From positions 7,755 through 71,754 of the forward strand of contig CAZJPV010000005.1 in assembly GCA_964547985.1 (NCBI GenBank): a stretch of 64,000 nt of DNA. Reading direction: 5' to 3'. Shown piece after piece: positions 1 through 64,000 of this stretch; the stretch's first letter is position 1, and the number at the start of each line of letters is the position of its first letter. A model generated the notes under the pieces. The model saw nothing but the letters and a program-made list of their open reading frames with translations. It was not told the origin of the DNA and made no database searches. The position numbers were made by a program, and so were the translations under genes. Source of the stretch: an uncultured Syntrophaceae bacterium. GTDB taxonomy: Bacteria; Desulfobacterota; Syntrophia; Syntrophales; UBA2192.

Positions 1-1407
1 CGGCGCCTCGCCCTTGTTGAAGTACCACCGGACCATCCCCTTGATGTCCTGGAGGTCCTTCAGGTTCGGGAAGAGCGAGTCGGGGCCGATCAGACGGCCG
101 AACCACCCCCTCTTACCCTCGCCCCTGGGGAAGAGGAACCGGAGGGATTCCAACGTGACATAGGCCATCCCGACGATCAGCAGGAAGGCCGCACTGCGGT
201 GTAAAAGCCCTGCCACATGCGCCCCACCCCAGAGTCGGGTGAGCGTCTCCGCCCACTCCGTGCCCGCATACTTCAGGGGGAACCCGGTCAGCACGAGCGT
301 AAAGAAGGACAGCACCAGCAGCACGTGCATGATCCGGTACTTGACGGAGAAGCGCTCCACCTGCTGGAGTCCCTCGCCCGTCGCGACCACGGAGGGCAGC
401 ACGATCCCTTCTATCTCCATGCGGTGGTGTTCCCAGTAGACCTTCCGCCACCACAGGACAGTATGTAACCAGAAAAAGGCGAGCGTCCCGACGAGAAGCC
501 CCCCCATGAGGAGGAACGTGAAGTACAAGGCAGGATACTTGGCCCGGTCTGTGTAATCCGGGTGGGCCTGGTAGCTCAGGAAACGGGGGTGGAAGCCCGT
601 GTGACAACGCCCGCAGTTCGCCTTCAGGTTGTCGGGGTGAATGCTCGAACGGGAATCTTTCTTCGGCAGGATGTTGTGCTTGGTGTGGCAGTCGCCGCAG
701 CCGGCCACCGGCGCCGGGTAGCCCAGTTCCTGGACCTTCCCGTGGTAGGTGCCCTCGTAGTAGGCGACCATCCTGTCGGAGAGGTTGTTTCGCTTCATCA
801 TGGCGCTGTCGGCATGGCAGTGCTTGCATTTCTGGGTGTAGAACTCCCGCGCCTCGGCCGGGTATTGTTCGAGCGAGATGTGGAACACGCGGGTGCTGTG
901 AAGGCTGTGGCAGTCGGAGCAGTCGGCGGCATCCTGGTTGCCCTTCAGGACGGCCTCGCCGTGGCCCGAGGCCGTGTAGTCCGGGTTGCCGTGGCACTCG
1001 GTGCACTTTTCGATGATGGCGATCTTGACGTTCTTGTTCTCGACCTTCCTGATCGCGTGAATGTTCAGGTGGCAGTCACTGCAGCGGAAGTCTTCCTGAA
1101 TGTAGTGGAAGTTGTTCTGGTATTCCTTCCCGATTTCCTGGTGGCAGCTCCCGCAATTGACGGGGGCGGGCTTTTCCTTGCCGTCGCGGTGATTCTCGAT
1201 GTTTGTGATCCCCACATGGCAACTTGTGCAGCCGTTGCTGGCGTGAATGGAATGATTGAAATCAAACCGGTAGAGCGGCTCGTCGTGGCAGAACCGGCAG
1301 TCCTGGGTTGCCCGGGCCTGGCCCGTCTGCAGGATGGCGAGACCCGCCGCCAGCACAATCAACCCCGCCAGGAGCACGCCTGACCGTCTCGCCTTGATGA
1401 ACTTCAT
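1..1407 (-). CDS. CbcL-like inner-membrane cytochrome: N-terminal nonaheme c-type domain fused to a C-terminal b-type (FdnI/HydC-like) membrane domain; 3' end runs off the window start
   Basis: Absent from the ORF track because it has no stop inside the window. The reverse frame from ATG 1407-1405 reads MKFIKARRSGVLLAGLIVLAAGLAILQ. Nine CxxCH motifs follow (CRFCH, CTSCH, CGSCH, CSDCH, CTECH, CSDCH, CKHCH, CGDCH, CGRCH; e.g. plus-strand gtggcagtcgccgca 685-699 = CGDCH). Then come His-containing hydrophobic helices (YFTFLLMGGLLVGTLAFFWLH, IMHVLLVLSFFTLVLTGF, VAGLLHRSAAFLLIVGMAYV). Listed ORFs 113..1006(-) and 562..1383(+) are Arg/Pro/Gly-rich shadow frames. Confidence 0.85.
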   Translation of the reverse strand, partial: MKFIKARRSGVLLAGLIVLAAGLAILQTGQARATQDCRFCHDEPLYRFDFNHSIHASNGCTSCHVGITNIENHRDGKEKPAPVNCGSCHQEIGKEYQNNFHYIQEDFRCSDCHLNIHAIRKVENKNVKIAIIEKCTECHGNPDYTASGHGEAVLKGNQDAADCSDCHSLHSTRVFHISLEQYPAEAREFYTQKCKHCHADSAMMKRNNLSDRMVAYYEGTYHGKVQELGYPAPVAGCGDCHTKHNILPKKDSRSSIHPDNLKANCGRCHTGFHPRFLSYQAHPDYTDRAKYPALYFTFLLMGGLLVGTLAFFWLHTVLWWRKVYWEHHRMEIEGIVLPSVVATGEGLQQVERFSVKYRIMHVLLVLSFFTLVLTGFPLKYAGTEWAETLTRLWGGAHVAGLLHRSAAFLLIVGMAYVTLESLRFLFPRGEGKRGWFGRLIGPDSLFPNLKDLQDIKGMVRWYFNKGEAP

Positions 1408-1438
1408 TCGTCTGCAACCTTCCATCCGAAATATCGAC

Positions 1439-2212
1439 CTATCCGTTCTTCCCCTGTATTTCCGCCCAGCCCTGCATCCCCTTGAAGAGCCTCATGACCC
1501 TGTAGCCCTTCGTTTCCAGGTAACTGCCCGCCAGGAAGGTCCGAAAGCCCCGGTCGTCGATGAGGACCACCGTGCGGTCCAACGGCATCTCGGCATAGCG
1601 GCGACTGAGGCGGTACAGCGGGATATTCACTGTGCCCTCGATGTGGCCCTCCTTGTAAGACTTCTCCGAGCGGACATCGACAAGGAGGATGTCGTCTCGC
1701 TCGACGAGCATCTGCTGCAGGGTCAATGCCCTCACGGCCGGGATCGAACCCCGCGGGATCCGCTCGATGCTTTCCATGGAATACCCTGCCTGCTTCCAGG
1801 CAGGCATTCCCCCGTTTAGAACGTGTACTTTACGGTAGCCGTATTGGATAGCTGCGCCGGCTGCCCGGCAGCTCCGGTAGCATCCCGCGCTTTCGCAGTA
1901 TAAGACGATGACCTGGTCCTTGTCGGCCGGGAGGACCGAGGGGCTTCTCTCGATCTCCTCGCAGGCCACGCACTGCGTGCCGGGGATGCGGTGATCGAGG
2001 CACTCGATCTCGCTCATCGTGTTGATCACGCTGATGTTCTTTCCCGCGGCCATCATGGCTTTGAGCGTCGGGGCGTCGATAACCTTCCAGGGCGGCGGTG
2101 CTTCCTGGGTCTTTCCGCAGGCCCAAAGTGCGGCAAGAAGGACAAACACTGCGGCGGACATGATCCACCCCGTGCGTCTTTTCGTGTCATGCTTCCGTTC
2201 CTTACGCGTCAT
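1439..2212 (-). CDS. Tandem-rhodanese-domain lipoprotein (domain 1 with Cys loop LYCESAGCYRS, domain 2 with Asp in place of Cys)
   Basis: 257-aa ORF with signal plus lipobox (LLAALWAC). It has two rhodanese-like halves ending in GGMPAWKQAGY and KGMQGWAE. GGAGG lies upstream of the ATG. Confidence 0.85.
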   Translation of the reverse strand: MTRKERKHDTKRRTGWIMSAAVFVLLAALWACGKTQEAPPPWKVIDAPTLKAMMAAGKNISVINTMSEIECLDHRIPGTQCVACEEIERSPSVLPADKDQVIVLYCESAGCYRSCRAAGAAIQYGYRKVHVLNGGMPAWKQAGYSMESIERIPRGSIPAVRALTLQQMLVERDDILLVDVRSEKSYKEGHIEGTVNIPLYRLSRRYAEMPLDRTVVLIDDRGFRTFLAGSYLETKGYRVMRLFKGMQGWAEIQGKNG

Positions 2213-2277
2213 CCTTCAACGCCTCCCCTTTAAAAATTAAGCCCTGAAAATTTAACTCGGTCCCCTGACCCCTGTTT

Positions 2278-4290
2278 TTACTCGCTCGCCGGCACCCCGG
2301 TGAACCCCCAATCCGCCATCTGGGGCTCCGCGACGGGCTCCTTCGGTATCGGGTAGCTGTCCTTGAGGAATTTTCCGACGCCCCGTACCTTGAGTTTCGT
2401 GAAGAAGGGCGCATTGTCGTCATGGCAGTCCTTGCATCCTTCGGGCTTTCCTTTCTGCCCCAGGGTCTTCTTGACCGACACGGGCAGGTTGCCGTGGTAG
2501 ATGGGATGCATCACAGCCTGTGTCAATGCCGGTGCAGGGCGGCCTTGGACCTTGTCCTTCTTGAGTTCATAGAGCTGGTCGGCCACGAAAACGACGTTCC
2601 GGAATCCCATGTCGGTCAGGGCCCGGATCATGAGGCGGATGTCCTCCTCGGTGGCCACTGTCGTCTGTTTTACCTTCTCGCCGGCGTGGGTGACGACCTC
2701 GACCGTCGTCAGCTTCCGGCCCGCGGCGGCGTTGCGCACATGCTCCAGGCCGATGGGCCTCACGATGCCCTCGGAGAGCATCTCGCCGAACCACTGCCTG
2801 ACTTTGGGTATGGACGGGACGTAACGCTCGCCGTTCCCTTTGACGCGCTCGTGGCGGTCCGTCCAGGGCTTCCAGAGCTCCGATGCGAACTGTTTCAGTT
2901 CATCCGGGCGGGTGACCAGGGCGGCCTTGTCCGTCGAGTACCAGGCGGGCCGTCCCGCGCTGTGGTCCACGAGATAGACGCTGCGGGTCTTCCGCTCCGA
3001 GGCGTGGCAGGCCGTGCAGTGAAGCAGGTAGAAATGGAAGGTTGCCTTGTGGAAGAGCGAGCGGTGGATATTGTCGGGGTTCTTGACCTCTTTCGGCATG
3101 CCGGGCCGGGTCGGCCTGTACTGCCCCTCGAGGTGGCAGGCCGCGCAGGTTTTCATCCCCGCGCCGTCGAGATCGTTGCGGGCCGTGGCCGTGGGTGACC
3201 AGCCCTTGCCGATGTGGTGCCGGAGACGCTCGGCCTGTGTCCTGCCGGCCAGGGTGTGGCAGTCGGTGCAGCGAAGTCCCGCCTTGAGATGGAGGTCTCC
3301 CGCGGGCAGGTAGAGGGTGCCCGACTTGCGGCTGTCCATATCGCGGTGGCACTGCGTGCAGCTGTCCGTCTCGACGGATTTGCTGATCAGGGTGTTTCCC
3401 CTGAACTTCCCCTCAAGCGTGAAGATCTTCCGGTCCTCCCAGGCGTACCGGACGGCCGGCCGGGTCGAGAAATTCCACGACCCTCTGTCGTAGCCTTCGA
3501 CGTCGGGACCGGCATCGGGATTATGGAAGGTGAAGACAGCACCCCGGACCTCGCCCAGCCCCGCGCCCGCGGTGGCGGCCCAGCGGTAGTTGCGGAGGCT
3601 CAGCTGACGGTTTCTCCGGTCGAGGCGATAGCCTCTCAGGTGGCACATGAGGCAGTCGCCCTCGATGACCCCGCTCGCCCGAAAATAGCTTCGTCCGTCG
3701 GGGGTGTAGCGGGAGGAGTAATCCCCGTCCAGGGGCAGGGGCCTCAGAGGCTCGCCATGGGTAAGGGTTTTCGAGAGATCACGCCTGCCGTCGGCTTTTC
3801 TGCCGAATTCCATGGGACCCCCGCCGGGATGGGTCCAGCCGGGTGCTGTGGAAATAACCTGGCCCTTGCTGCCGATCTTGCCGCCGGCGGTGATCCAGTC
3901 GTAGGTGGAAAGACCCATGTTGCGGGCAACGGCGTTTTTCTTCGCGGCGACCCGCCCGGTGAAGGTGCCCGGATCCCCTCCCTTGCCGAAGCTGCCGGGG
4001 GAGAGGATCCAGGGGCGTTTCGGGTCGTAGCCGCCTTTCATCTCGTCGAAACCCTGCTGGAAGTGCGTGCCCGACGTGATGGTCATGTATCCGTGGCAGG
4101 TCCCGCAGGTCTTGCGGGGTGAATAGGGGTCGGTGCTGTTTCTCGTGGGGGTGATGCGCTGCCCGTGCTCGTTCTTGAGCCAGATGTCCTCGTGCTTCCA
4201 GTCCGGCGCTCGCGCGGCATCGAGCGAAAGCGGCACGATCAGGACCAGAAGAAGGAGGATACAGGCTTTCTTGAACCGGCTCATGAGCAT
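2278..4290 (-). CDS. Secreted heptaheme c-type cytochrome with large non-heme regions (about 670 aa)
   Basis: Seven CxxCH motifs (CGTCH, CLMCH, CTQCH, CTDCH, CAACH, CTACH, CKDCH). Signal peptide MLMSRFKKACILLLLVLIVPLSLDAARA. The track start at 4341 is a TTG just after a terminator hairpin, so ATG 4290 (or 4284) is preferred. Confidence 0.85.
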   Translation of the reverse strand: MLMSRFKKACILLLLVLIVPLSLDAARAPDWKHEDIWLKNEHGQRITPTRNSTDPYSPRKTCGTCHGYMTITSGTHFQQGFDEMKGGYDPKRPWILSPGSFGKGGDPGTFTGRVAAKKNAVARNMGLSTYDWITAGGKIGSKGQVISTAPGWTHPGGGPMEFGRKADGRRDLSKTLTHGEPLRPLPLDGDYSSRYTPDGRSYFRASGVIEGDCLMCHLRGYRLDRRNRQLSLRNYRWAATAGAGLGEVRGAVFTFHNPDAGPDVEGYDRGSWNFSTRPAVRYAWEDRKIFTLEGKFRGNTLISKSVETDSCTQCHRDMDSRKSGTLYLPAGDLHLKAGLRCTDCHTLAGRTQAERLRHHIGKGWSPTATARNDLDGAGMKTCAACHLEGQYRPTRPGMPKEVKNPDNIHRSLFHKATFHFYLLHCTACHASERKTRSVYLVDHSAGRPAWYSTDKAALVTRPDELKQFASELWKPWTDRHERVKGNGERYVPSIPKVRQWFGEMLSEGIVRPIGLEHVRNAAAGRKLTTVEVVTHAGEKVKQTTVATEEDIRLMIRALTDMGFRNVVFVADQLYELKKDKVQGRPAPALTQAVMHPIYHGNLPVSVKKTLGQKGKPEGCKDCHDDNAPFFTKLKVRGVGKFLKDSYPIPKEPVAEPQMADWGFTGVPASE

Positions 4291-4351
4291 TCCCGAAGTT
4301 GAGTGCAACAGGACGAAAATATTTCGGTTCAGATAAGGCAAGGCATCTTGT

Positions 4352-4380
4352 GAAAACCCGGCACCCCGGAGGGTGCCGGG
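4352..4380 (-). terminator. Rho-independent terminator or attenuator between the rhodanese and heptaheme genes
   Basis: Perfect 10-bp stem cccggcaccc/gggtgccggg (4357-4366 / 4371-4380) with a 4-nt loop. On the minus strand it is followed by TTTTC (4356-4352). Confidence 0.7.
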
Positions 4381-4406
4381 ATCTGATCAGAACAGGTCAA
4401 ACAGGC

Positions 4407-5291
4407 TCAGGGCTCTGAGGGTGCGTTGGGGTCCGCCAGCCACTCCATGGAGGAACCGTCATAGACCTTTACGTTTTTGTAGCCCAGCAGGTCGGCGAGG
4501 GCCAGCCACCAGGTCGTGCAGATCTTGCCGGTGTCGCAGTAGGTGATGATCTCGCGGTTGAGATCGGCGCCCGCGATGGGCTTGGCGATGGCCTCGATCT
4601 CCGCCTTGCTCTTGTAGGTGCCGTCCGCGTTGTAGAGCAGGCCGGGCGGCAGGTTCACGGCACCCTTGATGCGGCCCGTCCTGGGCACGAAGTCGAGCTT
4701 CTTCTCGCCCTTGTAGAACTCCGGTGCCCGGACATCGACGAGCAGGGCCTTGCCCAGGGCACCCGTGACGTAGGCCTTGTTCACGAGGAACTGCTTGTTG
4801 AACTTGCCCCGGTAGGTCTTTGCCCTGGGCTTCACGGCGTCCTTCGAGAGGGCCTTCTTTTCCGCGGCCCATTTTTCAATGCCTCCGCTCAGGACGGCCA
4901 CGTTCTCCACGCCGGCGTACCTCAGGGTCCAGGCGACCCGTGTCGCGTCCGTGCGCAACGGGATGGTCTCGTTCTTGGAGACCACGACGACGGCCGTGGT
5001 GGGCTCGATGCCCGCCGACGACAGGATGTCACGCAGGTCGTCATCGGACGGCAGCTCGTTGAGAAGAACACCCTTCTTGATGCCCCAGACGCCGTAAAAG
5101 ACGTTGATGGCCCCGGGGATGTGGCCGGCGCTGTACTCTTCCACCTTCCGGACATCGAGGACCGTAACCTTGGAGAGATTGGCCTGGAGCCACTCCGTGG
5201 TGACGATCGGTTCTCCCGCGAATGCCGCCGCCGGCAGCAGCAGAACAACGGCCAGCAGACCTACCATGACTTTCATTTTCGCTGTAACCAT
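4407..5291 (-). CDS. Periplasmic two-domain rhodanese / thiosulfate-sulfurtransferase-like protein
   Basis: 294 aa with signal peptide (VGLLAVVLLLPAAAFA). The N-terminal domain is inactive and the C-terminal domain carries an active-site Cys loop (ITYCDTGKICT). It ends in VYDGSSMEW. AGGAGG lies 6 nt before ATG 5291. Confidence 0.85.
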   Translation of the reverse strand: MVTAKMKVMVGLLAVVLLLPAAAFAGEPIVTTEWLQANLSKVTVLDVRKVEEYSAGHIPGAINVFYGVWGIKKGVLLNELPSDDDLRDILSSAGIEPTTAVVVVSKNETIPLRTDATRVAWTLRYAGVENVAVLSGGIEKWAAEKKALSKDAVKPRAKTYRGKFNKQFLVNKAYVTGALGKALLVDVRAPEFYKGEKKLDFVPRTGRIKGAVNLPPGLLYNADGTYKSKAEIEAIAKPIAGADLNREIITYCDTGKICTTWWLALADLLGYKNVKVYDGSSMEWLADPNAPSEP

Positions 5292-5307
5292 ACAAACCTC
5301 CTTTTAT

Positions 5308-6560
5308 TTATTTGTTGATGGGTATGGGCTTTGGTTTATTGATCAGCTCCAGGTTCACCCTTGAGCTGTCCTTCAGGAGGGTTTCCATGGTGAGGAATCC
5401 CTTCCTGTCTTCGTGACAGTTATCGCAGTTGCGGGTCCTTTCCGTCCGCTTCCGGATGTTGTGGATCGGGGCGTCCCAGTAGTTCGGGAGGGCGTCGAAG
5501 TTTGCCTGCTGGATTCCCGCGGGCTTGAAGGTGTCGCGCACCGTGGGGATGATGCGCAGGGTCGTGATGGTCCTGTGATTTCTCGGGCTCGTCCCCAGGA
5601 AGAAACCCGGCTTCGCCTCGGAGTGCCCGTTGTGGCAGTTGTAGCACTGCCGGTATTCGCCGGCCGAGTGGCAGCTGAAGCAGCTGGCCGTCTGACTGTG
5701 CTTGAGGTGGGCCACGCGGGCCGTCAGTTTCGCCTCCCTGCCGCGCTCGTGGCAGTCGGTACAGCGCGGCCGGTCGCGGACCTCCTCCTTGAGAGCGTAA
5801 TCCCTGCCGTCACCGTGGAGCTCGTCCATGGTGTGGCAGTCCATGCACAGCATGCCCTTCTGGTAGTGGACGTCGGCGTTTCCACCGTATTCGCCCGTGT
5901 ACTCGGGGTAGACGCGTCCGCCGTGACAGTAAGCGCAGGTCTTGCCCTCGTCTTTTCGCACGAACTTGTGTTTGTTGATGAGACCCAGGCTCACCCCGGC
6001 GATAGCCGGTGACTTCACGTGGCAGTCTCCGCAGGAGGCATGACAGGCGTTGCAGGACTTTCGGAAGACCGTATCGTCGAAGATTTTTGCCTCTTCGACG
6101 GACATCCTTTTGATCACGCGGTTGCGCTGGCCGATGGTCGTATAATGAAGGGATTTTTTATAGTTCGCGGCGACCTCCTCGTGGCACTCACCGCAGACGG
6201 CCAGGTCACTGGAGGGGCGCTTCACCATCCCCTGGTGGGCGGCGTCCTTGTCATCCGCCTTTTCGTTTCCCTTGTGACAGTACAGGCAGCCCTTCTCGAA
6301 GTGATGGTCCGTTTCGACGAGTTTATGTCGACGAGGAACGTCAGGTGGAAGGTCTCCGCCTTGACCGGCGGAGGCGCCCCTGCTCACCCCTCTGCCTCGC
6401 CCACGGGCATGACGAAGGGCTTGCAGGTCTTCTTGAGCATGGACTCGTCGGTGTGACAGGTCACGCAGCTGCTGGGGTTATTGGCGGTGCTCGACACGGC
6501 CACGAACAGGCACCAGGACAGGAGACCAGCGATGACCGGAATGATGAGCCGTGCCTTCAT
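5308..6560 (-). CDS. Undecaheme c-type cytochrome, interrupted: signal peptide plus heme 1 (6387-6560), in-frame TGA at 6384-6386, then a frame change before heme 2; candidate selenoprotein, recoded gene or pseudogene
   Basis: ORF 5308..6387 has 10 CxxCH motifs but no signal peptide. An unlisted 58-codon ORF from ATG 6560 (MKARLIIPVIAGLLSWCLFVAVSS...CVTCH...GEAEG) supplies the signal peptide and an 11th heme motif, and stops at TGA. See findings for frame and GC3 details. Confidence 0.7.
6354..6373 (-). promoter_or_regulatory. SECIS-like hairpin (or frameshift-stimulating stem-loop) 17 nt downstream of the in-frame TGA
   Basis: On the minus strand: CTCCGCC GGTCAA GGCGGAG. This is a perfect 7-bp stem with a 6-nt loop starting GGUC. 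Confidence 0.45.
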
Positions 6561-6652
6561 GCGTCCTCATGCAGGAAAAAATTTGTGCCTATTTCAGCGT
6601 AGAAGAAAGATTTTTCAACCACCCGGGGTCGGTGGACCAGGGGTTCGCCTTG

Positions 6653-7204
6653 CTACATTTTCTTCACGCTCAGGTTGACGGTGCCCGTGTTCGAGGTGCC
6701 GGAAAGGGGCTTTCCCTTTGCGTCCGTGAGGGGTTTGTCTTCCAGCGTAGTCAGGGTGGCCGTCACGGATTTCTGCCCCGATTCGTCATAGCGGACCATG
6801 AAGGTCCGCACCCATTTTTCTCCGGGCTTGATCGCCTGGACCCGGTAGAACCGGGGCTCCGACTTTCTACCCGAGTCCACGTATTTGAGCCGGATGGGCT
6901 CGGATTTTTCCCTGCCGCAGTTCTCCACGGTCACGATGACGTTAATCCGCTTGCCGGGCCGCATCACGTGCGGACCCGGTCCCTCCAGGTTCAGTTTCTT
7001 TTCACTCTCCTGTATGAAGAATGGTCCGACCTTGACCTTGAGCTTGTTGCTCTCGGGACCCTCCCCGGCAGCGATAACATGTGCGACCATACCGAAGAGA
7101 AAGACCCCGGCCAGCATCAAGACGAGAAGAACTCTTCGCAAGACGCCTCTCCCGGGTGCGAGGTTTGTGGTCATCAATTTACAGAAAATGGTCGGGTTAG
7201 TCAA
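6653..7204 (-). CDS. Secreted or membrane-anchored hypothetical protein, beta-rich (Ig/CARDB-like guess)
   Basis: 183-aa ORF with an N-terminal hydrophobic anchor (VLLVLMLAGVFLFGMVAHVIAA). It is the first gene of the co-directional cytochrome/rhodanese block. No diagnostic motif was found. Confidence 0.55.
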   Translation of the reverse strand: MTNPTIFCKLMTTNLAPGRGVLRRVLLVLMLAGVFLFGMVAHVIAAGEGPESNKLKVKVGPFFIQESEKKLNLEGPGPHVMRPGKRINVIVTVENCGREKSEPIRLKYVDSGRKSEPRFYRVQAIKPGEKWVRTFMVRYDESGQKSVTATLTTLEDKPLTDAKGKPLSGTSNTGTVNLSVKKM

Positions 7205-7242
7205 TAGTATGATAATAGTGTTTCATCCCTTTTCATCGTCGG

Positions 7243-8094
7243 TTATGCCTTTGCCCAGCATTCGATCGCCTTCGGCGCCAGGGCGCGCCCCTGTTCATAG
7301 CCTTCCTGAAGGGCGCGACGGTTCTGGCTGAACCTTGAGACGCGGAAGTTCTGAGGCGGGCATATTTCAATGACTGACACGCCCTCCGGCGGTTTTCGGA
7401 TGAGGGCTACCGATTCATTGTAACGCTGTGCCCGTTTTGCCATCGTCTCCTGCAGCATGGGGCAGCGCCTTATATACCAGCGCATGATGAGTTCAAAGGG
7501 GCCGTTTCGCTTCAGGTAATCTCGGTGCTGCGAACGGATAACCATTATGCGGCGGGCGCCGCGCCGGATGGCCTCACTGACGGGGAGGGAGTCGGCCACG
7601 CCCCCGTCCGTCATCGGACGACCGTCGACGAAGGGGTAACCCCTGTAAAAGAGCGGTATGGAGCTGGAAGCCTTCAGGACGTGCTCGAGATCGCCGGCGC
7701 TCGTAAGCTTGTAGATTGCTTCTCCCGTCTGCACGTCGGTCAGAACCGCTATAAAGGGTTTCCCCCTGGAATAAATCGTTGCAAGGTCAAGACGGATTTC
7801 CCTGATGGTGGTCTCCCAGAGCCAGTCGAGGTCCATGAGGTGGCCGCCGCGGAGAAACCTGGGTATGCTGAGAAACTGCGGTTGCAGGGAGTAGTCCAGG
7901 TAGATCTTCCTGTTTCGCCCGATCATTTCGGCGAGATACGCCGCAAGGTTGGAGGCGCCCGATGAGACGCCGAAGAAAAGGTCGAAAGGGTTGAATCGCG
8001 CTTCCAGAAAGCCGTCCAGAAGCCCCGTGGAGAAGACCCCCCTGAGCGCGCCCCCTTCGACTACAAGAGCTGTGTTGGGTGATGGATGACTCAA
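7243..8094 (-). CDS. Patatin-like phospholipase
   Basis: Oxyanion GGALRG, nucleophile elbow GVSSG and catalytic MTDGG (Asp-Gly-Gly) motifs occur in canonical order. Confidence 0.9.
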   Translation of the reverse strand: MSHPSPNTALVVEGGALRGVFSTGLLDGFLEARFNPFDLFFGVSSGASNLAAYLAEMIGRNRKIYLDYSLQPQFLSIPRFLRGGHLMDLDWLWETTIREIRLDLATIYSRGKPFIAVLTDVQTGEAIYKLTSAGDLEHVLKASSSIPLFYRGYPFVDGRPMTDGGVADSLPVSEAIRRGARRIMVIRSQHRDYLKRNGPFELIMRWYIRRCPMLQETMAKRAQRYNESVALIRKPPEGVSVIEICPPQNFRVSRFSQNRRALQEGYEQGRALAPKAIECWAKA

Positions 8095-8350
8095 TTGCCC
8101 GGCTCCAGGACATCCAGGGCCACCATGTGGCGGACCTCAGTCACAATGATGTGTCTTTTATCACATTTTGAGCCGGGATGCCTTTGAAAGGGGCCGTCAA
8201 TGCCACCCTCTTATGACCCGCCGAAATCCATTGGCTTTTCGCCGTAATCCCTGATAAATAGACCCAAATCAATCATCTGCCCGGCAGTGAAGAGAGACGC
8301 GCGGATATTCGGCTGCCGGAGCAAAAAAGCGAAATGGAGAGGGGTAGAGT

Positions 8351-8782
8351 ATGGGATCGAAACAGAAAAAGACGCAACTGGGGCGGAAGGAATATTTCGA
8401 ACGGAAGCTGAAAGAGCGCCTGTCTTTCCTGTCTGAGAAGAAGACCGAACCTGCTGAAATCGAGAAGGACCCCCGTGCCAAGAACCTGCGCGCCAATATC
8501 CGGGCCGTTGATGCAAGACTGCAGGCGATAGCCAAGATCGAACAGCGGACGGCGGAAATGGCGAAGGCCAAGACGGAAAAGGCCGCGGCCGCCCTGAAGG
8601 CCAAGGAAGCAGGCGAAGAAAAGGAGAAGAAAGAAAAGGGAAAGGAAAAGAAGGAGAAGGGAGCAGAAAAGAAAGAAAAGAAAGAGAAGAAGGAGAAGGA
8701 GCCCAAGGCCCCGGAAGAAGGGAAGGAACAAAAGAAAAAGGAAAAGAAAGAGGTAAAGGAAGAAAAGGGGGAAAAGGAATAA
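8351..8782 (+). CDS. Lys/Glu-rich low-complexity protein (structured N-terminal half, KEKKEK tail)
   Basis: 143-aa ORF. The GAA/AAG-rich DNA generates F/S/L-rich antisense shadow ORFs (8269..8731). Confidence 0.55.
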   Translation: MGSKQKKTQLGRKEYFERKLKERLSFLSEKKTEPAEIEKDPRAKNLRANIRAVDARLQAIAKIEQRTAEMAKAKTEKAAAALKAKEAGEEKEKKEKGKEKKEKGAEKKEKKEKKEKEPKAPEEGKEQKKKEKKEVKEEKGEKE

Positions 8783-8829
8783 CCCGAGTCTAACTGGCGG
8801 ACCGCTTTGAATTTTGAGCTTTAAAGTAT

Positions 8830-9231
8830 GTGCGGTTGAGTTTTGGGGGTTCTCAATCTGTGGTCAATGAAAGGGGGGTCCTATACGAAATCCCGCTGAT
8901 GCTTCTGGCGTACGGCGTGCTTTGCGCGGCTGCGATCCCCTGGCTTCATCGTTCTGTCACCGTGCATCCGACACTCATCCTCATCCCCTTCCTGCTGATC
9001 GGTCTGGGTGTGGCCTGTTTCCTCGGCAGGGCCATCAGCATCCCGAGGGTTTACGTGCTTGGAGCCCCCTCGTGCTTCTGGGTTTTTATCCTGTTATCAT
9101 TCCTCACGCTGCCTCTCATGTCGATCTACATTGCTCCGTGGTTCAACACGGCAATGCTCCTGGGGCAGACGTACCTGTCGTTTCGTGCCGACCTGTGGTT
9201 CGCAGAAAGAGAATATCATAAGAAGAAATAG
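8830..9231 (+). CDS. Small polytopic membrane protein, hypothetical
   Basis: 133-aa ORF with about four hydrophobic helices. No motif was recognised. Confidence 0.5.
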   Translation: MRLSFGGSQSVVNERGVLYEIPLMLLAYGVLCAAAIPWLHRSVTVHPTLILIPFLLIGLGVACFLGRAISIPRVYVLGAPSCFWVFILLSFLTLPLMSIYIAPWFNTAMLLGQTYLSFRADLWFAEREYHKKK

Positions 9232-9271
9232 AAAACCCCCCTATGACCCTTTGCCTTTGACGGAGGCCCTT

Positions 9272-11065
9272 ATGTTGAAGCATTTGATAAGCCTGATCGC
9301 TCTGGCGACCATGTTGGCATTTACATACGCAGAAGCGGCATGGATCGGTATCGAAATAAGGGACAAAAGGTCCGATGACGGGAAATTACAGGGAATCGAG
9401 GTGGTTGACGTCGATCAGCGCGGGCCCGCCGCCCAGGCGGGCTTGAGAAAGGGAGACGTCATCGTATTCGTGGATGGAAGGATTGCGGGGTCTACCGAGT
9501 CCTTCGTGAAGATGGCCGCGGACGCGCCGAAAGGTCAATTGCTTCATGTGACGGTGTTGAGAAACGGCGAGAGGGTCAACCATAAAATCACCCTCGCCGA
9601 GACACCGAAGTGGCTCACATATGTCCGAAAAGGCCGAGAACAGGCCGCAAAGCAAAACTTTGACGAGGCCGAAAGATCTTTCACAAAGAGCATCGAGATC
9701 GACCCCGGGATTGAAGAGGCCTATTTCGGAAGGGCCGGTGTTTATATGAACAAAAAACAGTATGACGCGGCCATTGCTGATTACACGAAGTACATTGAAC
9801 GCAGGCCTTCCAGCTGGGATGGTTACGGCAATCGCGGGATGGCTTACGAAAGAAAGGGTCAGAGGGATGATGCGATTCGTGATTACACGAAAGCGATCGA
9901 TTTAAAACCAAATGCTCCCTACTCGGCCAAGATCCGTTGCGACCGCGGCCATCTCTTCTACGAGCAGGGTGCCTACGACCGCGCCATCGAGGACTTCAAC
10001 AATGCCCTCAAAATTGACCCGAAATATACCCCTGCCTACGAAATGCGCGGGAACGCCTATGCGAAAAAGAAAGATTGGTCCCGCGCGAAGGCCGACCACG
10101 AAACGGCGGCGAAGCTCTACCTCGACCAGGGGGTCCAGCTTGCCAAAAAGGGGAATCACGACGGCGCCATACGTTTCTTCGGAATGGGTATCCGGCTCGA
10201 CACGTCGCATACCGCCTCTCTTTACTACAACAGGGGTCTTGTCCAGGAGCAGAAAGGGGACTACCAACGGTCCGTCGCCGATTACACGGCGGCCATACAG
10301 AAAAACCCCTCGTATACCGATGCTTACCGGAGGCGGGGCACCCTGTATGCCGAAAAAATGGGCGATAAGGCAAAGGCTAACCACGACTGGGAAAAGGCCA
10401 CGAGCCTCGAAAGCGCAGGGACGGGAAGCCGGGCGACGACAGGGCTGGTCTGTCCGTCGCCGATTTTCGGGAAGCTCCTCTGGAGCGGAAACACACCTAG
10501 GTGCCTGGAAGGCTTCGCACTGATCCCCGGCTGGCGGTTCAAGCAGGAAAGCACCCCCTGGGTCTGCGCGAAGTGCACCCCGAACTGTATTTTTGTAGAG
10601 GAACCGGACAGAACCTACATCTGCGCGAGTACCTCCGCAGGCGGCCGTGCGGCGGCCGGCTCAGCGGCGAGCCGTTCCGGTGGCGATTCGCTCCTGGGCG
10701 AGACATGGGACCCCTCCGACAAGAAGTCGAAAGGGGTAACGGGCGGTATGGAGGGCGCACCCCGCTCGGAGAGCGAAGTCCGTCAGGCGCTCGAAAACAT
10801 GGGCTTCAGAGTCGTACAGCCGGGGACGATCGGGGCTTTCGATGGATACTGGATCGAGATTGCGGATCCCGCGAAAACGGCCCGCTTCGGCTTCAGCGAG
10901 AGGAGACAGGCGCGAGCCACGGCAAAAGGGCAGGAAACAACCTCGACAATCGGCTGCTGGACGGAACGGAAGGGAGAGCAGTTTATCATCTGGATTGACG
11001 GGCGCGATGTCAGCATCCGTGACGAATCAAAACTTCCGCCCTGGGTGAAACTCTATTCGAAATAA
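9272..11065 (+). CDS. Secreted PDZ-TPR protein with a Cys-rich C-terminal region
   Basis: GGAGG sits at 9263-9267 before ATG 9272. Signal peptide MLKHLISLIALATMLAFTYAEA. PDZ domain (GIEVVDVDQRGPAAQAGLRKGDVIVFVDG). At least six TPR units (AYFGRAGVYMNKKQYDAAIADYTKYIE and others). The track start at 9008 overlaps the previous gene. Confidence 0.85.
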   Translation: MLKHLISLIALATMLAFTYAEAAWIGIEIRDKRSDDGKLQGIEVVDVDQRGPAAQAGLRKGDVIVFVDGRIAGSTESFVKMAADAPKGQLLHVTVLRNGERVNHKITLAETPKWLTYVRKGREQAAKQNFDEAERSFTKSIEIDPGIEEAYFGRAGVYMNKKQYDAAIADYTKYIERRPSSWDGYGNRGMAYERKGQRDDAIRDYTKAIDLKPNAPYSAKIRCDRGHLFYEQGAYDRAIEDFNNALKIDPKYTPAYEMRGNAYAKKKDWSRAKADHETAAKLYLDQGVQLAKKGNHDGAIRFFGMGIRLDTSHTASLYYNRGLVQEQKGDYQRSVADYTAAIQKNPSYTDAYRRRGTLYAEKMGDKAKANHDWEKATSLESAGTGSRATTGLVCPSPIFGKLLWSGNTPRCLEGFALIPGWRFKQESTPWVCAKCTPNCIFVEEPDRTYICASTSAGGRAAAGSAASRSGGDSLLGETWDPSDKKSKGVTGGMEGAPRSESEVRQALENMGFRVVQPGTIGAFDGYWIEIADPAKTARFGFSERRQARATAKGQETTSTIGCWTERKGEQFIIWIDGRDVSIRDESKLPPWVKLYSK

Positions 11066-11136
11066 TCCGCCGCGGGCCAAGGGCTGTCTCCGAAATAGTC
11101 CGCAGTACAATACCCGCGATGTCTGCAGCGATAAGA

Positions 11137-13506
11137 TCAGTATCCCCACCGGCCCGTGCAGTATGAAGTCCTGGTGCTTGGACCGCAAGAAATTGTTCCA
11201 CCGCCAGTAGGCCTGGATCCGGTGGACTTCAGAGTTCCTTTCAGGGTGCAGGATTTCATCTCAGCCCAGCACACACTATCCCGATAAATATAACATTCGG
11301 CCTTCGCGTTTAGTTGTCCCGATTCATCGACCTGACCCCTGATGCTGTAAATGGAAGACTGGAGATAATTGTAGAATTCCCCGTCCACCGTCCCATCACC
11401 GTGAATATTCATCTGGATGTGTCCCCCGGTCGCTACCGTGTTGCATGCAACCGATTTTGTCCCCGTTGGGTCCTTGATCGTTCCCTTGAGCTCGCTCCAG
11501 CCTCCGGAAAACGTACCAACAGGGTATTTTGGGGTTGTGCCGCCCGGTTTCGTTGTAGACGGAGGTTTGGATGAAGCTGTCGGTTTTTTGCCGGTCGGTT
11601 TTGTGGGCTGGGTCGGTTGGGTCGGTTGACTCGCACCGGCCGCGGCTGCCGCAGCGCCCAGAACCGCCTGTCCCAGCGCCTCACCTATCCTCCGCCCCGT
11701 TTCATAGTACTGTTTGTCCTTTTCCGACTTTTCCTTTCCTTTCGGCTCCTTTTCTTCAGCGGCCAGGCGGGCAAGCTGGCTCTTTGAACAGCCGCTCGCG
11801 TCCACCTGCTCGCTTGCAAGAAGGAGCGTGTAGGCGCACCGATCCTTGTCATCCGTGACCCCATCGCCGTCGGAATCGAGCTGGCTTGGCGCACAGCCAC
11901 TGGCGTCCACGAAGAGTTCTTTCGCATCCGTTCCGGGACAGATGTCTGCGTTGTCCTTTACACCATCATGATCCGAATCAAGCTGGCTTGGCGCGCAGCC
12001 TCTGTCATTCACGCTGGCCCTTTCTTCTGCTTTTGTCCCGGGGCAGTCATCCGCTTCATCCTTGACCCCGTCACCGTCCAAATCAAGCTGTCTTGGCGCA
12101 CAGCCACTGGCATCCACGAATTTCCGGTCTTCTGCTTTTGTCCCGGGGCAGTTGTCCAACCTGTCGACCACGCCGTCACCGTCGCTGTCGAGCTCAGGCT
12201 TTTCTTTTTCTTCTTTGGCGGTTTCGCCGGGTTTCTTGTCAACGGATTTTTTGATTTTCTCCAGTCTTTTGTTCAAAAGACTCAACTCATATTCAATCCG
12301 CTTTCTTGCCTCGGGGTCGGTCGTTGCCTTCCACTGACGGTCGAGGTCTGTGATCCTGTCCCCAATCTTTTCGGAAGGAAGGTTCAAGACGCGCTCTTCG
12401 GCTCCCTTTTGCTCAGCTTTTTGGAGGTCCGACTGTTTTTTTGACAGGAGTTCTATTTCGTACTCGATTCTTTTTCTTGTGTCGGAGTCTGTCGTCGTTT
12501 TCCGCAGACGGTCGAGTTCTGTAATCCTTTTGTTAATCTTGTCGGGCTGAAGGTTCCGTGCACGTTCTTCTGTCTGCCTGAGGCGTATTTCCTCCGCGCG
12601 CCTGTGAATCTCCTGTTTGTCCTTTTCTGAAAGCTGGCGGGAAATTGGCAAAGATTCCAGACGCCAGCCATAGTCCCTTCTTTCTTTGTCCAGGTATAAA
12701 ATACGATCAACATCGATACCCTTAGCATACGGTGTGTTTCTAAGCAGCATCAGGTCTGTACGCAACCTTCTGCAATCGTTTTCCGTCTTTTCCAGATAGT
12801 CCGTTATCTTCTGTGAAGCTGCGTCCGCTGTTTTGTCAACGATGGGTTTTCCGTATTTATCGTAGCCATATGCTCCTCCGACGGCTCCCGCAACAGCGCC
12901 GACCCCCCCACCCACGACGGCACCGGGAGGGCCGCCCAGGGCACCCCCAACTACGGCGCCTCCCTTGGCTCCCGCCCAGGCTCCTGCAGTCGCGGCCACT
13001 CCACTCAGGGAATCATTCGCAAGGGCCTGGGCCGCGCCCGTTCCATCTCCGTAGATCAGGGATACGCCGGCCTCCTCATAAGCCAGGGCTGAGTCGCCAT
13101 AATCCAGATACTTTCCCGCAGTCTCGAGTGTTTTGGCATACTCATGAATATTCCCCGGGAGTTGCCTGTAGATCTTATGGACGTTTTCCGGGTGAGTTTC
13201 CTTTATAAGGTTTTTGACTGTCTCCCGAGATTGGTAACGGCCGGCTGCATCCTTGATGGCATCACCCGCGCTGTAGGCGGGTCCCAGCCATTCATTCATC
13301 CCGTCCAACGTGTCCATAACTCCATCCAAGGTGGTCGAAGGGAGCGGCTGCAATTTTCCATCAGGGGTCCTGCCTCGCAGATCCCTTTGTTGACTGAACC
13401 CGCTACCCGATGCGGATGATATACCAATGGCAAGCAAGCCGATACTGACACAGGCAAGCAGTATCACCAGATTGTGAAATCTTATGGTCAGGACAGGATA
13501 TTTCAT
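11137..13506 (-). CDS. Large secreted protein: glycine-zipper segment, duplicated coiled coil, thrombospondin-type-3 Ca-binding repeats, P/T linker and C-terminal beta domain
   Basis: 789 aa. Glycine zipper GAVVGGALGGPPGAVVGGGVGAVAGAVGG. Repeated DxDGDGVxDxxDxCPGT...VDxxGC modules. QPTQPTQPTKPT linker. Confidence 0.8.
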   Translation of the reverse strand: MKYPVLTIRFHNLVILLACVSIGLLAIGISSASGSGFSQQRDLRGRTPDGKLQPLPSTTLDGVMDTLDGMNEWLGPAYSAGDAIKDAAGRYQSRETVKNLIKETHPENVHKIYRQLPGNIHEYAKTLETAGKYLDYGDSALAYEEAGVSLIYGDGTGAAQALANDSLSGVAATAGAWAGAKGGAVVGGALGGPPGAVVGGGVGAVAGAVGGAYGYDKYGKPIVDKTADAASQKITDYLEKTENDCRRLRTDLMLLRNTPYAKGIDVDRILYLDKERRDYGWRLESLPISRQLSEKDKQEIHRRAEEIRLRQTEERARNLQPDKINKRITELDRLRKTTTDSDTRKRIEYEIELLSKKQSDLQKAEQKGAEERVLNLPSEKIGDRITDLDRQWKATTDPEARKRIEYELSLLNKRLEKIKKSVDKKPGETAKEEKEKPELDSDGDGVVDRLDNCPGTKAEDRKFVDASGCAPRQLDLDGDGVKDEADDCPGTKAEERASVNDRGCAPSQLDSDHDGVKDNADICPGTDAKELFVDASGCAPSQLDSDGDGVTDDKDRCAYTLLLASEQVDASGCSKSQLARLAAEEKEPKGKEKSEKDKQYYETGRRIGEALGQAVLGAAAAAAGASQPTQPTQPTKPTGKKPTASSKPPSTTKPGGTTPKYPVGTFSGGWSELKGTIKDPTGTKSVACNTVATGGHIQMNIHGDGTVDGEFYNYLQSSIYSIRGQVDESGQLNAKAECYIYRDSVCWAEMKSCTLKGTLKSTGSRPTGGGTISCGPSTRTSYCTGRWGY
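11780..12200 (-). repeat. Tandem coding repeats (about 99-105 bp units) encoding TSP3-like calcium-binding modules
   Basis: The string gacggcgatgg/gacggtgacgg (DGDG) recurs with conserved CPGT and DASGC spacing four to five times. Confidence 0.75.
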
Positions 13507-14609
13507 TTTCTGTTTTTGGGGGGAGTTTTGTTCATACTTTGTCCGCGTTTGTAGAAGCCGTTGTAATCGATCACATCCATTCTTTTAAGACGCAGTTCTT
13601 CGCTTTGCCCATCGAAGAAGAGGCTGATACTTCCGGATGCATCATATACCGGCACCAGGAAAACAAGGAAGCCGTCTTTGCCGACTACGAAGGCCACGGC
13701 TTCCATGGACTGAAACTGAGCCGGAGCCATATTTCTCAGAATTTTTTTCGTGGCGGGGAGGGTTTCTTTCGCCGATTGGAGAAGGTCTGTCATTCGACCC
13801 TGCGCAGCCGATTTTATGGTGTCAATCGTTTTGTTTCGGCAGGACTCCATGTGAGGGTTGTTTTTCCCGGCGAAGCGAAAATTATCCATTGCCTTCAAGG
13901 AGGAATAGAGCCTCACAGCAATCATTGGGTAGTTTACATCATTCAGCAGTCGCTGGTCGCTCAGGACGATCGATTTGTGGCGCCAGTTGTCCACAGAAAC
14001 ATCTGAAAAAGTATATTCGAACGACTTTACGGCCTCGGCAAGACTCATGCCCAATGCTGCGGGTTTGAAAAGGTCGCTTCTTAGCCAAGCCGGCGTATAG
14101 CTCAGCACGGAATCCTTGCGGATCCAATCCCCCAAGATCATTTCTGCATCTACGATCCTCGGAATCTCACCTGCTATGTCCCACACCGTGAGGAGGAATA
14201 CATCACTCCAGGGATTGTAAAAGGACACAAGAGGATGATTCGATCCTGAACTTCCCACCGTGTGAACGGATACGCTCATGAAATAGGACCATCCTGCAAG
14301 GGGTGCTGTTTGAATCCAGATCTTTTCGTCAAAGATCCTGAATTTCTGAATTGCTGCGTCTTCTGCAAACAGGAAAAGGGCATCCCTGTAATCTCTCATA
14401 CAGACCTGCCTGAAATAATTGACGGAGGTCAAAAGTCTCGTCATTCGGACGTAATCTGGTTTGGAGATTTTGGCAGAGGAAACTCTATTTTCTTTCGAGG
14501 ACTTTTTGCTTGAGGCGGCTTGGCAGAAAGGGGCGGCAAAAAGGAATGCCGCAAGAACGACAAGGATAACGGGAAGGTATCGAACCGATCTTGAAGAAAA
14601 GATCTTCAT
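13503..14609 (-). CDS. Secreted hypothetical protein, translationally coupled to the TSP3-repeat protein
   Basis: 368-aa ORF with signal peptide (LPVILVVLAAFLFAAPFCQA). Its stop overlaps the downstream start (ATGA at 13503-13506). Confidence 0.7.
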   Translation of the reverse strand: MKIFSSRSVRYLPVILVVLAAFLFAAPFCQAASSKKSSKENRVSSAKISKPDYVRMTRLLTSVNYFRQVCMRDYRDALFLFAEDAAIQKFRIFDEKIWIQTAPLAGWSYFMSVSVHTVGSSGSNHPLVSFYNPWSDVFLLTVWDIAGEIPRIVDAEMILGDWIRKDSVLSYTPAWLRSDLFKPAALGMSLAEAVKSFEYTFSDVSVDNWRHKSIVLSDQRLLNDVNYPMIAVRLYSSLKAMDNFRFAGKNNPHMESCRNKTIDTIKSAAQGRMTDLLQSAKETLPATKKILRNMAPAQFQSMEAVAFVVGKDGFLVFLVPVYDASGSISLFFDGQSEELRLKRMDVIDYNGFYKRGQSMNKTPPKNRK

Positions 14610-15112
14610 ACCCGCTCCTTCAGGTGAGTAGTCGTAAAATACCAGATTGAAAGGGCTAATGCAAAGGATATTAGCCGCTAAGAATTTGTGCCAGGCTTTG
14701 AGTATTTGATATTGCTCGTAGTGAGAAGCACAAGCTGTCTATAAACTTCTTCCTGGGCTCGCTAAAAAATTTTGTTCCAGATGCAAGATTACAATCATTC
14801 ATCGGCAAAAATAATTTCTTTTTTTGACCTGCAATTCGATCCTTGACATCATTTTTCCAATCCATTACAAAATAAACGTTGTCTTGTCGGTCTCTAACAA
14901 ACCAGTCAGCTTATACATGATGGGGAGCCTTGAGCGAGCTATGAAACCCTGCTTTCGGTTGAAGGCGGGGTTTTTATAATTCAGAATGCAGGGGGGACTA
15001 TAAAAAATCTTCTTTGGTCGGTTATCATTTCCTTTACAGTTTTTGGTTCCGGCTGCTCAGTTTTATGGCCGCATAACAACCTGATTTGAAAAATATAGAA
15101 GGAAATGCAAAA

Positions 15113-15496
15113 ATGACGGGCTATGTTGGAAACATCGAGAAACAGACATTGAAGAACAATTATTTCAGAAAGGTTTTGTTCACTGCTAAGAATGCTCAAC
15201 TGGTTGTAATGTGCCTTCAACGCGGAGAGGAAATTGGAGACGAGGCTCACCATGATATAGACCAGTTCTTCAGGCTTGAACAGGGTGAGGCGAAATTCAT
15301 CTTCAATAAAAAAGAGGAACATGTAGTCCATGATGGCGAGGCGGTTATTGTCACAGCAGGTACCTTTCACAACGTGATAAACACCGGAAGGGGACGGCTG
15401 AAGCTGTATACTATATATTCACCGCCAAACCACCCTGACGGCACGGTTCACAAGACCAAAGCCGAAGCAGATAAAGCTGAAGAGGAGCATCGTTGA
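15113..15496 (+). CDS. Cupin-domain protein
   Basis: Cupin motifs (GEEIGDEAHHDIDQFFRLEQGEA ... GTFHNVINTG). The track start at 15086 is TTG, so ATG 15113 is preferred. Confidence 0.85.
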   Translation: MTGYVGNIEKQTLKNNYFRKVLFTAKNAQLVVMCLQRGEEIGDEAHHDIDQFFRLEQGEAKFIFNKKEEHVVHDGEAVIVTAGTFHNVINTGRGRLKLYTIYSPPNHPDGTVHKTKAEADKAEEEHR

Positions 15497-15574
15497 AGCT
15501 GCTTGTGAATGTTATTGGTAGATAGGCAGGCTGACTGAGTACGTCTGATGGAAACCAGGGAAAGGAGGTATTCA

Positions 15575-16009
15575 ATGTTTCATAGAGGAAGCAACAACAT
15601 TTTATTCGCATTAGCTGTCATTGCCGGGGTTCTTCTCATGAATGCCTGTGCGGCAATGAACCAGCAGACAAACAAAGGAGATACCACCATGGAAGCTGTC
15701 CGAATTTCGCCGCAGGATACTTATCAGCAGGTGACATCAGGAAGAGCTATATTAGTCTGTTCCTATGATAAGAAAACATGCAGCAAGATGATGTTAGAGG
15801 GTGCCATTACGCGTGAAGAGTTTCAGTCGAAACTGCCCAGTATTTCCAAGAGCCAGCCAATTATTTTTTATTGTGCCTGACACGAGGAACACACCTCTGC
15901 CGGTCAGGCAGTGAAATATACGAAAATGGGATATACCAATGTTAAGGCGCTGCACGGCGGCGTTGAGGCTTGGAAAAAGGCAGGGTATAAACTTGTAGGC
16001 GATAAATAA
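15575..16009 (+). CDS. Single-domain rhodanese lipoprotein with an in-frame TGA (15878-15880) in the catalytic loop; candidate selenoprotein
   Basis: AGGAGG lies 7 nt before ATG 15575, and the lipobox is VLLMNAC. The track ORF stops at IIFYCA-TGA. The same frame continues HEEHTSAGQAVKYTKMGYTNVKALHGGVEAWKKAGYKLVGDK-TAA (16007-16009). That stretch is the conserved C-terminal part of a rhodanese domain, and a terminator follows. Confidence 0.7.
15897..15911 (+). promoter_or_regulatory. SECIS-like hairpin downstream of the rhodanese TGA
   Basis: CTGCC GGTCA GGCAG: perfect 5-bp stem with loop GGUCA. The loop starts 21 nt after the TGA. Confidence 0.45.
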
Positions 16010-16050
16010 GAAGCGACCTGGTTGCTAACCGTTGGGTCAGGAAAGAAAAA

Positions 16051-16084
16051 AGGCAGAGCCGTTTCTGGCTCTGCCTTTCTGTTC
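16051..16084. terminator. Bidirectional rho-independent terminator between the convergent rhodanese and cspA genes
   Basis: 10-bp stem aggcagagcc/ggctctgcct (16051-16060 / 16067-16076). An A-run lies upstream and TTCTGTT downstream. Confidence 0.75.
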
Positions 16085-16152
16085 AAATTAAAGAGGCACA
16101 TCAGAGCATGAAAAAAACAGATTGAAGTACCTCTTCCTTACCGCTCATGCGC

Positions 16153-16353
16153 TTATAAAAGTTTCACGTTCTCGGCTGCCGGGCCTTTCTGACCCTGCAC
16201 AACGTCGAAGCTGACACGCTGGCCTTCACTAAGCGTCTTGAAACCAGCGGCTTGAATAGAAGTGTGATGAACGAACAGATCACCACCGTCATCTTTTTCG
16301 ATGAACCCGAAGCCTTTCTTGTCGTTGAACCATTTTACTTTGCCTTCTGACAT
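16153..16353 (-). CDS. cspA: Cold-shock protein (CspA family)
   Basis: [33 protein letters not shown] carries the RNP1 (KGFGFI) and RNP2 (VFVHH-like) motifs. The AGGAGG spacing fits the second ATG (16353). Confidence 0.93.
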
Positions 16354-16851
16354 CGCTTGCATCCTCCTTTCATAGAATTCTATTTAAGTCGGATTTCCAC
16401 AATGACAGAAAGAAAAAGGCCACCGAGACTCTAAAGAGCATGATGGCCAGCCTTTGCACTTCAAAATGTCTTAATCCATACTTATTTAGTGCTGGAAATT
16501 TACGATGTCTCTTATCGAAAGTCAAGGATTATTCTTTAATTATTTCAATAACTTTTATTATGAGATTCAGGAGCTTTTGCAGGGGAAGGGGGGAGGCACA
16601 CGGCGGCAAATCCACTATTGGGGCAGACCATAGTCCGAAAGTTGATAGATAGATGGAGTTTGGCGATCACAGGAAATCGTTGAGGTTCCCGTGAGTGCAA
16701 AATGACCCCGCTGCTTCTACATAAATAAAAATATATTATCTTGACTTCATGCAATTTGAGAGTAGCATATATATAAATCAAAGTAATTGACACTGGATCT
16801 GCAGCTTATCTCTCCTTTCCCCTTATAGGGGTCATAATTTGGTAATTGAAA

Positions 16852-16881
16852 CCCTGTCTTTTACAGAAGACGGGGTTTTTT
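16852..16881 (+). terminator. Orphan rho-independent terminator, possibly the 3' end of a small RNA
   Basis: 9-bp stem (ccctgtctt / aagacgggg, one G-U pair) with a 6-nt loop, followed by TTTTTT. No credible plus-strand CDS ends upstream. Confidence 0.5.
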
Positions 16882-17030
16882 GTTTCTTCTTAAAAGCTAT
16901 TTTTACAGTTGAACGTGATCAACACGCTAGGGCGTGGCACCAACGTCTCCTATTTACTCTGAACATACGGCTTTGAGGAACAGTTCCTAACGCGATTAAC
17001 GCAAATCTCTCAGCAGAAAGAAGGGCCAGG

Positions 17031-17345
17031 ATGAAGGTACATTTAATCGATAAATTCAATGATTTTAACAATCTGCATGATAATGTATGGGAATGCGGAT
17101 GGTGGAAATTGAAAGAAGACAAGGCTCAAGAGCTCGTCGGGAGTGAAATTTATTTTCACAAAAAGCGATTGGAACCGTCTTTTTATGGCGGGACGATAGT
17201 GGGATACAGAATAGAGCAGGAGGGACTACACCAGGGGGGCACTGTTTTCGAATTCCAGTATAGTCACGCATCCAGAAATGTCAGGACGAATAAATATGGC
17301 TGGTCCAGAGAAATGAAGATCATAGAAGAACCGGAACAGAAATAG
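17031..17345 (+). CDS. Hypothetical protein (104 aa), low-GC island
   Basis: ATG-started ORF with balanced composition. No motif was recognised. Confidence 0.45.
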   Translation: MKVHLIDKFNDFNNLHDNVWECGWWKLKEDKAQELVGSEIYFHKKRLEPSFYGGTIVGYRIEQEGLHQGGTVFEFQYSHASRNVRTNKYGWSREMKIIEEPEQK

Positions 17346-17453
17346 CCGCCGGAACGGATGCCGGGTTACCCAGGAGACTGATCGGCAAGGCCAGGCATCC
17401 ACAATAATATAGCGAACCTTTTTCAGGAATAATGACACGAGGTACAAAAGTTT

Positions 17454-17660
17454 ATGGCTGTTGTTTTGTCGGGCTACGAAAATGAGACGATGGTTCATCT
17501 GGATTCCGCAGGGATATCAACGGGGGTGCAAGAGAGATTACCCGAAAAAGTGTCCCGGGTTTTTGAGACGATCCTTGAGGAACTACAGATGAACGTCAGT
17601 ACAAGGAAATATCGAGACCTTTACGTGAGCGAAGGTCTCTTGTGGGGCACGAAAAGGTAA
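17454..17660 (+). CDS. Hypothetical small protein (68 aa)
   Basis: ORF only. Confidence 0.3.
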   Translation: MAVVLSGYENETMVHLDSAGISTGVQERLPEKVSRVFETILEELQMNVSTRKYRDLYVSEGLLWGTKR

Positions 17661-17681
17661 TCCAGCGGGAAGGGAAATACC

Positions 17682-17873
17682 ATGATTAAAATTTCTCAGG
17701 GACTCCCGATGAGGAAACTAAATATGGAATCCGCAATCATCAGCGCCTTCAATCGTTATTTCGAGGGTGGAAGCGCTGGAGAAAAGGCGGGAATACTTAA
17801 GGCGTCTCTCATGGATGCCCAGACAAAATATTTTCAGAAGAAAATCTGGTCAGTCCCGACGCTTCAAAAGTGA
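17682..17873 (+). CDS. Hypothetical small protein (63 aa)
   Basis: ORF only. Confidence 0.3.
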   Translation: MIKISQGLPMRKLNMESAIISAFNRYFEGGSAGEKAGILKASLMDAQTKYFQKKIWSVPTLQK

Positions 17874-17981
17874 TGGACCGGCCTCTTGCAGAAAGGTTGC
17901 GTGTGGGGAGACGGTCTATACCCTCATAGTCACTGGCAGTGTTTTTCAAAATCATCATGTCGGAAACAAGGATAAAAAGCT

Positions 17982-18338
17982 ATGACTGAAGACTTACTTG
18001 ATTACTGGGTTCGACTCATCAAGCCACTCTTCCCGATGAATGCCTGGATTGTCTCGAGCTTGTCAGATGACGATTATCTAATACAAATCGACTGGAACCT
18101 CGAAAAGGAGCCGCGTCGACCAAACAATCGATCAAAGAAAATACAGATAACCATCTCAGCGGAAGCTATTGAAAATTATCTCGATAAGGGCAAGAAAGAA
18201 CGTGAAGTGTCTGACCGCGCAATGATGAAGTTGATCTTGGAGCGGTATAACCATGTGATTCCGGATCGAAACGCTCATGCGTCCCAATCTGCATCCACAG
18301 AAAAGTGGTTAATTTCAAGTGATGTGCTCAATGCATAA
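17982..18338 (+). CDS. Hypothetical protein (118 aa)
   Basis: ORF with plausible composition. No motif was recognised. Confidence 0.45.
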   Translation: MTEDLLDYWVRLIKPLFPMNAWIVSSLSDDDYLIQIDWNLEKEPRRPNNRSKKIQITISAEAIENYLDKGKKEREVSDRAMMKLILERYNHVIPDRNAHASQSASTEKWLISSDVLNA

Positions 18339-18552
18339 TAGTCATTCATGGAAAGGCAAAAAACCGTTTGGCCTCTTTCGTCTATAGGGTCTGTTTGGTC
18401 CATCCGGATTATTCAAGGGTGTTTAAATCCATCTCATTCTTTCCGGGTCTTTCCAGGAGAAGATTCCGGAATTCCGTGGAAGACTTCATTATCGATGTCT
18501 GAAGAGATGAAAAGAGATACATCCCCACCTATACGTCCCCCCGGGAACTGTC

Positions 18553-19023
18553 TTACCTGACGTTACTATCCGGAAGTTGCACCAGCACCACTTCGCCTTT
18601 CGCGCGGATCTCTCCCTCTGCAGATAAAGCAACACTGACAATCGCTTTTCGATTTGTTCTTTCTTTGACCCTTCCCCTCAGCTCCAGGACCTTTCCCGTC
18701 GGCGTTGGTTTTAGAAAATCGACCTTTAACGATACGGAAACGAAGCGGGAAACCGGTCGGTCATCCAGAGATAAGCCCTCGTCACGCAATTTAGCTGCCG
18801 CTGCAGTGGCAGAACTGTGACAATCTATCAATGAGGCGATAAGCCCCCCATAGATGGAGCCGGGAACACCACCCGTGCAGTAAAGCCCGGGTGTGTAATG
18901 ACAGACGCTTTCCTCACCATCCCAGTAGCTCTTAATGTGCAGTCCCTCCTGATTCAGACGGCCGCAACCGTAGCAATGTGCAAATGCATCTGGATAGTAA
19001 TCTTGAAAGGCTTTAACCTTCAT
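18553..19023 (-). CDS. PaaI/hotdog-fold thioesterase with an N-terminal Cys pair
   Basis: MKVKAFQDYYPDAFAHCYGCGRLN... plus GGVPGSIYGGLIASLIDCH is typical of the PaaI/thioesterase superfamily. The upstream 33 codons of the track ORF look non-coding. Confidence 0.75.
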   Translation of the reverse strand: MKVKAFQDYYPDAFAHCYGCGRLNQEGLHIKSYWDGEESVCHYTPGLYCTGGVPGSIYGGLIASLIDCHSSATAAAAKLRDEGLSLDDRPVSRFVSVSLKVDFLKPTPTGKVLELRGRVKERTNRKAIVSVALSAEGEIRAKGEVVLVQLPDSNVR

Positions 19024-19380
19024 ACTTGACTCCTTTTCCAGTGTGTGGCTTTTTTTACTCGAGAACCGGCGCCCGTGTCCGGACGCCCCGTGCATCATAG
19101 AGAATATCGGGCTTGCCATCAAGGTGTAATTGGGTCTGGGCGTATTATGGGGCCAGACTCAATCATTGCCAATTGATGGGTTTTCTCTCAGCCTCGTTCC
19201 ATGGCAAGGAAACCGAGAATCGCAACTGAAGGCACTCCATAACAGCATAGTCCGGATGTTAAGGCGGGGTCAAACTTGAATCTTGACAAAAACGATGGTA
19301 TTCTGGAATTCAATTATTCTAATGCCGGTATCGGCAGGGCGCGGCGAGTATAAGGTGGAAAATCTGTAGAGGATAAAGAT

Positions 19381-19911
19381 TTGGTCTCAACCATTCTGAC
19401 ACGGATGTTTCTCATCCGATCCTGGATCGAGCGGACGGTGGCCGCCCACCAGAAAGAGGCGAGACCCGTCGCCGAGGTCATCGAGGCCTGCGGCTTTCAA
19501 CGCCTGCCTGATTACTTCGGCGCGGCATTCCTTGACCGCGTCCAGTGCGTGTCAGTCGAACGGATCCCCTTGCCGCCGCTTACTTCCAGGGGGCTCAGGT
19601 CCCTCGGGGGCATCAGAACGGCAAGAAGGTTTTCCGGCATCACGTACGGCGACACGTACTTCGTCGATCGGAAACGCGAGCAGAGCGAATCCTTGCACTT
19701 CCACGAGCTGATCCACGCGGTGCAGTGGGATTGCCTCGGTTTTGAGAAGTTTCTCCGGGCCTATGGCGTGGGGCTGGTGCGAAACGGTTATGCCCGAAAC
19801 CCCCTCGAAATCATGGCTTACACCCACCAGCGCCGGTTCGAGACCGACCTCATTCCTTATCCCGCCGAGGCTGCAGTCCGTGCAGAGCTGGGATCGAAGT
19901 ACTCGAAATAG
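19381..19911 (+). CDS. Hypothetical protein with an HExxH motif (possible zincin-like)
   Basis: FHELIHAVQW is the only recognisable motif. The ORF has a TTG start and the true start is uncertain. Confidence 0.45.
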   Translation: MVSTILTRMFLIRSWIERTVAAHQKEARPVAEVIEACGFQRLPDYFGAAFLDRVQCVSVERIPLPPLTSRGLRSLGGIRTARRFSGITYGDTYFVDRKREQSESLHFHELIHAVQWDCLGFEKFLRAYGVGLVRNGYARNPLEIMAYTHQRRFETDLIPYPAEAAVRAELGSKYSK

Positions 19912-20010
19912 AATGAGGGAAATCTCGGAGGCCGGCTTTGCTCATTTGATATCAGAGAAGAAATTACAGGGGATCCTCTTGTAACCACACCCCGCAAATC
20001 CCCAGTGTTT

Positions 20011-20081
20011 CTCCACAGGGTAAACAATCCACCAATATCATTGACATCTTTGCTGTAATTTATTATCCATCAAACGCTGAT
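20011..20081 (+). repeat. Copy 1 of an imperfect direct repeat of about 70 bp with a promoter-like core (ATATCATTGACATCTT-N6-AATTTATTATC)
   Basis: Core 20035-20050 is identical to 21264-21279, and AATTTATTATC 20057-20067 is identical to 21286-21296. The flanks (AAACAAT, ATCA, CTGAT) are also shared. Confidence 0.75.
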
Positions 20082-20284
20082 TCTCACCTGCGTTTCAGTG
20101 TTACGAACGGGCAGAGAAAGCTGAAATATGTGAACCCCGTCAGCTTTTTACTCATCTCATGTATCAAAAATAGAAAGTTGCAGTTTGGGGCTAGGGTTTA
20201 AAACGATCCAGGTGTATCATCTACGGGCGATCGGAATATAAAAGGTGCTTAAAGCAATGGAAGGGAAAAGCCTGTTTGAAGAAA

Positions 20285-21118
20285 ATGATTAAGGCGGGAA
20301 AAAGCGTAAAGAACGAGCACTCCGTTGCCGGCGCAAAAGAGCCCCCGGAAATCTATTACGAGAAAGCCGAATACGCCCTTAAACTTTTAAAGGGTGATTG
20401 CATCGATATTTTGAATAACCATTTCGAAGAAAATACCTTCGACATGATTTTTGCCGACCCCCCTTATTTTCTCTCCAATGGGGGGGTAACCTGTCATGCC
20501 GGGAAAATGGTTTCTGTAGATAAAGGCGGCTGGGATAAATCTAAAGGCGTGGTGGAAAATCATAGATTCAATATTGAATGGTTAAAGGCATGCCGAAGAG
20601 TCCTGAAGCCGAATGGGACGATCTGGATATCCGGAACGACGCATGTTATTTATTCGATTGGTTTTGCGCTGCAGAGCCTGGGCTATAAGATATTGAATGA
20701 TATCGTGTGGTATAAACCAAATGCGTCACCGAACCTTTCCTGCAGGTATTTTACTCATTCCACAGAAATTGTTTTGTGGGCAACTAAAAGCGAAGAAAGT
20801 AAACATCATTTTGATTATCGATTAATGAAAGAGTTGAACAGGGGAAAGCAGATGAGGAACCTCTGGGAAATTCGTCCGCCGTCTGCTTCAGAAAAACATT
20901 TTGGCAAACACCCCACACAAAAACCGTTAGAGCTTTTGAAACGAATTATTCTTGCTTCAACTGAAGCAGGAAGTCTTGTTCTGGATCCATTTTGCGGGAG
21001 TTCGACAACCGGCGTTGCCTGTGCTTTATTGGGCAGGCGATATGTCGGGATTGATCTGGAAGAACGATATCTCGATTTATCAAGAAGAAGGCTTGAAGAG
21101 GTGAGAAACCAGCCGTAA
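20285..21118 (+). CDS. Beta-class DNA methyltransferase (N6-adenine or N4-cytosine), apparently orphan
   Basis: DPPY motif (MIFADPPYF) lies N-terminal and the AdoMet motif (VLDPFCGSSTTGVA) C-terminal. No adjacent endonuclease-like ORF was found. Confidence 0.9.
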   Translation: MIKAGKSVKNEHSVAGAKEPPEIYYEKAEYALKLLKGDCIDILNNHFEENTFDMIFADPPYFLSNGGVTCHAGKMVSVDKGGWDKSKGVVENHRFNIEWLKACRRVLKPNGTIWISGTTHVIYSIGFALQSLGYKILNDIVWYKPNASPNLSCRYFTHSTEIVLWATKSEESKHHFDYRLMKELNRGKQMRNLWEIRPPSASEKHFGKHPTQKPLELLKRIILASTEAGSLVLDPFCGSSTTGVACALLGRRYVGIDLEERYLDLSRRRLEEVRNQP

Positions 21119-21242
21119 TGATTTAATACCCAAGCATCTTGAATCTACCCAATTTATAGACCTCAGGCTTAGACCATTTGATATTTTAGAGAAGAAGGTC
21201 CAGAAAACCTTTCATAACCATTCACCGAATCTTCAGTTTTCC

Positions 21243-21310
21243 CCTCCAAGAAACAATTTATCTATATCATTGACATCTTAGCCACAATTTATTATCGATC
21301 AGTGTCTGAT
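21243..21310 (+). repeat. Copy 2 of the promoter-like direct repeat, immediately upstream of the CoA-transferase operon
   Basis: See copy 1. TTGACA sits at 21270-21275. Confidence 0.75.
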
Positions 21311-21351
21311 CAGGCAATAGTGCAATGAAAGTAAATGTGAGGTCGATACCT

Positions 21352-22206
21352 ATGAAAGAGAAACTAATGACGGCAATCGAAGCGGCGCGTTTCGTTGAAA
21401 ACGGGAGTCACCTGGGTGTCGGTGCCGGTATGGCGATGAACCCCATGCCCGTCGTGAGGGAGGTCATTAAAAGGGATGTCAGGGGACTTACACTGACCCC
21501 CGTCGTCACCGGGGGCTATGTGGCGGATCTTCTCATTGGTGCCGGATGCGTTGAGACGGTCCAGTTTCCCCAGATTGTCATGGATGAGTTCGGTCTTGCG
21601 CCCAAGTTCAGAAAAAAGGCGGAAAAGGGCGAGCTCAAGTACCTGGAAACCATGTGAGCCTCCCTCCTCCTCGGGCTCCAGGCTGGGGCCTACAATCTCC
21701 CCTTCATTCCCGTCCTTGGCCTTCTGGGGACGGACTACATGAAAATACGGCCTGACCTCAAGACAATGAAAGACCCCTATTCAGGCCATGAATACGTTGT
21801 GATTCCCCCGATTATTCCCGACGTGGCCATTATCCATGCCACAAAGGGAGACCGCTTCGGGGGTGTCACGACCTTCAGTATGCGAAATGACTTGCTCCTG
21901 GCCCGGGCCGCAAAGAAAACCATTGCCGTCATCGAGGAACTTCTCGAGCCGGATGAGGTCCTGCCGGCACGTAACGAGGTCTATATTGCCCCCGTTCATG
22001 TCGATGCCGTCGTGCTTGCACCGCGGGGCGCGCATCCCACGGGTTGTCCCGGAAAATACGACGTTGACGGGGCCCACATCAAAGCGTACATGGCGGCGGC
22101 AAAGGATGACAAGTCTTTCAGGCAATACCTGGACACCTATATCTACGGGCCGAAGGACCATAACGATTATCTCAAGAAAGTGGGGTTGGGAGATTATGGA
22201 AAATAA
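21352..22206 (+). CDS. Family-I CoA-transferase subunit A (glutaconate-CoA-transferase GctA-like) with an in-frame TGA at 21655-21657
   Basis: Track ORFs 21325..21657 and 21739..22206 are in the same frame, separated only by one TGA. Read-through gives ...GELKYLETM-x-ASLLLGLQAGAYNLPFIPVLGLLGTDYMKIRPDLK.... This stretch is contiguous with the recalled GctA pattern (LGLPFLPV; DAVVLAPxGAHP later). Confidence 0.7.
21673..21691 (+). promoter_or_regulatory. Hairpin downstream of the CoA-transferase TGA (weaker SECIS candidate)
   Basis: GGGCUCC AGGCU GGGGCCU: 7 pairs including two G-U, with loop AGGCU starting 22 nt after the TGA. Confidence 0.3.
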
Positions 22207-22933
22207 GGCGACGGATCCTGTCGTGAGAATGATAGTGGCCATTTCGAAGATTCTCAAGAATGGCGAGTGGGTTGCCGCGGGGACGCTCTCCCCGATTCCG
22301 GTGGCAGGCTGTATCCTGGCGAAACACACCCATGCGCCGGACATCACGTCCATTTTTTTCGGTGACCCGGCCGACCGAATGGGGGATGGCCTCTTTGAGC
22401 TCTTCGGGCTCGTCCAGAAGGGAAAGATTGACGTTTTCTTCCTTTCCGGGGCGCAGATCGATCAGCAGGGGAACATCAACCTGATCTGCATCGGGGATTA
22501 TATGAAGCCGAAGGTCAGGCTTCCAGGGGGCGCGGCCTCCAACATGCTCTACGCCATGAGCAGGCGGACCATTCTCTTCACCACCACCCACACCAGGAAT
22601 CTTTTCGTTCAAAAGGCCGATTTTGTGAACGCAACCGCCTTCGATGGCGCGGTCAAGACACCCTGGAGGCGTGGGGGGTTGAGCCATGTGGTCACTCCGC
22701 TTGGCATCATGAGGTTCGACACCCAGATAAATAAAATCGTCCTGGACTCCGTCTTTCCCGGCATCTCTGTTGACACCGCCGTGGAGAACACGGGATTCGA
22801 CCTGGGCATAGGAAAGAGAACCATCCCGACCATCGAGCCGGTGCGTGAGGAAGAATTGAGGATTCTCAAAGAGGTTGTGGCTAAAGAGATGAGGGCTATT
22901 TACCCTGTCTTTACTGAAAAGCTCTGGGGCTAA
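22196..22933 (+). CDS. Family-I CoA-transferase subunit B (GctB-like)
   Basis: MENKATDPVVRMIVAISKILKNGEWVAAGTLSPIPVAGC...GGAASN. It overlaps the end of subunit A by 11 nt. The first 120 codons of track ORF 21836..22933 are an out-of-frame shadow of subunit A. Confidence 0.85.
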   Translation: MENKATDPVVRMIVAISKILKNGEWVAAGTLSPIPVAGCILAKHTHAPDITSIFFGDPADRMGDGLFELFGLVQKGKIDVFFLSGAQIDQQGNINLICIGDYMKPKVRLPGGAASNMLYAMSRRTILFTTTHTRNLFVQKADFVNATAFDGAVKTPWRRGGLSHVVTPLGIMRFDTQINKIVLDSVFPGISVDTAVENTGFDLGIGKRTIPTIEPVREEELRILKEVVAKEMRAIYPVFTEKLWG

Positions 22934-22977
22934 GTCCTGTCGGCGACAAGGAAACGAGATGAGGGTCAGGAGGCATT

Positions 22978-24117
22978 ATGGATTTCAAATTAACGGAGGA
23001 GCAGGAACTCATCCGCAAGAATATGCGGGAGTTTGCCATGAAGCACGTCGATCCCATCGCGGCGGAGATCGATGAAAATGAGCGCCACCCCACGGAGGTT
23101 TTCGAGAAACTGGCTGAAGGGGGCTGGATGGGCATCCCCATCCCGCAGAAGTACGGCGGCGCCGGTTCGGATTTCCTGACGCACATCGTCGCCGTGGAAG
23201 AGCTCTGCAGGGTCTGCGCCTCCACGGGGCTGACCATGTCGTTCCAGTCCGGCATCCTGGGCACGCTGATCAAGGATTTCGGAACCGAAGCGCAGAGGCA
23301 AAAGTATGTGGTTCCCATAGCCCGCGGGCAGCACCTCGGGGCATTCTGTCTGACGGAGCCGGGCGCCGGCACCGACATGATGGCGGCGACGACCACCGCC
23401 GTCCGGGAGGGCGACCATTATGTCCTCAACGGCACGAAAACATACATCAGCAACGGCCCACTGGCGGACATGTACCTCGTCTTCTGCTGGACGGACAAAA
23501 AGGCGGGAAGAAAAGGGATGAGCGCGTTCATCGTCCCCAAAGGTAACCCGGGGCTCAAGCCGGGCGTGCATTTCAGGAAGATGGGTCTGAGGTCCTCCCA
23601 GACATCGGAGGTTTTCTTCAAGGACTGCCGCGTCCCCGCAGAAAGCCTGCTCGGGGAAGAGGGCAGGGGCATTGCCATGGCCATGACCGGGCTCGATCAC
23701 GCCAGGGTCGGCGCGGCCGCAGTGTGCGTCGGAATTCTTCAGGCGGCCCTCGATGAATCCATCAGGTATTCCAAAGAGAGGGTCCAGTTCGGCAGCCCCA
23801 TCTCGAAGCAACAGGCCATTGCCTGGATGATCGCCGACATGGCTACGGATTTAAATGCCGCAAGGTTTCTCACCTACCATGCCGCCTGGCTGAAGGACCA
23901 GAAAAAACCTTTCACCACCGAGTCCGCCATGGCCAAGCTCTTTGGCTCGGAAAAGGCCATGTATCATACCACCAAGGCGGTCCAGATCCACGGTGGGTAT
24001 GGTTATGTCAAGGGCGCGAAGGTGGAACGGCTGATGCGTGACGCCAAGGTCACCGAAATCTTTGACGGCACATCGGAAGCCCAGCGGATGGTGATCTCCT
24101 TTAATGTTCTCCGCTGA
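22978..24117 (+). CDS. Acyl-CoA dehydrogenase (short/medium-chain type)
   Basis: Full-length ACAD pattern (MDFKLTEEQELIR..., CLTEPGAGTD, GGYGY, RDAKVTEIFDGTSEAQR). Asp sits where the YEGT Glu is usually found. Confidence 0.92.
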   Translation: MDFKLTEEQELIRKNMREFAMKHVDPIAAEIDENERHPTEVFEKLAEGGWMGIPIPQKYGGAGSDFLTHIVAVEELCRVCASTGLTMSFQSGILGTLIKDFGTEAQRQKYVVPIARGQHLGAFCLTEPGAGTDMMAATTTAVREGDHYVLNGTKTYISNGPLADMYLVFCWTDKKAGRKGMSAFIVPKGNPGLKPGVHFRKMGLRSSQTSEVFFKDCRVPAESLLGEEGRGIAMAMTGLDHARVGAAAVCVGILQAALDESIRYSKERVQFGSPISKQQAIAWMIADMATDLNAARFLTYHAAWLKDQKKPFTTESAMAKLFGSEKAMYHTTKAVQIHGGYGYVKGAKVERLMRDAKVTEIFDGTSEAQRMVISFNVLR

Positions 24118-24490
24118 TCATCGACCTGCCGGGGTATTACAAAGTCAGGTTCGATCATTAACTAAAAAGGGGGCCGTCATGGTGGAAGACTGGCTGGCCA
24201 ATGCGGCGAATGCGCTTTGTGCCCGACCTGCCGGGGCTGCCGCGCAGTAGCTTACGCGCACAGCAAGGCCCGTGGCCGGGCGGACCTCTTCGCCGACGAC
24301 CCTCAGTGCTGGCGCATCACGGGGACAAAAGGATGACCTGCGGTGAAAAGAAAGGAAATATCTTATAGTTTGGAAGTCAGGACTTACGTTTACTAAAGCT
24401 GTCGAGAATGCTCAGGTATAGTCTAAGGTTTATTTCTGTTCTATCGGCATTCAACAGGTATATGGAACACAGGATAGAAGGAGGGAGTTC

Positions 24491-24958
24491 ATGTCACTAT
24501 TTGGAATCCAAATTACCCTGATGGTTCACGTCCTGTTCGGCGTGCTGGGGATCATGCTAGCGGTAGCTCTTCTCGTGTATGTCTTGAATGCGAACGAGAA
24601 GAACATCCCCAGGATCCGAAGGCTGAGCCTTTACACGGCTCTGTCCATAACCCTTTCCTATGTCATCGGCGGTTGGTGGTATGTGGCCCACTATTACCCC
24701 GAAAGGGACATCATCCGCGGCGGCGCATGGAAGTGGGCGCACACATTCTTCATGGAGTTCAAAGAGCACTTGTTTTTCTTACTGCTGTTCCTGAGCATTC
24801 TTCTGCCGATCATCGCTTACCGGAACGACTTGATGATCCCTGAAAACCGTCGGCTCATGCTCATCGTCACCTGGCTGATCATTCTCATCGGTCTTGTTAC
24901 GGACGGATCGGGAGCAATTATCAGCAGGGGTGTCATTGTAGGATATATGGGGAGGTAA
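24491..24958 (+). CDS. Polytopic membrane protein, hypothetical
   Basis: 155 aa with four hydrophobic helices. GGAGG precedes the ATG. Confidence 0.6.
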   Translation: MSLFGIQITLMVHVLFGVLGIMLAVALLVYVLNANEKNIPRIRRLSLYTALSITLSYVIGGWWYVAHYYPERDIIRGGAWKWAHTFFMEFKEHLFFLLLFLSILLPIIAYRNDLMIPENRRLMLIVTWLIILIGLVTDGSGAIISRGVIVGYMGR

Positions 24959-24963
24959 GGGCC

Positions 24964-25275
24964 ATGACGAACTCGAAACTGGATAAACCAACGATCGGTT
25001 TCGGCCTTTCCGTGGCCGTGGTGAGCATTCTCAATACGCTGCTGGTCATCTTCAAGGAACTGACGCCAACCTTCAAGAAGGCTATGGCCGATGCAACGGG
25101 GCATCACTGGACAACCCATGGAGTGATCGTCATCGGGCTGTTCATCGTGCTGGGCTTCGTCTTCTCCAGCATGGCCAAGCCCGAGTCCTGGGGTGCAGAC
25201 AAGCTGGGAAAAGCAATCCTCTGGTCCGTCATCATTGGGGGTGGCGCCCTTGCGGCCTTCTACATGCTTCACTGA
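24964..25275 (+). CDS. Small membrane protein, hypothetical
   Basis: 103 aa with three hydrophobic helices, lying 5 nt after the previous gene. Confidence 0.55.
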   Translation: MTNSKLDKPTIGFGLSVAVVSILNTLLVIFKELTPTFKKAMADATGHHWTTHGVIVIGLFIVLGFVFSSMAKPESWGADKLGKAILWSVIIGGGALAAFYMLH

Positions 25276-25863
25276 TCCGCAAGAAAAAGGCATGCCACTT
25301 CATTGAATGTCACCGATGCGACAGTTGCCGCTTCTTCGAACGAAGAGGTTGTCTATAAATGGCGGGAGGATTATGATGCTAAGGTTCATATTCTCGATCC
25401 TCGTCTCATCGATCATCACCACGCCTGTCGTCTTTGTCCCTGTGCCAATCATTACCAATCCTCAGGATGGTCCAATGATGAAATCGATCATCGCACGACC
25501 GGATAAATGAATAACCCGCTATAATCATCAAGCCTGAAATATGGTGTTAAAAATTATCTTTCCGATATCCCGGTCAATCGCTACCTGTAATTCTGAAAGG
25601 AGATTCAGGAGGTCGAAGTGTATACCTGCCCCATGCATCCCTGGCAAAACCCATCCTTTTCCTGACGGCCGTCTAAGGTATTTACACTGTTTTAATCAGT
25701 CTTTTTATGATTGTCATTTTTTTGCCAGCAGATAAATATAATAATTGAAAAAGCGGAATGAACCCGGAGGCGATTCGCAAACTCTTTGCGAGGCCGATTC
25801 ATGAGGCAGACCTCGAGGGTTTAGCCGGGGGAGTTGATTCGAATACCAGGGGAGGTTGATCTT

Positions 25864-26076
25864 ATGGCAAAAGCAAAAGAAGGAGATCTGTACCGGTGCG
25901 AGGAGTGTGGGATGGTTGTCTGTGTTGAAGACCCCTGCGGCTGCAGCACATGCGACTTGATCTGTTGTGACGTCCCGATGACAAGAAAAGCGGGCACTGC
26001 AAAAACCGCAAGAAAAAAGAAAGCTGCATTGAAAACAAGGGGTGCCACCAACAAGGCAAGGGCCGCCAGGAAATAG
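25864..26076 (+). CDS. Desulforedoxin-like small metal-binding protein with a basic K/A-rich tail
   Basis: MAKAKEGDLYRCEECGMVVCVEDPCGCSTCDLICCDVPM resembles the desulforedoxin pattern (YKCxxCG...LVCCGxxM). GGAGG lies 8 nt before ATG 25864. Confidence 0.6.
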   Translation: MAKAKEGDLYRCEECGMVVCVEDPCGCSTCDLICCDVPMTRKAGTAKTARKKKAALKTRGATNKARAARK

Positions 26077-26352
26077 GTGATCCCCGGATCGGGTATAGGG
26101 CGCGAACGAATAGATACCGACTCAACACGTACATGAGCAATAGGCGACCGCGATTGTCCGGCAAGGCCGTCAGGGGATCTGTTTGTCAACGAGCGGCATC
26201 TCAACTTTATGCAGACAGGCATTCAGGCCGCGAAATTTTAACTCCAAACAAGGGTCCTGGAGATGAGCAGATGAGCCCCCTGAAGAAGGCAACGCGGAAA
26301 GAAATTGCGGCTTGCGAGAAGTCGCCAAATTCCCTGATCGGAGAGTGCACTT

Positions 26353-26739
26353 ATGAATTGGCTCAAAAAGTACACGGACTATGCTTATGCCCTGTTGCGT
26401 ATGATAACGGGGTTCATGTTCACGTTCCACGGTGCCCAGAAAATTCTGAGGGTGCTGTCAGAATTCCAGCCACCGGTAGGGTCCCAGCTCTGGTTCGGCG
26501 GAATCATCGAACTCCTGTGCGGGCTGGCGGTGATGCTGGGATTTAAAACGCGCGAGGCGGCTTTCCTCTGCAGCGGCACGATGGCCGTGGCTTATTTTCA
26601 ATACCACTGGAAGTTCCAGATGGGACCCCAGTTCTTTCCGGCAATCAACAAAGGCGAATTGGCAGCTCTCTACAGTTTTGTTTTCCTCTACCTTGCCTGT
26701 CGGGGAGGGGTGAAATGGTGCCTGGACAAAATAGATTAA
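26353..26739 (+). CDS. DoxX-family membrane protein
   Basis: LLRMITGFMFTFHGAQKI plus four TM helices, typical of DoxX. Confidence 0.8.
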   Translation: MNWLKKYTDYAYALLRMITGFMFTFHGAQKILRVLSEFQPPVGSQLWFGGIIELLCGLAVMLGFKTREAAFLCSGTMAVAYFQYHWKFQMGPQFFPAINKGELAALYSFVFLYLACRGGVKWCLDKID

Positions 26740-26776
26740 TAACCTGAAAAACAATCTAGAAAAGGAGGAAGGAGCC

Positions 26777-27283
26777 ATGAAAAGATCAGTGGGACTCACA
26801 ATCATGAGTGTATTTCTCACGCTGTGTCTCATCATAGTAACTGCTGAAAATATTTGCAGTGAAGAGTACAGCACTTTGAAAGGTCTGAAATCCGTTAAGG
26901 CGGTATTCGATTTCGAATTAGGAAACCCACAGAGCGCATTGCTGCATCTCCAGGTCGTTCACCAGACTTTCAAGGATAAAAACATATGGATAGGAAAGAA
27001 GAAGCCGAATATTGTGGTTGTTTTCATCGGTCCTTCTGTAAAGCTGGCATCCACAAACAGGGATGGTTTTACTGCTGAGGATCAGAAAATCCTCAATGAG
27101 TATGCAAGCACTGTATCGGCAATGGCAAAGGACGGGATCCAGTTTGAAATTTGTCTTATTGCCGTTAAGGTTGCTGGCGTGGAGCCGTCCTCGATCTTAC
27201 CGGAGATCAAGCAGGTCGGCAATGGATGGATTTCCCTGATCGGATATGAGGCTAAGGGCTACGCCTTAGTCCCTGTCATTTGA
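26777..27283 (+). CDS. Secreted DsrE/DsrF-like (sulfur-relay fold) protein
   Basis: Signal peptide followed by VKAVFDF...VVVFIGPSVKL...FEICLIAVK, the pattern of COG1416/DsrE-like proteins. Assignment is from memory. Confidence 0.55.
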   Translation: MKRSVGLTIMSVFLTLCLIIVTAENICSEEYSTLKGLKSVKAVFDFELGNPQSALLHLQVVHQTFKDKNIWIGKKKPNIVVVFIGPSVKLASTNRDGFTAEDQKILNEYASTVSAMAKDGIQFEICLIAVKVAGVEPSSILPEIKQVGNGWISLIGYEAKGYALVPVI

Positions 27284-27316
27284 GAAGAAGCGGTCACAAT
27301 GAAAGCCGCAAAGAAA

Positions 27317-27350
27317 ACGCCCGCTGGACTGAAACCCCGCGGGCGTTTTC
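27317..27350 (+). terminator. Rho-independent terminator after the DsrE-like gene
   Basis: Stem acgcccgc/gcgggcgt (27317-27324 / 27339-27346) followed by TTTT. Confidence 0.75.
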
Positions 27351-27750
27351 TACTGTGACGGCTGAATCTTACTGACGTTTCGATGCTACCCCATTTATAC
27401 ATCGATCGTGTTTTTTGTTCTCCTTACCCCCTTTCTCTCTGTAGCCTTTTTAGGTTATTTGGAGCAGCCAGAGTTTGAACTCCACCTGGTCATACTTAAC
27501 AGCTGTGCTGAAAAAACCAGCTGTTGACCGCGCACTTCAGGAATCAGATTTCAAAAGCGGTTCGAATCAGCTCAACAAGCACACCGAGAGCCGTAACGAT
27601 GACAAGAAAGATTGTCGAAAATAAACAATCTTCCATGGTTTTCTGTCGCCTGATCAACCTTGTTTTTAATTTTGCATAAAATGGCGAACAAGGGAATCGG
27701 GCGATCCCCCATTTTGCACTTCGTATTTCCTTACGCACCGACGGTTCGTC

Positions 27751-28131
27751 TTGGGCATGCTGGAAGCGGGCGCGTCGGGTTACCTCATGAAAAATTGCGC
27801 CTTCGATGAACTGGCCAAGGCCGTCCGCAGCGTTGCAACAGGTCAGACCTATTTGAGCCCGGGCATTGCGGATGTGCTCGTGAAGGGATATCTCGACAAG
27901 GTCAACGAGAAACTTTCCGTAGCACGCTCCCCACTGACGCAGAGGGAGCGGGAAATCCTCCAGCTCCTTGCGGAGGGGCAGTCATCAAAAGAAATAGCCG
28001 CGCACCTTAACGTGAGCGTGAAAACCGTCGAGACCCACCGCCGGAACATGATGCAGAAACTGAATATGCGTAGCGTCGCCGAGCTCACAAAATATGCCAT
28101 CCGGGAAGGACTGATCAGCGTCGAAGATTAA
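27751..28131 (+). pseudogene. 5'-truncated NarL/FixJ-type response regulator (last receiver helix plus LuxR HTH only)
   Basis: The ORF begins inside the receiver (LEAGASGYLMK). The linker and LuxR HTH are intact (LTQREREILQLLAEGQSSKEIAAHLNVSVKTVETHRRNMMQKL). No phospho-acceptor Asp region lies upstream, and the start is TTG. Confidence 0.65.
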
Positions 28132-28383
28132 GAACATCAGCTTTTTATCCCTCTTTTTCCTTGAAAAGTCTGCACCGAAAGGTCTACTGAGGGGCTACTT
28201 TTTGATCCCGGCAATCTGCCAGGCGCTTAATCCCGCCGCGATGATCCACAATCACCCCCATATTTTGTGGTCGTTTTCCGGGACGAGCTTTGTCCACCAT
28301 GGTCCTGAAAGTTCGGTTAAGAGGGTTCGACTACCACTGTTTCAGCAAAAAGCGCATAAATATTAAATGCTTAGCTTAAACAC

Positions 28384-28416
28384 AGGCCCTCGCCAACCGG
28401 CGAGGGCCTTCTTTTT
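28384..28416 (+). terminator. Rho-independent terminator
   Basis: 11-bp stem aggccctcgcc/ggcgagggcct with loop AACC, followed by TCTTTTT. Confidence 0.75.
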
Positions 28417-28515
28417 ATCTTCACGCAGGCCAGTATATTTCTTTATTGAAAATGCCTGAAAAATGTGGATGATAGAGCTTCTTCAGGGAAATCCAGGGAT
28501 ACCCGGAGGGGAATC

Positions 28516-28971
28516 ATGGAAAAAGGGGTCATTGATTGCTTGGCCGACGAATCGAAGCTCGACCGGTGCGTCAGGAGGCTGGGTGAAATCATGGAGGAAC
28601 TCGGAGAGGTCGGCCTCTTCCTCGAAAAATCCAGCGCCGCCATGGCGGAGCACGGCAGAAAGATCAAATCCGAGGAGGAACGCCTCGATAAGCTCAAGAA
28701 TGAAATTCGGGAGACCAAGATCCCCGGCTTCTGCGGCGTCAAGCTGCTCCAGGAGGCAAGCGCCCTGATTGACATCATCGGGGTCCGTATCTCCTACCTG
28801 AGGGGCCTCGGCGAGGGTGTCAACACCAAGAAGATCGACTCCATCGAAAAATTTATCCATGAAAAACTGCAGCCCATCCTCACGGTGAGCTTCAAAGAGA
28901 TGGCGCATTTCGGGTCCATGGACGAAAAAAAGATCCTAGAAGCCATCCTGGCCAGAGGAAGCAGCCAGTGA
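28516..28971 (+). CDS. Hypothetical helical protein
   Basis: GGAGGGG lies 5 nt before ATG 28516. The protein is charged and helical, with no motif. It sits 23 nt upstream of the C39-like peptidase gene. Confidence 0.55.
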   Translation: MEKGVIDCLADESKLDRCVRRLGEIMEELGEVGLFLEKSSAAMAEHGRKIKSEEERLDKLKNEIRETKIPGFCGVKLLQEASALIDIIGVRISYLRGLGEGVNTKKIDSIEKFIHEKLQPILTVSFKEMAHFGSMDEKKILEAILARGSSQ

Positions 28972-28994
28972 TTGGGGCAAGCGACCGGTAGAAT

Positions 28995-29516
28995 ATGAAA
29001 ATGATGCATTACCCGACGGTGAAACAGCGGACCCACGACGACTGCGGTGCGGCCTGCGTGTCTTCCATCCTTCGTTACCATAACCGGAGACACAAGTACG
29101 TGAGGCTTTGCCGGGAGCTCAAGCTCAGCAAGATCGGTGTCGACGAATCCGAGATGGTCCGGTTTCTTCAGGCGGAGGGATTCAAGGCCGAGCTCCTGGT
29201 CGACCTCACTTCCGACGGGCTTATCGAGTGCCTGAAGGCGGAAAAGCCGGTGATTCTGATCATCCAGGCCTGGAGCCGGAAGAAGGCCGAAACTTACGCC
29301 TGCGCGGATTACGGGCATTATGTGATGGCGATCGGTTACAACGATGACAGAATCTATTTCATGGACCCGGCCCTGCGATTCGGGACCTACGGATTCATGG
29401 CGAGAGAAGAGCTCGAGAAGAGGTGGTATCTCGTCGGCGAGGGGGGGAGCAGGAAAAGAATCGGCATCGTCGTGGATCCGGGCAACGACGAAAGAAGGAT
29501 GATTCACATTGATTGA
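28995..29516 (+). CDS. Stand-alone papain-like peptidase, C39-like (Peptidase_C39_2 type)
   Basis: Q...DDCGAACVSSIL (Gln plus catalytic Cys) and a later GHYVMAIGY (His) in C39 order. There is no ABC-transporter fusion. Confidence 0.65.
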   Translation: MKMMHYPTVKQRTHDDCGAACVSSILRYHNRRHKYVRLCRELKLSKIGVDESEMVRFLQAEGFKAELLVDLTSDGLIECLKAEKPVILIIQAWSRKKAETYACADYGHYVMAIGYNDDRIYFMDPALRFGTYGFMAREELEKRWYLVGEGGSRKRIGIVVDPGNDERRMIHID

Positions 29517-29771
29517 CGACCCCGGCGGGTACAAAGGCCCCACAGGCCGCTCCCAAGGCGGCTTTTTTATTTGATACATCCGCGCCCCGAAATCCTGCGG
29601 ATTTCGAGGTACCCCGTGGAAAAATCAGATCAAAAACAGAAATCATCTTGAATAATTTCGCATTATGAGATAACGATTCATTATTTTCACCCGCGACGAA
29701 CAAGCGTTCATCGGTCGGCGGTTAAAGTTCATTCCTTCTCATGATGGTTCGCAAAAAAAAGGGGGGGATCC

Positions 29772-30782
29772 ATGAAAAGCAAGAGGACGGGCAGGATCGG
29801 GAGCCTCGATTGCCGTTCCATCCGGAAATTCATCGACAACCATTTCTCGCACTTCAATGCCTACGCCCTGAAAGCGGCATCACAAGCCTATATCCAGCAT
29901 CTCCGTAAAGGCAACCGGATGCTTCTGGCCATGGCCGGCGCCATGAGCACGGCGGAGATCGGCGGCACCCTCGCAGAGATGATCCGGAAGGACAAAGTGC
30001 ACGCCATCTGCACAACCGGTGCGAATCTCGAAGAAGACATCTTCAACCTCATTGCCCATGATCACTACGAACATATCCCCCACTACCGGCAGCTGGCGTC
30101 CCGGGACGAAGAAAACCTTTACAAAAGAGGCCTGAACCGTGTCACCGATACCTGTATTCCGGAGACCGAGGCGATGCGCCGGGTGCAGGGTCATCTCCTC
30201 GAATGCGTCAGAAGGGCCGAACAGAAAGGTCAAAGATTCTTTCCCTTTGAATTTTTCTATCAGATGATCCGGCGTGGCGATCTCAAGTCTTATTATCAAA
30301 TTGATCCCAGAAATTCCTGGGTCGCCGCGGCCTGCAAAAAGAACCTCCCCATCTGGACGCCCGGCTGGGAAGATTCCACGCTGGGGAATTATATTGTCGC
30401 GTCATCACGGAGAAAGATGATCTCCGGTTTCGGGACCGTGAAATCAGGCCTCGAGCAGATGAATTTCCTGATTGACTGGTACCTCCAGAATACCAAGAAG
30501 GGGACCATCGGTTTTTTCCAGATAGGCGGTGGTATTGCCGGGGACTTTGCCATCTGCGTCGTACCGCTGATCACCCAGGACCTGAAAGGGAAGTGCAAAT
30601 ACTGGGGTTATTTCTGCCAGATCTCGGACAGTACGACCTCTTACGGATCCTACAGCGGCGCTTCGCCCAACGAAAAAATCACATGGGGAAAACTGTCGGC
30701 CGCCACGCCTAAATTCCACATCGAATCAGACGCGACCATCGTGGCCCCGCTGATGTTCGCTTACATACTCGCGGCAAGGTAA
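29772..30782 (+). CDS. Deoxyhypusine synthase family protein
   Basis: LAMAGAMSTAEIGG, ICTTGANLEEDIFN and FFQIGGGIAGDF are characteristic of DHS-like NAD-binding proteins. Confidence 0.75.
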   Translation: MKSKRTGRIGSLDCRSIRKFIDNHFSHFNAYALKAASQAYIQHLRKGNRMLLAMAGAMSTAEIGGTLAEMIRKDKVHAICTTGANLEEDIFNLIAHDHYEHIPHYRQLASRDEENLYKRGLNRVTDTCIPETEAMRRVQGHLLECVRRAEQKGQRFFPFEFFYQMIRRGDLKSYYQIDPRNSWVAAACKKNLPIWTPGWEDSTLGNYIVASSRRKMISGFGTVKSGLEQMNFLIDWYLQNTKKGTIGFFQIGGGIAGDFAICVVPLITQDLKGKCKYWGYFCQISDSTTSYGSYSGASPNEKITWGKLSAATPKFHIESDATIVAPLMFAYILAAR

Positions 30783-31438
30783 GGGACCCCGGGTCAAACA
30801 ACCAAAAGCCCGCCAGGGTATGTCAGCATTATCGTCACGAAAGATCCCGCCTCCGTCTGCCAGCCGACCGTTTTACATTTGAACATCCCTGTATTATCCT
30901 CCCGAACGTAAAGATTGTGAGTTACGAAACCTCAAAATAATCATTTTAAATTATGATTTATAATCAATATGATATGCCGTTTTCATAGAAAAAATATGAT
31001 ATTTTTAGGTCTCAGACAAATTTGTCGAAAGGGATACAGGCAGGGTCCACATAACAATTCGTTTTGATAATGTTTTTGCAGTTTGAGGTCAAAATATTCG
31101 ACAATTGTTGCCTCACCGCAAATGCCGACTCAGGGAGGTCAGGAAGGGATATAAAGAAAATGCATAATGTATTCAATATGTTGATAAATTTTTTTACATT
31201 CGGCACGGTAACTGCATTGAATAGAGGTGTAAAATTGTGATTAAGAACGCTCTTTACAGATCAAATAGACATTATCTCGCCCCGGCCCTACCGACCGTTA
31301 AGGTTGACAGTTTCCCCCTCCTTTACTGTTGGCCTTAAAATGGGGTTTTCCCCTCCTCCTTTGCCCCGTGGTAATCGGTAGGGCAGGGCTGTTTCTGGGG
31401 TCAGGTAAAAACGATTTTCCCTTCATCAGCCATCGCTC

Positions 31439-32674
31439 TTATTTTTTCGATGACGATTTAACAAAGAAAAAGAATCCCACCGCCAAAACGGCCGCCAGCG
31501 CATCGAGTGCGAAGGCAAGACCGTAACTGCCTGTCGTATCCCGGAGCATTCCGCCCATCCAGTGAGACCCTATGGCGCCGAGACCGTAAAAGGGGGTCCA
31601 TGCACCGATCACAGTCCCCATAATCTCTTTTCTGAAATAATCCCCGGCACAGGCCCCGTAGATGGGGAAGGTGACACCATAGAATACGGCCAGCAGGGCA
31701 ACGAAGAGGGCCAGCAGTAGCCAGGAGGTCCCGTGCATCAGGATGCCGATGACTGCCAGCGCGATGAAGGCATCGGAGATCAGGATCATTTTATGGCGGC
31801 CGATGTAATCCGAAAGAGGCAGCACGGTTAAAACACCGGCGACCTGGGCGATGCCATGGATCGTGGCAAGGGAACTTGCCTTTTCCAGGGATAGGCCGAG
31901 TTCGTAACGGGCATAGTCAACCATGAAGGTTGTGATGCCGTAGAGGCTGTAGGAGATCAGAAAATAGGAAATACCGATCAACCAGAAAACCCGATACCCA
32001 AAGATATCCGATGCAGGGTACCGCCCGGTTGTGTGAGCCTTCGCAGGAGGTCCATGTGTGGAAGCGTCCGGCTCGCCCCAGGGCCGCGCACCCGACGATT
32101 CAGGATCCCGCCTGAGAAAGAGCCCGTTCATGACCACCATGGCAAGGGCCGCGGCACCGATGAAATACCAGGCGTGCCGCCACGTGAAGTGATGAACGAT
32201 CAAGGGGAAGGCCGCTCCCATGGTCGCGAAGCCAAGCCCGTAGCCTGTGGAGAGGATGCCGAGAGCCAGTCCCCTGCGATGAGGGGCGAACCAGCGCTGG
32301 ACGACCGTGATGACGGGTGTCCACATCCCTGTGGCCCCCAGGCCGACAACGGCAAAAGCCAGACAGGCAAAAAGGAGAGAATCCACCTTGCCCATGAGGA
32401 GGAGGCCCGCACCAAGGATCAGAGAGCAGACCGTGATGACCAGGCGTGCGCCGAACCGGTCCGTCAGGTAACCGGCTAAGGGCGTGAAGAGAATGTAGGT
32501 GAAGAGATAGGCGTTGAAGATCGATCCGGCATCCGTCCGGCTGATGCTCAGATCCCTGATCATTTCAGGCAGGACGACGCCGTATCCGAGCCTGGCCGAG
32601 TAACTGATGAACAGGTTGACGAAACAGACGGCGAGGACGACCCAGGCCCAGTGGAAGGTCACCGGAGGAACCAT
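31439..32674 (-). CDS. MFS transporter (oxalate/formate-antiporter-like)
   Basis: 411 aa with 12 predicted helices. GYLTDRFGARLV loop motif between TM2 and TM3. Confidence 0.85.
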   Translation of the reverse strand: MVPPVTFHWAWVVLAVCFVNLFISYSARLGYGVVLPEMIRDLSISRTDAGSIFNAYLFTYILFTPLAGYLTDRFGARLVITVCSLILGAGLLLMGKVDSLLFACLAFAVVGLGATGMWTPVITVVQRWFAPHRRGLALGILSTGYGLGFATMGAAFPLIVHHFTWRHAWYFIGAAALAMVVMNGLFLRRDPESSGARPWGEPDASTHGPPAKAHTTGRYPASDIFGYRVFWLIGISYFLISYSLYGITTFMVDYARYELGLSLEKASSLATIHGIAQVAGVLTVLPLSDYIGRHKMILISDAFIALAVIGILMHGTSWLLLALFVALLAVFYGVTFPIYGACAGDYFRKEIMGTVIGAWTPFYGLGAIGSHWMGGMLRDTTGSYGLAFALDALAAVLAVGFFFFVKSSSKK

Positions 32675-32697
32675 GCGTTTCTCCTTACAGGATCATC

Positions 32698-33273
32698 TCA
32701 GCCGTGAAGTCTTTTCAGCAGCCAGGCCATGTTTTCACCCAGGGTCTTCATGGTCTGAATCCCCTCGGTGTCCTTCAACACCTCGCCGGGGTCTCTCCCG
32801 ATGCCGATGTTCCAGTAGCTGGAACCCGGCAGGATCATCTGCATGTAGTGCAGGAACAGGTTCATGGAGCTGAAGGCGGGAATGGCACCGGCCCGCCTCA
32901 CGGCCACAACGGAAGAACCGACCTTCCGTTTCAGCATGTAGTCATTCGCCCGGCCTACGAATCCGCATCGCTCGATGAGGGCCCTCATGTTCGAGGTGAC
33001 GTCGGAGAAGTACGTGGGTGAGCCGAGGAGAACCCCGTCGGCCTCGCGTATCTTTGCGATGTATTCGTTCATTTTATCCTTGTCATTGACGCACCGCCCG
33101 TCCTTGTTCTTGAAACACTTGTAGCAGGCGAGACATCCCTGGAGATTCTGGCCCGCCATCTGGAGCAATTCCGTTTTGATGCCTTCCTTTTTCAGTTCCT
33201 CCAGGACCGTGTTGAGCAGAATTGCCGTATTGCCGTTCTTCCTCGCGCTTCCGTTGATTGCCACCACTTTCAT
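32698..33273 (-). CDS. Flavodoxin-like NADPH-dependent FMN reductase / iron-sulfur flavoprotein-like
   Basis: MKVVAINGSARKNGNT..., GSPTYF and a Cys cluster CLACYKCFKNKDGRC. Confidence 0.8.
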   Translation of the reverse strand: MKVVAINGSARKNGNTAILLNTVLEELKKEGIKTELLQMAGQNLQGCLACYKCFKNKDGRCVNDKDKMNEYIAKIREADGVLLGSPTYFSDVTSNMRALIERCGFVGRANDYMLKRKVGSSVVAVRRAGAIPAFSSMNLFLHYMQMILPGSSYWNIGIGRDPGEVLKDTEGIQTMKTLGENMAWLLKRLHG

Positions 33274-33311
33274 TGAAGTCCAATCTCCTTTCCTTTCTCT
33301 CCGGTGTATGT

Positions 33312-34013
33312 CTATCGCTTCTTGAAAAGCTCCGGCAGGGCCGTCCCGGCCCCGGCCCGTATCGTCTCGTCGTAGAGGTGTGACATCTCGTTCGGCTCGG
33401 GGTTGATTTCGATCAAGCGCGCGCCGTTTTCCCTGGCGATCTGCGGGAACCCCGCGGCGGGCCAGACAACGCCCGAGGTCCCGATACTAACGAAGAGGTC
33501 GCACTTCCGGATCGCACCGGTCGCCTCACCGACGACTGCCGGGTCGAGCCTGTCCCCGAACCAGACGATATCCGGACGGAGCCAGCTTCCGCAATCCCGG
33601 CATTTGTAGCTCCGGTATTTCTCTCCCATATCCTCGATGACCCCGTGCCAGGGGCAGCGAAGCCGCCAAAGGCTCCCGTGAAGCTCGACCACTTTCCTGT
33701 TCCCCGCGCGCTGGTGCATGCCGTCGATGTTCTGGGTGACGACGGTGACACTCGGGTGAGCCTTCTCCTGGGCGGCGATCACGTCATGTCCCGCGTGGGG
33801 CCTGCAGGCCAGCACCGCCTGCCGCCTGAGTTCATGGAAGTCAAGGACCTTTTGTGGGTCATCCTCGAAGGCCGTCTGACAGGCGTATTCCTGCCAGCGG
33901 TACTGGCTCCAGACACCGCCGCTCCCCCGGTAGGTGGGAACGCCGCTTTCGGCGGACATCCCGGCCCCGGTAAAAAAGACGATGTTCTTATAACACGAAA
34001 AGTCAATTTCCAT
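33312..34013 (-). CDS. cobB: NAD-dependent protein deacylase (Sir2/CobB family)
   Basis: FFTGAGMSAESGVPTYRG, QNIDGMH and a Zn ribbon (CPWHG...CRDCG). Confidence 0.9.
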   Translation of the reverse strand: MEIDFSCYKNIVFFTGAGMSAESGVPTYRGSGGVWSQYRWQEYACQTAFEDDPQKVLDFHELRRQAVLACRPHAGHDVIAAQEKAHPSVTVVTQNIDGMHQRAGNRKVVELHGSLWRLRCPWHGVIEDMGEKYRSYKCRDCGSWLRPDIVWFGDRLDPAVVGEATGAIRKCDLFVSIGTSGVVWPAAGFPQIARENGARLIEINPEPNEMSHLYDETIRAGAGTALPELFKKR

Positions 34014-34105
34014 GGCCGTCTCCTTGGGGTGTTCACAACCTGTCGCATACCTCTCGAAGGTCTGGGCCGTCGGGAGAGAGACCGGGCAACCCAGAGGTCG
34101 TGGTC

Positions 34106-34501
34106 CTATATCAGACCGACGAGGGAGAGCCCTACCATTATGTTGACAACCGACAGGAATAAAGTGATACGGCCCGACCAGACGTGGAGTTGTCTCAACC
34201 CCGACCTCATCTGCAAAATTCCCGTCTGCATCTGACCGAGAAGAATCGTTGAGAGAGCAATCAAAAAAACAACCATACCGAGATAGGCGTGAGGGACTGC
34301 GAAATGCTCGTTTCTATCCAGGGAAAGTTGAAGGGCCTCCGCAAAGAAACCCAGGACCATGACGACAAATCCCGTCAGGGCTAGGGCCCGGTGTGACTTG
34401 AACCACCATTTCCGCGCCCTGGCAAAACGGGCAATGGCCACCGCCGTTGCCATGAGCAGAAACCCGGTCAGCATCATGCCGGCGTGAGTCAAAAGGAGCA
34501 T
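34106..34501 (-). CDS. Four-helix membrane protein with conserved-looking His residues (possible b-type heme binder)
   Basis: 131 aa with four TM helices and His residues near the helix ends (KSHRAL, VPHAYL, LHVWSG). Function not established. Confidence 0.5.
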   Translation of the reverse strand: MLLLTHAGMMLTGFLLMATAVAIARFARARKWWFKSHRALALTGFVVMVLGFFAEALQLSLDRNEHFAVPHAYLGMVVFLIALSTILLGQMQTGILQMRSGLRQLHVWSGRITLFLSVVNIMVGLSLVGLI

Positions 34502-34715
34502 TCCGATATCCCCTGAAATTTTGGAACTATATTAGCGGCAATTTGAGGAATGTCAACCGCAACCATAGCCAGGCCATACCGGGGTTTTGGCCCCATGACC
34601 GCTCAGGGTTCAAATAGCCTGTTTTCTGGCATGGTTCCTGAATATTGAGGGCTCAAGTTGTTATTTCTCTTCGAAAGTCAGGAAGAATAGACCCCGCGAA
34701 GGCAGGTAAGGAACC

Positions 34716-35117
34716 ATGAAACCGCAGGAACTCAAGTATTTCAAGAAGATGCTCAATGAGCGGATCGATGAGCTCATCAAGGGCGCGGGCAGGACCGTAA
34801 GCGAGATGGCCGGCGAAGAAGAAGTTTTTGCCGACCCTAACGACAGGGCCTCGCAGGAGAGCGAGAGAAACCTCGAGCTGAGGATCCGGGAAAGGGAGCG
34901 CAAACTGATTTTCAAGATGAGGGAGGCCCTCCAGCGGATCGAAGACGGCACTTTCGGCATCTGTGAAGAGTGTGAGGAGCCCATCTCCCTTCAGAGGCTC
35001 AAGGCACGGCCGGTGACGACCTTCTGCATTGAATGCAAAACCCGTGAGGAGCAGCTGCAAAAACTCCAGGGCAGGACCTCCGGGTTCGTACCAGCCTTTT
35101 TGGGAGAGGGTTCTTAG
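34716..35117 (+). CDS. dksA: DksA/TraR-family C4 zinc-finger regulator
   Basis: Coiled-coil N-terminus and CEECEEPI...CIEC zinc finger. Confidence 0.88.
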   Translation: MKPQELKYFKKMLNERIDELIKGAGRTVSEMAGEEEVFADPNDRASQESERNLELRIRERERKLIFKMREALQRIEDGTFGICEECEEPISLQRLKARPVTTFCIECKTREEQLQKLQGRTSGFVPAFLGEGS

Positions 35118-35160
35118 GGCTCAGGGCACAACGCACAGGACAGAGGAAGAAACAAAGAAA

Positions 35161-35194
35161 GATCGGGGAGCGCCTCCTCGGTCTTTTTCTTTTT
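35161..35194 (+). terminator. Rho-independent terminator after dksA
   Basis: 10-bp stem (gatcggggag/ctcctcggtc, two G-U pairs) with a 3-nt loop, followed by TTTTTCTTTTT. Confidence 0.6.
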
Positions 35195-35204
35195 ACGCGG
35201 AGCC

Positions 35205-36518
35205 CTACTCGGGGATTTTCCCGGTGAGGAGCATCCCGATCTGCCCGTCGAGCCTTGCAGCGATGGCCTTGATCTCCTCCGTGTCGGTCGATAGGAATCT
35301 CAGCAAATCGAAGCGGTTAAGACGTTCGGCTATCTGGATGAAGACCGGGCAGATGCCGAGGATCATGGCCGAGGCCACCCTCTCCGTCCATGCCTTTCCG
35401 GAGAAAAGGGGGGCAATCCCGCCACCGAAGAGTTGATAGAGGCGGGTCTCGATACCCGGTGCCGACGGGTAGTCCTTCTCATCGATGGAAGCCCCTGCGG
35501 CGGCGAGGGCCTCGATCGTGTTCAGTGCCTCCCGGAGCGGACGGTCCTCGCGAAGACCGTATCCCGCGGCCAGGGGATCGAGCCCGAGTTCCAGACACCT
35601 CTTCAGGAGGGGAAGGGCATCCTCGGACTTGCGTGAAAGAGAGATCCATCCGCCGTGATCCATCAGGAGGAACCCGTCTTTTTCCTTCTCCCCTCCCTGT
35701 CTTCGGAAGGCCGCGTAGGTCATGCAGGGGCAGGGGCAGTGGTAGCAGGCCCGGTTTCGCCCGAGTTTCCCACGGAGCGCCCCGGCAGACTCGCCGCCGT
35801 CGGCGATTCTCTTCAAAACGGGGACAAACCCCTCGGTTTTCATGGCTCCCGAGTCTCGCAACAGCTTTTCCGTCGTCTTGGACAGAGCCGGGTGATCCTC
35901 GCGGTGGGGCAGTCCCCCGATGCCGTTGAACAGGACGGCCTTGAGGTTCTTTGCCGCCATCCGGGCGGCGAGTCCAACCCTGTCGAGACTCCCGTGACTG
36001 CCGATGGAGGCCGATGCGAAGGGCGAGCTTCGATCCGCCGCCGGCCCCGTGACGATGGAGGCGCGGAATCCGGGTGCACTTCGCCTCAAGGACTGAACAA
36101 TTTCAGGTACCGGACGATCGGAGGTCTCTTGGAGCGGGACGATGGCGATGGAGCCTCGCCCGATATGGATAGCGCAGGGCTGTTCTGTTGCACCGCGGAT
36201 GACAAGAAAATCCAAACCGGCACATTTCATCTCCGGACCAGTCCGGAGCATGAAGGGCACGTGGCAGAGATGATCGTACAGGGGGGACCTGAACGTGGCG
36301 ACGAGAAGCGATGACGCCGGGGCGAAACTTCCCGTCAGTGGCCCCGTCCCAAAAACGAGGGAGTCGCTTTCATACTGGGTAAGGAGCCAGGCGCTCATGG
36401 ACGCCCCAACGAGATGTTTCCGGATCGCCTCTTCCTCGAAGTCGACCGTGTAGGACGACCGCAGGGTCAGGTCAACGACGCCGATTTTGCCGTTATAAAA
36501 GAAGGGGAAGAGTTTCAT
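35205..36518 (-). CDS. Short, divergent aldehyde:ferredoxin-oxidoreductase-family paralog (437 aa)
   Basis: AFOR_N-like N-terminus (GKIGVVDLT..., FGTGPLTGSFAPAS, CAGLDFLVIRG). A compact Cys cluster ACYHCPCPC. The C-terminal domains are much shorter than in the 611-aa AOR at 45617. Confidence 0.6.
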   Translation of the reverse strand: MKLFPFFYNGKIGVVDLTLRSSYTVDFEEEAIRKHLVGASMSAWLLTQYESDSLVFGTGPLTGSFAPASSLLVATFRSPLYDHLCHVPFMLRTGPEMKCAGLDFLVIRGATEQPCAIHIGRGSIAIVPLQETSDRPVPEIVQSLRRSAPGFRASIVTGPAADRSSPFASASIGSHGSLDRVGLAARMAAKNLKAVLFNGIGGLPHREDHPALSKTTEKLLRDSGAMKTEGFVPVLKRIADGGESAGALRGKLGRNRACYHCPCPCMTYAAFRRQGGEKEKDGFLLMDHGGWISLSRKSEDALPLLKRCLELGLDPLAAGYGLREDRPLREALNTIEALAAAGASIDEKDYPSAPGIETRLYQLFGGGIAPLFSGKAWTERVASAMILGICPVFIQIAERLNRFDLLRFLSTDTEEIKAIAARLDGQIGMLLTGKIPE

Positions 36519-37831
36519 GCGTTTATCTCAACCGGAGCCGTTTTTTGCCACCGGAAACGGATCTTCGCCGCGCTGTAAGGGCATCGGTCCACGCAGCGCA
36601 GGCACATGATGCACTCCATCATGGGGATCTTCGGTGAGACGCCTTCACGGAGCTGGCTCGCGTCGATGATGCCCACGGGGCAGACCTCGGCGCACTGGAT
36701 GCAGGAGAACTTCTTGCACTTGCGCGCCCCGATAACGATCTTGAGGAGCCTCAGCAGGCTGGCTATGCCGAGGGTCGCCCCGACAGGGCAGAGGTAACGG
36801 CACCAGGACCTGCGCTCGGCGATCTCCGTTGCCGCCAGGGCCGGGACAATGGCCAGCTCGGCGCTTTGCATGAAGGACTGAACCCCGTAGGAGCGGCACA
36901 GTGTCCCGATAGGACAGACGGTGCAGAAGGCCTGAAATCCAAGGACGGCGCTTCCACCCACGGCACCACCCAGGATGCCGTACTTGGCCATGCGGCTCTT
37001 CAGGAAATTCGGCCAGCCCAGCTTCTTCGGGGTGATCTTGTCCACCAGGTCCAGCACGAAGCCGAAGGGGCATACCCAGCCGCAGAAAACCCTCCCGAAA
37101 AGAACCGTCAGGATGAGAAGGGCAAGCGCCGACGATGCGCCCACAAGGATGAGCGTCCCCGACGATGCGATGTTCTGCAGTGTCCCCGTGGGGCAGGCGA
37201 GCTCCACCGTCCCCGCCCTGAAGTAACAGAAGGTCCCCACGACGAGAATGACCAGAAAGAGAAAGGACAGAGCCTGTACACCCCACCGGGCCGCCTTGAT
37301 CCAGCGCAGGGCCTTGCCACGCGTGTAGGTTAGGGCATTTTCCGGGCAGTGCTTCACGCACAGCGGGTCGCCCTCGCAGAGGTCGCACTTGTGGATAACC
37401 TGGTTCGTAGGGTCGCGGATCGGCGCGGCCTCGGGGCAGGCCATGGTGCACAAACCGCAGTCGACGCAGAACAGGTCGTCAATCCTCACGATGCCGTCGT
37501 CGCCCTTCTCGATGGCTCGCGTGGGACAGGCCTCGAGGCACAGGGGCCTGCGGCAGTGCTGGCAGAGGACGGCGAAGTTTTTTCCGAGCTTTTCGTCGGT
37601 GAGGACCTTGACGCTTGCCTGTGCGGGGGCCACCCTGGAGACGTTCCGCGTCGAGCAGATCATCTCGCAGGTCCCGCAGCCTGTGCACTTCGCGGGGTCG
37701 AAGAGAATGTACCGGTTCCGCCGCGGCATGAAGAAGTCGGAAAACTTCTTTTTCTCCGGTACGCGGGGTCGGAGGTCCTCGAGTTTCAAGCCACTTTGCG
37801 GCTGGGTATCGGGCTTTCTTGACGCTTCCAT
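36515..37831 (-). CDS. Fusion protein: DmsB-like 4x[4Fe-4S] ferredoxin domain plus NapH/MauN-like membrane polyferredoxin
   Basis: N-terminal CTGCGTCEMIC, CQHCRRPLCLEACP, CVDCGLCTMACP and CDLCEGDPLCVKHCP. Then TM helices carrying CGWVCPFG and CRYLCPVG (NapH signatures). C-terminal CIQCAEVCP and CIMCLRCVDRCP. Confidence 0.75.
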   Translation of the reverse strand: MEASRKPDTQPQSGLKLEDLRPRVPEKKKFSDFFMPRRNRYILFDPAKCTGCGTCEMICSTRNVSRVAPAQASVKVLTDEKLGKNFAVLCQHCRRPLCLEACPTRAIEKGDDGIVRIDDLFCVDCGLCTMACPEAAPIRDPTNQVIHKCDLCEGDPLCVKHCPENALTYTRGKALRWIKAARWGVQALSFLFLVILVVGTFCYFRAGTVELACPTGTLQNIASSGTLILVGASSALALLILTVLFGRVFCGWVCPFGFVLDLVDKITPKKLGWPNFLKSRMAKYGILGGAVGGSAVLGFQAFCTVCPIGTLCRSYGVQSFMQSAELAIVPALAATEIAERRSWCRYLCPVGATLGIASLLRLLKIVIGARKCKKFSCIQCAEVCPVGIIDASQLREGVSPKIPMMECIMCLRCVDRCPYSAAKIRFRWQKTAPVEINA

Positions 37832-37980
37832 TCTAATGTTCTGTTTCGTCTATTGGGTCTATTTCGTCCTGTGAAGACCCTTCCTCCCCTGCTTTCCCTC
37901 TCCCCTGGCGGGAGCGGATTGAGGTGAGGGGGTCTTTTAAATCTTCCGGTCCCTGTACCCTGGTCCCGGGACCCTGCTTC

Positions 37981-38442
37981 TTATGCGTTGCGGAGCAGGT
38001 AGATCTCCCGCCTGCACGACGGGCACGTTTCGAGCGCCGTCAGGACGTTTGCCGGCTCTGTCTGGAGCCTTCCGAAGACAAATTCCTCCACGGGCACGGC
38101 CACAAAGAACCGGCCGCAGGCCTCGCAGCGCTTGGCGTTTTCGACCACGTTTTCCCCGATGGCCGCCTCGCGGAGCTTGCGGATCAAGTCCCGGCAGCTC
38201 ACCCCCTGGGGGCAGACGTCGGTGCCGCTGTTGCACTCCGTGCAGTACCAGATGTTTTTGTCCTCGACGATGTTTTCGCCCGTGAGCGTCTTCTTGATAA
38301 TGCCCCGGGGCGACATCTCGATGCCGAAATTCACATACATCTCCGCCATGGGACAGGCGGCGACACAGCGGCCGCACTCGACACAGCCTAGGGCCCCTGA
38401 AACTTGCTTCGCTTCCTCGATCTTATCGTGCCGTCGCTTCAT
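37981..38442 (-). CDS. Small Fe-S protein, HdrC-like, with a C-terminal Cys-pair ribbon
   Basis: CVECGRCVAACP and CTECNSGTDVCP, followed by CEACG...CPSC. Confidence 0.6.
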   Translation of the reverse strand: MKRRHDKIEEAKQVSGALGCVECGRCVAACPMAEMYVNFGIEMSPRGIIKKTLTGENIVEDKNIWYCTECNSGTDVCPQGVSCRDLIRKLREAAIGENVVENAKRCEACGRFFVAVPVEEFVFGRLQTEPANVLTALETCPSCRREIYLLRNA

Positions 38443-40474
38443 AGCGCTCCTTTTCCACGCTTACGGCGCAGACCTTGTATTCGGGAGTCTTGCAGGCCGG
38501 GTCGAGCACCGGGTTCGTGAGCCTGTTGGCCCTCGCCTCGGTGAAGTGGAAGGGGGCGAAGATGCTCCCCTTTGCCACGCGATCGGTGATCTTGGCCGTC
38601 GTCACGATGCTCCCCCGCCGGGAGCTGACTCGAATCCTCTCCCCCTCGCGGATGCCGAGCGCGGCGGCATCGGTGGGGTGGATCTCCACGTAGGCCCACT
38701 CGATCTCGCGGTTGAGAAAGGGCGAACGCCGCGACATGGTCCCCGTGTGGTAATGGGCGAAGACGCGCCCCGTGTTGAGATAGTAAGGGTACTCCGAGTC
38801 GGGCTTTTCCGCAGGCGGCCTGTAGTCGGGGATGACGAACCGGCCCAGCCCGCGGGTGAACTTCTCGCCGTGCAGAAAGCGCGTCCCCGGGTGGTTTTCA
38901 TCGGGGCAGGGCCACTGCAGTCCTACGCGCTCCAGGCGGTCGAAGCTCACCCCGGCGTACGCCGGGACGAGATGGGCATATTCCGACATCACATCGGCGG
39001 GCGAAGGGTAGTCGAAGGCGAGTCCCAGGGCCTTCCCCAGGAGGCAGAGGATCTCGAAGTCGCCCTTCGCGGCTCCGGGCGGGTCGATGGCCTTGTGAAG
39101 GAGCTGGAAGCGCCTCTCCGTGTTTGTGTAAGTCCCGGTCTTTTCGGCAAAGCAGGCTCCCGGTAGGACCAGGTGCGCGAATCTCGCCGTTTCCGTCAGG
39201 AAGATGTCCTGGACGACCAGGAAATCGAGCCTCTGAAGGGCCTCCATGACGTGGTTCACGTCGGGGTCGCTCAAGCAGGGGTTTTCGGCCATGATGTACA
39301 GGGCCCGGATGTCCTTTCCCGCGGTATTGATGAGCTCCGTCACGGTGAGCCCCGGTTTGTCAGAGAGATCTGTTTTCCAGGCCTTCTGAAACTTCTCCCT
39401 TACGGCGGGGTCGGACACGCCCTGGTAGCCGGGGTAGAGGTCCGGCAGGGCCCCCATGTCGCAGGCGCCCTGAACGTTGTTCTGTCCGCGAAGCGGGTAG
39501 ATTCCCGAGAAATGCTTTCCCACATGGCCGCAAAGCATAGCCAGATCGCAGATGGCGATCACGTTGGCCGCCCCGCAGGCGTGCTGGGTAATGCCCATGC
39601 AGTAGACGATGGCAGCGTTTTTAGCCTTCGCGTAGGTCTCGGCCACCGCGCGGATGACCGATTCGTCGATGCCTGTTTCCTTCGCGGCCTTCTCCACGGG
39701 CCATGCCTCGAGGAAGGTCTTTAGGTTCTCGAAGTTTTCCGTCCGCTTCTCGATGAAGCCGACATTGTGGAGCCCTTTGTCGCTGATGTGGCGCATCATT
39801 CCCGCCAGAAGCGGGATATCGGTTCCAGGGTTCAGCCTCAGCAGCCTGTGGGCGTTTCGGGCCACCGCTGTTTCCCGGGGGTCGATAACGAACATCTTCG
39901 CTCCCCGGTCGAGGGCCTTGTAGACCTCGCCCATGAGAACGGGGTGAGTCTCGGCGGCGTTGGAGCCTACAAAAACGATGCAGTCGGCGCCGGCAAGATC
40001 AGAGATGGAGTTGGTCATGGCGCCGCTGCCCAGCGTCTGGAGCATGCCCACCGTGGTTGCCGCGTGACAGAGCCTGGCGCAGTGGTCCACGTTGTTGGTC
40101 TTGAAGGCCGCCCGGATGAGCTTCTGGAAGAGGTAGTTCTCCTCGTTGGTGCACTTGGCCGAGGAGAGCCCGCCCACGCTGTCAGGGCCGTATTCCCCGG
40201 CCGTCTCACTAAGCTTCTGCGCCGCAAGGTCGATGGCCTCCTCCCAGGAGATGGCCTCGAAACGGTCACCCTTGCGCAGAAGCGGCGCCGTCAAGCGCTC
40301 GGGGTGATGGACGAACTCGTGGGCGAACCACCCCTTCACGCAAAGGGATCCCCGGTTCACGGGGTTCTCCCGGTCGGGGTAGGTGGCCGTGGCGCGGCCC
40401 TCCTCCACCTTGAGGATGAGCCCGCATCCCGTGCCGCAGTAAGGGCAGATGGTTCGGATAAACTCAGGTTTCAT
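38423..40474 (-). CDS. fdhA: Formate-dehydrogenase-type Mo/W-bis-PGD catalytic subunit, Cys variant
   Basis: N-terminal [4Fe-4S] motif CPYCGTGC...C. Active-site stretch NNVDHCARLCHAATTVG...GSGAMTNS has Cys where FdhF has Sec. 683 aa, uninterrupted. Confidence 0.88.
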   Translation of the reverse strand: MKPEFIRTICPYCGTGCGLILKVEEGRATATYPDRENPVNRGSLCVKGWFAHEFVHHPERLTAPLLRKGDRFEAISWEEAIDLAAQKLSETAGEYGPDSVGGLSSAKCTNEENYLFQKLIRAAFKTNNVDHCARLCHAATTVGMLQTLGSGAMTNSISDLAGADCIVFVGSNAAETHPVLMGEVYKALDRGAKMFVIDPRETAVARNAHRLLRLNPGTDIPLLAGMMRHISDKGLHNVGFIEKRTENFENLKTFLEAWPVEKAAKETGIDESVIRAVAETYAKAKNAAIVYCMGITQHACGAANVIAICDLAMLCGHVGKHFSGIYPLRGQNNVQGACDMGALPDLYPGYQGVSDPAVREKFQKAWKTDLSDKPGLTVTELINTAGKDIRALYIMAENPCLSDPDVNHVMEALQRLDFLVVQDIFLTETARFAHLVLPGACFAEKTGTYTNTERRFQLLHKAIDPPGAAKGDFEILCLLGKALGLAFDYPSPADVMSEYAHLVPAYAGVSFDRLERVGLQWPCPDENHPGTRFLHGEKFTRGLGRFVIPDYRPPAEKPDSEYPYYLNTGRVFAHYHTGTMSRRSPFLNREIEWAYVEIHPTDAAALGIREGERIRVSSRRGSIVTTAKITDRVAKGSIFAPFHFTEARANRLTNPVLDPACKTPEYKVCAVSVEKERYEATAR

Positions 40475-41316
40475 GGCTTCTTTTCCGTGCTGTCGACCCA
40501 GTCGGGCATGTCCTGCCCGGGGCGGGGCTCCTTGATGAAGTCAGAGAGGACGGGGGATTTACGATCCGCGTCGATCCCTGCCTCATAGTTGTAATCCCTC
40601 TTCAGGGCTTCCCGCATCGATAGCTGGAGCGTCATGAGGGGGATGCCTACCGGGCAGGCCTCCTGACAGGCCCCGCAGGCCACACAGGTATCGGAGAGGT
40701 GAAAAGCCCGGATGAGATGGAAGGTGGTCATTTCTGCCGGGACGACGCCGCGCTCGACCCAGACTTCGTCCTCGAGCTTGCAGGGTACGCAGACGCAGAT
40801 GGGGCAGGAATTGCGGCAGCCGTAACACTTGATGCAGCGCCTGAGCTGTTCGGCCCACTTCTCCATGCGTGTGCGGGCATCGCCCTCCAGGTAGGACTTC
40901 ACCCGCTCGTCGGTCAGGGGATCCACGCCCTCCACGGCGCTCCCCGCGTCGAGCTTCTGAGGGTAGGGACGGTTGCAGAGGCATGCCTTCGCCTGGGCGG
41001 AGTCGCAGGCGTAGCCGAGGGTGAGGAGCCTCTCGCGGTCGACCTGGTTTCGCTTGACGAGCTCCACGACGGCCCTCTCGTCGCATCCCCGCATGACGAC
41101 AACCAGCCGCCAGGGCTGCGGCCTCTCCAGCAGGACCGCCCGGGCCATCTTGGCGAGCAGCCACTTGGGCTCGAGCACGAGCTTGTCGATCTCCGCCGGA
41201 GCCGTAAAGACGTGTGGCTGAATCACATCCCAGTAGCCCTTTTTGAGTGCTAGAACGCCGTCGGCTTGCTTCCTCTCGAGGAGCTCTCTCGCTCTCTGTC
41301 TTACCTGTTCCAGCAT
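40471..41316 (-). CDS. Fe-S cluster protein (AsrA/sulfhydrogenase-beta-like Cys pattern)
   Basis: CIKCYGCRNSCPICVCVPC and CVACGACQEACP. The stop overlaps the fdhA start (4 nt). Confidence 0.6.
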   Translation of the reverse strand: MLEQVRQRARELLERKQADGVLALKKGYWDVIQPHVFTAPAEIDKLVLEPKWLLAKMARAVLLERPQPWRLVVVMRGCDERAVVELVKRNQVDRERLLTLGYACDSAQAKACLCNRPYPQKLDAGSAVEGVDPLTDERVKSYLEGDARTRMEKWAEQLRRCIKCYGCRNSCPICVCVPCKLEDEVWVERGVVPAEMTTFHLIRAFHLSDTCVACGACQEACPVGIPLMTLQLSMREALKRDYNYEAGIDADRKSPVLSDFIKEPRPGQDMPDWVDSTEKKP

Positions 41317-41357
41317 CTTTTTTTTCTTTTCACCGGCCGCCCGTCACTTATCACGAG

Positions 41358-41786
41358 TCACTGTTTTACGGGCACCCATGCCCCCATCGAGGGCAGGCCC
41401 TCGAGCTCCCTGTAAAAGCCCAAAATCGTTTCCACGTACTGGTGCCACTCGTGGGTCGTGCCGAAGCCCAGCAGCAGCCGGTTCCCGCCGATGCCCGTCG
41501 TGTCGAGGAGCGTCTTGAGAAGCTCCAGACGCTTGAGGGCAGGGTGGTTGGCGTCGTTGAAGCGGCACCCGCCGACGTGGCAGCCCAGGACGGCCACCCC
41601 CGTTACCCCACTGGCGAAGGCCCGTATCACCAGGTCGGGTTCGACGTAACCCGCGCACTCCACCGGGATCACCCGGAAAGATACAGGCAGCTCGATACGC
41701 TGTCGCCCGGCGGCGTCTGCCCCGAAGAGGCCGCACCAGCGGCATGCGAAGACGAGGATTTTCACGTTGTTTGAATCGGCGGACAT
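41358..41786 (-). CDS. mvhD: MvhD-like (methyl-viologen-reducing hydrogenase delta subunit family) protein
   Basis: ILVFACRWCGLFGADAAG ... VIPVECAGYVEPDLVIRAF ... GVAVLGCHVGGC matches the FlpD/MvhD pattern. Confidence 0.85.
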   Translation of the reverse strand: MSADSNNVKILVFACRWCGLFGADAAGRQRIELPVSFRVIPVECAGYVEPDLVIRAFASGVTGVAVLGCHVGGCRFNDANHPALKRLELLKTLLDTTGIGGNRLLLGFGTTHEWHQYVETILGFYRELEGLPSMGAWVPVKQ

Positions 41787-41787
41787 G

Positions 41788-43494
41788 TCAGCGTACCTCC
41801 CGGAAGGCCCGCCGTATCATCTGGCAGACGGCCCGGTCATTGAGCTCGGGCATCTGCATGGCCCCGTTCGGGCAGACGGAGACGCAATTGCCGCAAGCCT
41901 TGCAGCGGATCTTGATGACACGGCTCACGGAACGATTTCCCATGCGTTGGAGCCTGCAGGCCCCGTAAGGGCATACGGCCATACAGTTGCCGCATCCCGT
42001 GCAGGCATCTGAGTTTACGCTTGCGTGGCCAACCTTCTGGTCCGGCATGCGGCTCATCGCGAGGGCCGAGACCATTTTCTTCCCGAGGAAGGAGGCCGCC
42101 TTCATGGCCGCCGCTTCGCCCTGGGCGATGGCCTGGTCCGACGAGACGGGCCAGCGGGCCGTCCCGCAGATGAAAATACCGTCATTTAGCGTCTCCACGG
42201 GATGGTTGGGGTAGACCTCTGCGAAGAACCCGTATTTGTCCACGGGGATCTCGAGCATGCGGGCGAGCGCCGCGCTCTCCGGGTCGGCAATGAGGGGCGT
42301 GCTGAGGACGACAAGGTCCGTTTCAATGGTCCGGGTCACTCCCGAGATGGCGTCGAAGACCTGGACCTCGCCGACCTGTCCTTCACCGAGCACCCCGGGC
42401 GGCCGCGCGGCATCGAAACGGATGAACTGGACGCCCTTCTCAAGTGCCTTCCGATAATACGCCTCCAGAATGCTGCCCGGCGTCATGATGTCGCGGTGCA
42501 GGACATAGGCCTTCGCGCCCGGAATCTCGTCGATGATCCGCATGGCGTTCTTGAGGGACAGGGGACAGCAGATCGTGGAACAGTAGGGCCGATCAATATT
42601 TCGCGCGCCAACGCACTGGATGAAGACGGCCGTCCGGCAGGCGGGTTTCCCCGTCGAGAACTGCCTCTCCATCTCCATCTGGGTGATCACGTTTTTGAGC
42701 TTCCCGTAACCATGCAGCCCCTGGGGGAAAAGGATTCGTGCCCCCGTTGCCAGAACGATGGCGCCGACGCGCAGACCGGTTTTTCCTTCGGGACCTGCCA
42801 GGGTGACCTTGAAATCGCCGGCCTGGCCTTTGACGGAAACAACCCTTGTCTTCCCGTAGAAGCTGATATGGTGGTTTCTGCTGACCTCTTCGAGCCGCAG
42901 ACCGATCTTCTCAGAGCCGGATTCTCCGCCGGGATAGGCCTGCGATATGATGTTGAGAAGTCCGCCGGGAGCTGATCCCCTCTCGACGAGGTGGACCCGG
43001 AACCCGAGTCTGGCCAATCCGCAGGCGGCCGAGAGGCCGGCAGGCCCTGCGCCGATCACCAGGGTTTCCTGCTGCAGCCGGACGGTGATGTCTTTCGAAT
43101 CCTGCATGTTCTGAAGCAGCGCGAGCTCCATGTCGAGCTGGCTTGCGGCTTTACGGAAAGCGCCCTCCGGGTCCTTGCGGTGAATCCAGGCGCAACCTTC
43201 CCGCAGATCTACTGTGCGCACATGCCGGAGCTCGGCGCCTTTTTTTACGAGTCCAAGCCGGACGAATTCCATTCTGCCGTATGGGGAGCAGGCGCCGATA
43301 AGGACCTTGCCGATCCCGCGATCGTGAATGGCGGAAAGGGCCCGTTCAACGTCGGAAGCAAGGCATAGGGATTCCGTGATCGTTACGCCATCCACGGCAG
43401 GATCGGCATTGAACCTCTTCCGGATGGACTCCAGATCGATGACCTTACCGATCTCACCGAAGCAGTCGCAGAGAAAGACGGTGACTTTGGGCAT
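41788..43494 (-). CDS. hdrA: HdrA-like flavoprotein 2 (N-terminal Cys-rich domain, FAD domain, C-terminal 2x[4Fe-4S])
   Basis: VIGAGPAGLSAA, FIQCVGARN...YCSTICC, CTGCGNCMAVCP and CKACGNCVSVCP. Confidence 0.85.
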   Translation of the reverse strand: MPKVTVFLCDCFGEIGKVIDLESIRKRFNADPAVDGVTITESLCLASDVERALSAIHDRGIGKVLIGACSPYGRMEFVRLGLVKKGAELRHVRTVDLREGCAWIHRKDPEGAFRKAASQLDMELALLQNMQDSKDITVRLQQETLVIGAGPAGLSAACGLARLGFRVHLVERGSAPGGLLNIISQAYPGGESGSEKIGLRLEEVSRNHHISFYGKTRVVSVKGQAGDFKVTLAGPEGKTGLRVGAIVLATGARILFPQGLHGYGKLKNVITQMEMERQFSTGKPACRTAVFIQCVGARNIDRPYCSTICCPLSLKNAMRIIDEIPGAKAYVLHRDIMTPGSILEAYYRKALEKGVQFIRFDAARPPGVLGEGQVGEVQVFDAISGVTRTIETDLVVLSTPLIADPESAALARMLEIPVDKYGFFAEVYPNHPVETLNDGIFICGTARWPVSSDQAIAQGEAAAMKAASFLGKKMVSALAMSRMPDQKVGHASVNSDACTGCGNCMAVCPYGACRLQRMGNRSVSRVIKIRCKACGNCVSVCPNGAMQMPELNDRAVCQMIRRAFREVR

Positions 43495-43498
43495 TGCC

Positions 43499-44713
43499 TT
43501 ATTTCTTCCCTTCCATGATCGAACGGAGCGCGGCCGAGGAGGCGTGAACCGCCGACTCCGTCACATGCGCTGGTGTCATGATGTGGCCGTAGGACTCGAA
43601 TAAACGTGTGACTCGACCTTCCGTCGCCAGTGTGGGGACGGCGTAACCCCGGGGCAGGGCGGGGATGGTCGGCTGCAGATTGCCGTTGAGAATGACCATG
43701 TCGAACTTCCAGATCTCGCGTGTCTGTGTCAGGGTGTCCTCGAATTTCACGGCGATGCCGTCACTGCCGGGCAGGGGATAGATGAGAGAAGGCCGCCCCC
43801 GGACAGCCCGTACACCTTTTCCTTCGATAGCGCGGATTGCGTACCCGTAGTAATCCCGACCGACGGTACGAAGGTCCGTGTAGAGAATGACGCAGTCGAT
43901 GGCAGGGTTTCTGCGCCTGACCCACTGGGCCTGCTTGAGGGCATGCATGCAACAAACAGCCGAACAGTGGGGCAGGAACTTCAGGTCGCGGGCACCGGCG
44001 CACTGGATGAATGCGATATTCCGGGGCACGGCCTTGTTTGAGTGCCTGAGGATGGTTCCCCTGTTTTCGCCCGCCTCAGCCTTCCAGGCCTCGAATTCAA
44101 GCGAGGTCATGATGTCCGGGTGGGTCCCCCAACCATACTCCTTCAGGGGTTCGAGGCTCACCTCGGAGAATCCCGCAGACCATATGACTTCGTCAACCGG
44201 GACCTGGAACCGCGCTTCTTCTCGATCGAAGTCGATGGCCTTCGTGGGGCACACATCCGCGCAGGAGCGACAGTCTCCGCAGCGATCCCGGTCGATGATG
44301 TAGAACGGAGGATAAGCGTGCTCCCAGATCGGCCGGGCGGCCCCCCGCGGACAGGCGTCTTTGCAGCGGCCGCAAAAGATGCATAGCTCGGGGTCGATCA
44401 CTGGTGCTAATTTCAAGATGACGGCTTGGAAGACGTGATGGTTTTTTTCCAGTGATTCCACTCTTGCGAGCGTGTGAACAAAAATGGAGGGGTTTTCCTT
44501 GCAGCGGCGGATCTCCGCCCAGAGGGTGCAAAAAGCGCAGTGGTCCGTTGGATAGTACTTGTCAAGTCTTGCCACAATCCCTCCAAGGTCGAATCCGTTA
44601 TCGACGAGATGGACGTGTTGACCTGCAGCAGCTAAATCAAGGGCTGCCGAGATACCGGAGATACCGCCGCCCATGACGAGAATCGTTCTCTTTTTCGTTT
44701 CCGTTTTTTGCAT
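43499..44713 (-). CDS. hdrA: HdrA-like flavoprotein 1 (FAD domain with inserted ferredoxin domain)
   Basis: VMGGGISGISAALDLA, YPTDHCAFC, CIFCGRCKDACP, CGDCRSCADVCP and FIQCAGARD...HCSAVCC. Confidence 0.85.
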   Translation of the reverse strand: MQKTETKKRTILVMGGGISGISAALDLAAAGQHVHLVDNGFDLGGIVARLDKYYPTDHCAFCTLWAEIRRCKENPSIFVHTLARVESLEKNHHVFQAVILKLAPVIDPELCIFCGRCKDACPRGAARPIWEHAYPPFYIIDRDRCGDCRSCADVCPTKAIDFDREEARFQVPVDEVIWSAGFSEVSLEPLKEYGWGTHPDIMTSLEFEAWKAEAGENRGTILRHSNKAVPRNIAFIQCAGARDLKFLPHCSAVCCMHALKQAQWVRRRNPAIDCVILYTDLRTVGRDYYGYAIRAIEGKGVRAVRGRPSLIYPLPGSDGIAVKFEDTLTQTREIWKFDMVILNGNLQPTIPALPRGYAVPTLATEGRVTRLFESYGHIMTPAHVTESAVHASSAALRSIMEGKK

Positions 44714-44765
44714 ATCCTTAAATTTGGATCCGATACCCTGAACCTTTGACCCTGTCCCCTTTTCT

Positions 44766-45467
44766 TTATTCTTCCTCGTCTTCCTTGATCAACCCGTAAT
44801 GCTCCCCCAGCTTCCTCACGCGCCCCTCGAGCCAGTCCATAAAGCCCTCGTCGCGCCCGTGACGGCGCCCATCTTCCTCCTCGAGGCGCATGGCGACGCG
44901 CTTCTCGGGGGGAGGCATCCTTTTGACCTTCTCGTAGACCGTGACGATGGACTTGGGCTTCGTGGGGCATCGCCTCTCGCAGGCATTGCAGCCCGTGCAG
45001 GGGCCCTCGAGGACCACGGGGTATTTGTCCTTCTCGAGCACGATAGCGTCGTAGCGGCAGGCATCGTAACAACGGGTGCAGTCTTCCTGACCCGTCCAGG
45101 CGAGGCAGGTATTGCGGTTGATGAGGGCATTGCCGATGTCGACCTCATCGCGGGAGATCTTTGCGATGGCCCCCGTCGGACATTCCTTGATGCAGGCCAT
45201 GCAGAAGATGCACTTCTTGTGCTCGAGGATAGGGGTGCCGAAGCAGGTGATCCCGCCGGCGAGTCCCGCCGGGTGGATGGCGTCGACAGGGCAGACATCC
45301 ACGCATCGGTAGCAGCGGGCGCAGGTTGCGAGAAAGGATTTTTCCTCGAGGGATCCTGGCGGGCGCGGGATCTCTCTGGCCCCGCTGACCTTAAAGAGGC
45401 CGAACAGGAGGGTCGAGACGGCTCCGCTGACGAGAAGATGGATCGTGTCCCTTCGTGAAAAGTCCAT
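44766..45467 (-). CDS. NapG/MauM-like periplasmic polyferredoxin with a twin-arginine-type N-terminus
   Basis: MDFSRRDTIHLL plus an h-region, then RPPGSLEEKSFLATCARCYRCVDVCP (the NapG signature RPPGA..E..F...C.RC). Three further Cys clusters follow. Confidence 0.75.
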   Translation of the reverse strand: MDFSRRDTIHLLVSGAVSTLLFGLFKVSGAREIPRPPGSLEEKSFLATCARCYRCVDVCPVDAIHPAGLAGGITCFGTPILEHKKCIFCMACIKECPTGAIAKISRDEVDIGNALINRNTCLAWTGQEDCTRCYDACRYDAIVLEKDKYPVVLEGPCTGCNACERRCPTKPKSIVTVYEKVKRMPPPEKRVAMRLEEEDGRRHGRDEGFMDWLEGRVRKLGEHYGLIKEDEEE

Positions 45468-45616
45468 GAGTGCAGGTATCCCCTGATCGTTCCAGGTTCC
45501 GTATCAACGACCCCTCTCCCCCTCGGTTACGGACCGATGTGAGCATACAAAAAGAACCCATAAAATGCAAGGGCGGGTGAAAAGAATCACCCGCCCCTAC
45601 ATAAAGCATCCAACGG

Positions 45617-47452
45617 TTAGAGGTTGTGTTTCTTCCTGGCCGCGTTGACGTCGGCAATCAGGTAATCGAGACCGCAGGCCTTGAGGGTGGCCTCCGTCGG
45701 GATGCCCTTGGCGTCCCAGCCGAAGAATCCGTATGTGTCGGCTTCCATCTTCTTCTGATCTTCGTCGGTGAAGACGGCGTTCTTTTTTGGTCCTGCGGGC
45801 AGCTTCTCCGCGTACATGCGTTTCGGCAGCCGGTCATCCTTGGAGCTGACGCCCTCGCGGACGTTGAAGACGCGCTCTGCTGTGATGATCCGCTTGGCCG
45901 TCGTCCAGTAGTCCTCCGGTTTCATGGCCCAGCCGCACAGCGGGTTGAGCATGTCGGTGACGATCTTGTCCGAACCGGCGCCCCAGACGAGAATCGAGGT
46001 AAAGGTGCACATGCAGAGCGAGTCGGCCATCGCCGTCATGGCCAGTGCCTTGGAGCCCTGTCCTTCGTGGTGATCGCCGCCGTTCGTGCCCATCGTGTAG
46101 CTGTAGGCACGGATCTTGTCGCCCCGCGGATCGTGGGCCGCCAGTTCCCGGCCCTTTACGACGTTGGCATAGGCCTCGGAGCCCTTGCCGATCTGTTTGG
46201 ACATCTTGGCCACGCCCTGGGCCATGAACTTTCCAGCCTTGCCTTCCTTGTGGGCGATCCTGCGTATCATCTCCATGTAGGTGTCGCCGTCACCCCACTT
46301 GGGTTTCAGGCCGTCGAGGTCCGCAGGCTTCAGGGCACCCTTCTCTAAAGCTTCTGTCACGAAGGCCAGGGTGCCTCCCGTGGAGATGTTGTCGAGACCG
46401 TAGGCGTCGCAGGCCTCGATGAGGGCGATCATCTGGCCGAAGTCCTTCATGCCCAGGTTGGAACCCATGAGCCCGCCGGACTCATACTCGGGTCCCTCGG
46501 CGACGAGACCCTTGTACTTCCCGTCGCGAAGGACGCCCAGCTTCAGACAGTGGGTCGGGCAGTTGGTGCAGGCCGCGTGGCGCTTCCAGAATCTCCGGGC
46601 CGCTTCCTCGCCACCGATATTGACGATGTCGGGGTACCAGGTGGTCTGGAAGTTCTTCGTGATGAGCGAGCCGTGGAGGAAGTGCTTGAGTTCCAGGAGG
46701 CCGCCCGTTCCCCAGCGCTTGATGCCTTCCCAGGCTTCTTTCTGTACGTTGGTTGTCTTGGCGGTTCTAGCGGCTGTGAGGAAATTCGCGCTGTCCACGA
46801 CGGGGACGGCGTACTTGGTGCCCCGCACGGCGAAGCCTTTCAACTTCTTGTTTCCGAACACCGGGCCGACGTTGCTGCGCGACGCGGCGCGGTAACGCTC
46901 GACGATGATGTTGGCCTGAAGCGCCCCGTTCTCGCCGGCCGGGCCGATGACAGCCGTCCGGATGAGAGGATCCTTCATGTCACTGATCATCATCGCATGG
47001 GCTTCTTCGGTGGTCTTGCCCCACATCTTCGAGGCGTCCTTGAACTCTACCTTGTCGTTGACGACGGAAAACCACACGGGCTTCTTTGCGCGGCCCTTGA
47101 TGTAGATGCCGTCCCAGCCGGCCCACTTGATCTCTCCCGCGAGGTGGGCTCCCGTCTCAGCGTGGCTCAAAAGACCCGTGAGGGGGTTCTTGTTGACGAA
47201 GCATGTCCTGTAAGAGACGGACATGGTCCCGGACAGGGGCCCCGGCCCCACGAAGACGAAGGCGTCCTCATCTAAGGGATTCTTGCCGGCCTTGTATTCC
47301 GTCACGGCGTAGTAGGCGCCCAAGCCTCTTCCACCGATGTACTGCTGGAGAATTTCTTCGGAAACCGGCCGTGTCTTGTAGGTCAGTGTGCTGAGGTCGA
47401 TTTCCAGTACCTTTCCGAAATTTCCGCCTTTGGGTGCTGCCATAGTGATCAC
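45617..47452 (-). CDS. aor: Tungsten-type aldehyde:ferredoxin oxidoreductase family enzyme (611 aa), no signal peptide of its own
   Basis: GKVLEIDLST..., YIGGRGLGAYY, GPGPLSGT, ACTNCPTHC and the full-length AOR domain order. Confidence 0.9.
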   Translation of the reverse strand: MITMAAPKGGNFGKVLEIDLSTLTYKTRPVSEEILQQYIGGRGLGAYYAVTEYKAGKNPLDEDAFVFVGPGPLSGTMSVSYRTCFVNKNPLTGLLSHAETGAHLAGEIKWAGWDGIYIKGRAKKPVWFSVVNDKVEFKDASKMWGKTTEEAHAMMISDMKDPLIRTAVIGPAGENGALQANIIVERYRAASRSNVGPVFGNKKLKGFAVRGTKYAVPVVDSANFLTAARTAKTTNVQKEAWEGIKRWGTGGLLELKHFLHGSLITKNFQTTWYPDIVNIGGEEAARRFWKRHAACTNCPTHCLKLGVLRDGKYKGLVAEGPEYESGGLMGSNLGMKDFGQMIALIEACDAYGLDNISTGGTLAFVTEALEKGALKPADLDGLKPKWGDGDTYMEMIRRIAHKEGKAGKFMAQGVAKMSKQIGKGSEAYANVVKGRELAAHDPRGDKIRAYSYTMGTNGGDHHEGQGSKALAMTAMADSLCMCTFTSILVWGAGSDKIVTDMLNPLCGWAMKPEDYWTTAKRIITAERVFNVREGVSSKDDRLPKRMYAEKLPAGPKKNAVFTDEDQKKMEADTYGFFGWDAKGIPTEATLKACGLDYLIADVNAARKKHNL

Positions 47453-48195
47453 CTCCCCTTCTTGGTCTTCACAGAAACGACCCGCTTACCTTCAACGTTC
47501 GGGTAGAACAGGAGGTTTGCGAGATCCTTACCCGCCTCTTCCGGCGTCACAGAACGGTAAGCCATGTTCACGCCGATTCCCACCGGTCGGCCCATGAGGC
47601 AGGGCCCCTGGGGGTTTCCGGCTTGATCGTGGCAGGCCTTGACGCATTGTGGGTCACCGCCGCACAGGTCGCAGATGAGGGGCTGACCCGTGTCGGGGTT
47701 TCCACGGATGTACTTGGCCGGGCAGGCCTCCTGACACTTCATGCACTTGGCGCCCAGACAGATTTTCTCGTTGAGCACAATGCCGTTGGTCTTGGCATCA
47801 CGGGTAATAGATTTGGGTGTGGTCGGGCAGGCCGCGATGCACGGGGCATCGTCGCACTGCCAGCAGATGACCGGTAAGTCGATCATATCCTTGTGCTTGT
47901 AAACCCAGACCCGGGACATCGCGGGCCGGGCGGTTCCGGTGTGGAACAGCGAGCAGGCCAGCTCGCAGCTCCGGCAGCCCGTGCAGTTCTGGCGCTCGGC
48001 GAAGAGGTACTTCTGCGCGTAGGGTGCGGTGCCCGCAACAGCCTGGACCGAGTACTGGGCCTCGGCCTTCTTCGGTACCATACCACCGACAGCAGTCAAC
48101 ACGATGGCACCTCCCGCCGCTGTAGCAGTTCCCCTCAGAAAGTCACGACGAGTCGTTTCCTTCTGGAGGACATCAGGCAGTTTCTTTTCGTCCAT
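47449..48195 (-). CDS. Tat-signal-bearing 4x[4Fe-4S] ferredoxin subunit (DmsB/HybA/DsrO-like), translationally coupled to AOR
   Basis: TTRRDFLRG plus an h-region and AEA cleavage-like site. CTGCRSCELAC, CWQCDDAPCIAACP, CMKCQEACP and CDLCGGDPQCVKAC. ATGA overlap with the aor start. Confidence 0.85.
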   Translation of the reverse strand: MDEKKLPDVLQKETTRRDFLRGTATAAGGAIVLTAVGGMVPKKAEAQYSVQAVAGTAPYAQKYLFAERQNCTGCRSCELACSLFHTGTARPAMSRVWVYKHKDMIDLPVICWQCDDAPCIAACPTTPKSITRDAKTNGIVLNEKICLGAKCMKCQEACPAKYIRGNPDTGQPLICDLCGGDPQCVKACHDQAGNPQGPCLMGRPVGIGVNMAYRSVTPEEAGKDLANLLFYPNVEGKRVVSVKTKKGR

Positions 48196-48324
48196 GTCTA
48201 ACCTCCCTTATATTTGCCTCGAGTTAAGGACTTGGAAACTCAATGAAGAGTATAGGGTACACCTCCTTTCATGCGTTTTGTTTCCTCCTGTTTTCTCATT
48301 TCACGGTCGACCCGGCGGAGCGGG

Positions 48325-48816
48325 TTACTTCATCTTGCTGGTGTAAACGTAGTCGTTCGACTTCTGGGCCTCGTGGCACTTGATGCACTCATCAATCTTG
48401 CCCTCCTGTTCGACCTTACCGCTGGTTTTGTACTGGGCCCAGAACCAGTCACCGCCCTTGGGGTTGTAACCCTTCACCTTGTACATGACGTCGATGAACT
48501 TGAGCTTTTTGTTTTTGTCGAAATTATCCTGCACGATCATAGAGCCGTCGGCGAACTTGCCCTTCTTGGCCTTGATGGAATCGAAGGCCGTCTGGTTGAC
48601 GTAGGCCGTCAGAAAAGCGCCGTGCGGTTCCGGTCCCTTGTACTGGGCCTCGGTACCGGGCCACATCTTCCAGCTCTGATAATTATTTTTCTGGACGAAG
48701 TTCCAGACAGCCGTGCCGTCGGCCGCCGGACCCTTCTTTGCCTGGGCGAAAAGGATGCCCGACAGGGCAAGGGTGACGGTGAGCACGATGGCGAGAAGGA
48801 GCCATTCTTTTTTCAT
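48325..48816 (-). CDS. Periplasmic monoheme c-type protein (cytochrome-P460-like fold guess)
   Basis: Signal peptide and a single C-terminal CIKCH. The beta-rich body (GDWFWAQYK) resembles P460-domain proteins as I recall them. Confidence 0.6.
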   Translation of the reverse strand: MKKEWLLLAIVLTVTLALSGILFAQAKKGPAADGTAVWNFVQKNNYQSWKMWPGTEAQYKGPEPHGAFLTAYVNQTAFDSIKAKKGKFADGSMIVQDNFDKNKKLKFIDVMYKVKGYNPKGGDWFWAQYKTSGKVEQEGKIDECIKCHEAQKSNDYVYTSKMK

Positions 48817-49249
48817 ATCAGTCTCCTTTCGAAATACACGCGGTCACCCGGAAAAGGGGAATAGACCGTATCTGGCGAATCATACGGATGAAGGGAAGCA
48901 CATTCGCTGAGGATAGCGGATGGGGACGTGAAGTGGCGGCTCGCAGCCGGTGGAGTGGGTCAATGTCGCAATCATCCGGGATCCCTTCGCGAAGGCCTGT
49001 GATACCTCATTTAACGTCGCGCATTGCTCGACAGACGCGATTGTAACCGGCATGGTGCGTTCCCCGGTGGATGGTCTCTGATTGCCCGGACCCTCCTTTA
49101 TCCTCCAGGACTACAAGTACTGAAAGAAAATCGACCGGGAAGCTGAGAGAAGTCGCTGCGCCTTTGGTCTCTCTTTTTTATAAAATATATGATGATCTAA
49201 TATATGAAGTCAAATCAAATTTCTCCAAAAGTAAAATTAAATCAATTAG

Positions 49250-49269
49250 TTATGTCATGTTTGACATAA
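49250..49269. promoter_or_regulatory. Perfect inverted repeat TTATGTCA-N4-TGACATAA in the divergent intergenic region (operator candidate)
   Basis: 8-bp arms at 49250-49257 and 49262-49269. It lies about 80 nt upstream of the ModE-like gene start. Confidence 0.45.
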
Positions 49270-49350
49270 CAGGGTTTTCCGTGCAAAATTAAACGGGTGA
49301 TTTACTGGGTCTATCCTGCATACCGATTCCACTGGGAAAAAGGAGAGCAC

Positions 49351-49668
49351 ATGGAAATCAAGTATAAGATTTGGCTGGAGAGGAACGGCCGCGTGATCTT
49401 TGGGCCCGGTCGATTCGAACTGCTGGAGGCTGTCGAGGAATGCCAGAGTCTGAGCGCGGCGGCGAAGAAGCTGAAGATGTCCTACCGGGCCGCCTGGGGA
49501 CGCCTCAGGGCCTCGGAGGACAGGCTGGGCATTCCTCTGGTTGAACTGACCGGCAACCGCCAGGGGATGCGCCTGACGGAAGAAGGAAAAAAGCTCCATG
49601 ATTCCTTTCTCGAACTGGAAAAAAAAATAGACAGGTTGCTCGAGGAATATCAGGGCCGGCTGACGTGA
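49351..49668 (+). CDS. ModE N-terminal-domain-like winged-helix regulator (no Mop/TOBE domain)
   Basis: SLSAAAKKLKMSYRAAWGRL...LVELTGNRQGMRLTEEGKKL parallels the ModE N-domain pattern (SISxGAKxxGISYKSAW...LVExxxGG...LTxxG). AGGAG lies 6 nt before ATG 49351. Confidence 0.7.
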   Translation: MEIKYKIWLERNGRVIFGPGRFELLEAVEECQSLSAAAKKLKMSYRAAWGRLRASEDRLGIPLVELTGNRQGMRLTEEGKKLHDSFLELEKKIDRLLEEYQGRLT

Positions 49669-49775
49669 TAAAGAAGCGTAAGGCGCGCCTTCGCGTATCC
49701 ACCAGGGGAACGTCATGACACGCATGCTTTCCCCTGCGTCCGTTCTGTGGTATAAAAGGTCAACGTTTTCTCTGC

Positions 49776-51179
49776 TTGAGGCTCGACTTGGAAAAAGGGA
49801 GTAAGCATTCCGCCGCCGAAGGAAAAAACGCGATCTGGTCCTTCTTTGCATCCGTCAGGCTCACCATTGTCCTGCTCATCGTCATTGCCGTCTCCTCGAT
49901 TTTGGGAACGATCATTCCCCAGCAGGAAGAGGCGCAGAGGATCATGCGTGAGCTGCCCCCCGGGCTCGTCTCTACCCTCCAGTCCCTTCAGCTCTTCGAC
50001 ATGTACCACTCCGTGTGGTTCCTTCTGATGATGGCCCTTCTGGCCGTGAATCTCACCGTTTGTTCCGTGAACCGCTTCCCCCGCACATGGAAAATTTTTC
50101 AGGCCGCCCGATCCGGGGGTGCGGTACGCCGGTTTGAGGGGGATACCGCTGACCGGGTTTTCACGGCCGGGGGAACGCCCGTACAGGTCGCTGAAGGGCT
50201 GGAGAGGATCATCCGCAGGAAATTCGGGAAGGTTCGCCGCGTGGAAGAAAGAGGCGTGATCACGCTCCACGGCGAGAAAGGGGTCTTCTCCTATTTTGGC
50301 GTCTATGTGGTCCATTTCAGTATCCTCGTCGTCCTTGCAGGGGCTATTTTCGGTTCTCTTTCGGGATTCGACGGGTACGTCAACATCCCCGAAGGGGGGA
50401 CCATCGACACGGTGAAGCTCAGGGGCGGACAGGGAACGAAGAAACTCGACTTTGCCGTCCGCTGTGATCGTTTCACGGTGGAGTTTTATGACAACGGCAT
50501 GCCGAGGGAGTTCCGCTCTGATCTCTCTTTTCTGAGGGACGGGAAGGTTGTCCAGGAGGGACCCCTGCGGGTCAACCACCCCATCGAGTTCGGGGGGATC
50601 CGGTTTTACCAGGCCAGTTACGGAAACCAGCCCGGGACCGCTCTACTGACCGTCCAGGACGGTAGGGGCGCGAAGAAGCTTCTGAAAATCTCGGCGGGGG
50701 ATCAATTCGAACTTCCCGGCAGGAAGGCAACCGTTTCGGTGCTCCGCATCGAGGAGAACCTCATGAACATGGGTCCCGCCGTGAAGGTGGGCGTCGTGTC
50801 GGAAGAAGGCGGTACCGCCTTCTGGGTCTTCAGGCATATCCGTGAGATCGAGGAGGCCAACCCCGGGATCACGAAACAGGTGCCGCAATTCAATCCCGGT
50901 CTCTTCAAGCCCTATCTTTTTTCACTGGGAGGTATTGAAAGCGCCTACTTCACCGGGCTTCAGGTGAACACCGATCCGAGTGTCCCCATTGTGGCGGCGG
51001 GGGCGTTCCTCATGGTGGCCGGTTTTATGATCGTCTTTTTATTCTCCCACCGGCGGATATGGGTCCGCCTCGAGGAGAAGGACGGCAAGAGCAGAATCAG
51101 TATTGCCGGCCGGTGCAACCGGGACCCGGTCGGCCTTTCCCGCGACATGGACGCCATTGCGGCGGGTGAACGGAAGTAG
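49776..51179 (+). CDS. resB: Cytochrome c biogenesis protein ResB/Ccs1 (system II)
   Basis: WSFFASVRLTIVLLIVIAVSSILGTIIPQ N-terminal signature, a large periplasmic loop and a C-terminal TM. TTG start, with no upstream ATG before TM1. Confidence 0.85.
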   Translation: MRLDLEKGSKHSAAEGKNAIWSFFASVRLTIVLLIVIAVSSILGTIIPQQEEAQRIMRELPPGLVSTLQSLQLFDMYHSVWFLLMMALLAVNLTVCSVNRFPRTWKIFQAARSGGAVRRFEGDTADRVFTAGGTPVQVAEGLERIIRRKFGKVRRVEERGVITLHGEKGVFSYFGVYVVHFSILVVLAGAIFGSLSGFDGYVNIPEGGTIDTVKLRGGQGTKKLDFAVRCDRFTVEFYDNGMPREFRSDLSFLRDGKVVQEGPLRVNHPIEFGGIRFYQASYGNQPGTALLTVQDGRGAKKLLKISAGDQFELPGRKATVSVLRIEENLMNMGPAVKVGVVSEEGGTAFWVFRHIREIEEANPGITKQVPQFNPGLFKPYLFSLGGIESAYFTGLQVNTDPSVPIVAAGAFLMVAGFMIVFLFSHRRIWVRLEEKDGKSRISIAGRCNRDPVGLSRDMDAIAAGERK

Positions 51180-51211
51180 CTCACGTTGTTCCGTCAGGGG
51201 TCGAACTTTTC

Positions 51212-52060
51212 ATGAATACTGTAATCCTCAACTGGGTCACCTTCGTCTATTTCGGCGCGGCCGTCTTTTATTTCATCCACATGCTCCGCGAAGGCGAGTT
51301 CTGGGGAAAGGCCGCGACCGTCACGGCCTTCGCCGGAATCGCAGCCCAGACGATTGCCCTGGTCGTCCGCTGGGTGGAGTCCTACAGGATGGGCATCGGG
51401 CATATCCCCCTTTCGAATCTCTATGAATCGCTCATCTTCTTTGCCTGGGCGGTCATGCTCCTGTACCTGATCATGGAGTGGAGAATCAAAAACAGGAGCG
51501 CGGGTACTTTTGTAACCCCCTTTGCGTTTTTGCTCATGTCCTATGCATCGATATCGCCGAACATCAGCGGGCAGATTCTGCCGCTGATACCGGCGCTACA
51601 GAGCAACTGGTTGACGAGCCACGTGATCACCTGTTTCATGGGGTATGCATCCTTCGCCATCGCCGCCGGCCTGGGCTTCATGTATCTCGTCAAAGGCGAT
51701 GACGGCGCGCCGCAGAAGGACCCGGCACCATTTTCCCGCCGTTACCTGCCTGCCAGAGATGCGCTCGATGAACTCATTTATCAGTGCGCGAGCCTGGGAT
51801 TTATTTTCCTGACGCTCGGCATCATTACAGGAGCCGTCTGGGCTCACTACGCGTGGGGACGATACTGGGGGTGGGACCCGAAGGAAACGTGGTCGCTCAT
51901 CACCTGGCTCGTCTATGCGGCCATGCTCCATTCCCGCTATGTTCGCGGGTGGCGGGGAAAACAAATGGCTGTCATGGCCCTTGTGGGGCTTGCCTGCGTG
52001 CTTGTTACCTATCTCGGCGTGAATTATCTGCCGGGCCTGCACAGTTACATCCAATCTTAG
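51212..52060 (+). CDS. ccsA: Cytochrome c biogenesis heme-handling protein CcsA/ResC
   Basis: WWD-type motif WGRYWGWDPKETWSLITW and flanking His residues. Confidence 0.9.
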   Translation: MNTVILNWVTFVYFGAAVFYFIHMLREGEFWGKAATVTAFAGIAAQTIALVVRWVESYRMGIGHIPLSNLYESLIFFAWAVMLLYLIMEWRIKNRSAGTFVTPFAFLLMSYASISPNISGQILPLIPALQSNWLTSHVITCFMGYASFAIAAGLGFMYLVKGDDGAPQKDPAPFSRRYLPARDALDELIYQCASLGFIFLTLGIITGAVWAHYAWGRYWGWDPKETWSLITWLVYAAMLHSRYVRGWRGKQMAVMALVGLACVLVTYLGVNYLPGLHSYIQS

Positions 52061-52085
52061 AACGGAGTCATCGGTCGTACGAAAA

Positions 52086-53585
52086 ATGAGAGCCAGCGGC
52101 ATTCTTCTTCATATCTCGTCGCTTCCGTCCCGCTTCGGGATCGGCGACCTGGGGCCTGAAGCCTACCGCTTCGCGGACTTTCTCCGCCGGGCGGGCCAGC
52201 GCTGCTGGCAGGTCCTGCCTCTGTGTCCCACCGACGCGATCCACGGAAACTCACCCTACAACAGCGCTTCGGCCTTTGCCGGGAATGTGCTTCTCATCAG
52301 TCCCGAGGAGATGGTTCGAGAGGGCTTTCTCGAGGGCGGCAATCTCAGAGGCGCGCCCTCTTTCCCGGAGGGCGACATCGATTACCCGGCTGTGAGCCTT
52401 TACAAAGGGAACCTCTTCCACAAAGCCTTTGAAGCCTTCAGGAAAACCGGGAGGAAATACGGGGATGACTTTCAGGCTTTCTGCGATCACAACGCGGGCT
52501 GGCTCGACGATCATGCGCTTTTTACCGCGCTTAAACGCCACGGGCGGGGTAGGGCATGGAACCACTGGCCTCGTCCGATCAGGGACAGGATGCCTGCTGC
52601 ACTGAATGAGGTGAAGATAAGATTTGCGGAAGAGATCGGGCGAGAGAGGTTTCTCCAGTTTGTATTCTACCGGCAGTGGAAGGCCCTCAAGCATTATGTG
52701 AACGCCCTCGGCATCGAGGTCATCGGGGACCTCCCCATTTACGTCCACTACGACAGTGCCGATGTCTGGCAGCATCCCGAATATTTCATGCTGGGCAGAA
52801 ACAAAAGCCCCGCCGCTCTGGCCGGTGTCCCGCCGGATTACTTTAGCAAGACGGGTCAGCTCTGGGGCAACCCTCTTTATCGGTGGGATGTTCTCAAGGG
52901 ACGTCGCTACCGGTGGTGGATCGACCGGATCGTTCACAACCTCAGGCGCTTCGACCGGGTGCGGATCGATCATTTCCGCGGTTTCGTGGCTTTCTGGCAG
53001 GTCTCCTCCGAAGCCAGGACGGCCGTCGGCGGAAAATGGGTGAAGGCGCCCGCCGAAGATTTTTTCAGGACGATATTGAAGCGTGTGCCGCGCGAGAGAC
53101 TCATCGCCGAGGATCTCGGATTCATCACGCCCGATGTGACGCAGGTTCTCGAGAAGATCGGGGTTCCGGGAATGCGTGTGCTTCTCTTCGCCTTCGAGGA
53201 GGGGATGGCGCACTCCCCCCATGCCCCACACAATCACGTCAGGAATTGCGTCGTCTATACGGGGACCCACGACAACAACACCGTCCGGGGCTGGTTCGAA
53301 AATGAAGCCGGCCGGGGTCGGAGACGAAGGCTCTTTCGCTACCTGGGAAAGAGGATCAGGGCCGGGGAAGCCCACCAGGTATTCATGCGCCTGGCGATGA
53401 TGTCCGTGGCGGATACGGTGATCATCCCCATGCAGGATGCCCTGGGGCTGGGGGAAGAGGCGAGGATGAACCGGCCCTCCACCTGGACGGGCAACTGGCA
53501 ATGGCGCCTGGGCAGGGGGCAGCTGAAAATCGGCGTCGCAAGGGATCTGCGCATGCTTGCATCCACCTACGGTCGGTGCGGATAA
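52086..53585 (+). CDS. malQ: 4-alpha-glucanotransferase (amylomaltase)
   Basis: RASGILLHISSLPSRFGIGDLG, RIDHFRGF, AEDLG and YTGTHDN motifs. Confidence 0.93.
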   Translation: MRASGILLHISSLPSRFGIGDLGPEAYRFADFLRRAGQRCWQVLPLCPTDAIHGNSPYNSASAFAGNVLLISPEEMVREGFLEGGNLRGAPSFPEGDIDYPAVSLYKGNLFHKAFEAFRKTGRKYGDDFQAFCDHNAGWLDDHALFTALKRHGRGRAWNHWPRPIRDRMPAALNEVKIRFAEEIGRERFLQFVFYRQWKALKHYVNALGIEVIGDLPIYVHYDSADVWQHPEYFMLGRNKSPAALAGVPPDYFSKTGQLWGNPLYRWDVLKGRRYRWWIDRIVHNLRRFDRVRIDHFRGFVAFWQVSSEARTAVGGKWVKAPAEDFFRTILKRVPRERLIAEDLGFITPDVTQVLEKIGVPGMRVLLFAFEEGMAHSPHAPHNHVRNCVVYTGTHDNNTVRGWFENEAGRGRRRRLFRYLGKRIRAGEAHQVFMRLAMMSVADTVIIPMQDALGLGEEARMNRPSTWTGNWQWRLGRGQLKIGVARDLRMLASTYGRCG

Positions 53586-53691
53586 AGGAGCGCAGAGAAT
53601 TTCGCCTCGATTGCGCGCGCGGAGCGCAATTGTAACCCGTTGAAATTATTAGTTTTATGGAGAGAATAAAAGCAGAAAAGCCCGCCTCGGT

Positions 53692-53720
53692 AAAAGGTAT
53701 GAGAAGCTCTCATACCTTTT
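53692..53720. terminator. Strong bidirectional-type hairpin terminator downstream of malQ
   Basis: Perfect 13-bp stem aaaaggtatgaga/tctcatacctttt with a 3-nt loop. The A/T runs are built into the stem ends. Confidence 0.7.
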
Positions 53721-53864
53721 ACTTAGGTTTTTTCTAATCAAAAATACGAAGGAAAATCAGCATGTCGTCGTATTGTTTTTATTTTCCCCCTGCCGTTAAT
53801 ATGGTTACACAGGGGGAAACCCCGCGCCCGCGTTTCGAAATACATTTCATATCGGGAGGTCCTA

Positions 53865-54113
53865 TTGCGACGACAACAATTCGAGGGCACATGCCGATGC
53901 GAGGATTGCGATTTGGAGATGGAATGGGGCAGCACGGACTGGTCGTTACTTGACGGCCATCTCCATTGCTCTTCCTGCACCATCAGAGACTTAGAAATGG
54001 ACCACTGTGAACACGGGAGAATTGTCGTAAAGTTTCGCACCCCGAAGCGGCCACAACGTGTGAACGAGAAAAGAGTCCGAGCTCGATCCGGTCTCAGCGC
54101 GATTCAGTCATAG
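53865..54113 (+). CDS. Small Cys/His-rich (zinc-ribbon-like) hypothetical protein
   Basis: CRCEDC...HCSSC...HCEH pattern. Its TAG stop directly abuts the ATG of the next gene, in the same frame. Confidence 0.35.
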   Translation: MRRQQFEGTCRCEDCDLEMEWGSTDWSLLDGHLHCSSCTIRDLEMDHCEHGRIVVKFRTPKRPQRVNEKRVRARSGLSAIQS

Positions 54114-56504
54114 ATGTCAAGGGAAGATAAAGAGCCGATGAGCTACAACATCAGCATTGATGAGATCAGGGAGCTCTCCAGGCGGCTTGCGCTGCGCAAG
54201 TCCCTGCTCGAGATCACCAATCGCCTTTATGCCGCCAGGGACATTTATGAAATCCACCTGGAACTGAAGAAATTCATCCTGCCTCTTCTCAATGCCCAGT
54301 CCGTCAGCCTCTATGCCGTCGACCCGACGCGTGGCGACCTGTACACCCTGACGGGTGAGGCGAACCAGCCCAGGGAGGTCAGGGTATCCATCAGCGGCAA
54401 TTCTGTTGCGGGATTTGTGGCCCAGAGCGGTAAACCCCTGAATGTTGCCTATGTCCAGGACAGCGGCGGCGCCTCGGGCATCCAGCAGCTGTTCTCACAA
54501 AAAGAAAGGACGCCCCAGGAGTCTCTTTCCAGAGCCGTCCAGGTGCTGGCTGTCCCGGTTTCTCATGAAAATACGCTGATGGGGGTCATCGAGGTCTCGA
54601 ACCGGAAGGATGAAGCAAGATTCAGCGATGATGAACAGGCCTTTCTGGAAGAAATCGCCGAGGTCCTGGGCATTGCCCTTTTCAACCAGTCCAAGGTCGT
54701 CAAGAAGAAAAAAGGCCGATTCGACTACCTCGTCAGGCAGAATCTCGTGCTGGAGTCGGATCTTGAAATCCTCCGGGCTGACGCGCGGAGGAATAGTGAA
54801 CCCATCGAAAACCTCCTGATGTCGAAATGCAAGATTTCCAAGGAGGATGTCGGAAGGTCCCTGGAGGACTTCTACGGCTGTGAGTACGTTCCCTTCAGGG
54901 ATTCCTACCCGGTCCCCGAGGAGCTCATGAAGCCCCTGAAGAGGGACTATCTCTTGCGTGAGATGTGGGTTCCCCTGGGAAGGTCGAACGGGGGCATCCT
55001 CGTTCTCGTTGATGATCCGCACAATATTCTCAAAAGGGACGCCATCCAGAACCTTCTCAAGGCAAAATCGATCGAATTCCGGGTCGGTCTCCAGGAAGAC
55101 ATTCATCAGTTCATCAATCACTTTTTCGCGAGGCCGGAAGGGAATGTCGTCTCCATCACGGACATCCTTGGACGCGTCGAGCCCGAGGAAGAGACGGAGG
55201 AAGAGGGCGAAGTCTCGGAATCCGACAGCGTCATCATGCAGCTGGTCAACAAGATCATCAACGAAGCGTACGTCCGGCGCGCGTCGGACATCCACCTGGA
55301 GCCCAACGCCAAGAAAAAGAACGTGGAGGTCCGTTTCAGGGTGGATGGGGATTGCACGATCTACCAGACGCTACCGTACGCGTACAGGGCCGCCCTGATC
55401 TCCAGGATCAAGATCATGTCAAACCTCGACATCACGGAGAGGCGGCTCCCCCAGGACGGGAAGATCCGTTTCAAACGCGGAAAAGGGGAGGAGATCGAGC
55501 TGCGCGTCGCCACGATGCCCACGCAGGGAAACCATGAAGACGTGGTCCTCCGCATCCTCACGAAAGGCAAAATCATGCGCCTGGAGGACATGGCCCTTTC
55601 TCCCTACAACTACGACAACCTCCTCGACATCCTTGAAAAACCCTACGGTCTCATCCTCGCCGTCGGCCCCACCGGTTCCGGGAAAACCACGACCCTCCAC
55701 GCGGCGCTCCACCAGATCAACCGGCAGAACATCAAGATCTGGACGATCGAGGATCCGGTGGAAATCACCCAGGAGGGCATCCGCCAGGTCCAGGTCAACC
55801 CGAAAATCGGTCTCGATTTTGCGCGGGCCATGCGCTCCTTCCTGAGGTCGGACCCCGATGTCATCATGGTCGGTGAGATGAGGGATTTCGAGACGGCCAA
55901 AATCGGTATCGAGGCCTCCCTCACGGGGCATCTCGTTCTCACCACCCTGCATACGAACAGCGCGCCGGAGACCGTGGTGAGGCTCCTGGACATGGGGATC
56001 GACCCCCTCAATTTTGCCGACTCCCTTCTGGGGATCCTCGCGCAGCGACTGGCCAAATGCCTCTGCAAGGAATGCCGCGAGCCCTATCATCCCTCCCAGG
56101 AGGAGTACGATACCATCGCCATGAATTACGGCGAAGAGCATTTTGCCAAACTCAGGATTCCTTATAACAAGGACTTCAGGCTCTACCGGGCCAAGGGATG
56201 CCCGGATTGCAATATGACGGGTTACAGGGGCAGAATCGCTCTCCACGAGCTTCTCATCAATTCGGATATCATCAAATCCCTGATCCAGCGGCAGGCGACG
56301 GTGGACGAGGTCCGGGAGACCGCCATCGAGGAGGGGATGAGTCTTCTGTTTCAGGACGGCATTCACAAGGTCCTTGACGGCCTCACGGATTTCGATCAGG
56401 TACGAAGAGTCTGCATCTCTTCGACCCGGAGTGTCAAGAAGAGGGAGCATCGAAAAAATACTGTCCAAAAGGAGGCAAAAAACTCAAGAAAAAAGGATGG
56501 ATAG
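54114..56504 (+). CDS. GspE/PilB-family secretion ATPase with an N-terminal GAF domain
   Basis: Walker A GPTGSGKTTT, Asp box, Walker B, His box and a tetracysteine motif (CKECREP...CPDC). The N-terminal 190 aa or so are GAF-like. Confidence 0.88.
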   Translation: MSREDKEPMSYNISIDEIRELSRRLALRKSLLEITNRLYAARDIYEIHLELKKFILPLLNAQSVSLYAVDPTRGDLYTLTGEANQPREVRVSISGNSVAGFVAQSGKPLNVAYVQDSGGASGIQQLFSQKERTPQESLSRAVQVLAVPVSHENTLMGVIEVSNRKDEARFSDDEQAFLEEIAEVLGIALFNQSKVVKKKKGRFDYLVRQNLVLESDLEILRADARRNSEPIENLLMSKCKISKEDVGRSLEDFYGCEYVPFRDSYPVPEELMKPLKRDYLLREMWVPLGRSNGGILVLVDDPHNILKRDAIQNLLKAKSIEFRVGLQEDIHQFINHFFARPEGNVVSITDILGRVEPEEETEEEGEVSESDSVIMQLVNKIINEAYVRRASDIHLEPNAKKKNVEVRFRVDGDCTIYQTLPYAYRAALISRIKIMSNLDITERRLPQDGKIRFKRGKGEEIELRVATMPTQGNHEDVVLRILTKGKIMRLEDMALSPYNYDNLLDILEKPYGLILAVGPTGSGKTTTLHAALHQINRQNIKIWTIEDPVEITQEGIRQVQVNPKIGLDFARAMRSFLRSDPDVIMVGEMRDFETAKIGIEASLTGHLVLTTLHTNSAPETVVRLLDMGIDPLNFADSLLGILAQRLAKCLCKECREPYHPSQEEYDTIAMNYGEEHFAKLRIPYNKDFRLYRAKGCPDCNMTGYRGRIALHELLINSDIIKSLIQRQATVDEVRETAIEEGMSLLFQDGIHKVLDGLTDFDQVRRVCISSTRSVKKREHRKNTVQKEAKNSRKKDG

Positions 56505-56543
56505 CCGATCATTCTATAAACCGGGGGAAAGGGGGTGAAAAAA

Positions 56544-57185
56544 ATGTCAGGCCAGCCCATCGGCGAGATCATGGTCCGGAAAAATATCATCACCGAGCAG
56601 CAGCTGGAAAAAGCCCTGGAGAGGCAGAAGAAAGAAAAGGGCAAATTTCTGGGTGAGATTCTCCTCGAGATGGGTATTCCGCAGGAACAGATCAACAAGG
56701 CCCTCTATTATTACAACAAGAGGACTCCCATCGGTCAGATCCTGGTGGACTTGAACGTCATCACGCCGGCACAACTCCAGGAAGCACTGGATAAACAGAA
56801 ATCGATGATCTCCATATTGCACAGTTACAAACCCCTGGGCATGCTGCTGGTGGATCTCGGCTTCGTCAATTACAGAACCTACCTCGATGTACTCTCCAAG
56901 CATTTCAACATGCCCATCGTGCACCTGAAGTATTTCAAGTTAAGAGAGGCCCTGCAGAAGACGATTGGAGAAGAATATGCCCTCAGGAATAAAATCATCG
57001 TCGTCCAGGATGACGGCCGGAGGATAGAGGTTGTTCTTTCAGAACCGTCTGTCTTGATCCAGGAAGAACTCCGCAAGTTCATGCCGGCGGGGAAGGAAAT
57101 CGTTTTCAAACTCGCCGATCCCCATGAGATCGTGCGGATCCTCCAATCGACCTATGATCCCTACTCCGTGACCGGCTACGCCTGA
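56544..57185 (+). CDS. Stand-alone protein built of MshEN/T2SSE_N-type repeats (candidate c-di-GMP receptor)
   Basis: Repeats PIGEIMVRKNIITEQQLEKALERQ, FLGEILLEMGIPQEQINKAL, PIGQILVDLNVITPAQLQEALDKQ and PLGMLLVDLGFVNYRTYLDVL. The C-terminal half is T2SSE_N-like. Confidence 0.7.
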   Translation: MSGQPIGEIMVRKNIITEQQLEKALERQKKEKGKFLGEILLEMGIPQEQINKALYYYNKRTPIGQILVDLNVITPAQLQEALDKQKSMISILHSYKPLGMLLVDLGFVNYRTYLDVLSKHFNMPIVHLKYFKLREALQKTIGEEYALRNKIIVVQDDGRRIEVVLSEPSVLIQEELRKFMPAGKEIVFKLADPHEIVRILQSTYDPYSVTGYA

Positions 57186-57400
57186 TTTTTGCACACACCC
57201 TCCGCATCTCGAAAGATCCCTGCCGGAAAGCTCAACAATCCACCCCCACCGTCGATGTTCAATGGACCCTCGAAGCCCCCAAAAGGCTTCAGCATGCATT
57301 GACGGCTCATTTTCATTATGTTATTCAAGATTTATTGATCCCTGTGGCTATGAAGGGGACCATCCATGTCTCCATGATTTTTTAAAGGAGGAACATTCAG

Positions 57401-57859
57401 ATGAAGAGGGTTCTTGTCTTTCTTGCTTTGACGGTCATCGTGGCTTTCGTTTTTTATTTTTTTGTATTTTCTGAAAGCCCGAAAGATTCGACCAGGACCG
57501 GGAAGGATTATGCCGGAAAGTCCTATCAGGGTGCTTCGAAAGATGCACCGGATATCGTCCGGAAGGCGGAAGAGCTGCAAAGGGATACCTACCAGAAGCG
57601 TATGGATGAGTCCCTGAAGGATTTCGAATCCAGGATCGAGCGCCTCAAGGCAGACACAAAAAAGGCCGGGCGAAAGACCAAGGAAAAAGTCGAAGACGCG
57701 CTGGACGAGCTGAGCCGGATGCTCGAGGACGCGAAGAAGAAACTTGCCGAGCTGAAGAAATCCACCGGTGAAGCCTGGGACAGTACGAAAGCCAAGATGG
57801 ATGCCTCGCTCGAGGCCCTGGAAAAGAAATACAGGGATGTCGTGTCCAAGAAAGGGTAG
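57401..57859 (+). CDS. Membrane-anchored coiled-coil protein, hypothetical
   Basis: N-terminal TM helix followed by charged heptad-like sequence. Confidence 0.6.
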   Translation: MKRVLVFLALTVIVAFVFYFFVFSESPKDSTRTGKDYAGKSYQGASKDAPDIVRKAEELQRDTYQKRMDESLKDFESRIERLKADTKKAGRKTKEKVEDALDELSRMLEDAKKKLAELKKSTGEAWDSTKAKMDASLEALEKKYRDVVSKKG

Positions 57860-57887
57860 GGAAGATTAAAGGTTACAGGGTGCGGGC

Positions 57888-59021
57888 GTGTTCGGGAAGC
57901 GGATTAAAATATTCAGTTTGCTGGGTTTTGAAGTTCGGGTGGACTTGAGCTGGGTCGTCCTGGCCGTCCTGATTACCTGGTCCCTTGCCAAGGGCGTTTT
58001 CCCGGATTACTTCGAGAATTTACCCCTACAGACATACTGGCTCATGGGCGCGGCGGGTGCCCTGGGGCTTTTTCTCTCCATCATCTTCCACGAACTTTCG
58101 CACTCCCTCGTGGCCCGAAGATTCGGGATCCCCATGAAGGGGATTACCCTCTTCATCTTCGGCGGTGTCGCCGAGATGAGCGAGGAAGCCCCTAACGCTA
58201 AAGCCGAATTCTGGATGGCCCTGGTCGGTCCCGCATCCAGTCTTCTCATGAGCGCGATGATCTTTGTGCTCTCGCGTTACGGTGAAGGCGCCGGGTGGCC
58301 CGTGCCGGCAGTCGGGGTGCTTTTTTACCTCGCCTGGATCAATGTCGCCCTTGCGGTCTTCAACATGATCCCCGCCTTTCCCCTGGACGGCGGACGCGTG
58401 TTGCGGGCCGTTCTCTGGGGACTCAAAAATAATCTTCAATGGGCCACGCGGGTCACCTCGAGACTCGGCTCGGGTTTCGGCATTTTTCTGATCGCCCTCG
58501 GTCTTTACTATATCATCCAGGGCCAGTTCATCGGCGGGATCTGGTGGTTCCTGATCGGCATGTTCGTGAGAAGCGCGGCCCAGATGTCCTACCAGCAGCT
58601 GCTCACCCGAAAGGCCCTGGAGGGGGAGAGGGTGAGGCGATTCATGGTGACGAATCCTGTCACGGTTCCCCCCACCATCTCATTGCACCAGCTCGTGGAT
58701 CATTACATCTACAAACATCATTTCAAGATGTATCCCATCGTGGAGGACGGCAGGCTCACCGGCTATGTCACGCTGCGGCAGCTGAAGGAGATACCCCACG
58801 ATCAATGGGAACGGGTCACGGTTCGAGAGGTTGCGCAGCCCTGCTCACCGGCAATGACCATCCCGCCCGATACCGATGCCCTGCAGGCCCTCTCCATCAT
58901 GAACCGAACGGGGAGCAGCAGACTGATGGTCGTGGAAGATGACCGGCTTGTCGGGATCATCGCTCTCAAGGATCTACTGCAGTTCCTGTCTCTGAAGCTG
59001 GCACTCGAAGGAACGGAATAG
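57888..59021 (+). CDS. Site-2 protease family (M50) metalloprotease with a tandem CBS pair
   Basis: HELSHSLVARRFG (HExxH), NMIPAFPLDGGRV and two C-terminal CBS domains. GTG start. Confidence 0.9.
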   Translation: MFGKRIKIFSLLGFEVRVDLSWVVLAVLITWSLAKGVFPDYFENLPLQTYWLMGAAGALGLFLSIIFHELSHSLVARRFGIPMKGITLFIFGGVAEMSEEAPNAKAEFWMALVGPASSLLMSAMIFVLSRYGEGAGWPVPAVGVLFYLAWINVALAVFNMIPAFPLDGGRVLRAVLWGLKNNLQWATRVTSRLGSGFGIFLIALGLYYIIQGQFIGGIWWFLIGMFVRSAAQMSYQQLLTRKALEGERVRRFMVTNPVTVPPTISLHQLVDHYIYKHHFKMYPIVEDGRLTGYVTLRQLKEIPHDQWERVTVREVAQPCSPAMTIPPDTDALQALSIMNRTGSSRLMVVEDDRLVGIIALKDLLQFLSLKLALEGTE

Positions 59022-59157
59022 TTCCGGCGCCGCTGCCCCCGCGGTGAGAGACGTGACCGCATGACAGCCCGACAAATGCCCGGGTAGGGAGAAAAGATTT
59101 TTCCCACACCCTCTATATAAACTTAAACATTGAACCCAAGCAAAAGGTGAAACCGTC

Positions 59158-59736
59158 ATGTCATACAGAATATACGCGGGACTGCTTTTGTTAATGCCGA
59201 TTCTGGCTCTGGCGGGATGCGCAGGAGGTAAACCAATGACGCTTGAAAACTACTACAGGGAACTGGCTGCCACGGACCCGGCGAAGGCGGCCCTCGTCAA
59301 GCCCGGATCCGCTGAGGAGAAGGCCGGCATCGAGGCCTTCAAGGAATACTACAAGGTCTTTGCCGAGGATGTCATCCGGCGCGATACAAAGAAGGTCTAC
59401 GCCCGGGATGCCTTCTTCAAGGACGGCTACAAGGAGGTGAAAGGCGTCGATGCCATCGAGAGCTATTTCGTCGCCACGACGAAGGCCGTTCACGAGTGCA
59501 CCTTCGACATCACCGACGTGAGCGTCCACGAGGGGAACTATTACTTCCGGTGGGTTATGAAACTCACTCTCAAGCGCGACAAGAACAACCCGATCGAGCA
59601 GATCGGCATGTCGCACGTCCGCTTCGCGCCCGACGGGAAGGTGGTCTTCCACACCGATTACTGGGACACGAGTGTGGTCTTCGAGCGCGTGCCCGTGATG
59701 GGAACTATCATCCGGTGGGTCAAAGAGCGGTTTTAG
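59158..59736 (+). CDS. NTF2/SnoaL-like lipoprotein
   Basis: Lipobox LALAGC. Its size and pattern (YYFRWVMKL...) are consistent with the NTF2-like fold. Confidence 0.6.
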   Translation: MSYRIYAGLLLLMPILALAGCAGGKPMTLENYYRELAATDPAKAALVKPGSAEEKAGIEAFKEYYKVFAEDVIRRDTKKVYARDAFFKDGYKEVKGVDAIESYFVATTKAVHECTFDITDVSVHEGNYYFRWVMKLTLKRDKNNPIEQIGMSHVRFAPDGKVVFHTDYWDTSVVFERVPVMGTIIRWVKERF

Positions 59737-59742
59737 TTTTTT

Positions 59743-60213
59743 CTATTTTTTCCCTTTTTTCGTCGGCTCTTCGGTTGGGGGCGAGAAGATGTCGAAAACC
59801 GATTTGTAGGCCGGGAGGTCGGACATGGCCATTTTGGCCGTCCCGGTAAGATTCATCCCGACATCCAGCCACTTGCTGAACTGGCTGTCCACGGACGTTT
59901 TGTAGGAGAGATAGTTCCGGATGATCTGCTGCAGGTACTTTTCGAAAAACTCGTTGAGAACGGTGTCCCCGTATTGTATGATGAGATGAAGGAGAGGCAC
60001 GGGTAAAAGGATGTTCTTGCTCTTCGCCTCCTCGAGGACGACCTGTGTCAGGATGTACGCGGTCACGTCCTCCTGTGTTTTCGCATCTTCCACCTTCACC
60101 TGACGACCTTCCCTGATCAGATCGGCGACCTGGCCGAGCGTGATGTAGGCGTTCTTTTCCGTGTCATAGAGACGCCTGTTTGCGTATTTCTTGAGAAGAA
60201 TTCTTTCTGGCAT
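59743..60213 (-). CDS. phaR: PHA synthesis repressor PhaR
   Basis: ILLKKYANRRLYDTEKNAYITLGQVADLIREG is the PhaR DNA-binding signature. Confidence 0.9.
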   Translation of the reverse strand: MPERILLKKYANRRLYDTEKNAYITLGQVADLIREGRQVKVEDAKTQEDVTAYILTQVVLEEAKSKNILLPVPLLHLIIQYGDTVLNEFFEKYLQQIIRNYLSYKTSVDSQFSKWLDVGMNLTGTAKMAMSDLPAYKSVFDIFSPPTEEPTKKGKK

Positions 60214-60380
60214 GGCTTCACTCCCCCGGTCGAATGGCTGGGTCTGCTGACACAGCGCAATATTTTTGAAGAAAATATTTTTTGTTAATTTTTTGTATGG
60301 TCAATATTATCGTATATTACTCTAAAATATTAAATACTTAATTAATTACCAGTACAAGCACAGTGTAGCACATCTATATA

Positions 60381-60427
60381 TTGCATTGCAACATTTTTCT
60401 TGACAACGGGGGAAAAAGCCTTATAAT
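60381..60427 (+). promoter_or_regulatory. Near-consensus sigma70 promoter (TTGACA 60400-60405, 16-nt spacer, TATAAT 60422-60427) preceded by palindrome TTGCATTGCAA (60381-60391)
   Basis: Read directly from the sequence. It lies about 50 nt upstream of the first phasin-like gene and its AGGAGG RBS. Confidence 0.7.
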
Positions 60428-60477
60428 ACCTCCCAGAGACACACCAAAAACATTCAATCAATAGGAGGTAAAGTAAC

Positions 60478-60750
60478 ATGGAACACACCAAGATTGCAAA
60501 GCAAACGATGGATTTTTACAAGACAACCTTTGACAACACCTACGGCACGCTGATGGCGCTCCAGGTGCAGACGCAGCAGTTAATCTCCACGCAGATGGAG
60601 CAGACGGCCGGTCTGCCTGCCGAAGGGAAACAGATCGTTAACGAGTGGATGAAATCCTACCGAAGGGGCTGCGAGGATTTCAAGAAGGTCGTGGATGACG
60701 GGTTCGCAAAGTTTGAGTCCTATTTCGGCGCGGCCGAGAAGAATGCCTAG
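60478..60750 (+). CDS. Phasin-like small helical protein, paralog 1
   Basis: 90 aa, alignable with the next ORF (TFDNTYGTLMALQVQ / AFDNAFNVMLALQVQ; GCEDFKKVVDDGF / GCADFKKNVDESF). Divergent from phaR. Confidence 0.7.
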   Translation: MEHTKIAKQTMDFYKTTFDNTYGTLMALQVQTQQLISTQMEQTAGLPAEGKQIVNEWMKSYRRGCEDFKKVVDDGFAKFESYFGAAEKNA

Positions 60751-60805
60751 GCGAATCTTTTAAAACCCTTTCGAGGGGATTTTTGCCAGAAGGAGGTGAA
60801 AGGGT

Positions 60806-61060
60806 ATGCTTCAGAAGGAGATACTCACACAGATGATTACGTTCAACAAGACAGCCTTCGATAACGCCTTCAACGTCATGCTGGCGCTCCAGGTGCAGAT
60901 GGAAAAAACCTTCAGGATGTACATGGAGCAGGTACCGGGATTCCCCGTGGAGGGCAGAAAGGTGCTCGAGGAGTGGATCACCGTCTATAAAAAAGGCTGT
61001 GCGGATTTCAAGAAAAACGTTGACGAAAGCTTCAAAAAAGTAGAAACATTCATTCAATAG
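60806..61060 (+). CDS. Phasin-like small helical protein, paralog 2
   Basis: See paralog 1. GGAGG precedes the ATG. Confidence 0.7.
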   Translation: MLQKEILTQMITFNKTAFDNAFNVMLALQVQMEKTFRMYMEQVPGFPVEGRKVLEEWITVYKKGCADFKKNVDESFKKVETFIQ

Positions 61061-61270
61061 ACAACGGTCTTCACAGGGTTGCGCTCCGCGGTAGGCGTTT
61101 CGTAATTCGATCCACCTCCAGCGAGAGCCACCTGTGAAAGACTGTTTTTCGGCAAATCAGCTAAATACCCGCGAAAGTACCGAAAACCACACGGAAGGTG
61201 CGTGACTGAAAAAGTCCGCGCTCCTTCATTATTCCCCTCAACGAGAAAACTTTATTGTAAGGAGTTCGCC

Positions 61271-61699
61271 ATGATCGGAAAGACCATCAGCGAAATCAAA
61301 GTCGGAGATGCGGCCGAGTTCACGAAGACGATATCCGAGGCGGATGTCTATCTGTACGCCGGCGTCACCGGTGATCTCAACCCCGCCCATGTCAACGAGG
61401 ATTACGCGAAAAAGACCTTCTTCAAGACGAGGATCGCTCACGGCATGCTGACAGCGGGTTTCATCTCCGCTATTTTCGGAACCCAGCTCCCGGGTCCGGG
61501 GACCATCTACATCCGGCAGGAGCTGAGTTTCATGGCGCCGGTCTTCTTTGGCGACACGATCACCGCACGCGCGGAAGTGGTCGAGGTGAACACGGAAAAG
61601 AACCGGCTTCGAATCAAGACGACCTGCCGAAATCAGGAGGGAATAATCGTCCTGGACGGCGAGGCCCTCGTGAGCCCCCCGAAAGCGGCAAAAGCGTAA
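61271..61699 (+). CDS. phaJ: MaoC-like (R)-specific enoyl-CoA hydratase
   Basis: YAGVTGDLNPAHVNEDYAKKT...IAHGML hydratase-2 motif. The PHA-locus context supports the phaJ assignment. ATG 61271 is preferred over the upstream GTG. Confidence 0.8.
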   Translation: MIGKTISEIKVGDAAEFTKTISEADVYLYAGVTGDLNPAHVNEDYAKKTFFKTRIAHGMLTAGFISAIFGTQLPGPGTIYIRQELSFMAPVFFGDTITARAEVVEVNTEKNRLRIKTTCRNQEGIIVLDGEALVSPPKAAKA

Positions 61700-61706
61700 T
61701 TTAAAA

Positions 61707-63416
61707 TCACTGGGATCCGGCAACGTTTCCAGGCGGTGAGGCGGGGAGATAGATGTGAACCGTTGTCCCCTTCTGGACTTCCGATTCTATTGTGATCAAG
61801 CCGTTGTGATTCTTGATGATGGAGTAACACACCGCAAGGCCGAGGCCCAGCCCCTTGTGGGTCCTGACTTTTTTGGTCGTGAAATAGGGGTCAAAGATTT
61901 TCGAGAGATTCTCCTTCGGGATGCCGACCCCGTGATCCTGGATAGAAATCCTGATGTAATGCCCCATCCTTAACAGAATCTCGTCATCCTTGCCTACCGT
62001 GATGTTTTCCGCCCGAACATCTATGGCGCCCTCATCGGTCATGGCCTCCCGGGCATTTTGAATGACGTTTCGAAAGACCTGCCGGATCTGTCCCTCGTCA
62101 ATATCGGCGGGCCAGAGATCATCGGGGATGAAGGAATTGCACCGCACGGCCGAATCCCCCAGGGAGATGGTCGCCGAGTCCAGGATAATGGGCGCCAGGG
62201 CGGAGACCTTCCGGACCGGGAAGCCTCCCTTCGCGAAGGTGATGAGTTGATGCATGAGCTCCTTGGCCTGCAGACCCGCCTTTTCCGCGATGGCCAGACC
62301 TTCTTCCAGGATCTTGTCCTCTTCATCGATCGAAATCTTTGCGAGAAAGATGTTTCGGAGCATGGCGGAAAGCAGCAGATCGAAGTCCTGGGCAATGCCG
62401 CTCGCCAGGGTTCCCAGGGATTCGAGCCTCCGGATCTTGTTCAATTCCTCCTCGGCCTTCATCCGTTCGGTGATATCCTCCAGGGTCTCCAGGGCCCCGA
62501 CGCGATTTCCAGACGCGTCCCTGATGGTTGCGGCCGTGAATCGAAGCCATTTTCCATCTTCACCCAGGTCGGGGAAGAAGTCCGTGGCCTCAAAGGCCTC
62601 GTCGAGAAGGTTCGACTTTGTATATTTATCGGTGTACCACTTTGGAATCCGGCCGATTTCACTATCGACGAGAAGATCGGCCATGCAGGGTCTTTCCTTT
62701 TTGTAGAAGGCCCGCCAGTGCTGGGTCGTGCCCAGAACCTCGCCGGCCGGAATCTTGCTCAGCTCCACCAGGGCATGATTCCAGAAGATGACCCGGTGGT
62801 CTTTGCCGATGACAAAGGCCGGGATGGGTGAGTTTTGAAGTATGCTGTAGAGCCGCTGTTCGCTCTCCTTGAGTTCCTCCTCGGCCCGCCTTTTTTCCGT
62901 GATGTCCTCCAGGGTCTCCAGGACCCCGACGAGGTTCTTCGAGGAATCCCGGATGATCGCCGCGGTGAATCGCAGCCATTTCCCGTTCTCGCCCAGGTCG
63001 GGAAAGAAGTCCGTGGCCTCGAAGGCCTCCTCGATCAGCTTCGACTTGCTGTATTTTCCCGCATACCACTTCGGGATCTTGTCAACCTTTCCGTCGATGA
63101 GCAGATCGGCCATGCAGGGCCTTTTTTCCTTGTAGAAGGCCCGCCAGTGTTCCCGCATGCCGATGACCTTTGTGGCGGCAATCCCGCTCAACTCCTCCAG
63201 GGCCCGGTTCCAGTAAATAACGCGCCGGTCTTTTCCGATAACGAACATGGGTATGGGCGATTGACGGACGGTCCTGTAGAGCCTATCCTCACTTTCCCTG
63301 AGACGCTCCTCGACCTCCCTGGGCCTGGCTTCCGATTGTTCCAGCCTGCTGACACGACGGCGAAGCGCCTTGAGCTCCCCAATAAGTTCCTTCTTTGTTT
63401 TCCCCTCGTCTTTCAT
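61707..63416 (-). CDS. Cytoplasmic PAS-PAS sensor kinase-like protein with Gln at the expected phospho-His position
   Basis: Coiled-coil N-terminus and two PAS units. The DHp H-box reads LASGIAQDFDLLL, where AHDFNN is expected. The N (NVIQNAREAM), G1 (DHGVGI), F and G2 (GLGLGL) boxes are intact. Confidence 0.85.
   Translation of the reverse strand: MKDEGKTKKELIGELKALRRRVSRLEQSEARPREVEERLRESEDRLYRTVRQSPIPMFVIGKDRRVIYWNRALEELSGIAATKVIGMREHWRAFYKEKRPCMADLLIDGKVDKIPKWYAGKYSKSKLIEEAFEATDFFPDLGENGKWLRFTAAIIRDSSKNLVGVLETLEDITEKRRAEEELKESEQRLYSILQNSPIPAFVIGKDHRVIFWNHALVELSKIPAGEVLGTTQHWRAFYKKERPCMADLLVDSEIGRIPKWYTDKYTKSNLLDEAFEATDFFPDLGEDGKWLRFTAATIRDASGNRVGALETLEDITERMKAEEELNKIRRLESLGTLASGIAQDFDLLLSAMLRNIFLAKISIDEEDKILEEGLAIAEKAGLQAKELMHQLITFAKGGFPVRKVSALAPIILDSATISLGDSAVRCNSFIPDDLWPADIDEGQIRQVFRNVIQNAREAMTDEGAIDVRAENITVGKDDEILLRMGHYIRISIQDHGVGIPKENLSKIFDPYFTTKKVRTHKGLGLGLAVCYSIIKNHNGLITIESEVQKGTTVHIYLPASPPGNVAGSQ
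62439..63296 (-). repeat. Tandem 429-bp intragenic duplication (two 143-aa PAS units)
   Basis: aa 41-183 versus 184-326 align without gaps (SPIPMFVIGKDRRVIYWN / SPIPAFVIGKDHRVIFWN; EAFEATDFFPDLGENGKWLRFTAA / EAFEATDFFPDLGEDGKWLRFTAA). Confidence 0.85.
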
Positions 63417-63468
63417 AGCTACAAAAATTACACCATCTGTTCGGGCTTTTCAATTTGAAATCTTAAAA

Positions 63469-64000
63469 TCAGCGTTTCTGGAAAACCTCCGGGTTGACGA
63501 GGTGAGGCGGGACCCTGCCGGTTACCCCCGCAACCAGGTTTTCCGCTGCCATGACGGACATTTTTGTACGCGTCGCGACACTGGCACTCCCGGTATGGGG
63601 GACGACGAGGCAGTTCGGAAGCGCGAGGAGGGGGTGATCCTTCGGCAGGGGTTCCGGATCCGTCACATCGAGCCCCGCGTAGGCGATCCGGCCTATGCGC
63701 AGCGCCTCGTAAAGGGCCTGTGTGTCCACAACGGGCCCACGGGTGGTATTGACGAGAATCGCTGTTTTCTTCATTTTTCCAAAGGCTTCCGCGCTGATCA
63801 GGTGGCGCGTCTGAGGTGTCAGCGGGGTGTGAAGGGTTATGAAGTCTGATTCGGCGAGAAGCTCGTCGAGGCTTTCGCACATTCTGGCATCCGCGGGAGC
63901 CCCCAATTCGGGCCGCATTTTGTGATCGTAAAAAAGGACCCTCATGCCGAAGCCCTTGGCGCGCCTGGCCACGGCCGTCCCGATGCGCCCCATCCCGATG
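63469..64000 (-). CDS. D-isomer-specific 2-hydroxyacid dehydrogenase (glyoxylate/hydroxypyruvate-reductase-like), N-terminus beyond the window end
   Basis: GIGMGRIG NAD-binding loop at the window edge, then LVNTTRG, GLDV and PHTGS motifs. Confidence 0.88.
   Translation of the reverse strand, partial: IGMGRIGTAVARRAKGFGMRVLFYDHKMRPELGAPADARMCESLDELLAESDFITLHTPLTPQTRHLISAEAFGKMKKTAILVNTTRGPVVDTQALYEALRIGRIAYAGLDVTDPEPLPKDHPLLALPNCLVVPHTGSASVATRTKMSVMAAENLVAGVTGRVPPHLVNPEVFQKR

What the first reader, a model, noticed from the sequence alone, without database searches (positions are those of the whole stretch)
21352..22206. In-frame TGA inside a GctA-like CoA-transferase alpha subunit
What the sequence shows:
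- Track ORFs 21325..21657 and 21739..22206 share one frame and are separated by a single TGA (21655-21657).
- The 27 intervening codons (ASLLLGLQAGAYNLPFIPVLGLLGTDY) have G/C at position 3 in 22 of 27 by my count.
- They continue the family-I CoA-transferase subunit-A sequence without a break. Compare recalled Acidaminococcus GctA ...AAALGLPFLPV... and later DAVVLAPYGAHP, against DAVVLAPRGAHP here.

So this is one gene of about 284 codons carrying an internal TGA.

A hairpin follows at 21673-21691, with loop AGGCU starting 22 nt after the TGA. It needs two G-U pairs and differs from the other two candidate elements.

In my by-memory alignment the TGA column corresponds to the Gln of the PQGT/SQD region in characterised enzymes, not to a Cys. 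That weakens the Sec interpretation.
Basis: partly seen in the sequence, partly recalled or inferred. Interest (0 to 1): 0.6.

Follow-up and report, generated by a model that had tools for sequence, protein, structure and literature searches.

The report
Selenocysteine codon in CoA-transferase-like enzyme
The in-frame TGA is almost certainly a conserved selenocysteine codon, with its own RNA hairpin, in a CoA-transferase-fold enzyme of Syntrophales bacteria; this selenoprotein family is absent from every published catalogue I could search, and the selenium sits where a related ring-cleaving enzyme (IpdAB) has a conserved glutamate.

Summary
Window 21352..22206 (+) is one 284-codon gene with a single in-frame TGA at 21655-21657 (codon 102), and the Pfam CoA_trans domain runs across it.

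The TGA is not an error or a pseudogene lesion.
- It sits at the same codon in 89 of 93 related loci, including all 29 full-length GTDB species genomes found; the other four carry TGT or TGC.
- Two independent assemblies carry the identical gene.
- dN/dS is 0.0-0.23 on both sides of the TGA.
- More distant full-length homologs have Cys (28), Glu (13) or Gly (8) at this column.

The hairpin at 21673-21691 is under RNA-level selection. Its codons are almost frozen at synonymous sites, and one pair covaries G-C/A-U with no unpaired case.

In IpdA it is the Glu that PDB entry 6COJ replaces with Ala. The partner beta subunit lacks the catalytic Glu of class-I CoA-transferases.

Best reading: a selenoprotein family absent from the catalogues I searched, probably an IpdAB/AibAB-like acyl-CoA-transforming enzyme rather than a transferase. 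The Sec call is strong; the chemistry is inferred.

The parts
21352..22206 (+). Alpha-subunit gene of a CoA-transferase-fold enzyme. It has 284 codons plus a TAA stop, with selenocysteine predicted at codon 102.
   Evidence: Translation. Pfam PF01144 covers aa 6-221 across the TGA. PDB hits are GctA, IpdA and AibA. dN/dS is 0.0-0.23 on both sides of the TGA.
21339..21342 (+). GAGG Shine-Dalgarno-like motif 9 nt upstream of the ATG at 21352.
   Evidence: Read directly from the sequence. The homologs start at the equivalent MK(D/E)KLMTA.
21655..21657 (+). In-frame UGA, predicted selenocysteine codon (U102).
   Evidence: TGA in 89 of 93 related loci, TGT or TGC in the other four. Cys in the full-length homologs. 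The gene is identical in independent assemblies L105 and L106.
21673..21691 (+). SECIS-like hairpin. The stem is 21673-21679 paired with 21685-21691; the loop AGGCU is 21680-21684.
   Evidence: Synonymous-codon entropy is 0-0.11 bit in codons 109-111 and 113, against a mean of 1.57 bit elsewhere. 93.4% of cells are paired, against 27-60% when the partner is slid. The pair at alignment columns 27:41 is GC 30, AU 22, GU 4, unpaired 0. RNAalifold finds the same helix.
22196..22933 (+). Beta-subunit gene, overlapping the alpha gene by 11 nt. It lacks the catalytic glutamate of class-I CoA-transferases.
   Evidence: Pfam PF01144. The position of GctB Glu54 and IpdB Gly57 (7 residues after the conserved Pro) is Phe/Tyr55 in 61 distinct sequences. 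A canonical paralog in L001 has 'LTEAG' at that spot.
22978..24117 (+). Acyl-CoA dehydrogenase gene directly downstream. It is an operon neighbour here but not in most related loci.
   Evidence: All three Pfam Acyl-CoA_dh domains match. All NCBIfam hits are below their cut-offs. An acyl-CoA dehydrogenase is a neighbour in 7 of 75 loci.

Best explanation
The TGA at 21655-21657 is a selenocysteine codon. The hairpin 16 nt downstream (21673-21691) is the bacterial SECIS element that would recruit SelB with Sec-tRNA, so that a full-length alpha subunit of about 31 kDa is made with Sec at residue 102.

What is shown:
- The TGA is conserved.
- Homologs carry Cys at the same column.
- The hairpin is under RNA-level constraint.
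- Both halves of the gene are under purifying selection.

What is inferred:
- The alpha/beta pair has the class-I CoA-transferase fold, but the beta subunit has lost the catalytic glutamate.
- The Sec/Cys column of the alpha subunit is the active-site column that holds Gln or Asn in true transferases and Glu in IpdA. PDB entry 6COJ replaces that IpdA Glu with Ala. From memory of Crowe et al. 2018 it is Glu105, the catalytic base of the ring-cleaving hydrolase.
- I therefore read the enzyme as an IpdAB/AibAB-like acyl-CoA-transforming enzyme (hydrolase, lyase, decarboxylase or isomerase) rather than a CoA-transferase. The selenolate would act as the catalytic nucleophile or proton shuttle next to the substrate thioester.
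- The substrate would be supplied by separately encoded CoA-activating enzymes. It is unknown.
For: Sec decoding:
- All 29 full-length GTDB species genomes found carry TGA at codon 102, at 60-88% amino-acid identity.
- With the metagenome loci the count is 89 TGA against 4 Cys codons.
- A second clade at about 48% identity (L107) also has TGA at codon 102, followed by a hairpin with compensating changes.
- About 69 of the 120 best protein clusters are C-terminal fragments starting just after this column (my count from the table). That is what gene callers produce when they stop at a TGA.
- Cys forms are nested among Sec forms; L039 (Cys) is 83% identical to L085 (Sec).
- In 69 distinct Sec-type genes, Leu109 is CTC in 68 of 69, Gln110 is CAG in 69 of 69, Ala111 is GCT in 68 of 69, and Val113 is GTC in 35 of 35. 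Fifty other conserved 4- or 6-fold degenerate codons average 1.57 bit, with a minimum of 0.70.
- Two of three distinct Cys homologs encode the same L-Q-A-G with other codons.
- The helix covaries.
- dN/dS is 0.0-0.23 on both sides of the TGA, including the 27 codons before the next ATG.
- TGA is an ordinary stop for 10 of 28 long ORFs in the window, so there is no genome-wide reassignment.
- A second in-frame TGA in the window lies in a rhodanese-like ORF whose best NCBIfam hit is the 'rhodanese_LYCAU (seleno)protein' family.
- Syntrophus aciditrophicus is listed with 19 selenoproteins (PMC1794560).
- Independent assemblies carry the identical gene.

Function:
- U102 aligns with Gln in GctA, Gly in AibA and Glu in both IpdA structures. 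Entry 6coj has Ala at that position.
- 13 of 49 full-length homologs have Glu at this column and 8 have Gly.
- The beta subunit has Phe or Tyr where GctB has Glu54. A canonical paralog pair in the same genome as L001 has the beta Glu and an alpha Asn.
- IpdAB also lacks the beta Glu and shows no CoA-transfer activity (PMC5380842). In AibAB the beta Glu is replaced by Cys and the enzyme is a decarboxylase (PMC7756340).
- Neighbouring genes repeatedly include separate CoA-activating enzymes: an AMP-forming ligase, an ADP-forming acyl-CoA synthetase and a class-III CoA-transferase.
Against: - There is no direct evidence of selenium incorporation.
- No tRNA-Sec or selA/B/D gene lies in the window, and I could not examine the rest of the genome.
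- Folded alone, the hairpin is no more stable than shuffled sequence (z from +0.7 to -1.4), and in some homologs the minimum-energy fold differs.
- No Rfam family matches the region.
- Part of the hairpin's conservation follows from the conserved peptide LGLQAG.
- Only three distinct Cys-type DNA sequences were available as a contrast, and one of them (L038) keeps the hairpin core.
- On function: there is no redox motif (CxxU or UxxC) and no experimental homolog carrying Cys at this column.
- Gene neighbourhoods are not conserved; the commonest neighbour, a Metallophos protein, is present in only 22 of 75 loci.
- Asp57 of the beta subunit is conserved within the Syntrophales clade and cannot be fully excluded as an acyl acceptor, although it is Gln or Asn in the Paenibacillus and L107 homologs.
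- The role of IpdA Glu105 is taken from my memory of Crowe et al. 2018, which the tools could not open.
Confidence: 0.8

Rival explanations
1. The enzyme is a genuine CoA-transferase. Sec (or Cys in relatives) has taken over the covalent role of the missing beta-subunit glutamate, for example through an acyl-selenoester or CoA-linked intermediate. The UGA is still read as Sec.
For: The best PDB match is glutaconate CoA-transferase. The Sec column lies among the residues that surround bound CoA in SCOT (Gln99, PMC12817287); the correspondence of Gln99 to this column rests on my by-hand motif alignment, not on a tool result. An acyl-CoA dehydrogenase follows the genes in this window.
Against: No class-I CoA-transferase is known to use anything but the beta Glu. 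The two characterised relatives that lack it, IpdAB and AibAB, are not transferases. Many loci encode separate CoA-activating enzymes next to the pair. A thiol or selenol cannot form the glutamyl-CoA thioester intermediate of the ping-pong mechanism.
Confidence: 0.12
2. The TGA is a true stop. The locus encodes two separate polypeptides, of 101 aa and about 180 aa, that assemble into a split alpha subunit. The downstream hairpin would serve re-initiation or mRNA stability.
For: Public gene callers annotate it this way everywhere. CTG and TTG codons occur shortly after the TGA in many homologs.
Against: No start codon or ribosome-binding site is conserved after the TGA; in the window the next ATG is 27 codons away. 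Those 27 codons are under strong purifying selection (dN/dS 0.0-0.23) and continue the fold without a break. Close relatives have Cys at exactly this codon in an unbroken gene. A stop alternating only with Cys is the signature of Sec, not of a gene split.
Confidence: 0.04
3. The TGA is a recent nonsense mutation, a pseudogene lesion or a sequencing error.
For: None beyond the presence of a stop codon inside a domain.
Against: The TGA is at the same codon in 89 loci at 55-95% identity from many samples and species, plus L107 at about 48%. The sequence is identical in independent assemblies. Both halves are under purifying selection.
Confidence: 0.01
4. The UGA is read through by a near-cognate or suppressor tRNA (for example Trp or Cys insertion) rather than by the Sec machinery.
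For: Sec incorporation has not been shown, and no Sec machinery is visible in the window.
Against: The hairpin has the position and the G-containing apical loop expected of a bacterial SECIS, by my knowledge of the bSECISearch model, and it is under synonymous-site selection. The lineage is rich in selenoproteins. A second candidate from a known Sec family lies in the same window. TGA is used as a normal stop elsewhere in the window.
Confidence: 0.03

Closest known systems
IpdAB (COCHEA-CoA hydrolase of steroid ring C/D catabolism; PDB 6CO6, 6CO9, 6COJ, 6CON)
   Same: It is an alpha/beta heteromer with the class-I CoA-transferase fold (E 1e-26 alone, 8e-55 with a profile). The beta subunit lacks the catalytic Glu (for IpdAB; here). 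The conserved special residue lies in the alpha subunit at the very column of U102, with identical spacing to the LPF motif.
   Different: IpdA has Glu at that column where this family has Sec or Cys. Identity is only about 25-30%. The organisms are anaerobic Syntrophales, not actinobacteria, and no steroid-catabolism neighbours (ipdC, echA20, fadA6) were seen. The substrate here is unknown.
AibA/AibB 3-methylglutaconyl-CoA decarboxylase (PDB 5MZW-5N03)
   Same: It has the CoA-transferase fold and is not a transferase. A thiol replaces a canonical catalytic residue. The alpha subunit matches at E 3e-24 alone and 1e-55 with a profile.
   Different: In AibAB the Cys sits in the beta subunit at the Glu54 position, and the alpha column is Gly. 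Here the beta position is Phe or Tyr, and the thiol or selenol is in the alpha subunit.
Glutaconate CoA-transferase GctAB (PDB 1POI) and other class-I CoA-transferases (SCOT, AtoDA)
   Same: GctA is the best overall sequence match (E 5e-30 alone, 9e-68 with a profile). The two-subunit gene order with overlapping genes is the same.
   Different: The catalytic beta Glu is absent. The alpha active-site amide (Gln in GctA, Asn in the canonical L001 paralog) is replaced by Sec.
Computationally defined bacterial selenoprotein families with Sec/Cys pairs and a bSECIS (119 families and subfamilies in the 2026 review PMC13188914)
   Same: The hallmarks match: a conserved in-frame UGA, Cys homologs, a stem-loop just downstream, and a Sec-rich deltaproteobacterial host.
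   Different: No CoA-transferase or PF01144 family appears in the 2006, 2007, 2022, 2025 and 2026 lists I could search, and no dedicated NCBIfam model hits it. There is no thioredoxin fold and no UxxC or CxxU motif. The position is that of an acid/base or nucleophilic catalytic residue rather than an obvious redox site.

Membership tests
Bacterial selenoprotein gene (UGA-Sec with SECIS) | The in-frame UGA is conserved at the same codon in orthologs. | tested here: met
   89 of 93 loci, all 29 full-length species genomes found, and a second clade at about 48% identity.
Bacterial selenoprotein gene (UGA-Sec with SECIS) | Homologs carry Cys at the UGA column. | tested here: met
   TGT or TGC in L038, L039, L040 and L041. 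Cys in P0001-P0004 and in 28 of 49 full-length homologs. Cys forms are nested among Sec forms.
Bacterial selenoprotein gene (UGA-Sec with SECIS) | A stem-loop lies immediately downstream of the UGA, with a G-containing apical loop about 16-37 nt away (bSECISearch model, from my own knowledge). | tested here: met
   The loop AGGCU starts 22 nt after the UGA. Synonymous sites are frozen and the helix covaries. Caveat: single-sequence stability is not above shuffles and there is no Rfam hit.
Bacterial selenoprotein gene (UGA-Sec with SECIS) | selA, selB, selC (tRNA-Sec) and selD are present in the same genome. | not testable with these tools
   There is no tRNA in the 64-kb window, and the rest of the genome is not available. 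The support is indirect: a rhodanese 'LYCAU'-type candidate in the window and a Sec-rich lineage.
Bacterial selenoprotein gene (UGA-Sec with SECIS) | Selenium is incorporated into the protein. | not testable with these tools
   This needs 75Se labelling or mass spectrometry.
Class-I CoA-transferase (catalytically active) | Alpha and beta subunits have the PF01144 fold. | tested here: met
   Pfam E 5e-22 (alpha) and 3e-18 (beta). PDB matches to GctA and GctB.
Class-I CoA-transferase (catalytically active) | The beta subunit has the catalytic glutamate (ESG or SENG motif; GctB Glu54). | tested here: not met
   The position 7 residues after the conserved Pro is Phe or Tyr in 61 distinct beta sequences, and Leu in the Paenibacillus and L107 relatives. 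The canonical paralog in L001 has LTEAG there.
Class-I CoA-transferase (catalytically active) | CoA-transfer activity. | not testable with these tools
   This needs an enzyme assay.
IpdAB-type ring-cleaving hydrolase | CoA-transferase fold without the beta Glu. | tested here: met
   for IpdAB itself.
IpdAB-type ring-cleaving hydrolase | A conserved Glu in the alpha subunit (Glu105). | tested here: not met
   The same column holds Sec here and Cys in close relatives. Glu occurs only in 13 more distant homologs.
IpdAB-type ring-cleaving hydrolase | Steroid ring C/D catabolic gene context (ipdC, echA20, fadA6, KstR2 regulon). | tested here: not met
   The neighbours are an acyl-CoA dehydrogenase, Metallophos, acyl-CoA synthetases, Amidohydro_2 and DUF169-CoaE.
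AibAB-type decarboxylase | Cys at the beta-subunit Glu54 position. | tested here: not met
   Phe or Tyr at that position.

The most novel reading that the evidence does not exclude
This would be the first selenoenzyme of the CoA-transferase fold. Its selenolate would perform non-redox covalent or acid/base catalysis on an acyl-CoA, in the role that IpdAB gives to a glutamate. Examples are Michael addition to, or proton transfer on, an enoyl- or beta-keto-acyl-CoA during ring opening, decarboxylation or isomerisation. It would act in the anaerobic metabolism of Syntrophales, which degrade aromatic compounds and fatty acids, and it would be kept as Sec in more than 95% of the members of its clade.
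Probability: 0.35. Interest if true: 0.8.

Novelty: new member of a known kind. Interest (0 to 1): 0.62.

Why it matters
Nearly all known bacterial selenoproteins are redox proteins, and many have thioredoxin-like folds. This family would add a different enzyme scaffold to the selenoproteome.

The Sec lies at a position whose importance is marked by a solved relative: the IpdA Glu that PDB entry 6COJ replaces with Ala. That gives a concrete, testable hypothesis for what selenium does in the enzyme.

There is also a practical consequence. This gene is split into two 'hypothetical' or 'glutaconate CoA-transferase subunit A' fragments in every public annotation I saw. Metabolic reconstructions of syntrophic Syntrophales therefore miss an intact and apparently strongly selected enzyme.

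Finally, the alpha/beta pattern of catalytic residues suggests that this fold has repeatedly been repurposed by moving the catalytic group between two neighbouring positions:
- Transferases: Gln or Asn in alpha, Glu in beta.
- IpdAB: Glu in alpha, Gly in beta.
- AibAB: Gly in alpha, Cys in beta.
- This family: Sec or Cys in alpha, an aromatic residue in beta.

Tried and rejected
- Rfam, at gathering thresholds on the whole window and permissively on 21600-21800, gave no SECIS or other credible family.
- Single-sequence folding did not separate the hairpin from shuffles. I therefore rest the SECIS argument on comparative data only.
- ARAGORN found no tRNA or tRNA-Sec in the window.
- A mechanical scan for other TGA-split ORFs gave 72 mostly spurious candidates. 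The apparent TGA-joined HdrA-like ORFs at 40471-43494 (-) are just adjacent genes; the middle segment is non-coding in that frame, and an MvhD-like gene lies in another frame.
- The promoter and terminator scan near the operon found nothing above the shuffle expectation.
- Literature searches for a Sec-containing CoA-transferase returned only irrelevant co-mentions.
- Crowe et al. 2018 (IpdAB structure) and Haft & Tolstoy 2025 could not be opened. The role of Glu105 therefore rests on my memory plus the E-to-A difference between PDB entries 6CO6 and 6COJ.
- Gene-neighbourhood clustering did not yield a conserved operon that would reveal the substrate.
- The dN/dS value for the L006 C-terminal part is an indel register artefact and was ignored.
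- I did not run structure prediction. The tool returns no coordinates, so it could not measure the distance from Sec to the active site.
Full report
**Observation.** Window 21352-22206 (+) translates as MKEKLMTA...LETM*ASLLLGLQAG...GDYGK*. That is 284 sense codons with one internal stop, TGA at 21655-21657, which is codon 102.
- The two track ORFs 21325..21657 and 21739..22206 share a frame.
- The real start is the ATG at 21352. It has GAGG 9 nt upstream, and the homologs begin MKDKLMTA.
- A single Pfam CoA_trans domain (PF01144, aa 6-221, E 5e-22) spans the stop.
- The next gene (22196-22933, overlapping by 11 nt) is the matching beta subunit, and an acyl-CoA dehydrogenase follows (22978-24117).

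**Is the TGA real and selected?** Yes.
- The identical gene, TGA included, occurs in independent assemblies from other samples. L105 (ENA) and L106 (JGI) have 0 mismatches in 855 nt.
- A scan of one genome per GTDB species found 29 full-length relatives at 60-88% identity. Nearly all are Syntrophales or 'Deltaproteobacteria' MAGs, and every one has TGA at codon 102.
- Adding the metagenome loci and contig look-ups gives 89 TGA, 2 TGT and 2 TGC at that codon in 93 loci.
- About 69 of the 120 best protein clusters in the 5.8-billion-protein search are C-terminal fragments of roughly 180 aa that start just after this column (my count from the table). That is how gene callers treat a TGA-interrupted gene.
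- A second, divergent clade at about 48% identity (L107) also has a 101-codon N-terminal part, then TGA, then PAIMSALQAG.
- dN/dS between the window and five relatives is 0.0-0.23 for codons 1-101, for the 27 codons between the TGA and the next ATG, and for the C-terminal part. The L006 C-terminal value is an indel artefact and is excluded. Both halves and the linker are therefore translated.
- TGA ends 10 of 28 long ORFs in the window, so the code is not reassigned.

**Sec/Cys pairing.** The four full-length close homologs (P0001-P0004, 63-66% identity) have Cys at the column: ETGCPAF, ESICPAL, ETMCPAL.
- Among 49 full-length homologs at 34-67% identity the column is Cys in 28, Glu in 13 and Gly in 8, and never Gln.
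- In a neighbour-joining tree the Cys forms are nested among the Sec forms. L039 (Cys) is 83% identical to L085 (Sec). The outgroups (Paenibacillus, Dehalococcoidia and others) are Cys.
- This is the usual pattern of a selenoprotein family with occasional Sec/Cys switches.

**SECIS.** In all Sec-type genes the sequence 16 nt after the TGA is GGR-CUC-C | AGGCU | GGR-GYC-C.
- In 69 distinct Sec-type sequences the codons inside it are nearly frozen. Leu109 is CTC in 68 of 69, Gln110 is CAG in 69 of 69, Ala111 is GCT in 68 of 69, and Val113 is GTC in 35 of 35. Their synonymous entropy is 0-0.11 bit.
- Fifty other conserved 4- or 6-fold degenerate codons in the first 135 codons average 1.57 bit, with a minimum of 0.70.
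- On 56 distinct 60-nt segments the 7-bp helix is paired in 93.4% of cells, against 27-60% when the 3' arm is slid by 1-3 columns. No shuffle out of 500 reaches the observed value.
- One pair switches G-C (30) / A-U (22) / G-U (4) with no unpaired case. It links a synonymous Gly site to a non-synonymous Ala/Val site.
- RNAalifold independently predicts the same helix.
- L107 has CACUCC-AGGCG-GGAGUG at the same place, with a further C-G for G-C swap.
- Cys-type genes that encode the same L-Q-A-G use other codons and break the helix (L039 CTG CAG GCC; L041 TTG CAA GCG). L038 keeps the core and may be a recent Sec-to-Cys convert.
- Caveats: folded alone, the hairpin is no more stable than shuffles; Rfam has no match; and only three distinct Cys DNAs were available for contrast.

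**Does the organism decode Sec?** The window holds no tRNA and I cannot see the rest of the genome.
- A second in-frame TGA (15878) lies in a rhodanese-like ORF with the motif FYCA-U. Its best NCBIfam hit is NF041203 'rhodanese_LYCAU, rhodanese-related (seleno)protein' (E 1.4e-17, below the cut-off).
- Syntrophus aciditrophicus is listed with 19 selenoproteins (PMC1794560).

**What the residue is in structural terms.** The best PDB relatives of the alpha subunit are GctA (1poi_A), IpdA (6co6/6coj/6con) and AibA (5mzw). E-values are 5e-30 to 4e-22 with the single sequence and 9e-68 to 3e-52 with a profile.
- PDB 6coj differs from 6co6 by Glu-to-Ala at exactly this column. From my memory of Crowe et al. 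2018 (PNAS 115:E3378; not readable here), this is Glu105. That paper proposes it as the catalytic base of the retro-Claisen ring-opening hydrolase IpdAB, and 6COJ is the E105A substrate complex.
- In SCOT, Gln99 is listed among the residues that surround bound CoA (PMC12817287). That Gln99 is the residue at this column rests on my by-hand motif alignment, not on a tool result.

**The beta subunit.** In GctB the catalytic Glu54 lies 7 residues after the Pro of the HAPD motif. IpdB has Gly57 there (PMC5380842) and AibB has Cys56 (PMC7756340).
- In 61 distinct beta sequences of this family the position is Tyr or Phe (rarely His). In the Paenibacillus and L107 relatives it is Leu.
- A canonical CoA-transferase pair encoded just upstream in L001 serves as an internal control. 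Its beta has ...LTEAG... and its alpha has Asn at the Sec column.
- The defining catalytic residue of class-I CoA-transferases is therefore absent.
- Asp57 is conserved in the Syntrophales clade but is Gln or Asn in the more distant Cys and Sec relatives, so it is an unlikely substitute.

**Context.** Apart from the alpha/beta pair, the neighbours vary across the 75 loci with a distinct alpha protein:

| Neighbour | Loci (of 75) |
|---|---|
| Metallophos protein | 22 |
| ADP-forming acyl-CoA synthetase | 10 |
| Acyl-CoA dehydrogenase | 7 |
| Amidohydro_2 | 7 |
| DUF169-CoaE | 6 |
| AMP-forming ligase | 4 |

- In the Cys-type loci of P0002 and P0003, an AMP-forming ligase directly precedes the pair.
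- A class-III CoA-transferase lies near the pair in Paenibacillus, and a MaoC hydratase precedes the gene for P0010.
- This fits an enzyme that acts on a CoA ester made by another enzyme, but it does not identify the substrate.

**Interpretation.** Shown: a conserved Sec codon with a co-evolving downstream hairpin, in the alpha subunit of a CoA-transferase-fold heteromer whose beta subunit lacks the catalytic Glu. Inferred: the enzyme belongs functionally with the non-transferase members of the fold (IpdAB, AibAB), and the selenolate at the IpdA-Glu105 position is the catalytic nucleophile or proton shuttle.
[quoted passage not shown] The window also carries an AOR/HdrA/MvhD/FdhA-type cluster. 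The enzyme might handle alicyclic or enoyl-CoA intermediates of anaerobic aromatic or fatty-acid metabolism. I have no direct evidence for this.

**Rivals.**
- A true transferase with Sec as the covalent residue (0.12).
- A genuinely split gene (0.04).
- Non-Sec read-through (0.03).
- An error or pseudogene (0.01).

**Novelty.** None of the selenoproteome catalogues I could search mentions a CoA-transferase or PF01144 family.
- These are the 2006 and 2007 lists, the 2022 review, deep-Sep 2025, the May 2026 review with 119 families and subfamilies, and the BSepDB main text.
- NCBIfam release 20 has no model for it.
- Public records split the gene into fragments named 'hypothetical protein' or 'glutaconate CoA-transferase subunit A'.
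- I could not read Haft & Tolstoy 2025 or Deng et al. 2026, so a prior report cannot be excluded.
- I rate it as a new member of a known kind (bacterial selenoprotein families). It has an unusual feature: Sec at an acid/base or nucleophile position of a non-redox fold.

Noticed in passing
window 15548-16009 (+), TGA at 15878-15880: A rhodanese-like ORF with an N-terminal signal or membrane segment has an in-frame TGA in the motif IIFYCA-U-HEEH. The 42 residues after the TGA complete the rhodanese domain. Its best NCBIfam hit is NF041203 'rhodanese_LYCAU, rhodanese-related (seleno)protein' (E 1.4e-17, 63.5 bits, below the 115-bit cut-off). It is probably a second selenoprotein gene in this window.
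   Followed up: partly
window 38423-48195 (-): A redox gene cluster: a Fer4 protein, an aldehyde:ferredoxin-oxidoreductase-family protein (611 aa), two Fe-S/FAD proteins, an HdrA-like protein (568 aa), an MvhD-like protein (142 aa, 'VFACRWCG', Cys not Sec), a 281-aa Fe-S protein, and an FdhA that passes TIGR01591 (836 bits) with no in-frame TGA. It resembles the class-II benzoyl-CoA-reductase (Bam) type and HdrA-Fdh electron-bifurcating modules. The apparent TGA-joined reading frame 40471-43494 is only a run of adjacent genes.
   Followed up: partly
L107 3845-4687 (JGI 3300035310, contig Ga0393740_002010): A second, divergent Sec-type clade (about 48% identity to the window protein) has TGA at codon 102 and a hairpin with compensating changes. 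Seven protein clusters of this type begin M(S/N/A)ALQAGVMNVPF. The locus also encodes a selenium-binding-protein-56 family gene (SBP56) and a MauG-like cytochrome c peroxidase nearby.
   Followed up: partly
L038 6304-6349 (ENA ERZ21831104): This Cys-type homolog (TGT) still carries the Sec-type hairpin core (CUCC AGGCU GGAG) with the same codons CTC CAG GCT. It may be a 'fossil' SECIS left by a recent Sec-to-Cys conversion.
   Followed up: no
L001 2649-5509 (Syntrophaceae MAG GCA_013177825.1): Directly upstream of the Sec-type pair lie a canonical CoA-transferase pair (alpha 352 aa with Asn at the Sec column; beta 272 aa with the catalytic-Glu motif LTEAG) and an Amidohydro_2 gene, behind a sigma-54 PAS regulator. 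Amidohydro_2 recurs next to the Sec pair in 7 of 75 loci.
   Followed up: partly
window 24964-25506 (+), TGA at 25273: A 103-aa hydrophobic ORF is followed in frame, after a single TGA, by 76 more codons. Neither part matches a Pfam family. I cannot say whether this is a read-through candidate or chance.
   Followed up: no
window 21297-21311 (+): A perfect inverted repeat, GATCAG-TGT-CTGATC, lies in the 233-nt intergenic region upstream of the alpha-subunit gene, 40 nt before the ATG. It could be an operator. Its conservation in related loci was not examined.
   Followed up: no
related loci L002, L003, L005, L015 and others, immediately downstream of the beta gene: In 22 of 75 loci the alpha/beta pair is followed by a calcineurin-like phosphoesterase (Metallophos) of about 380 aa. 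In some it is followed further by a TAT-signal DUF362 protein and a Fer4_5 polyferredoxin. This is an unexplained recurrent association for an acyl-CoA enzyme.
   Followed up: partly

Follow-up and report, generated by a model that had tools for sequence, protein, structure and literature searches.

Do the twelve genes that lie together on the minus strand between positions 35205 and 48816 of the window, the 64,000-nucleotide stretch of DNA analyzed here, encode one redox complex or separate systems? The preliminary description had read them as one operon that couples a tungsten enzyme of the aldehyde:ferredoxin oxidoreductase (AOR) family to an electron-bifurcating core, to formate/CO2 and to the quinone pool. 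We slightly favor the reading in which the operon would encode a single membrane-spanning bifurcating or confurcating redox complex. All twelve open reading frames (g1 to g12, numbered from the 5' end) were found with exactly the coordinates described, and Pfam and NCBIfam agreed with the domains assigned to them. Overlaps of 4 nt were found between g2 and g3 as called (47449-47452), g8 and g9 (40471-40474) and g11 and g12 (36515-36518), and g9 and g10 overlap by 20 nt (38423-38442); starts and stops are coupled within g2/g3, g8/g9/g10 and g11/g12. The g8/g9 and g11/g12 overlaps are ATGA, and the g2/g3 overlap, formerly given as ATGA, reads GTGA on the minus strand. As measured before, the gaps at g5/g6 (43494/43499) and g6/g7 (41786/41788) are 4 nt and 1 nt, and those at g7/g8 and g4/g5 are 41 nt and 52 nt. 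The short gaps or overlaps previously claimed for the whole operon describe most junctions, but three gaps are of 129 nt (g1/g2) and 149 nt (g3/g4 and g10/g11); since internal promoters are possible in gaps of 129-149 nt, these count against the single-complex reading.

In the divergent intergenic region 5' of g1, a promoter-like site (TTGACT-18-TATATT, 49184..49213, minus strand) is a consensus match only, and the total count of such sites in the region is not above that in shuffles. The divergent gene on the plus strand (49297..49668) encodes a ModE-like HTH protein (TIGR00637, 5.9e-15, under the curated cut-off), a candidate molybdate/tungstate-responsive regulator; 20 related loci also have a homolog upstream, encoded on the opposite strand. 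In the space separating the convergent genes g12 and dksA, a 15-bp hairpin found on the plus strand (35156..35188) is a possible bidirectional terminator that may also serve the minus-strand operon.

Synteny was compared across 75 loci, on contigs from one genome per species. Forty-one other genomes carry the complete g2-g11 set, 39 of them in strictly colinear order, an arrangement far above chance; this linkage supports the cluster as one conserved unit, with the NapG-like g4 and the NapH-like g11 as members, as had been proposed. Complete loci span Syntrophales, Desulfomonilia, Desulfobacterales and Syntrophobacter, and the cultured organisms bearing the cluster include Desulforapulum autotrophicum HRM2 and Desulfosarcina widdelii. 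We found g11 downstream of the AOR gene on 43 of 44 sufficiently long contigs, and g1 in 26 of 56 eligible loci. A distant variant (L082) has an HTH_1 gene immediately upstream, and in variants probably from Desulfovibrionaceae the g7 and g8 homologs are fused.

The g2 product (47449..48195) is a predicted Tat-exported four-cluster ferredoxin, the WorS/AorA-type small subunit of AOR. Its top PDB matches were WOR5-S (6x6u_B, 3e-29; 6x1o_B, 6e-29) and AorA (8c0z_C, 1e-22); given this resemblance to small subunits in AOR-enzyme structures, g2 should bind g3. The Tat signal, which matches TIGR01409, comprises (S/T)RRxFL(K/R), a hydrophobic region and an AxA site in all full-length orthologs inspected (47-89% identity), and it recurs in a variant with only 41% identity in the AOR. 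The large subunit g3 (45617..47452; AFOR_N 4.4e-59, AFOR_C 7.1e-94) has no signal peptide and is probably carried out of the cytoplasm by g2. The protein described as a 611-aa AOR is indeed of this family, but it more likely starts at the ATG at 47443, 5 nt past the g2 stop and after a GGGGAGG Shine-Dalgarno sequence; public gene calls use this start, giving 608 aa. Searches matched g3 to P. furiosus AOR (1aor, 4e-94, 319.5 bits), to other characterized AORs (184-273 bits) and to BamB (4z3w, 4.5e-41, 144 bits), and its identity to E. coli YdhV was only 26%. The bit scores place g3 far from BamB, and an identity as BamB, which the preliminary description had raised, was rejected. In alignment to the P. 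furiosus AOR type, g3 keeps the equivalents of Glu313 (in EGPEYES), His448 and Cys288/291/295/494; by these matches, it is a tungstopterin enzyme of the P. furiosus AOR type.

Two other products carry export signals. The g4 polyferredoxin (44766..45467) is NapG/MauM-like, with four clusters and a Tat-like signal or anchor (NapG NF007012, 2.2e-21; TIGR00397, 1.1e-18; both under cut-off), and shares the RPPG motif and the four Cys motifs with E. coli NapG, to which it can be aligned. The SRRxx(I/L) motif, a hydrophobic stretch (19 residues in g4) and A(K/R)ALPRPPG are kept at the N-terminus of all orthologs. The accessory g1 (48325..48816) is a predicted exported monoheme cytochrome of the P460/c'-beta family (PF16694, 9.7e-16; cytochrome c'-beta entries of the PDB also match, but weakly); its hydrophobic N-terminus (residues 6-24) is of the Sec type, and it has one CxxCH motif (CIKCH). 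The earlier placement of g1, g2 with g3, and g4 opposite Hdr/Fdh is supported by these predicted signals.

On the cytoplasmic side, the HdrA/MvhD core adjoins FdhA, as proposed, judging from domain matches and conserved linkage. The HdrA-like flavoprotein g5 (43499..44713) aligns to residues 145-499 of HdrA (5odc_A, 1.6e-65) and has the thioredoxin-reductase core with an inserted two-cluster ferredoxin domain, but not the N- and C-terminal HdrA domains. The second, g6 (41788..43494), matches 9sfi_A (2.2e-69) and 5odc_A (9.2e-66), each as two stretches, and has an N-terminal domain, the thioredoxin-reductase core and a C-terminal ferredoxin domain but not the inserted one, its Pfam Fer4 matches being confined to residues 485-553. 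Jointly, g5 and g6 make up one full HdrA domain set, and both contain CxGxR(D/N)...CSxxCC. The equivalent of Lys409, a residue whose role in HdrA has been described (PMC6405883), is retained in both g5 (CCMHALKQA) and g6 (CCPLSLKNA). The MvhD-type [2Fe-2S] adaptor g7 (41358..41786) matches FlpD (PF02662, 2.4e-32) and VhuD (NF045873, 5e-22). The 281-aa Fe-S protein g8 (40471..41316) corresponds to only one half of methanogen FdhB, the C-terminal one (7bkb_E residues 233-391, 3.7e-33; 9t1s_M, 1.3e-32; 8rvu_E, 3e-25) and lacks the F420/FAD-binding half. The HdrC-like two-cluster protein g10 (37981..38442) has a C-terminal CxxC...CxxC tail and matches HdrC models (3e-14 to 5e-11, under cut-off) and QmoC (1.7e-8).

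The formate dehydrogenase catalytic subunit g9 (38423..40474; FdhA) is of the Cys type (CARLCH; RGQNNVQG) and predicted to be cytoplasmic, having no signal peptide; it passes the FdhA equivalog cut-off (TIGR01591, 2e-251, 835.8 bits vs 666). Since g3 keeps Glu313, His448 and the Fe-S ligands and g9 passes this cut-off, both are predicted to be catalytically competent. FdhA occurs at 44 of the 46 eligible loci, but it is absent from the otherwise retained cluster of Desulfosarcina alkanivorans PL12 and from the probable Desulfovibrionaceae variants, so formate is not the universal third couple. The g8 gene is kept even in loci without FdhA.

The membrane protein g11 (36515..37831; Fer4_11 + NapH/MauN) is a fusion of an AorA/WorS-like four-cluster ferredoxin domain (residues 40-183; 8c0z_C, 2.5e-26), a NapH-like four-helix domain (residues 206-431; TIGR02163, 3.6e-31, under the curated cut-off, as was every NapG, NapH and HdrC match) and a C-terminal two-cluster domain. 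Hydropathy and charge bias predict an N-in/C-in topology. Both CxxxCP motifs can be aligned with E. coli NapH, which lacks the five additional invariant Cys residues at the outer face of g11. To our knowledge, NapH is heme-free and electron transfer across the membrane through it has never been demonstrated; the AlphaFold2 model of g11 has a pLDDT of 41.8 and thus gives a trans-membrane route no structural support. The adjacent g12 (35205..36518) is a mini-AOR that matches AFOR_N only (3.1e-32). Compared with the g3 family, it has lost EGPEYE, DPRGD...GGDHH and ~170 aa; the [4Fe-4S] Cys motif is retained, and the catalytic and most pterin-binding segments are gone. Its AlphaFold2 model (pTM 0.82, pLDDT 75.8) had AORs as best Foldseek matches (TMq 0.75-0.76), and as modeled, g12 is catalytically degenerate with the AOR fold kept. 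A profile search found 81 representatives (E<=1e-30).

From the parts list, export signals, topology and conserved linkage, as read from sequence, we infer how the complex would assemble, its use of quinone, its trans-membrane route, its direction and its physiological substrate. On the outer side would be g3 on g2, the exported g4 and, in some lineages, g1; g11 would be the NapH-like four-helix protein in the membrane, with its AorA-like domain docking the catalytically dead g12 on the inner side. The cytoplasmic Fe-S domains of g11, two in number and so offering two separate docking points, would connect to the flavin bifurcation core, formed by the g5/g6 heterodimer, MvhD g7 and g10; g8 and g9 would be the source or sink of the mid-potential electron pair. 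FdhA would oxidize formate, the electrons would travel via g8 and then MvhD, and the pair would be split at the HdrA flavin. The high-potential electron would reach menaquinone via g10 and the NapH module; because domain searches of the cluster detected no CCG domain of HdrB/HdrD type, g11 is the only candidate for this exit. The low-potential electron would leave by the inserted ferredoxin domain of g5 for the AorA-like domain in g11 and for g12, and cross to g4, g2 and the tungsten site. In reverse, aldehyde and menaquinol oxidation may drive CO2 reduction to formate. If true, one machine would join a periplasmic acid/aldehyde couple, membrane menaquinone and cytoplasmic formate/CO2 in sulfate-reducing and syntrophic Desulfobacterota. 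Periplasmic aldehyde production or use has no evident purpose, which counts against a single complex.

Two co-regulated, physically separate systems are an unlikely alternative source of the same gene set. In that case, g1-g4, g11 and g12 would form a periplasmic AOR:menaquinone oxidoreductase of Class V type, respiratory or detoxifying; g5-g10 would form a soluble cytoplasmic Fdh-MvhD-HdrA complex passing formate electrons to ferredoxin and an acceptor encoded elsewhere; and both would be co-transcribed because both need a tungsten or molybdenum cofactor. The halves resemble stand-alone Class V tungsten oxidoreductases and the methanogen Fdh-MvhD-Hdr complex, but the cytoplasmic half, with no CCG domain found, lacks its own high-potential acceptor site, and the six cytoplasmic clusters of g11 with the docked mini-AOR would be superfluous for a simple periplasm-facing quinone reductase. 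The 149-nt gaps fall precisely at g3/g4 and g10/g11, and WorS-WorL pairs are also found by themselves or as extra tandem copies (L076, L003 and L011); nevertheless, the genes are interleaved, the napG-like gene lying 5' and the napH-like gene 3' of the hdr/fdh genes, not adjacent, in 39 of the 41 complete loci. Shared control by the recurrent ModE-like regulator and the dispensability of FdhA in some loci also suit two systems, whereas core genes and order survive in the variant with 41% AOR identity despite different regulator and cofactor-gene neighbors.

It is rather improbable that the membrane-spanning complex exists as proposed but with a tungsten enzyme that catalyzes a very-low-potential, non-aldehyde/acid reaction on another periplasmic substrate, comparable to that of BamB on benzoyl-CoA. 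The methanogen Fdh-Hdr-Fmd supercomplex is one Hdr-coupled, low-potential, non-aldehyde case and favors this possibility. Bam likewise hard-wires HdrA-type bifurcation to a tungsten enzyme with such a reaction (bioRxiv 10.64898/2026.04.10.717634), and CsWOR41L, the only Class V large subunit assayed, oxidized none of 46 aldehydes (PMC13328260). The g3 clade is moderately related to characterized AORs by the scores above; however, g3 is much nearer to bona fide aldehyde oxidoreductases than to BamB or YdhV, and the Glu313 and His448 equivalents are kept in an identical EGPEYES context. An all-cytoplasmic Bam-like complex, soluble or membrane-attached, with vestigial, chaperone-binding or anchoring Tat-like N-termini on g2 and g4, is very improbable: all flavin-based bifurcating complexes known to us act on the cytoplasmic side, and remnant Tat-like motifs occur on cytoplasmic proteins such as E. 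coli NapF, whose SRRGIL is not accompanied by a hydrophobic stretch, but g2 orthologs carry the full tripartite signal, g4 has the hydrophobic segment missing from NapF, g1 has a c-type heme motif that needs periplasmic maturation, and tatA is embedded, with pterin-cofactor genes, in a variant cluster.

Full-text literature searches found no characterized complex of this composition, in agreement with the preliminary description, although the locus itself is on record: the 2009 D. autotrophicum HRM2 genome paper lists Aor5 among the hdrA-locus neighbors (PMC2702500), and the locus was apparently drawn there without interpretation. Periplasmic tungsten oxidoreductases of Class V are defined by a small subunit with a Tat signal, and a 2026 classification confines them to the YdhV clade (PMC13328260); g3 has a Tat-type partner yet lies outside that clade. 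The term Bam-like suits the wiring logic, but not the AOR, which is far from BamB and, with g2, predicted to be periplasmic, unlike the Bam enzyme; nor does the cluster contain the BamD/HdrB CCG subunit or the BamGHI/NuoEFG module. Similarity to known systems is found in the core: g8 resembles FdhB of the solved methanogen Fdh-Hdr complexes, and the complementary HdrA halves g5 and g6 parallel BamE, the fused HdrA dimer of Bam, whose inserted ferredoxin domain passes electrons on to BamC and from there to BamB (bioRxiv 10.64898/2026.04.10.717634).

The twelve genes (g1 to g12, in the order of transcription) were found as minus-strand open reading frames at exactly the coordinates that the preliminary description had assigned to them, as evident from the open reading frame list and the translations. 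The reading frames overlapped at g2/g3 (4 nt), g8/g9 (ATGA), g9/g10 (20 nt) and g11/g12 (ATGA, the stop codon of g11 overlapping the start codon of g12), and were separated by 1-4 nt at g5/g6 and g6/g7, by 41-52 nt at g4/g5 and g7/g8, and by 129-149 nt at g1/g2, g3/g4 and g10/g11. One detail had to be corrected; the ATGA reported at 47449-47452, in the g2/g3 overlap, is GTGA in the sequence. The more likely start of g3 is the ATG at 47443, which lies 5 nt past the g2 stop codon, is preceded by a GGGGAGG Shine-Dalgarno motif and is also used by the public gene calls. A promoter/terminator scan revealed a promoter-like site upstream of g1, a strong hairpin after g12 and no terminator-like site in the minus-strand intergenic gaps of the operon; the scan totals were not above those of shuffled sequences, so the scan says little about operon structure and is weak evidence. 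A small gene encoding a ModE-like helix-turn-helix protein was located at 49297-49668 on the plus strand, divergent from the operon. In 20 related loci, a homolog of this gene was likewise located upstream and in the opposite orientation, suggesting control responsive to molybdate or tungstate.

Additional features were observed around the operon. Just downstream of it, a cytochrome b561-like membrane protein was encoded at 34106-34501 on the minus strand, and a DksA gene at 34716-35117 on the plus strand was convergent with g12. Farther away, the region of about 14000-22000 had a G+C content of 0.44-0.51, compared with about 0.57-0.63 in the remaining window, and may be an acquired island. 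A 687-residue protein with cytochrome c7/c3-type multihaem motifs was encoded at 2278-4341 on the minus strand.

The large subunit, g3 (608 residues), carried both the AFOR_N (4.4e-59) and AFOR_C (7.1e-94) Pfam domains. Its best solved relative was the aldehyde oxidoreductase (AOR) of P. furiosus (1aor, 319.5 bits), whereas BamB (4z3w_A) showed a score of 144.3 bits (4.5e-41). In a residue-level alignment with 1aor, the EGPEYES motif (Glu313), His448 and the four cluster cysteines of the CxxCxxxC...C motif were all conserved, so that g3 has the domains, the [4Fe-4S] cysteines and the Glu313/His448 pair of the AOR-type family. From these domains and residues, g3 is predicted to be an AOR-type tungsten oxidoreductase. 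Two other assignments were considered. That g3 is a BamB was ruled out by the wide bit-score margin in favor of P. furiosus AOR among the PDB matches and by the retained AOR catalytic residues. Membership of clade 41, whose large subunits are of the YdhV type and about 700 residues long, was likewise ruled out by pairwise identity and model score; a BLASTP comparison with the E. coli ydh operon gave 107 bits and 26% identity between g3 and YdhV, and the YdhV equivalog model matched only residues 8-222, with 170.6 bits against a cut-off of 868.

The small subunit, g2, contained four Cys motifs and, past its first ~60 residues, was closest to solved small subunits of AOR-family enzymes. In particular, WOR5-S matched at 3e-29 to 6e-29, followed by AorA (1e-22) and 9mqx_E (6e-22), whereas BamC matched only at 2e-10. 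The N-terminus matched the Tat-signal model TIGR01409, and the (S/T)RRxFL(K/R) motif, the hydrophobic stretch and the AxA site were retained in every full-length g2 ortholog read (47-89% identity). These features were also kept in a distant variant of the cluster, in which the AOR is only 41% identical to g3. Because g2 is homologous to solved AOR-binding subunits and is translationally coupled to g3, we infer that g2 carries g3 along during export. A natural g2-g3 fusion would have been proof of such co-export; the apparent fusions of 843 and 913 residues in two related loci (L054, 9287-11815, and L076, 9077-11815) were rejected, as a single stop codon separates the in-frame genes. The first gene product, g1, belonged to the Cytochrome_P460 family and had a hydrophobic Sec-type N-terminus and one CxxCH motif; its PDB matches were weak and led to cytochrome c'-beta entries. 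Genes for ResB and CcsA-type cytochrome c assembly proteins (system II; 49776-52060, plus strand) adjoined the operon, of which g1 encodes a c-type haem protein.

The g4 protein matched NapG/MauM below the curated cut-offs (NapG, 76.2 bits versus 269). Upon alignment with E. coli NapG, we found a Tat-type N-terminus, the RPPG motif and all four Cys motifs, and the SRRxx(I/L) motif, the hydrophobic stretch and the A(K/R)ALPRPPG segment were conserved in every g4 ortholog. The g5 and g6 proteins are, judged from domain coverage, complementary HdrA-like proteins. Whereas g5 covered HdrA residues 145-499, corresponding to the thioredoxin-reductase core and the inserted ferredoxin domain, g6 contained the N-terminal domain, the core and the C-terminal ferredoxin domain of HdrA and was devoid of the inserted one. 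Both proteins retained the CxGxR(D/N)...CSxxCC motif and the equivalent of HdrA Lys409, a residue that contacts the flavin N5 (PMC6405883). The g7 protein was identified as MvhD (FlpD, 2.4e-32). The identity of g8, described earlier simply as an Fe-S protein, could be sharpened; it matched the C-terminal half of FdhB from the solved methanogen Fdh-Hdr complexes (7bkb_E, residues 233-391 of 414, 3.7e-33), and its N-terminal ~100 residues had no Pfam match. The g9 protein scored above the FdhA equivalog cut-off (TIGR01591, 835.8 bits versus 666), compared with only 164-178 bits for the NuoG models, and its selenocysteine position was occupied by Cys-His. The g10 protein was HdrC-like, with a score below the cut-off. 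Among the Pfam matches of all 12 proteins there was no CCG/HdrB domain; only the small HdrC-like g10 was present. NuoE- or NuoF-type domains were absent from the 12 proteins, as were the domains of a WorABC (Bfu/NuoEFG-like) bifurcating module. The candidate for bifurcation in this cluster is of the HdrA type.

The membrane protein g11 (36515-37831, minus strand) was a three-part fusion. Residues 40-183 were closest to AorA (2.5e-26), and residues 206-431 matched NapH/MauN (3.6e-31), although with scores below the cut-offs (106.9 bits versus 234 and 108.6 versus 213). The alignment with E. coli NapH revealed four helices, two CxxxCP motifs and a C-terminal two-cluster domain, and refined the fourth helix to about residues 323-340. 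Hydropathy and charge bias likewise predicted four helices, with both Fe-S domains on the cytoplasmic side. We also observed five invariant cysteines (C202, C213, C303, C306 and C312) at the predicted periplasmic ends or loops of helices 1 and 3, all of which are absent from E. coli NapH; an additional metal cluster may be bound by them on the outer face. With a pLDDT of 41.8 and a pTM of 0.29, the AlphaFold2 model of g11 was too poor to judge whether the five residues cluster together.

In g12, a short paralog of g3, Pfam detected only the N-terminal AOR domain. Its AlphaFold2 model (pTM 0.82) matched AOR structures at a TM-score of 0.75. A family-to-family alignment of g12 with g3 showed that the EGPEYE segment, the DPRGD...GGDHH region and about 170 residues were lost, and that the CxxCxxxC...C cluster motif was kept, which points to a non-catalytic Fe-S protein. 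Most likely, g12 pairs in this role with the AorA-like domain of g11, and would then be a clear case of an enzyme fold reused as a non-catalytic Fe-S subunit.

To follow the cluster across genomes, a one-genome-per-species scan with an alignment of the AOR clade was used, which gave 75 loci, and synteny was counted by tblastn with all twelve proteins on contigs that were long enough. The g4 gene was present in 65 of 67 such contigs, g11 in 43 of 44, the FdhA gene in 44 of 46 and g12 in 22 of 25. All of g2-g11 were present in 41 loci, and 39 of these were strictly colinear; with the coordinates confirmed and the synteny kept in related genomes, the twelve-gene unit proposed in the preliminary description proved to be real. 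The g1 gene was accessory and was found in only 26 of 56 loci. The proteins closest to those of the window came from Syntrophaceae and Syntrophales metagenome-assembled genomes, and the hosts included Syntrophales, Desulfomonilia, Syntrophobacter and Desulfobacterales. Among cultured hosts were Desulfosarcina widdelii PP31 and D. alkanivorans PL12, and a search for the NapH fusion added Desulforapulum (Desulfobacterium) autotrophicum HRM2, which had the full g2-g12 set (CP001087.1, about 1.636-1.650 Mb).

Several variants were present among the related loci. In D. alkanivorans PL12 (L057, 16151-17554), the FdhA gene was missing and the FdhB-like gene was kept, followed directly by the HdrC-like gene. 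The distant variant with the 41% identical AOR (L082, 1269-18664; also L079 and L083), whose host is probably a member of the Desulfovibrionaceae judging by the closest named proteins, kept the genes for the Tat-signal WorS, AOR, NapG-like, both HdrA-like, HdrC-like, WorS::NapH and mini-AOR (360 residues) proteins; MvhD was fused to the FdhB-like protein, and FdhA was missing. The mini-AOR gene was followed there by a gene for an uncharacterised protein of 317 residues, thiF, tatA and a MogA-like gene, and then by a pair of moeA genes, of which one encodes a periplasmic-binding-protein-like domain, and a further gene for a 400-residue protein with only the AFOR_N domain was located upstream. 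Extra WorS-WorL pairs, in tandem or alone, were also found (L003, 5396-7971; L011, 9249-13641; L076, 9305-11809); in some Syntrophaceae, the tandem extras preceded the P460 gene, and the pair in L076 stood alone without the Hdr part. In 14 related loci (e.g., L035, 5822-7780), a 650-residue protein with two ThiF/MoeB-like domains was encoded about 3 kb upstream of g2, and in 8 related loci an additional AOR paralog of 743 residues was encoded upstream.

Our best available hypothesis, drawn from sequence and from analogy and in line with the preliminary description, is that the cluster encodes a membrane-spanning, Hdr-coupled complex. Its mechanism was reasoned from the solved Fdh-MvhD-Hdr complexes and the 2026 structure of the class II benzoyl-CoA reductase (Bam), in which a fused HdrA dimer (BamE) bifurcates and supplies BamC, and through it BamB, from the inserted ferredoxin domain (bioRxiv 10.64898/2026.04.10.717634). 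Electrons from FdhA would pass through g8 and MvhD to the flavin of a g5/g6 heterodimer. The high-potential electron would then travel through the HdrC-like g10 to the NapH module and menaquinone, and the low-potential electron would leave through the inserted ferredoxin domain of g5 to the AorA-like domain of g11 and to g12, cross the membrane, and reach the tungsten site by way of the NapG-like g4 and g2. The potentials are about -430 mV for formate, about -75 mV for menaquinone and about -580 mV for the acid/aldehyde couple. On such textbook values the forward direction would be mildly exergonic, and at the low formate of syntrophy the reverse, from aldehyde and menaquinol to formate, would be feasible. 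Since FdhA was missing in some genomes in which the FdhB-like protein was kept, formate appears to be a common but not an obligatory partner. The least secure part of the proposed chain is the passage across the membrane, to which the five outer-face cysteines of g11 are a possible clue.

A bolder version, which we hold to be doubtful, is that the HdrA-type core sends or receives electrons of about -500 mV across the membrane to the periplasmic tungsten enzyme through a haem-free, Fe-S-only conduit of the NapH type, using the five outer cysteines of g11 and with g12 as a docking adaptor. Such a complex would be the first flavin-based bifurcating machine with a low-potential branch that leaves the cytoplasm, and would link the reactions of formate and menaquinone on the inside with very-low-potential chemistry beyond the cell membrane. 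The bifurcating complexes compared here (Bam, methanogen Hdr-Fdh and bifurcating WOR) are described as cytoplasmic; a periplasmic tungsten catalytic module, if true, would join bifurcation and a transmembrane redox loop in a new manner. How electrons are moved among the menaquinone pool, formate and low-potential carriers has long been an energetic question for hosts of this kind, which are syntrophs and complete-oxidising sulfate reducers. We expect the finding to be unexpected for specialists, and the presence of the cluster in the cultured D. autotrophicum HRM2 and D. widdelii makes it directly testable.

Parts of the cluster have been listed before. In the 2009 genome paper on HRM2, the legend of the figure on hdrA loci names "Aor5, tungsten-containing aldehyde reductase", a ferredoxin and an Fe/S protein, fdhB-fdhA are placed in two hdrA loci, and HdrA1 to HdrA3 are each encoded by two or three genes; the paper offers no interpretation of these loci (PMC2702500). 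We infer from it that one of the HRM2 hdrA loci is this cluster. Full-text literature searches, whose coverage excludes most subscription journals so that absence is not proof, returned no paper interpreting the cluster, and it was not mentioned in the papers on D. multivorans, Smithella, ANME and Desulfatiglans.

To place the cluster among known systems, we compared it with Bam of Geobacter metallireducens (BamBCDEFGHI). The two share their basic wiring, which leads from an AOR-family tungsten subunit and its polyferredoxin partner to an HdrA-type bifurcation module equipped with an MvhD adaptor. In both, HdrA units are used as a pair; the BamE-type double unit and the BamF-type adaptor were found here as separate proteins, with g5 and g6 in place of the fused BamE. 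In contrast, the large subunit is BamB there and AOR-type here, and the small subunit has three clusters there and four Cys motifs plus a Tat signal here. BamD (HdrBC-like, with CCG domains) and BamGHI (NuoEFG-like) are absent here, where FdhA and an FdhB-like protein are found instead. Membrane and periplasmic parts of the NapG and NapH type occur only here, where the prediction also puts the catalytic module outside the cytoplasm. Of the Bam-like architecture initially proposed, the wiring logic was therefore retained, whereas bit scores and domain searches spoke against the BamB identity, BamD and BamGHI.

The formate dehydrogenase-MvhD-HdrABC(-Fmd) complexes of methanogens (7bkb, 8rvu and 9t1s) are similar in that genes for FdhA, an FdhB-type Fe-S protein, MvhD and HdrA, matching the solved subunits, are adjacent here. 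The low-potential branch of the methanogen supercomplex feeds a tungsten or molybdenum pterin enzyme through a polyferredoxin. The differences are that only the C-terminal half of FdhB has a counterpart in g8, two complementary proteins take the place of a single HdrA, the HdrC-like g10 scores below the cut-off, and the terminal modules here are membrane-bound and periplasmic; as HdrB is absent from the cluster, there would be no heterodisulfide site. With NapGH, g4 aligned with NapG and g11 residues 206-431 with NapH. However, the scores were below the curated cut-offs, the g4 and g11 genes lie six genes apart, NapC is absent here, and g11 has an extra N-terminal AorA-like four-cluster domain in addition to the five invariant outer-face cysteines; no napA or napB was found in the window region. 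QmoABC consists of two HdrA-like flavoproteins, an MvhD-type domain, an HdrC-like Fe-S module and a quinone-facing membrane part, without HdrB. The same set of part types is present here, but membership was rejected given the weak QmoC match (NF038018, 34.3 bits versus a cut-off of 300); the membrane part is HdrE-like with haem b in Qmo and NapH-like without haem b here, and the partner is APS reductase there and AOR with Fdh here.

In a paper of June 2026, tungsten oxidoreductases were divided into five classes, in which Class IV is bifurcating (WorLSABC and Bam) and Class V has a Tat-signal small subunit and is membrane-associated; Class V was stated to occur only in clade 41, of the YdhV type, and to include no enzyme of known activity or role (PMC13328260). 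The available part of the supplement text of that study contained no Desulfosarcina, Syntrophus, Smithella or HRM2 organism names. The cluster resembles the Class V systems (YdhYVWXUT of E. coli and CsWOR41 of Cetobacterium somerae) in its Tat-signal small subunit, which implies a periplasmic orientation in both, in its extra ferredoxin-like and membrane subunits, and in the tat and pterin-cofactor genes nearby. The Class V hallmark is thus present, as g2 carries the Tat signal and a NapH-like membrane subunit is encoded in the cluster. In contrast to Class V, g3 is far closer to P. furiosus AOR than to YdhV, which by pairwise scores places it outside clade 41; the membrane subunit is a YdhU-type cytochrome there and NapH-like here, and only here is a cytoplasmic Hdr/MvhD/Fdh module attached. 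With this hallmark, a large subunit unlike YdhV and an HdrA-type core, the g3 system straddles Classes IV and V and falls outside the clade to which Class V was confined. The Class V hallmark outside the YdhV clade, together with a bifurcation core, therefore crosses the 2026 split of the two classes.

Follow-up and report, generated by a model that had tools for sequence, protein, structure and literature searches.

Class V WORs, described in 2026, are defined by a WorS subunit with a Tat signal, E. coli YdhYV being the example; they comprise WOR clade 41 only (E. coli YdhYVWXUT and Cetobacterium somerae CsWOR41), none of them has been purified in native form or assigned an activity (PMC13328260). 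The idea of a periplasmic AOR is therefore not new. Enzymes of the YdhV/BamB branch use a Cys metal ligand (C336 in YdhV, C322 in BamB) and have lost the AOR second shell (PMC12096430). P. furiosus AOR (PfAOR, 1aor), WOR5/ASOR (6x1o) and Aromatoleum AorABC (8c0z) are cytoplasmic, with small subunits that have no signal. Two further modules are of relevance, namely NapGH, a quinol-linked module serving a periplasmic enzyme (NapG and NapH roles, PMC4683180), and the QmoABC architecture of sulfate reducers (PMC3333476). We analysed a 64,000-nucleotide stretch of DNA from an uncultured Syntrophaceae bacterium (hereafter the window), in which the initial annotation had paired an Fe-S protein with an AOR. 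The pair is real, and both the four-cluster Fe-S ORF (WorS) and the AOR ORF (WorL) lie on the minus strand exactly where they had been placed; what had been missed is that the pair heads a conserved operon (Table 1). New here are the branch, which is other than the YdhV clade, and this conserved 12-gene redox operon.

Table 1 Features of the WorLS locus, in window coordinates.
Feature	Position	Strand	Details
ModE N-terminal-domain-like regulator, divergent	49297..49668	+	123 aa; TIGR00637 6e-15, PF00126
Sigma-70-like promoter match upstream of first cluster gene	49184..49213	-	10/12 matches
Monohaem cytochrome, P460 / c'-beta family, Sec-type signal	48325..48816	-	PF16694 9.7e-16
WorS-type small subunit, four [4Fe-4S] motifs	47449..48195	-	248 aa
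WorS Tat signal peptide	48058..48195	-	codons 1-46
WorL / AOR catalytic subunit, no signal peptide	45617..47443	-	608 aa counted from ATG
NapG-like polyferredoxin, own RR signal	44766..45467	-	233 aa
HdrA-like flavoprotein 1, cytoplasmic	43499..44713	-	404 aa; HdrA2 model positions 137-493, 4e-75
HdrA-like flavoprotein 2, cytoplasmic	41788..43494	-	568 aa; HdrA2 model 2e-96
MvhD-like [2Fe-2S] protein	41358..41786	-	142 aa; PF02662 2e-32
Fe-S protein, two [4Fe-4S] motifs	40471..41316	-	281 aa
Formate-dehydrogenase-alpha-like (FdhA-like) molybdopterin protein, cytoplasmic	38423..40474	-	683 aa; no Tat signal
HdrC-like two-cluster protein	37981..38442	-	153 aa; HdrC models 3e-14, qmoC 2e-8
NapH-type membrane protein	36515..37831	-	438 aa
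Truncated AOR-like protein	35205..36518	-	437 aa; AFOR_N only, 3e-32
G+C-rich hairpin with T-runs, right after last gene	35156..35188	.	likely operon end

WorS contains four [4Fe-4S] motifs and is homologous to solved AOR small subunits, its PDB matches being the WOR5 Fe-S subunit (6x6u_B, 3e-29), AorA (8c0z_C, 1e-22) and 9mqx_E (6e-22). The 16-Cys polyferredoxin small subunit is shared with WOR5/ASOR and AorABC, and each of the 16 Cys is fully conserved across 21 aligned sequences with identities as low as 48%. In contrast to the signal-less small subunits of the cytoplasmic enzymes, WorS has a 46-residue Tat signal; it further has a conserved C-terminal tail of ~45 residues, located past the region that aligns with WOR5-S (query residues 67-202). 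The N-terminus reads MDEKKLPDVLQKETTRRDFLRGTATAAGGAIVLTAVGGMVPKKAEA followed by Q, as originally quoted, and consists of an n-region, the motif TRRDFLRG, an h-region (GTATAAGGAIVLTAVGG) and a c-region (MVPKKAEA, then Q). The proposed combination of RR consensus, h-region and AxA site was borne out: the sequence passes the Tat-signal model TIGR01409 with 25.9 bits (cut-off 16.7), and the AxA site at residues 44-46 defines the length of the signal. The RR motif, whose conservation in orthologous AOR partners the initial annotation had named as a check, is kept in 116/116 full-length WorS protein homologues (four of the 120 entries listed are N-terminal fragments and were left out) and in 81/81 complete genomic copies, including those of the cultured Desulfosarcina widdelii PP31 and D. 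alkanivorans PL12. R16, R17, F19 and L20 are invariant in the 21-sequence alignment. It is this conservation, as opposed to the motif count, that rules out chance. The nearest WorS relatives outside the Tat-WorS family are about 170 aa long and most have no N-terminal extension, so that the Tat extension is a lineage-specific addition.

The WorS h-region is moderately hydrophobic, with a best 19-residue Kyte-Doolittle mean of 1.46 against the membrane-helix threshold of 1.6 used here, and is thus too weak for the membrane anchor that had been raised as an alternative role for the Fe-S protein. Among the homologues, the uncharged part of the h-region spans a median of 20 residues, hydrophobicity over 19 residues has a median of 1.44, again under the threshold and low in the way typical of Tat signals, and the AxA site is found in 112/116. 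These values make it highly improbable that the signal stays uncleaved and tethers WorLS to the membrane on its outer side instead of releasing it as a soluble periplasmic enzyme, although some other Tat-WorS lineages have longer and more hydrophobic N-termini with a linker after them, just 32/116 homologues have basic residues ahead of the AxA site, and Class V has been called 'membrane associated' (PMC13328260). Such an anchor would be a variant of the export reading, as the enzyme would still lie outside the cytoplasm.

WorL comprises the domains AFOR_N (4e-59) and AFOR_C (7e-94), and its best PDB match is P. furiosus AOR (1aor_A, 4e-94, 35% identity). The [4Fe-4S] ligands C292, C295, C299 and C479 align to C288, C291, C295 and C494 of PfAOR, each kept in 111-112 of the 112 aligned family sequences, while E321 and H458 correspond to the second-shell residues Glu313 and His448 (E kept in 112/112, H in 108/112). 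By its domains, four Cys, Glu/His second shell and lack of a protein ligand to the metal, WorL can be placed among AORs sensu stricto, and it shares fold families, [4Fe-4S] ligands and Glu313/His448 with PfAOR, WOR5/ASOR and AorABC. Aldehyde oxidation as its reaction and a bis-pyranopterin cofactor with tungsten rather than molybdenum are predictions. WorL residue 7 pairs with residue 3 of PfAOR, so WorL has no N-terminal extension, and the same holds throughout the 112-sequence family alignment (window protein included); this confirms that the AOR has no signal of its own. The two genes had further been described as translationally coupled through an ATGA overlap of the Fe-S stop with the AOR start. 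The four overlapping bases in fact read GTGA (47452..47449), and a GTG start for WorL would overlap the WorS stop. The most likely start is the ATG at 47443, located 5 nt past the WorS TGA and 8 nt past a Shine-Dalgarno GGGGAGG, which fits the N-terminal offset of 104/112 aligned family sequences (window protein included) and yields the 608-aa product present in public assemblies (P0121, 100% identical). Close coupling is plausible with this spacing, the ATGA overlap being absent.

WorLS shares with Class V a WorL accompanied by a four-cluster WorS, a Tat signal on WorS and none on WorL, extra subunits encoded alongside, and a predicted periplasmic, membrane-associated respiratory role. The two defining subunits are present, and the conserved gene order alone points to the further ones as likely subunits. 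WorL is not clade 41 or YdhV-like, with 26% identity (107 bits) to YdhV compared with 35% (260 bits) to PfAOR, an exclusion made by pairwise comparison as opposed to the full 92-clade tree; YdhV itself is nearer to PfAOR (181 bits) than to the window WorL (107 bits). YdhV is also larger (700 aa, about 77 kDa, versus 608 aa) and places its metal ligand Cys336 where WorL has Glu321, which rejects WorL as a member of the YdhV/BamB branch; WorL also keeps the AOR His. WorS is 27% identical to YdhY and nearer to the signal-less P. furiosus WOR5-S (3e-29). The Class V partners are YdhX (NrfC-like) and the cytochrome YdhU, whereas NapG/NapH-like and HdrA/MvhD-like proteins are encoded here.

Since the signal-less AOR adjoins a partner with a perfectly conserved Tat signal, the pair is very probably co-exported. 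Periplasmic export of WorLS by hitchhiking, as first proposed, is well supported computationally, and all checks that could be run agree. Periplasmic [NiFe] hydrogenases likewise carry the signal on the Fe-S small subunit only, with none on the cofactor-bearing large subunit; however, the proteins are unrelated, and co-export has been shown for the hydrogenases and is predicted for WorLS.

Beyond WorS and WorL, the operon encodes the NapG-like protein, two HdrA-like proteins, MvhD, an Fe-S protein, an optional FdhA-like protein, an HdrC-like protein and a WorS–NapH fusion. Conservation was assessed over 75 loci in genomes of Syntrophales, Desulfobacterales, Desulfomonilia, Desulfovibrionales and Syntrophobacterales, with the denominators given as loci that are long enough. 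Tat-WorS neighbours WorL in 73/73 loci, and the cluster includes NapG-like (63/65), HdrA-like 1 (60/62), HdrA-like 2 (56/58), MvhD (48/49), the 281-aa Fe-S protein (47/48) and HdrC-like (41/42) genes. The FdhA-like gene, whose product scores 836 bits on TIGR01591 (cut-off 666), is present in 34/46 loci and missing in Desulfovibrionaceae and D. alkanivorans. The same gene order occurs in Desulforapulum autotrophicum HRM2; in locus L067 two gene blocks are divergent. On the minus strand, none of the gaps between genes of the 12-gene cluster contains a terminator-like site; these include the gap before WorS and the gap after WorL, where 149 bp separate WorL from the NapG-like gene. The truncated AOR-like gene starts with a 4 nt overlap of the preceding stop, and its product is 22% identical to WorL, with CxxCxxxC kept and domain 3 missing. 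None of the cluster genes was recognisable as encoding a Tat-specific chaperone. Directly upstream of WorS, the P460-family gene is conserved in Syntrophales loci only; its haem motif CIKCH, PF16694 match and strongly hydrophobic, Sec-like N-terminus (KD 2.61) agree with the flanking monoheme protein with a Sec signal of the initial annotation. The sigma-70-like promoter match is weak evidence, because such sites are no commoner in the region than in shuffles, and the ModE-like regulator scores under the TIGR00637 cut-off.

The NapG-like neighbour, previously noted for its RR motif, indeed has a NapG-type Tat signal: RR, h-region and a small-residue site before RPPGA are present in 64/64 orthologues read. 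It matches NapG PRK09476 (2e-21) and MauM/NapG TIGR00397 (1e-18), both under the curated cut-offs, and the membrane protein matches NapH/MauN TIGR02163 (3.6e-31) and PF12801. With 76 bits against a cut-off of 269 for the NapG-like and 107-109 bits against 213-234 for the NapH-like protein, both lie far under the curated NCBIfam cut-offs and are thus relatives, not equivalogs. The architecture is nevertheless that of a NapGH module, with a Tat-signal four-cluster polyferredoxin that has RPPGA right after the signal, and a membrane protein in which four transmembrane helices and CX3CP motifs are combined with a 2x[4Fe-4S] domain at the C-terminus. In addition to the lower scores, the NapH-like protein differs in that its NapH-type core (hydrophobic segments at 180-260 and 349-369) is preceded by an N-terminal WorS-like polyferredoxin without a signal, 33% identical to WorS; this fusion was found in about 25 loci reaching far enough. 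The cluster contains no NapA, NapB or NapC gene.

As NapGH is known as a quinol-linked module for a periplasmic enzyme (PMC4683180), WorL, WorS and the NapG-like and NapH-like proteins could by themselves constitute an exported, self-contained aldehyde:quinone oxidoreductase, leaving the HdrA/MvhD/FdhA-like proteins as a distinct cytoplasmic enzyme, associated with it by gene location or regulation alone. The 149-bp gap after WorL, the dispensability of the FdhA-like gene and the divergent blocks of L067 are in line with such a separation. We regard it as unlikely, however, as the HdrA, MvhD and HdrC-like genes sit between the NapG-like and NapH-like genes, a placement kept in 41-60 loci across five orders and down to 40% identity, which is hard to explain without a shared function.

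The interleaved genes resemble QmoABC in domain content, with a pair of HdrA-like flavoproteins plus MvhD-like and HdrC-like modules, the latter on a membrane subunit, and in the absence of an HdrB / CCG catalytic subunit. In contrast to QmoABC, the membrane part is of NapH type in place of a dihaem HdrE-type cytochrome b, MvhD and the HdrC-like protein are separate proteins, and the linkage is to AOR instead of aprAB; no apr genes occur in the window or related loci. The likeness is one of architecture only, since in a profile search the HdrA-like proteins matched HdrA models and none of the Qmo models. Class II benzoyl-CoA reductase BamB-I similarly has AOR-family and small Fe-S subunits encoded with HdrA-like and MvhD-like proteins. 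Bam-type identity was rejected, as BamB (4z3w_A) is matched at only 4.5e-41 and the cluster contains no NuoEFG-like genes. BamB has a Cys ligand and no AOR second shell, BamC differs from WorS in its three clusters (four in WorS) and in the absence of a Tat signal, and the Bam complex is cytoplasmic, with a BamGHI (NuoEFG-like) module that is not in the WorLS operon.

The cytoplasmic location of the HdrA, MvhD and FdhA-like products changes the probable function of the system, and the whole complex could conceivably be cytoplasmic. In that case the RR region would have no role in export, being a remnant or a chaperone-binding peptide comparable to the vestigial motifs of NarG and NapF, with AOR-WorS feeding a soluble HdrA-based bifurcating complex in the manner of BamB-I or methanogen Fdh-Hdr-Fmd. 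Consistent with this, AOR-family and HdrA-like subunits occur together in class II benzoyl-CoA reductase (PMC13328260), linkage of the pair to the genes for the cytoplasmic HdrA, MvhD and FdhA-like proteins is tight and widespread, and the operon end encodes a second WorS-like domain and a signal-less AOR-like protein. We nonetheless consider an all-cytoplasmic complex improbable, as the cluster also conserves another protein with a Tat signal and a polytopic protein of NapH type, WorL is not BamB-like (4.5e-41 versus 4e-94 to PfAOR; Glu, not a Cys ligand) and the BamGHI genes are absent. Vestigial RR motifs lack an h-region and a cleavage site, whereas the tripartite signal (RR, uncharged h-region, AxA) is conserved across WorS copies.

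On balance we favour, with some reservation, a periplasmic AOR connected, by way of a NapGH-like module, with a Qmo-like flavoprotein module in the cytoplasm. From the observed sequence features, their conservation and the conserved gene order, we infer that WorS and the signal-less WorL would assemble with their cofactors in the cytoplasm and leave jointly by the Tat pathway, the hitchhiker route of [NiFe] hydrogenases, with the signal cut after AEA46. In the periplasm, WorLS would oxidise aldehydes or reduce acids, and WorS would exchange electrons with the second Tat-exported polyferredoxin, the NapG-like protein. The latter may dock on the NapH-type membrane protein, which is predicted to bear Fe-S domains on the cytoplasmic side and is encoded with the Qmo-like set (two HdrA-like, MvhD, HdrC-like and Fe-S proteins, often with a formate-dehydrogenase-like protein). 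A path running from WorS through the NapG-like and NapH-like proteins to the Qmo-like module would link periplasmic aldehyde chemistry to a cytoplasmic flavin-based module, probably via the quinone pool at the NapH-like subunit. Because most of the co-conserved partners (HdrA, MvhD, FdhA-like) are cytoplasmic, a single complex would have to cross the membrane via the haem-free NapH-type protein. More tentatively, and with considerable doubt, the 12 genes may encode one such transmembrane supercomplex, consisting of a WorLS and NapG-like head, the haem-free NapH-type core and the Qmo-like HdrA/MvhD/HdrC module, the cytoplasmic part with or without formate dehydrogenase and the truncated AOR-like protein. 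One structure prediction gave an uninformative pLDDT of 42. If true, this arrangement would couple very low-potential periplasmic aldehyde/acid chemistry to cytoplasmic flavin-based electron bifurcation/confurcation and the quinone pool, and would represent a previously undescribed energy-converting respiratory complex with a broad distribution among syntrophic and sulfate-reducing Desulfobacterota.

Taken alone, a possible periplasmic location of an AOR goes only modestly beyond what the literature has predicted. In the 2026 WOR classification, Tat targeting is limited to the YdhV clade, whose members may be molybdenum enzymes; the family described here points to an independent relocation of a bona fide AOR-type active site to the periplasm. 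The Tat-WorS/AOR family spans at least five Desulfobacterota orders and is found in HRM2 and two Desulfosarcina species, which are marine sulfate reducers in culture. The aldehyde/acid couple lies near -500 mV (PMC13328260), and a periplasmic AOR wired to NapGH-like and HdrA-like proteins would, if true, provide a new low-potential electron entry to respiratory or syntrophic energy conservation. The operon offers a concrete, genetically tractable case in which to study the connection of HdrA modules with the membrane.

The minus strand of the window carries a 248-aa ORF followed by an ORF of the AOR family, hereafter WorS (Fe-S small subunit) and WorL (catalytic subunit). In domain searches WorS matches Fer4_11, and its hits in the structure database are Fe-S subunits of enzymes of the AOR family, namely P. 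furiosus WOR5 (6x6u_B, 3e-29), Aromatoleum AorA (8c0z_C, 1e-22) and 9mqx_E. None of the 16 Cys residues that make up its four [4Fe-4S] motifs varies across an alignment of 21 sequences. As judged from sequence, the protein is a WorS-type subunit plus approximately 60 additional N-terminal residues, 46 of which constitute the signal and the remainder a linker up to the first cluster motif. An AlphaFold2 model of WorS built from a 21-sequence alignment was of low confidence (pLDDT 42, pTM 0.30). WorL carries AFOR_N and AFOR_C domains, and its closest solved relative is P. furiosus AOR (PfAOR, 4e-94). Residues C292, C295, C299 and C479 align onto the PfAOR cluster ligands, while E321 and H458 align onto the second-shell residues Glu313 and His448; across 112 aligned members of the family, each of these positions is kept in 108-112. 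By sequence WorL is an AOR in the strict sense, and a BamB-type reductase identity was ruled out by similarity and by the metal-ligand residue.

The initial annotation had the two genes sharing an ATGA stop/start overlap. The junction in fact reads AAGGGGAGGTGATCACTATGGCA, and the four bases concerned are GTGA, where it is a GTG start that would overlap the TGA. A candidate ATG for WorL is located at 47443, 5 nt past the WorS stop and 8 nt past a Shine-Dalgarno sequence GGGGAGG. It yields the 608-aa protein on record in public assemblies (P0121, a 100% identical copy; contigs up to 227 kb), and fits the N-terminal register of 104 of the 112 family members aligned, a set that includes the window protein. 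Because the junction is GTGA, the ATG lies 5 nt after the stop, and register and public product agree, the genes are tightly packed and probably coupled, without an ATGA overlap. The remaining parts of that annotation stand, including the WorS N-terminus as quoted there (MDEKKLPDVLQKETTRRDFLRGTATAAGGAIVLTAVGGMVPKKAEA/QYS).

This N-terminus passes the curated TIGR01409 model with 25.9 bits (cut-off 16.7). The twin-arginine motif on which the proposal of Tat export was built is held across the family: RR-x-[F/L]-[L] is present in all 116 full-length sequences among the best 120 WorS homologues (down to 47% identity), the other four being N-terminal fragments outside this count, and R16, R17, F19 and L20 are invariant in the 21-sequence alignment. 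An independent set, consisting of complete genomic copies from 75 loci with two cultured Desulfosarcina species included, likewise has RR in 81 of 81 cases. The uncharged stretch that follows has a median of 20 residues, and its best 19-residue hydropathy (1.46 for the window protein, 1.44 as family median) is below the value of 1.6 applied for membrane helices; the adjoining Sec-signal cytochrome, for comparison, reaches 2.61. An AxA site is found in 112 of the 116 homologues. That the signal stays uncleaved and serves as an anchor appears very improbable, and would be a topological variant only, with the enzyme still outside the cytoplasm. Translation from an internal start at Met39, skipping the signal, is unlikely: homologues do not share this Met, but do show protein-level conservation of residues 1-46. 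When 1.84 billion cluster representatives were searched with WorS, only six scored below 1e-30. The next relatives are WorS proteins of ~170 aa that align from about query residue 62, most without an N-terminal extension, which is therefore a feature of the window WorS lineage. Other RR-type extensions occur in ~27 of 148 diverse WorS representatives, and Tat targeting of WorS therefore arose more than once.

The operon context went unnoticed in the first reading. The pair belongs to a 12-gene cluster on one strand, and no terminator-like sites were found in its intergenic gaps. WorL and the NapG-like gene are separated by 149 bp. The FdhA-like protein has a Cys within DHCARLCH, read directly from the sequence, at the position of the selenocysteine of E. 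coli FdhH.

Genes of the cluster and further features of the window, with predicted locations of the products
Feature	Coordinates (strand)	Length (aa)	Predicted location
Gene 1, cytochrome P460-family (P460 / c'-beta) monohaem, Sec signal	48325-48816 (-)	163	periplasm
Gene 2, WorS, Tat signal	47449..48195 (-)	248	periplasm
Gene 3, WorL (AOR)	45617..47443 (-)	608	periplasm, by hitchhiking
Gene 4, NapG-like polyferredoxin, RR signal		233	periplasm
Gene 5, HdrA-like 1		404	cytoplasm
Gene 6, HdrA-like 2		568	cytoplasm
Gene 7, MvhD		142	cytoplasm
Gene 8, Fe-S protein		281	cytoplasm
Gene 9, FdhA-like		683	cytoplasm
Gene 10, HdrC-like		153	cytoplasm
Gene 11, fusion of WorS-like domain, NapH-type membrane core and C-terminal two-cluster domain		438	membrane
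Gene 12, truncated AOR-like protein		437	cytoplasm
Second, signal-less WorS-like/AOR-like pair (genes 11 and 12), closing the operon	35205-37831 (-)
Two multihaem c-type cytochromes interleaved with two rhodanese-domain proteins	1439-6387 (-)	687, 359 (cytochromes)
Stretch with G+C of 0.44-0.53 (from ~0.60)	about 14000-31000
N6/N4 DNA methylase	20276-21118
Protein like the ModE N-terminal DNA-binding domain only	49297-49668 (+)	123
ResB and CcsA (system II cytochrome c biogenesis), then GH77 4-alpha-glucanotransferase gene	49776-52060 (+)

One genome per species was scanned for WorS relatives and the window proteins were mapped onto the resulting 75 loci, counting for each gene only those loci long enough to show it. 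WorL stands beside a Tat-WorS in 73/73 loci. The genes for the NapG-like protein (63/65), HdrA-like 1 (60/62), HdrA-like 2 (56/58), MvhD (48/49), the 281-aa Fe-S protein (47/48) and the HdrC-like protein (41/42) are kept almost throughout, the FdhA-like gene is kept in 34 of 46, and the NapH fusion was found in roughly 25 loci that extend that far. These loci span Syntrophales, Desulfobacterales, Desulfomonilia, Desulfovibrionaceae/Mailhella and Syntrophobacter, with protein identity to the window down to ~40%. Desulforapulum (Desulfobacterium) autotrophicum HRM2 has the same 11 genes, only the cytochrome missing, and a 6.5-Mb Desulfosarcina contig has the same order but lacks both the cytochrome gene and that for the truncated AOR-like protein. 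All 64 NapG-like orthologues read have RR and a hydrophobic stretch, with a small-residue site directly preceding the NapG/NapF-type RPPGA. Gene content and signal conservation together indicate that two of the cluster's products are conserved Tat substrates and one is a polytopic protein of NapH type, alongside a cytoplasmic block, the Hdr/MvhD/FdhA-type proteins being assigned to the cytoplasm by every known precedent.

Some of these genes vary between lineages. Related Syntrophaceae loci (L006, L008, L009, L012, L014 and L018) have two tandem Tat-WorS/WorL pairs, 74-85% identical to the single pair of the window and separated by the P460-type cytochrome gene; in L006 the pairs lie at 6150-8725 and 10001-12576. 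The P460-type gene directly upstream of WorS is kept in Syntrophales loci, while the cluster in Desulfobacterales and Desulfovibrionaceae lacks it; its product is possibly a lineage-specific periplasmic partner, or else unrelated. In the second pair the WorS-like domain forms the N-terminal part of the NapH fusion, and the gene for the AOR homologue, which has the N-terminal domain and CxxCxxxC motif only, overlaps the NapH-fusion stop by 4 nt. This pair, also seen in HRM2 and Desulfovibrionaceae loci, may mirror the periplasmic one on the cytoplasmic side without being catalytic. Divergent from the operon, the ModE-like protein (TIGR00637 6e-15, below cut-off) hints at a molybdate/tungstate-responsive regulator, a match that does not tell Mo from W. 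The cytochrome c biogenesis genes adjoin the operon. Farther away, the second multihaem cytochrome has an MtrC/MtrF-like domain match, and the low-G+C stretch is possibly an island of foreign or mobile DNA.

The predicted hitchhiker export of the AOR is supported by every available computational test. WorS and WorL would fold and take up their cofactors in the cytoplasm and leave together via Tat on the WorS signal, like [NiFe] hydrogenase subunits; we consider this co-export likely. The partner proteins make it attractive to place all components in the cytoplasm, as a Bam-like or Fdh-Hdr-Fmd-like bifurcating complex with a vestigial RR peptide. This arrangement is nevertheless improbable, as the WorS signal is complete and universally conserved and the cluster includes both a second Tat protein and a NapH-type membrane protein. 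Following co-export, electrons could pass from WorL via WorS and the NapG-like protein to the NapH-like protein, a periplasmic wire that we favour by a small measure; in Nap systems it is through NapG and NapH that the enzyme in the periplasm is connected with the quinone pool (summarised in PMC4683180). The NapH-like protein has no signal, and its N-terminal four-cluster and C-terminal two-cluster domains should therefore face the cytoplasm, where two HdrA-like flavoproteins, MvhD and the HdrC-like protein, with no HdrB, might meet it; this link is proposed tentatively. With the aldehyde/acid couple near -500 mV (PMC13328260) and menaquinone at -75 mV (PMC3333476), periplasmic aldehyde oxidation to quinone would be strongly exergonic, with protons released outside, and the HdrA module could take up or deliver electrons inside. 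The most novel interpretation, a transmembrane AOR-NapH-HdrA supercomplex, has a rather low probability. Functional independence of the AOR/NapGH-like and Hdr units is unlikely, given that in dozens of loci from five orders the gene for the NapG-like protein is separated from that for the NapH-like protein by the Hdr genes.

Predicted periplasmic AOR-family enzymes have published precedent, and the bare idea of export is not categorically new. The precedent is the Class V WOR, or clade 41, of YdhV-like enzymes with a Tat-WorS; the genomes listed for this clade, by name only, include Desulfomonile, D. gigas and S. fumaroxidans (PMC13328260). Enzymes of the YdhV clade use a Cys as metal ligand (Cys336) and lack the AOR second shell (PMC12096430), whereas WorL has Glu321 at the Cys336 position. 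WorL shares 26% identity with YdhV (107 bits) versus 35% with PfAOR (260 bits), YdhV itself scoring 181 bits against PfAOR; it is also shorter (608 versus 700 aa), and the window WorS is nearer to the signal-less WOR5-S than to YdhY. WorL is therefore placed outside clade 41 by similarity, length and active-site residue rather than by a tree. The pair resembles Class V in its predicted working, yet lies outside the one clade in which that class had been placed. In E. coli K-12 (L001), the WorS homologue YdhY (8852-9478) has TRLEFLR with a single Arg, then a lipobox-like LLGC, and it is YdhX (5346-6014) that bears a clean TRRKF motif; compared with the window WorS signal, the textbook example of Class V is therefore the less canonical one. 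In a Syntrophaceae MAG (L019, 3090-5276, minus strand) a solitary 728-aa AOR-family gene is found ~4 kb upstream of the cluster, with a weaker match at a similar place in L024. A clade-41 identity was considered for this ~700-aa homologue and rejected on the L019 copy, which carries the Glu motif GPEYE and is not accompanied by a WorS gene.

The NapGH-like and HdrA/MvhD/HdrC-like subunit set fits none of the five published WOR classes. QmoABC (PMC3333476) has the same domain inventory, but a NapH-type membrane part here replaces its cytochrome b part. The Figure 4 legend of the 2009 HRM2 genome paper (PMC2702500) lists 'Aor5', ferredoxin and Fe/S protein beside an hdrA/mvhD/fdhBA locus, a neighbourhood drawn without comment on export or a Tat signal. 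Within the literature searched (AOR with HdrA, MvhD, NapH or twin-arginine; most subscription journals lie outside this coverage), the cluster is otherwise undescribed, and no paper was found noting its Tat signal or NapGH-like pair. What is new is that a canonical AOR-type enzyme which does not belong to the YdhV clade has the Tat arrangement, and that across Desulfobacterota this enzyme is almost universally encoded within a NapGH-like and HdrA/MvhD operon.
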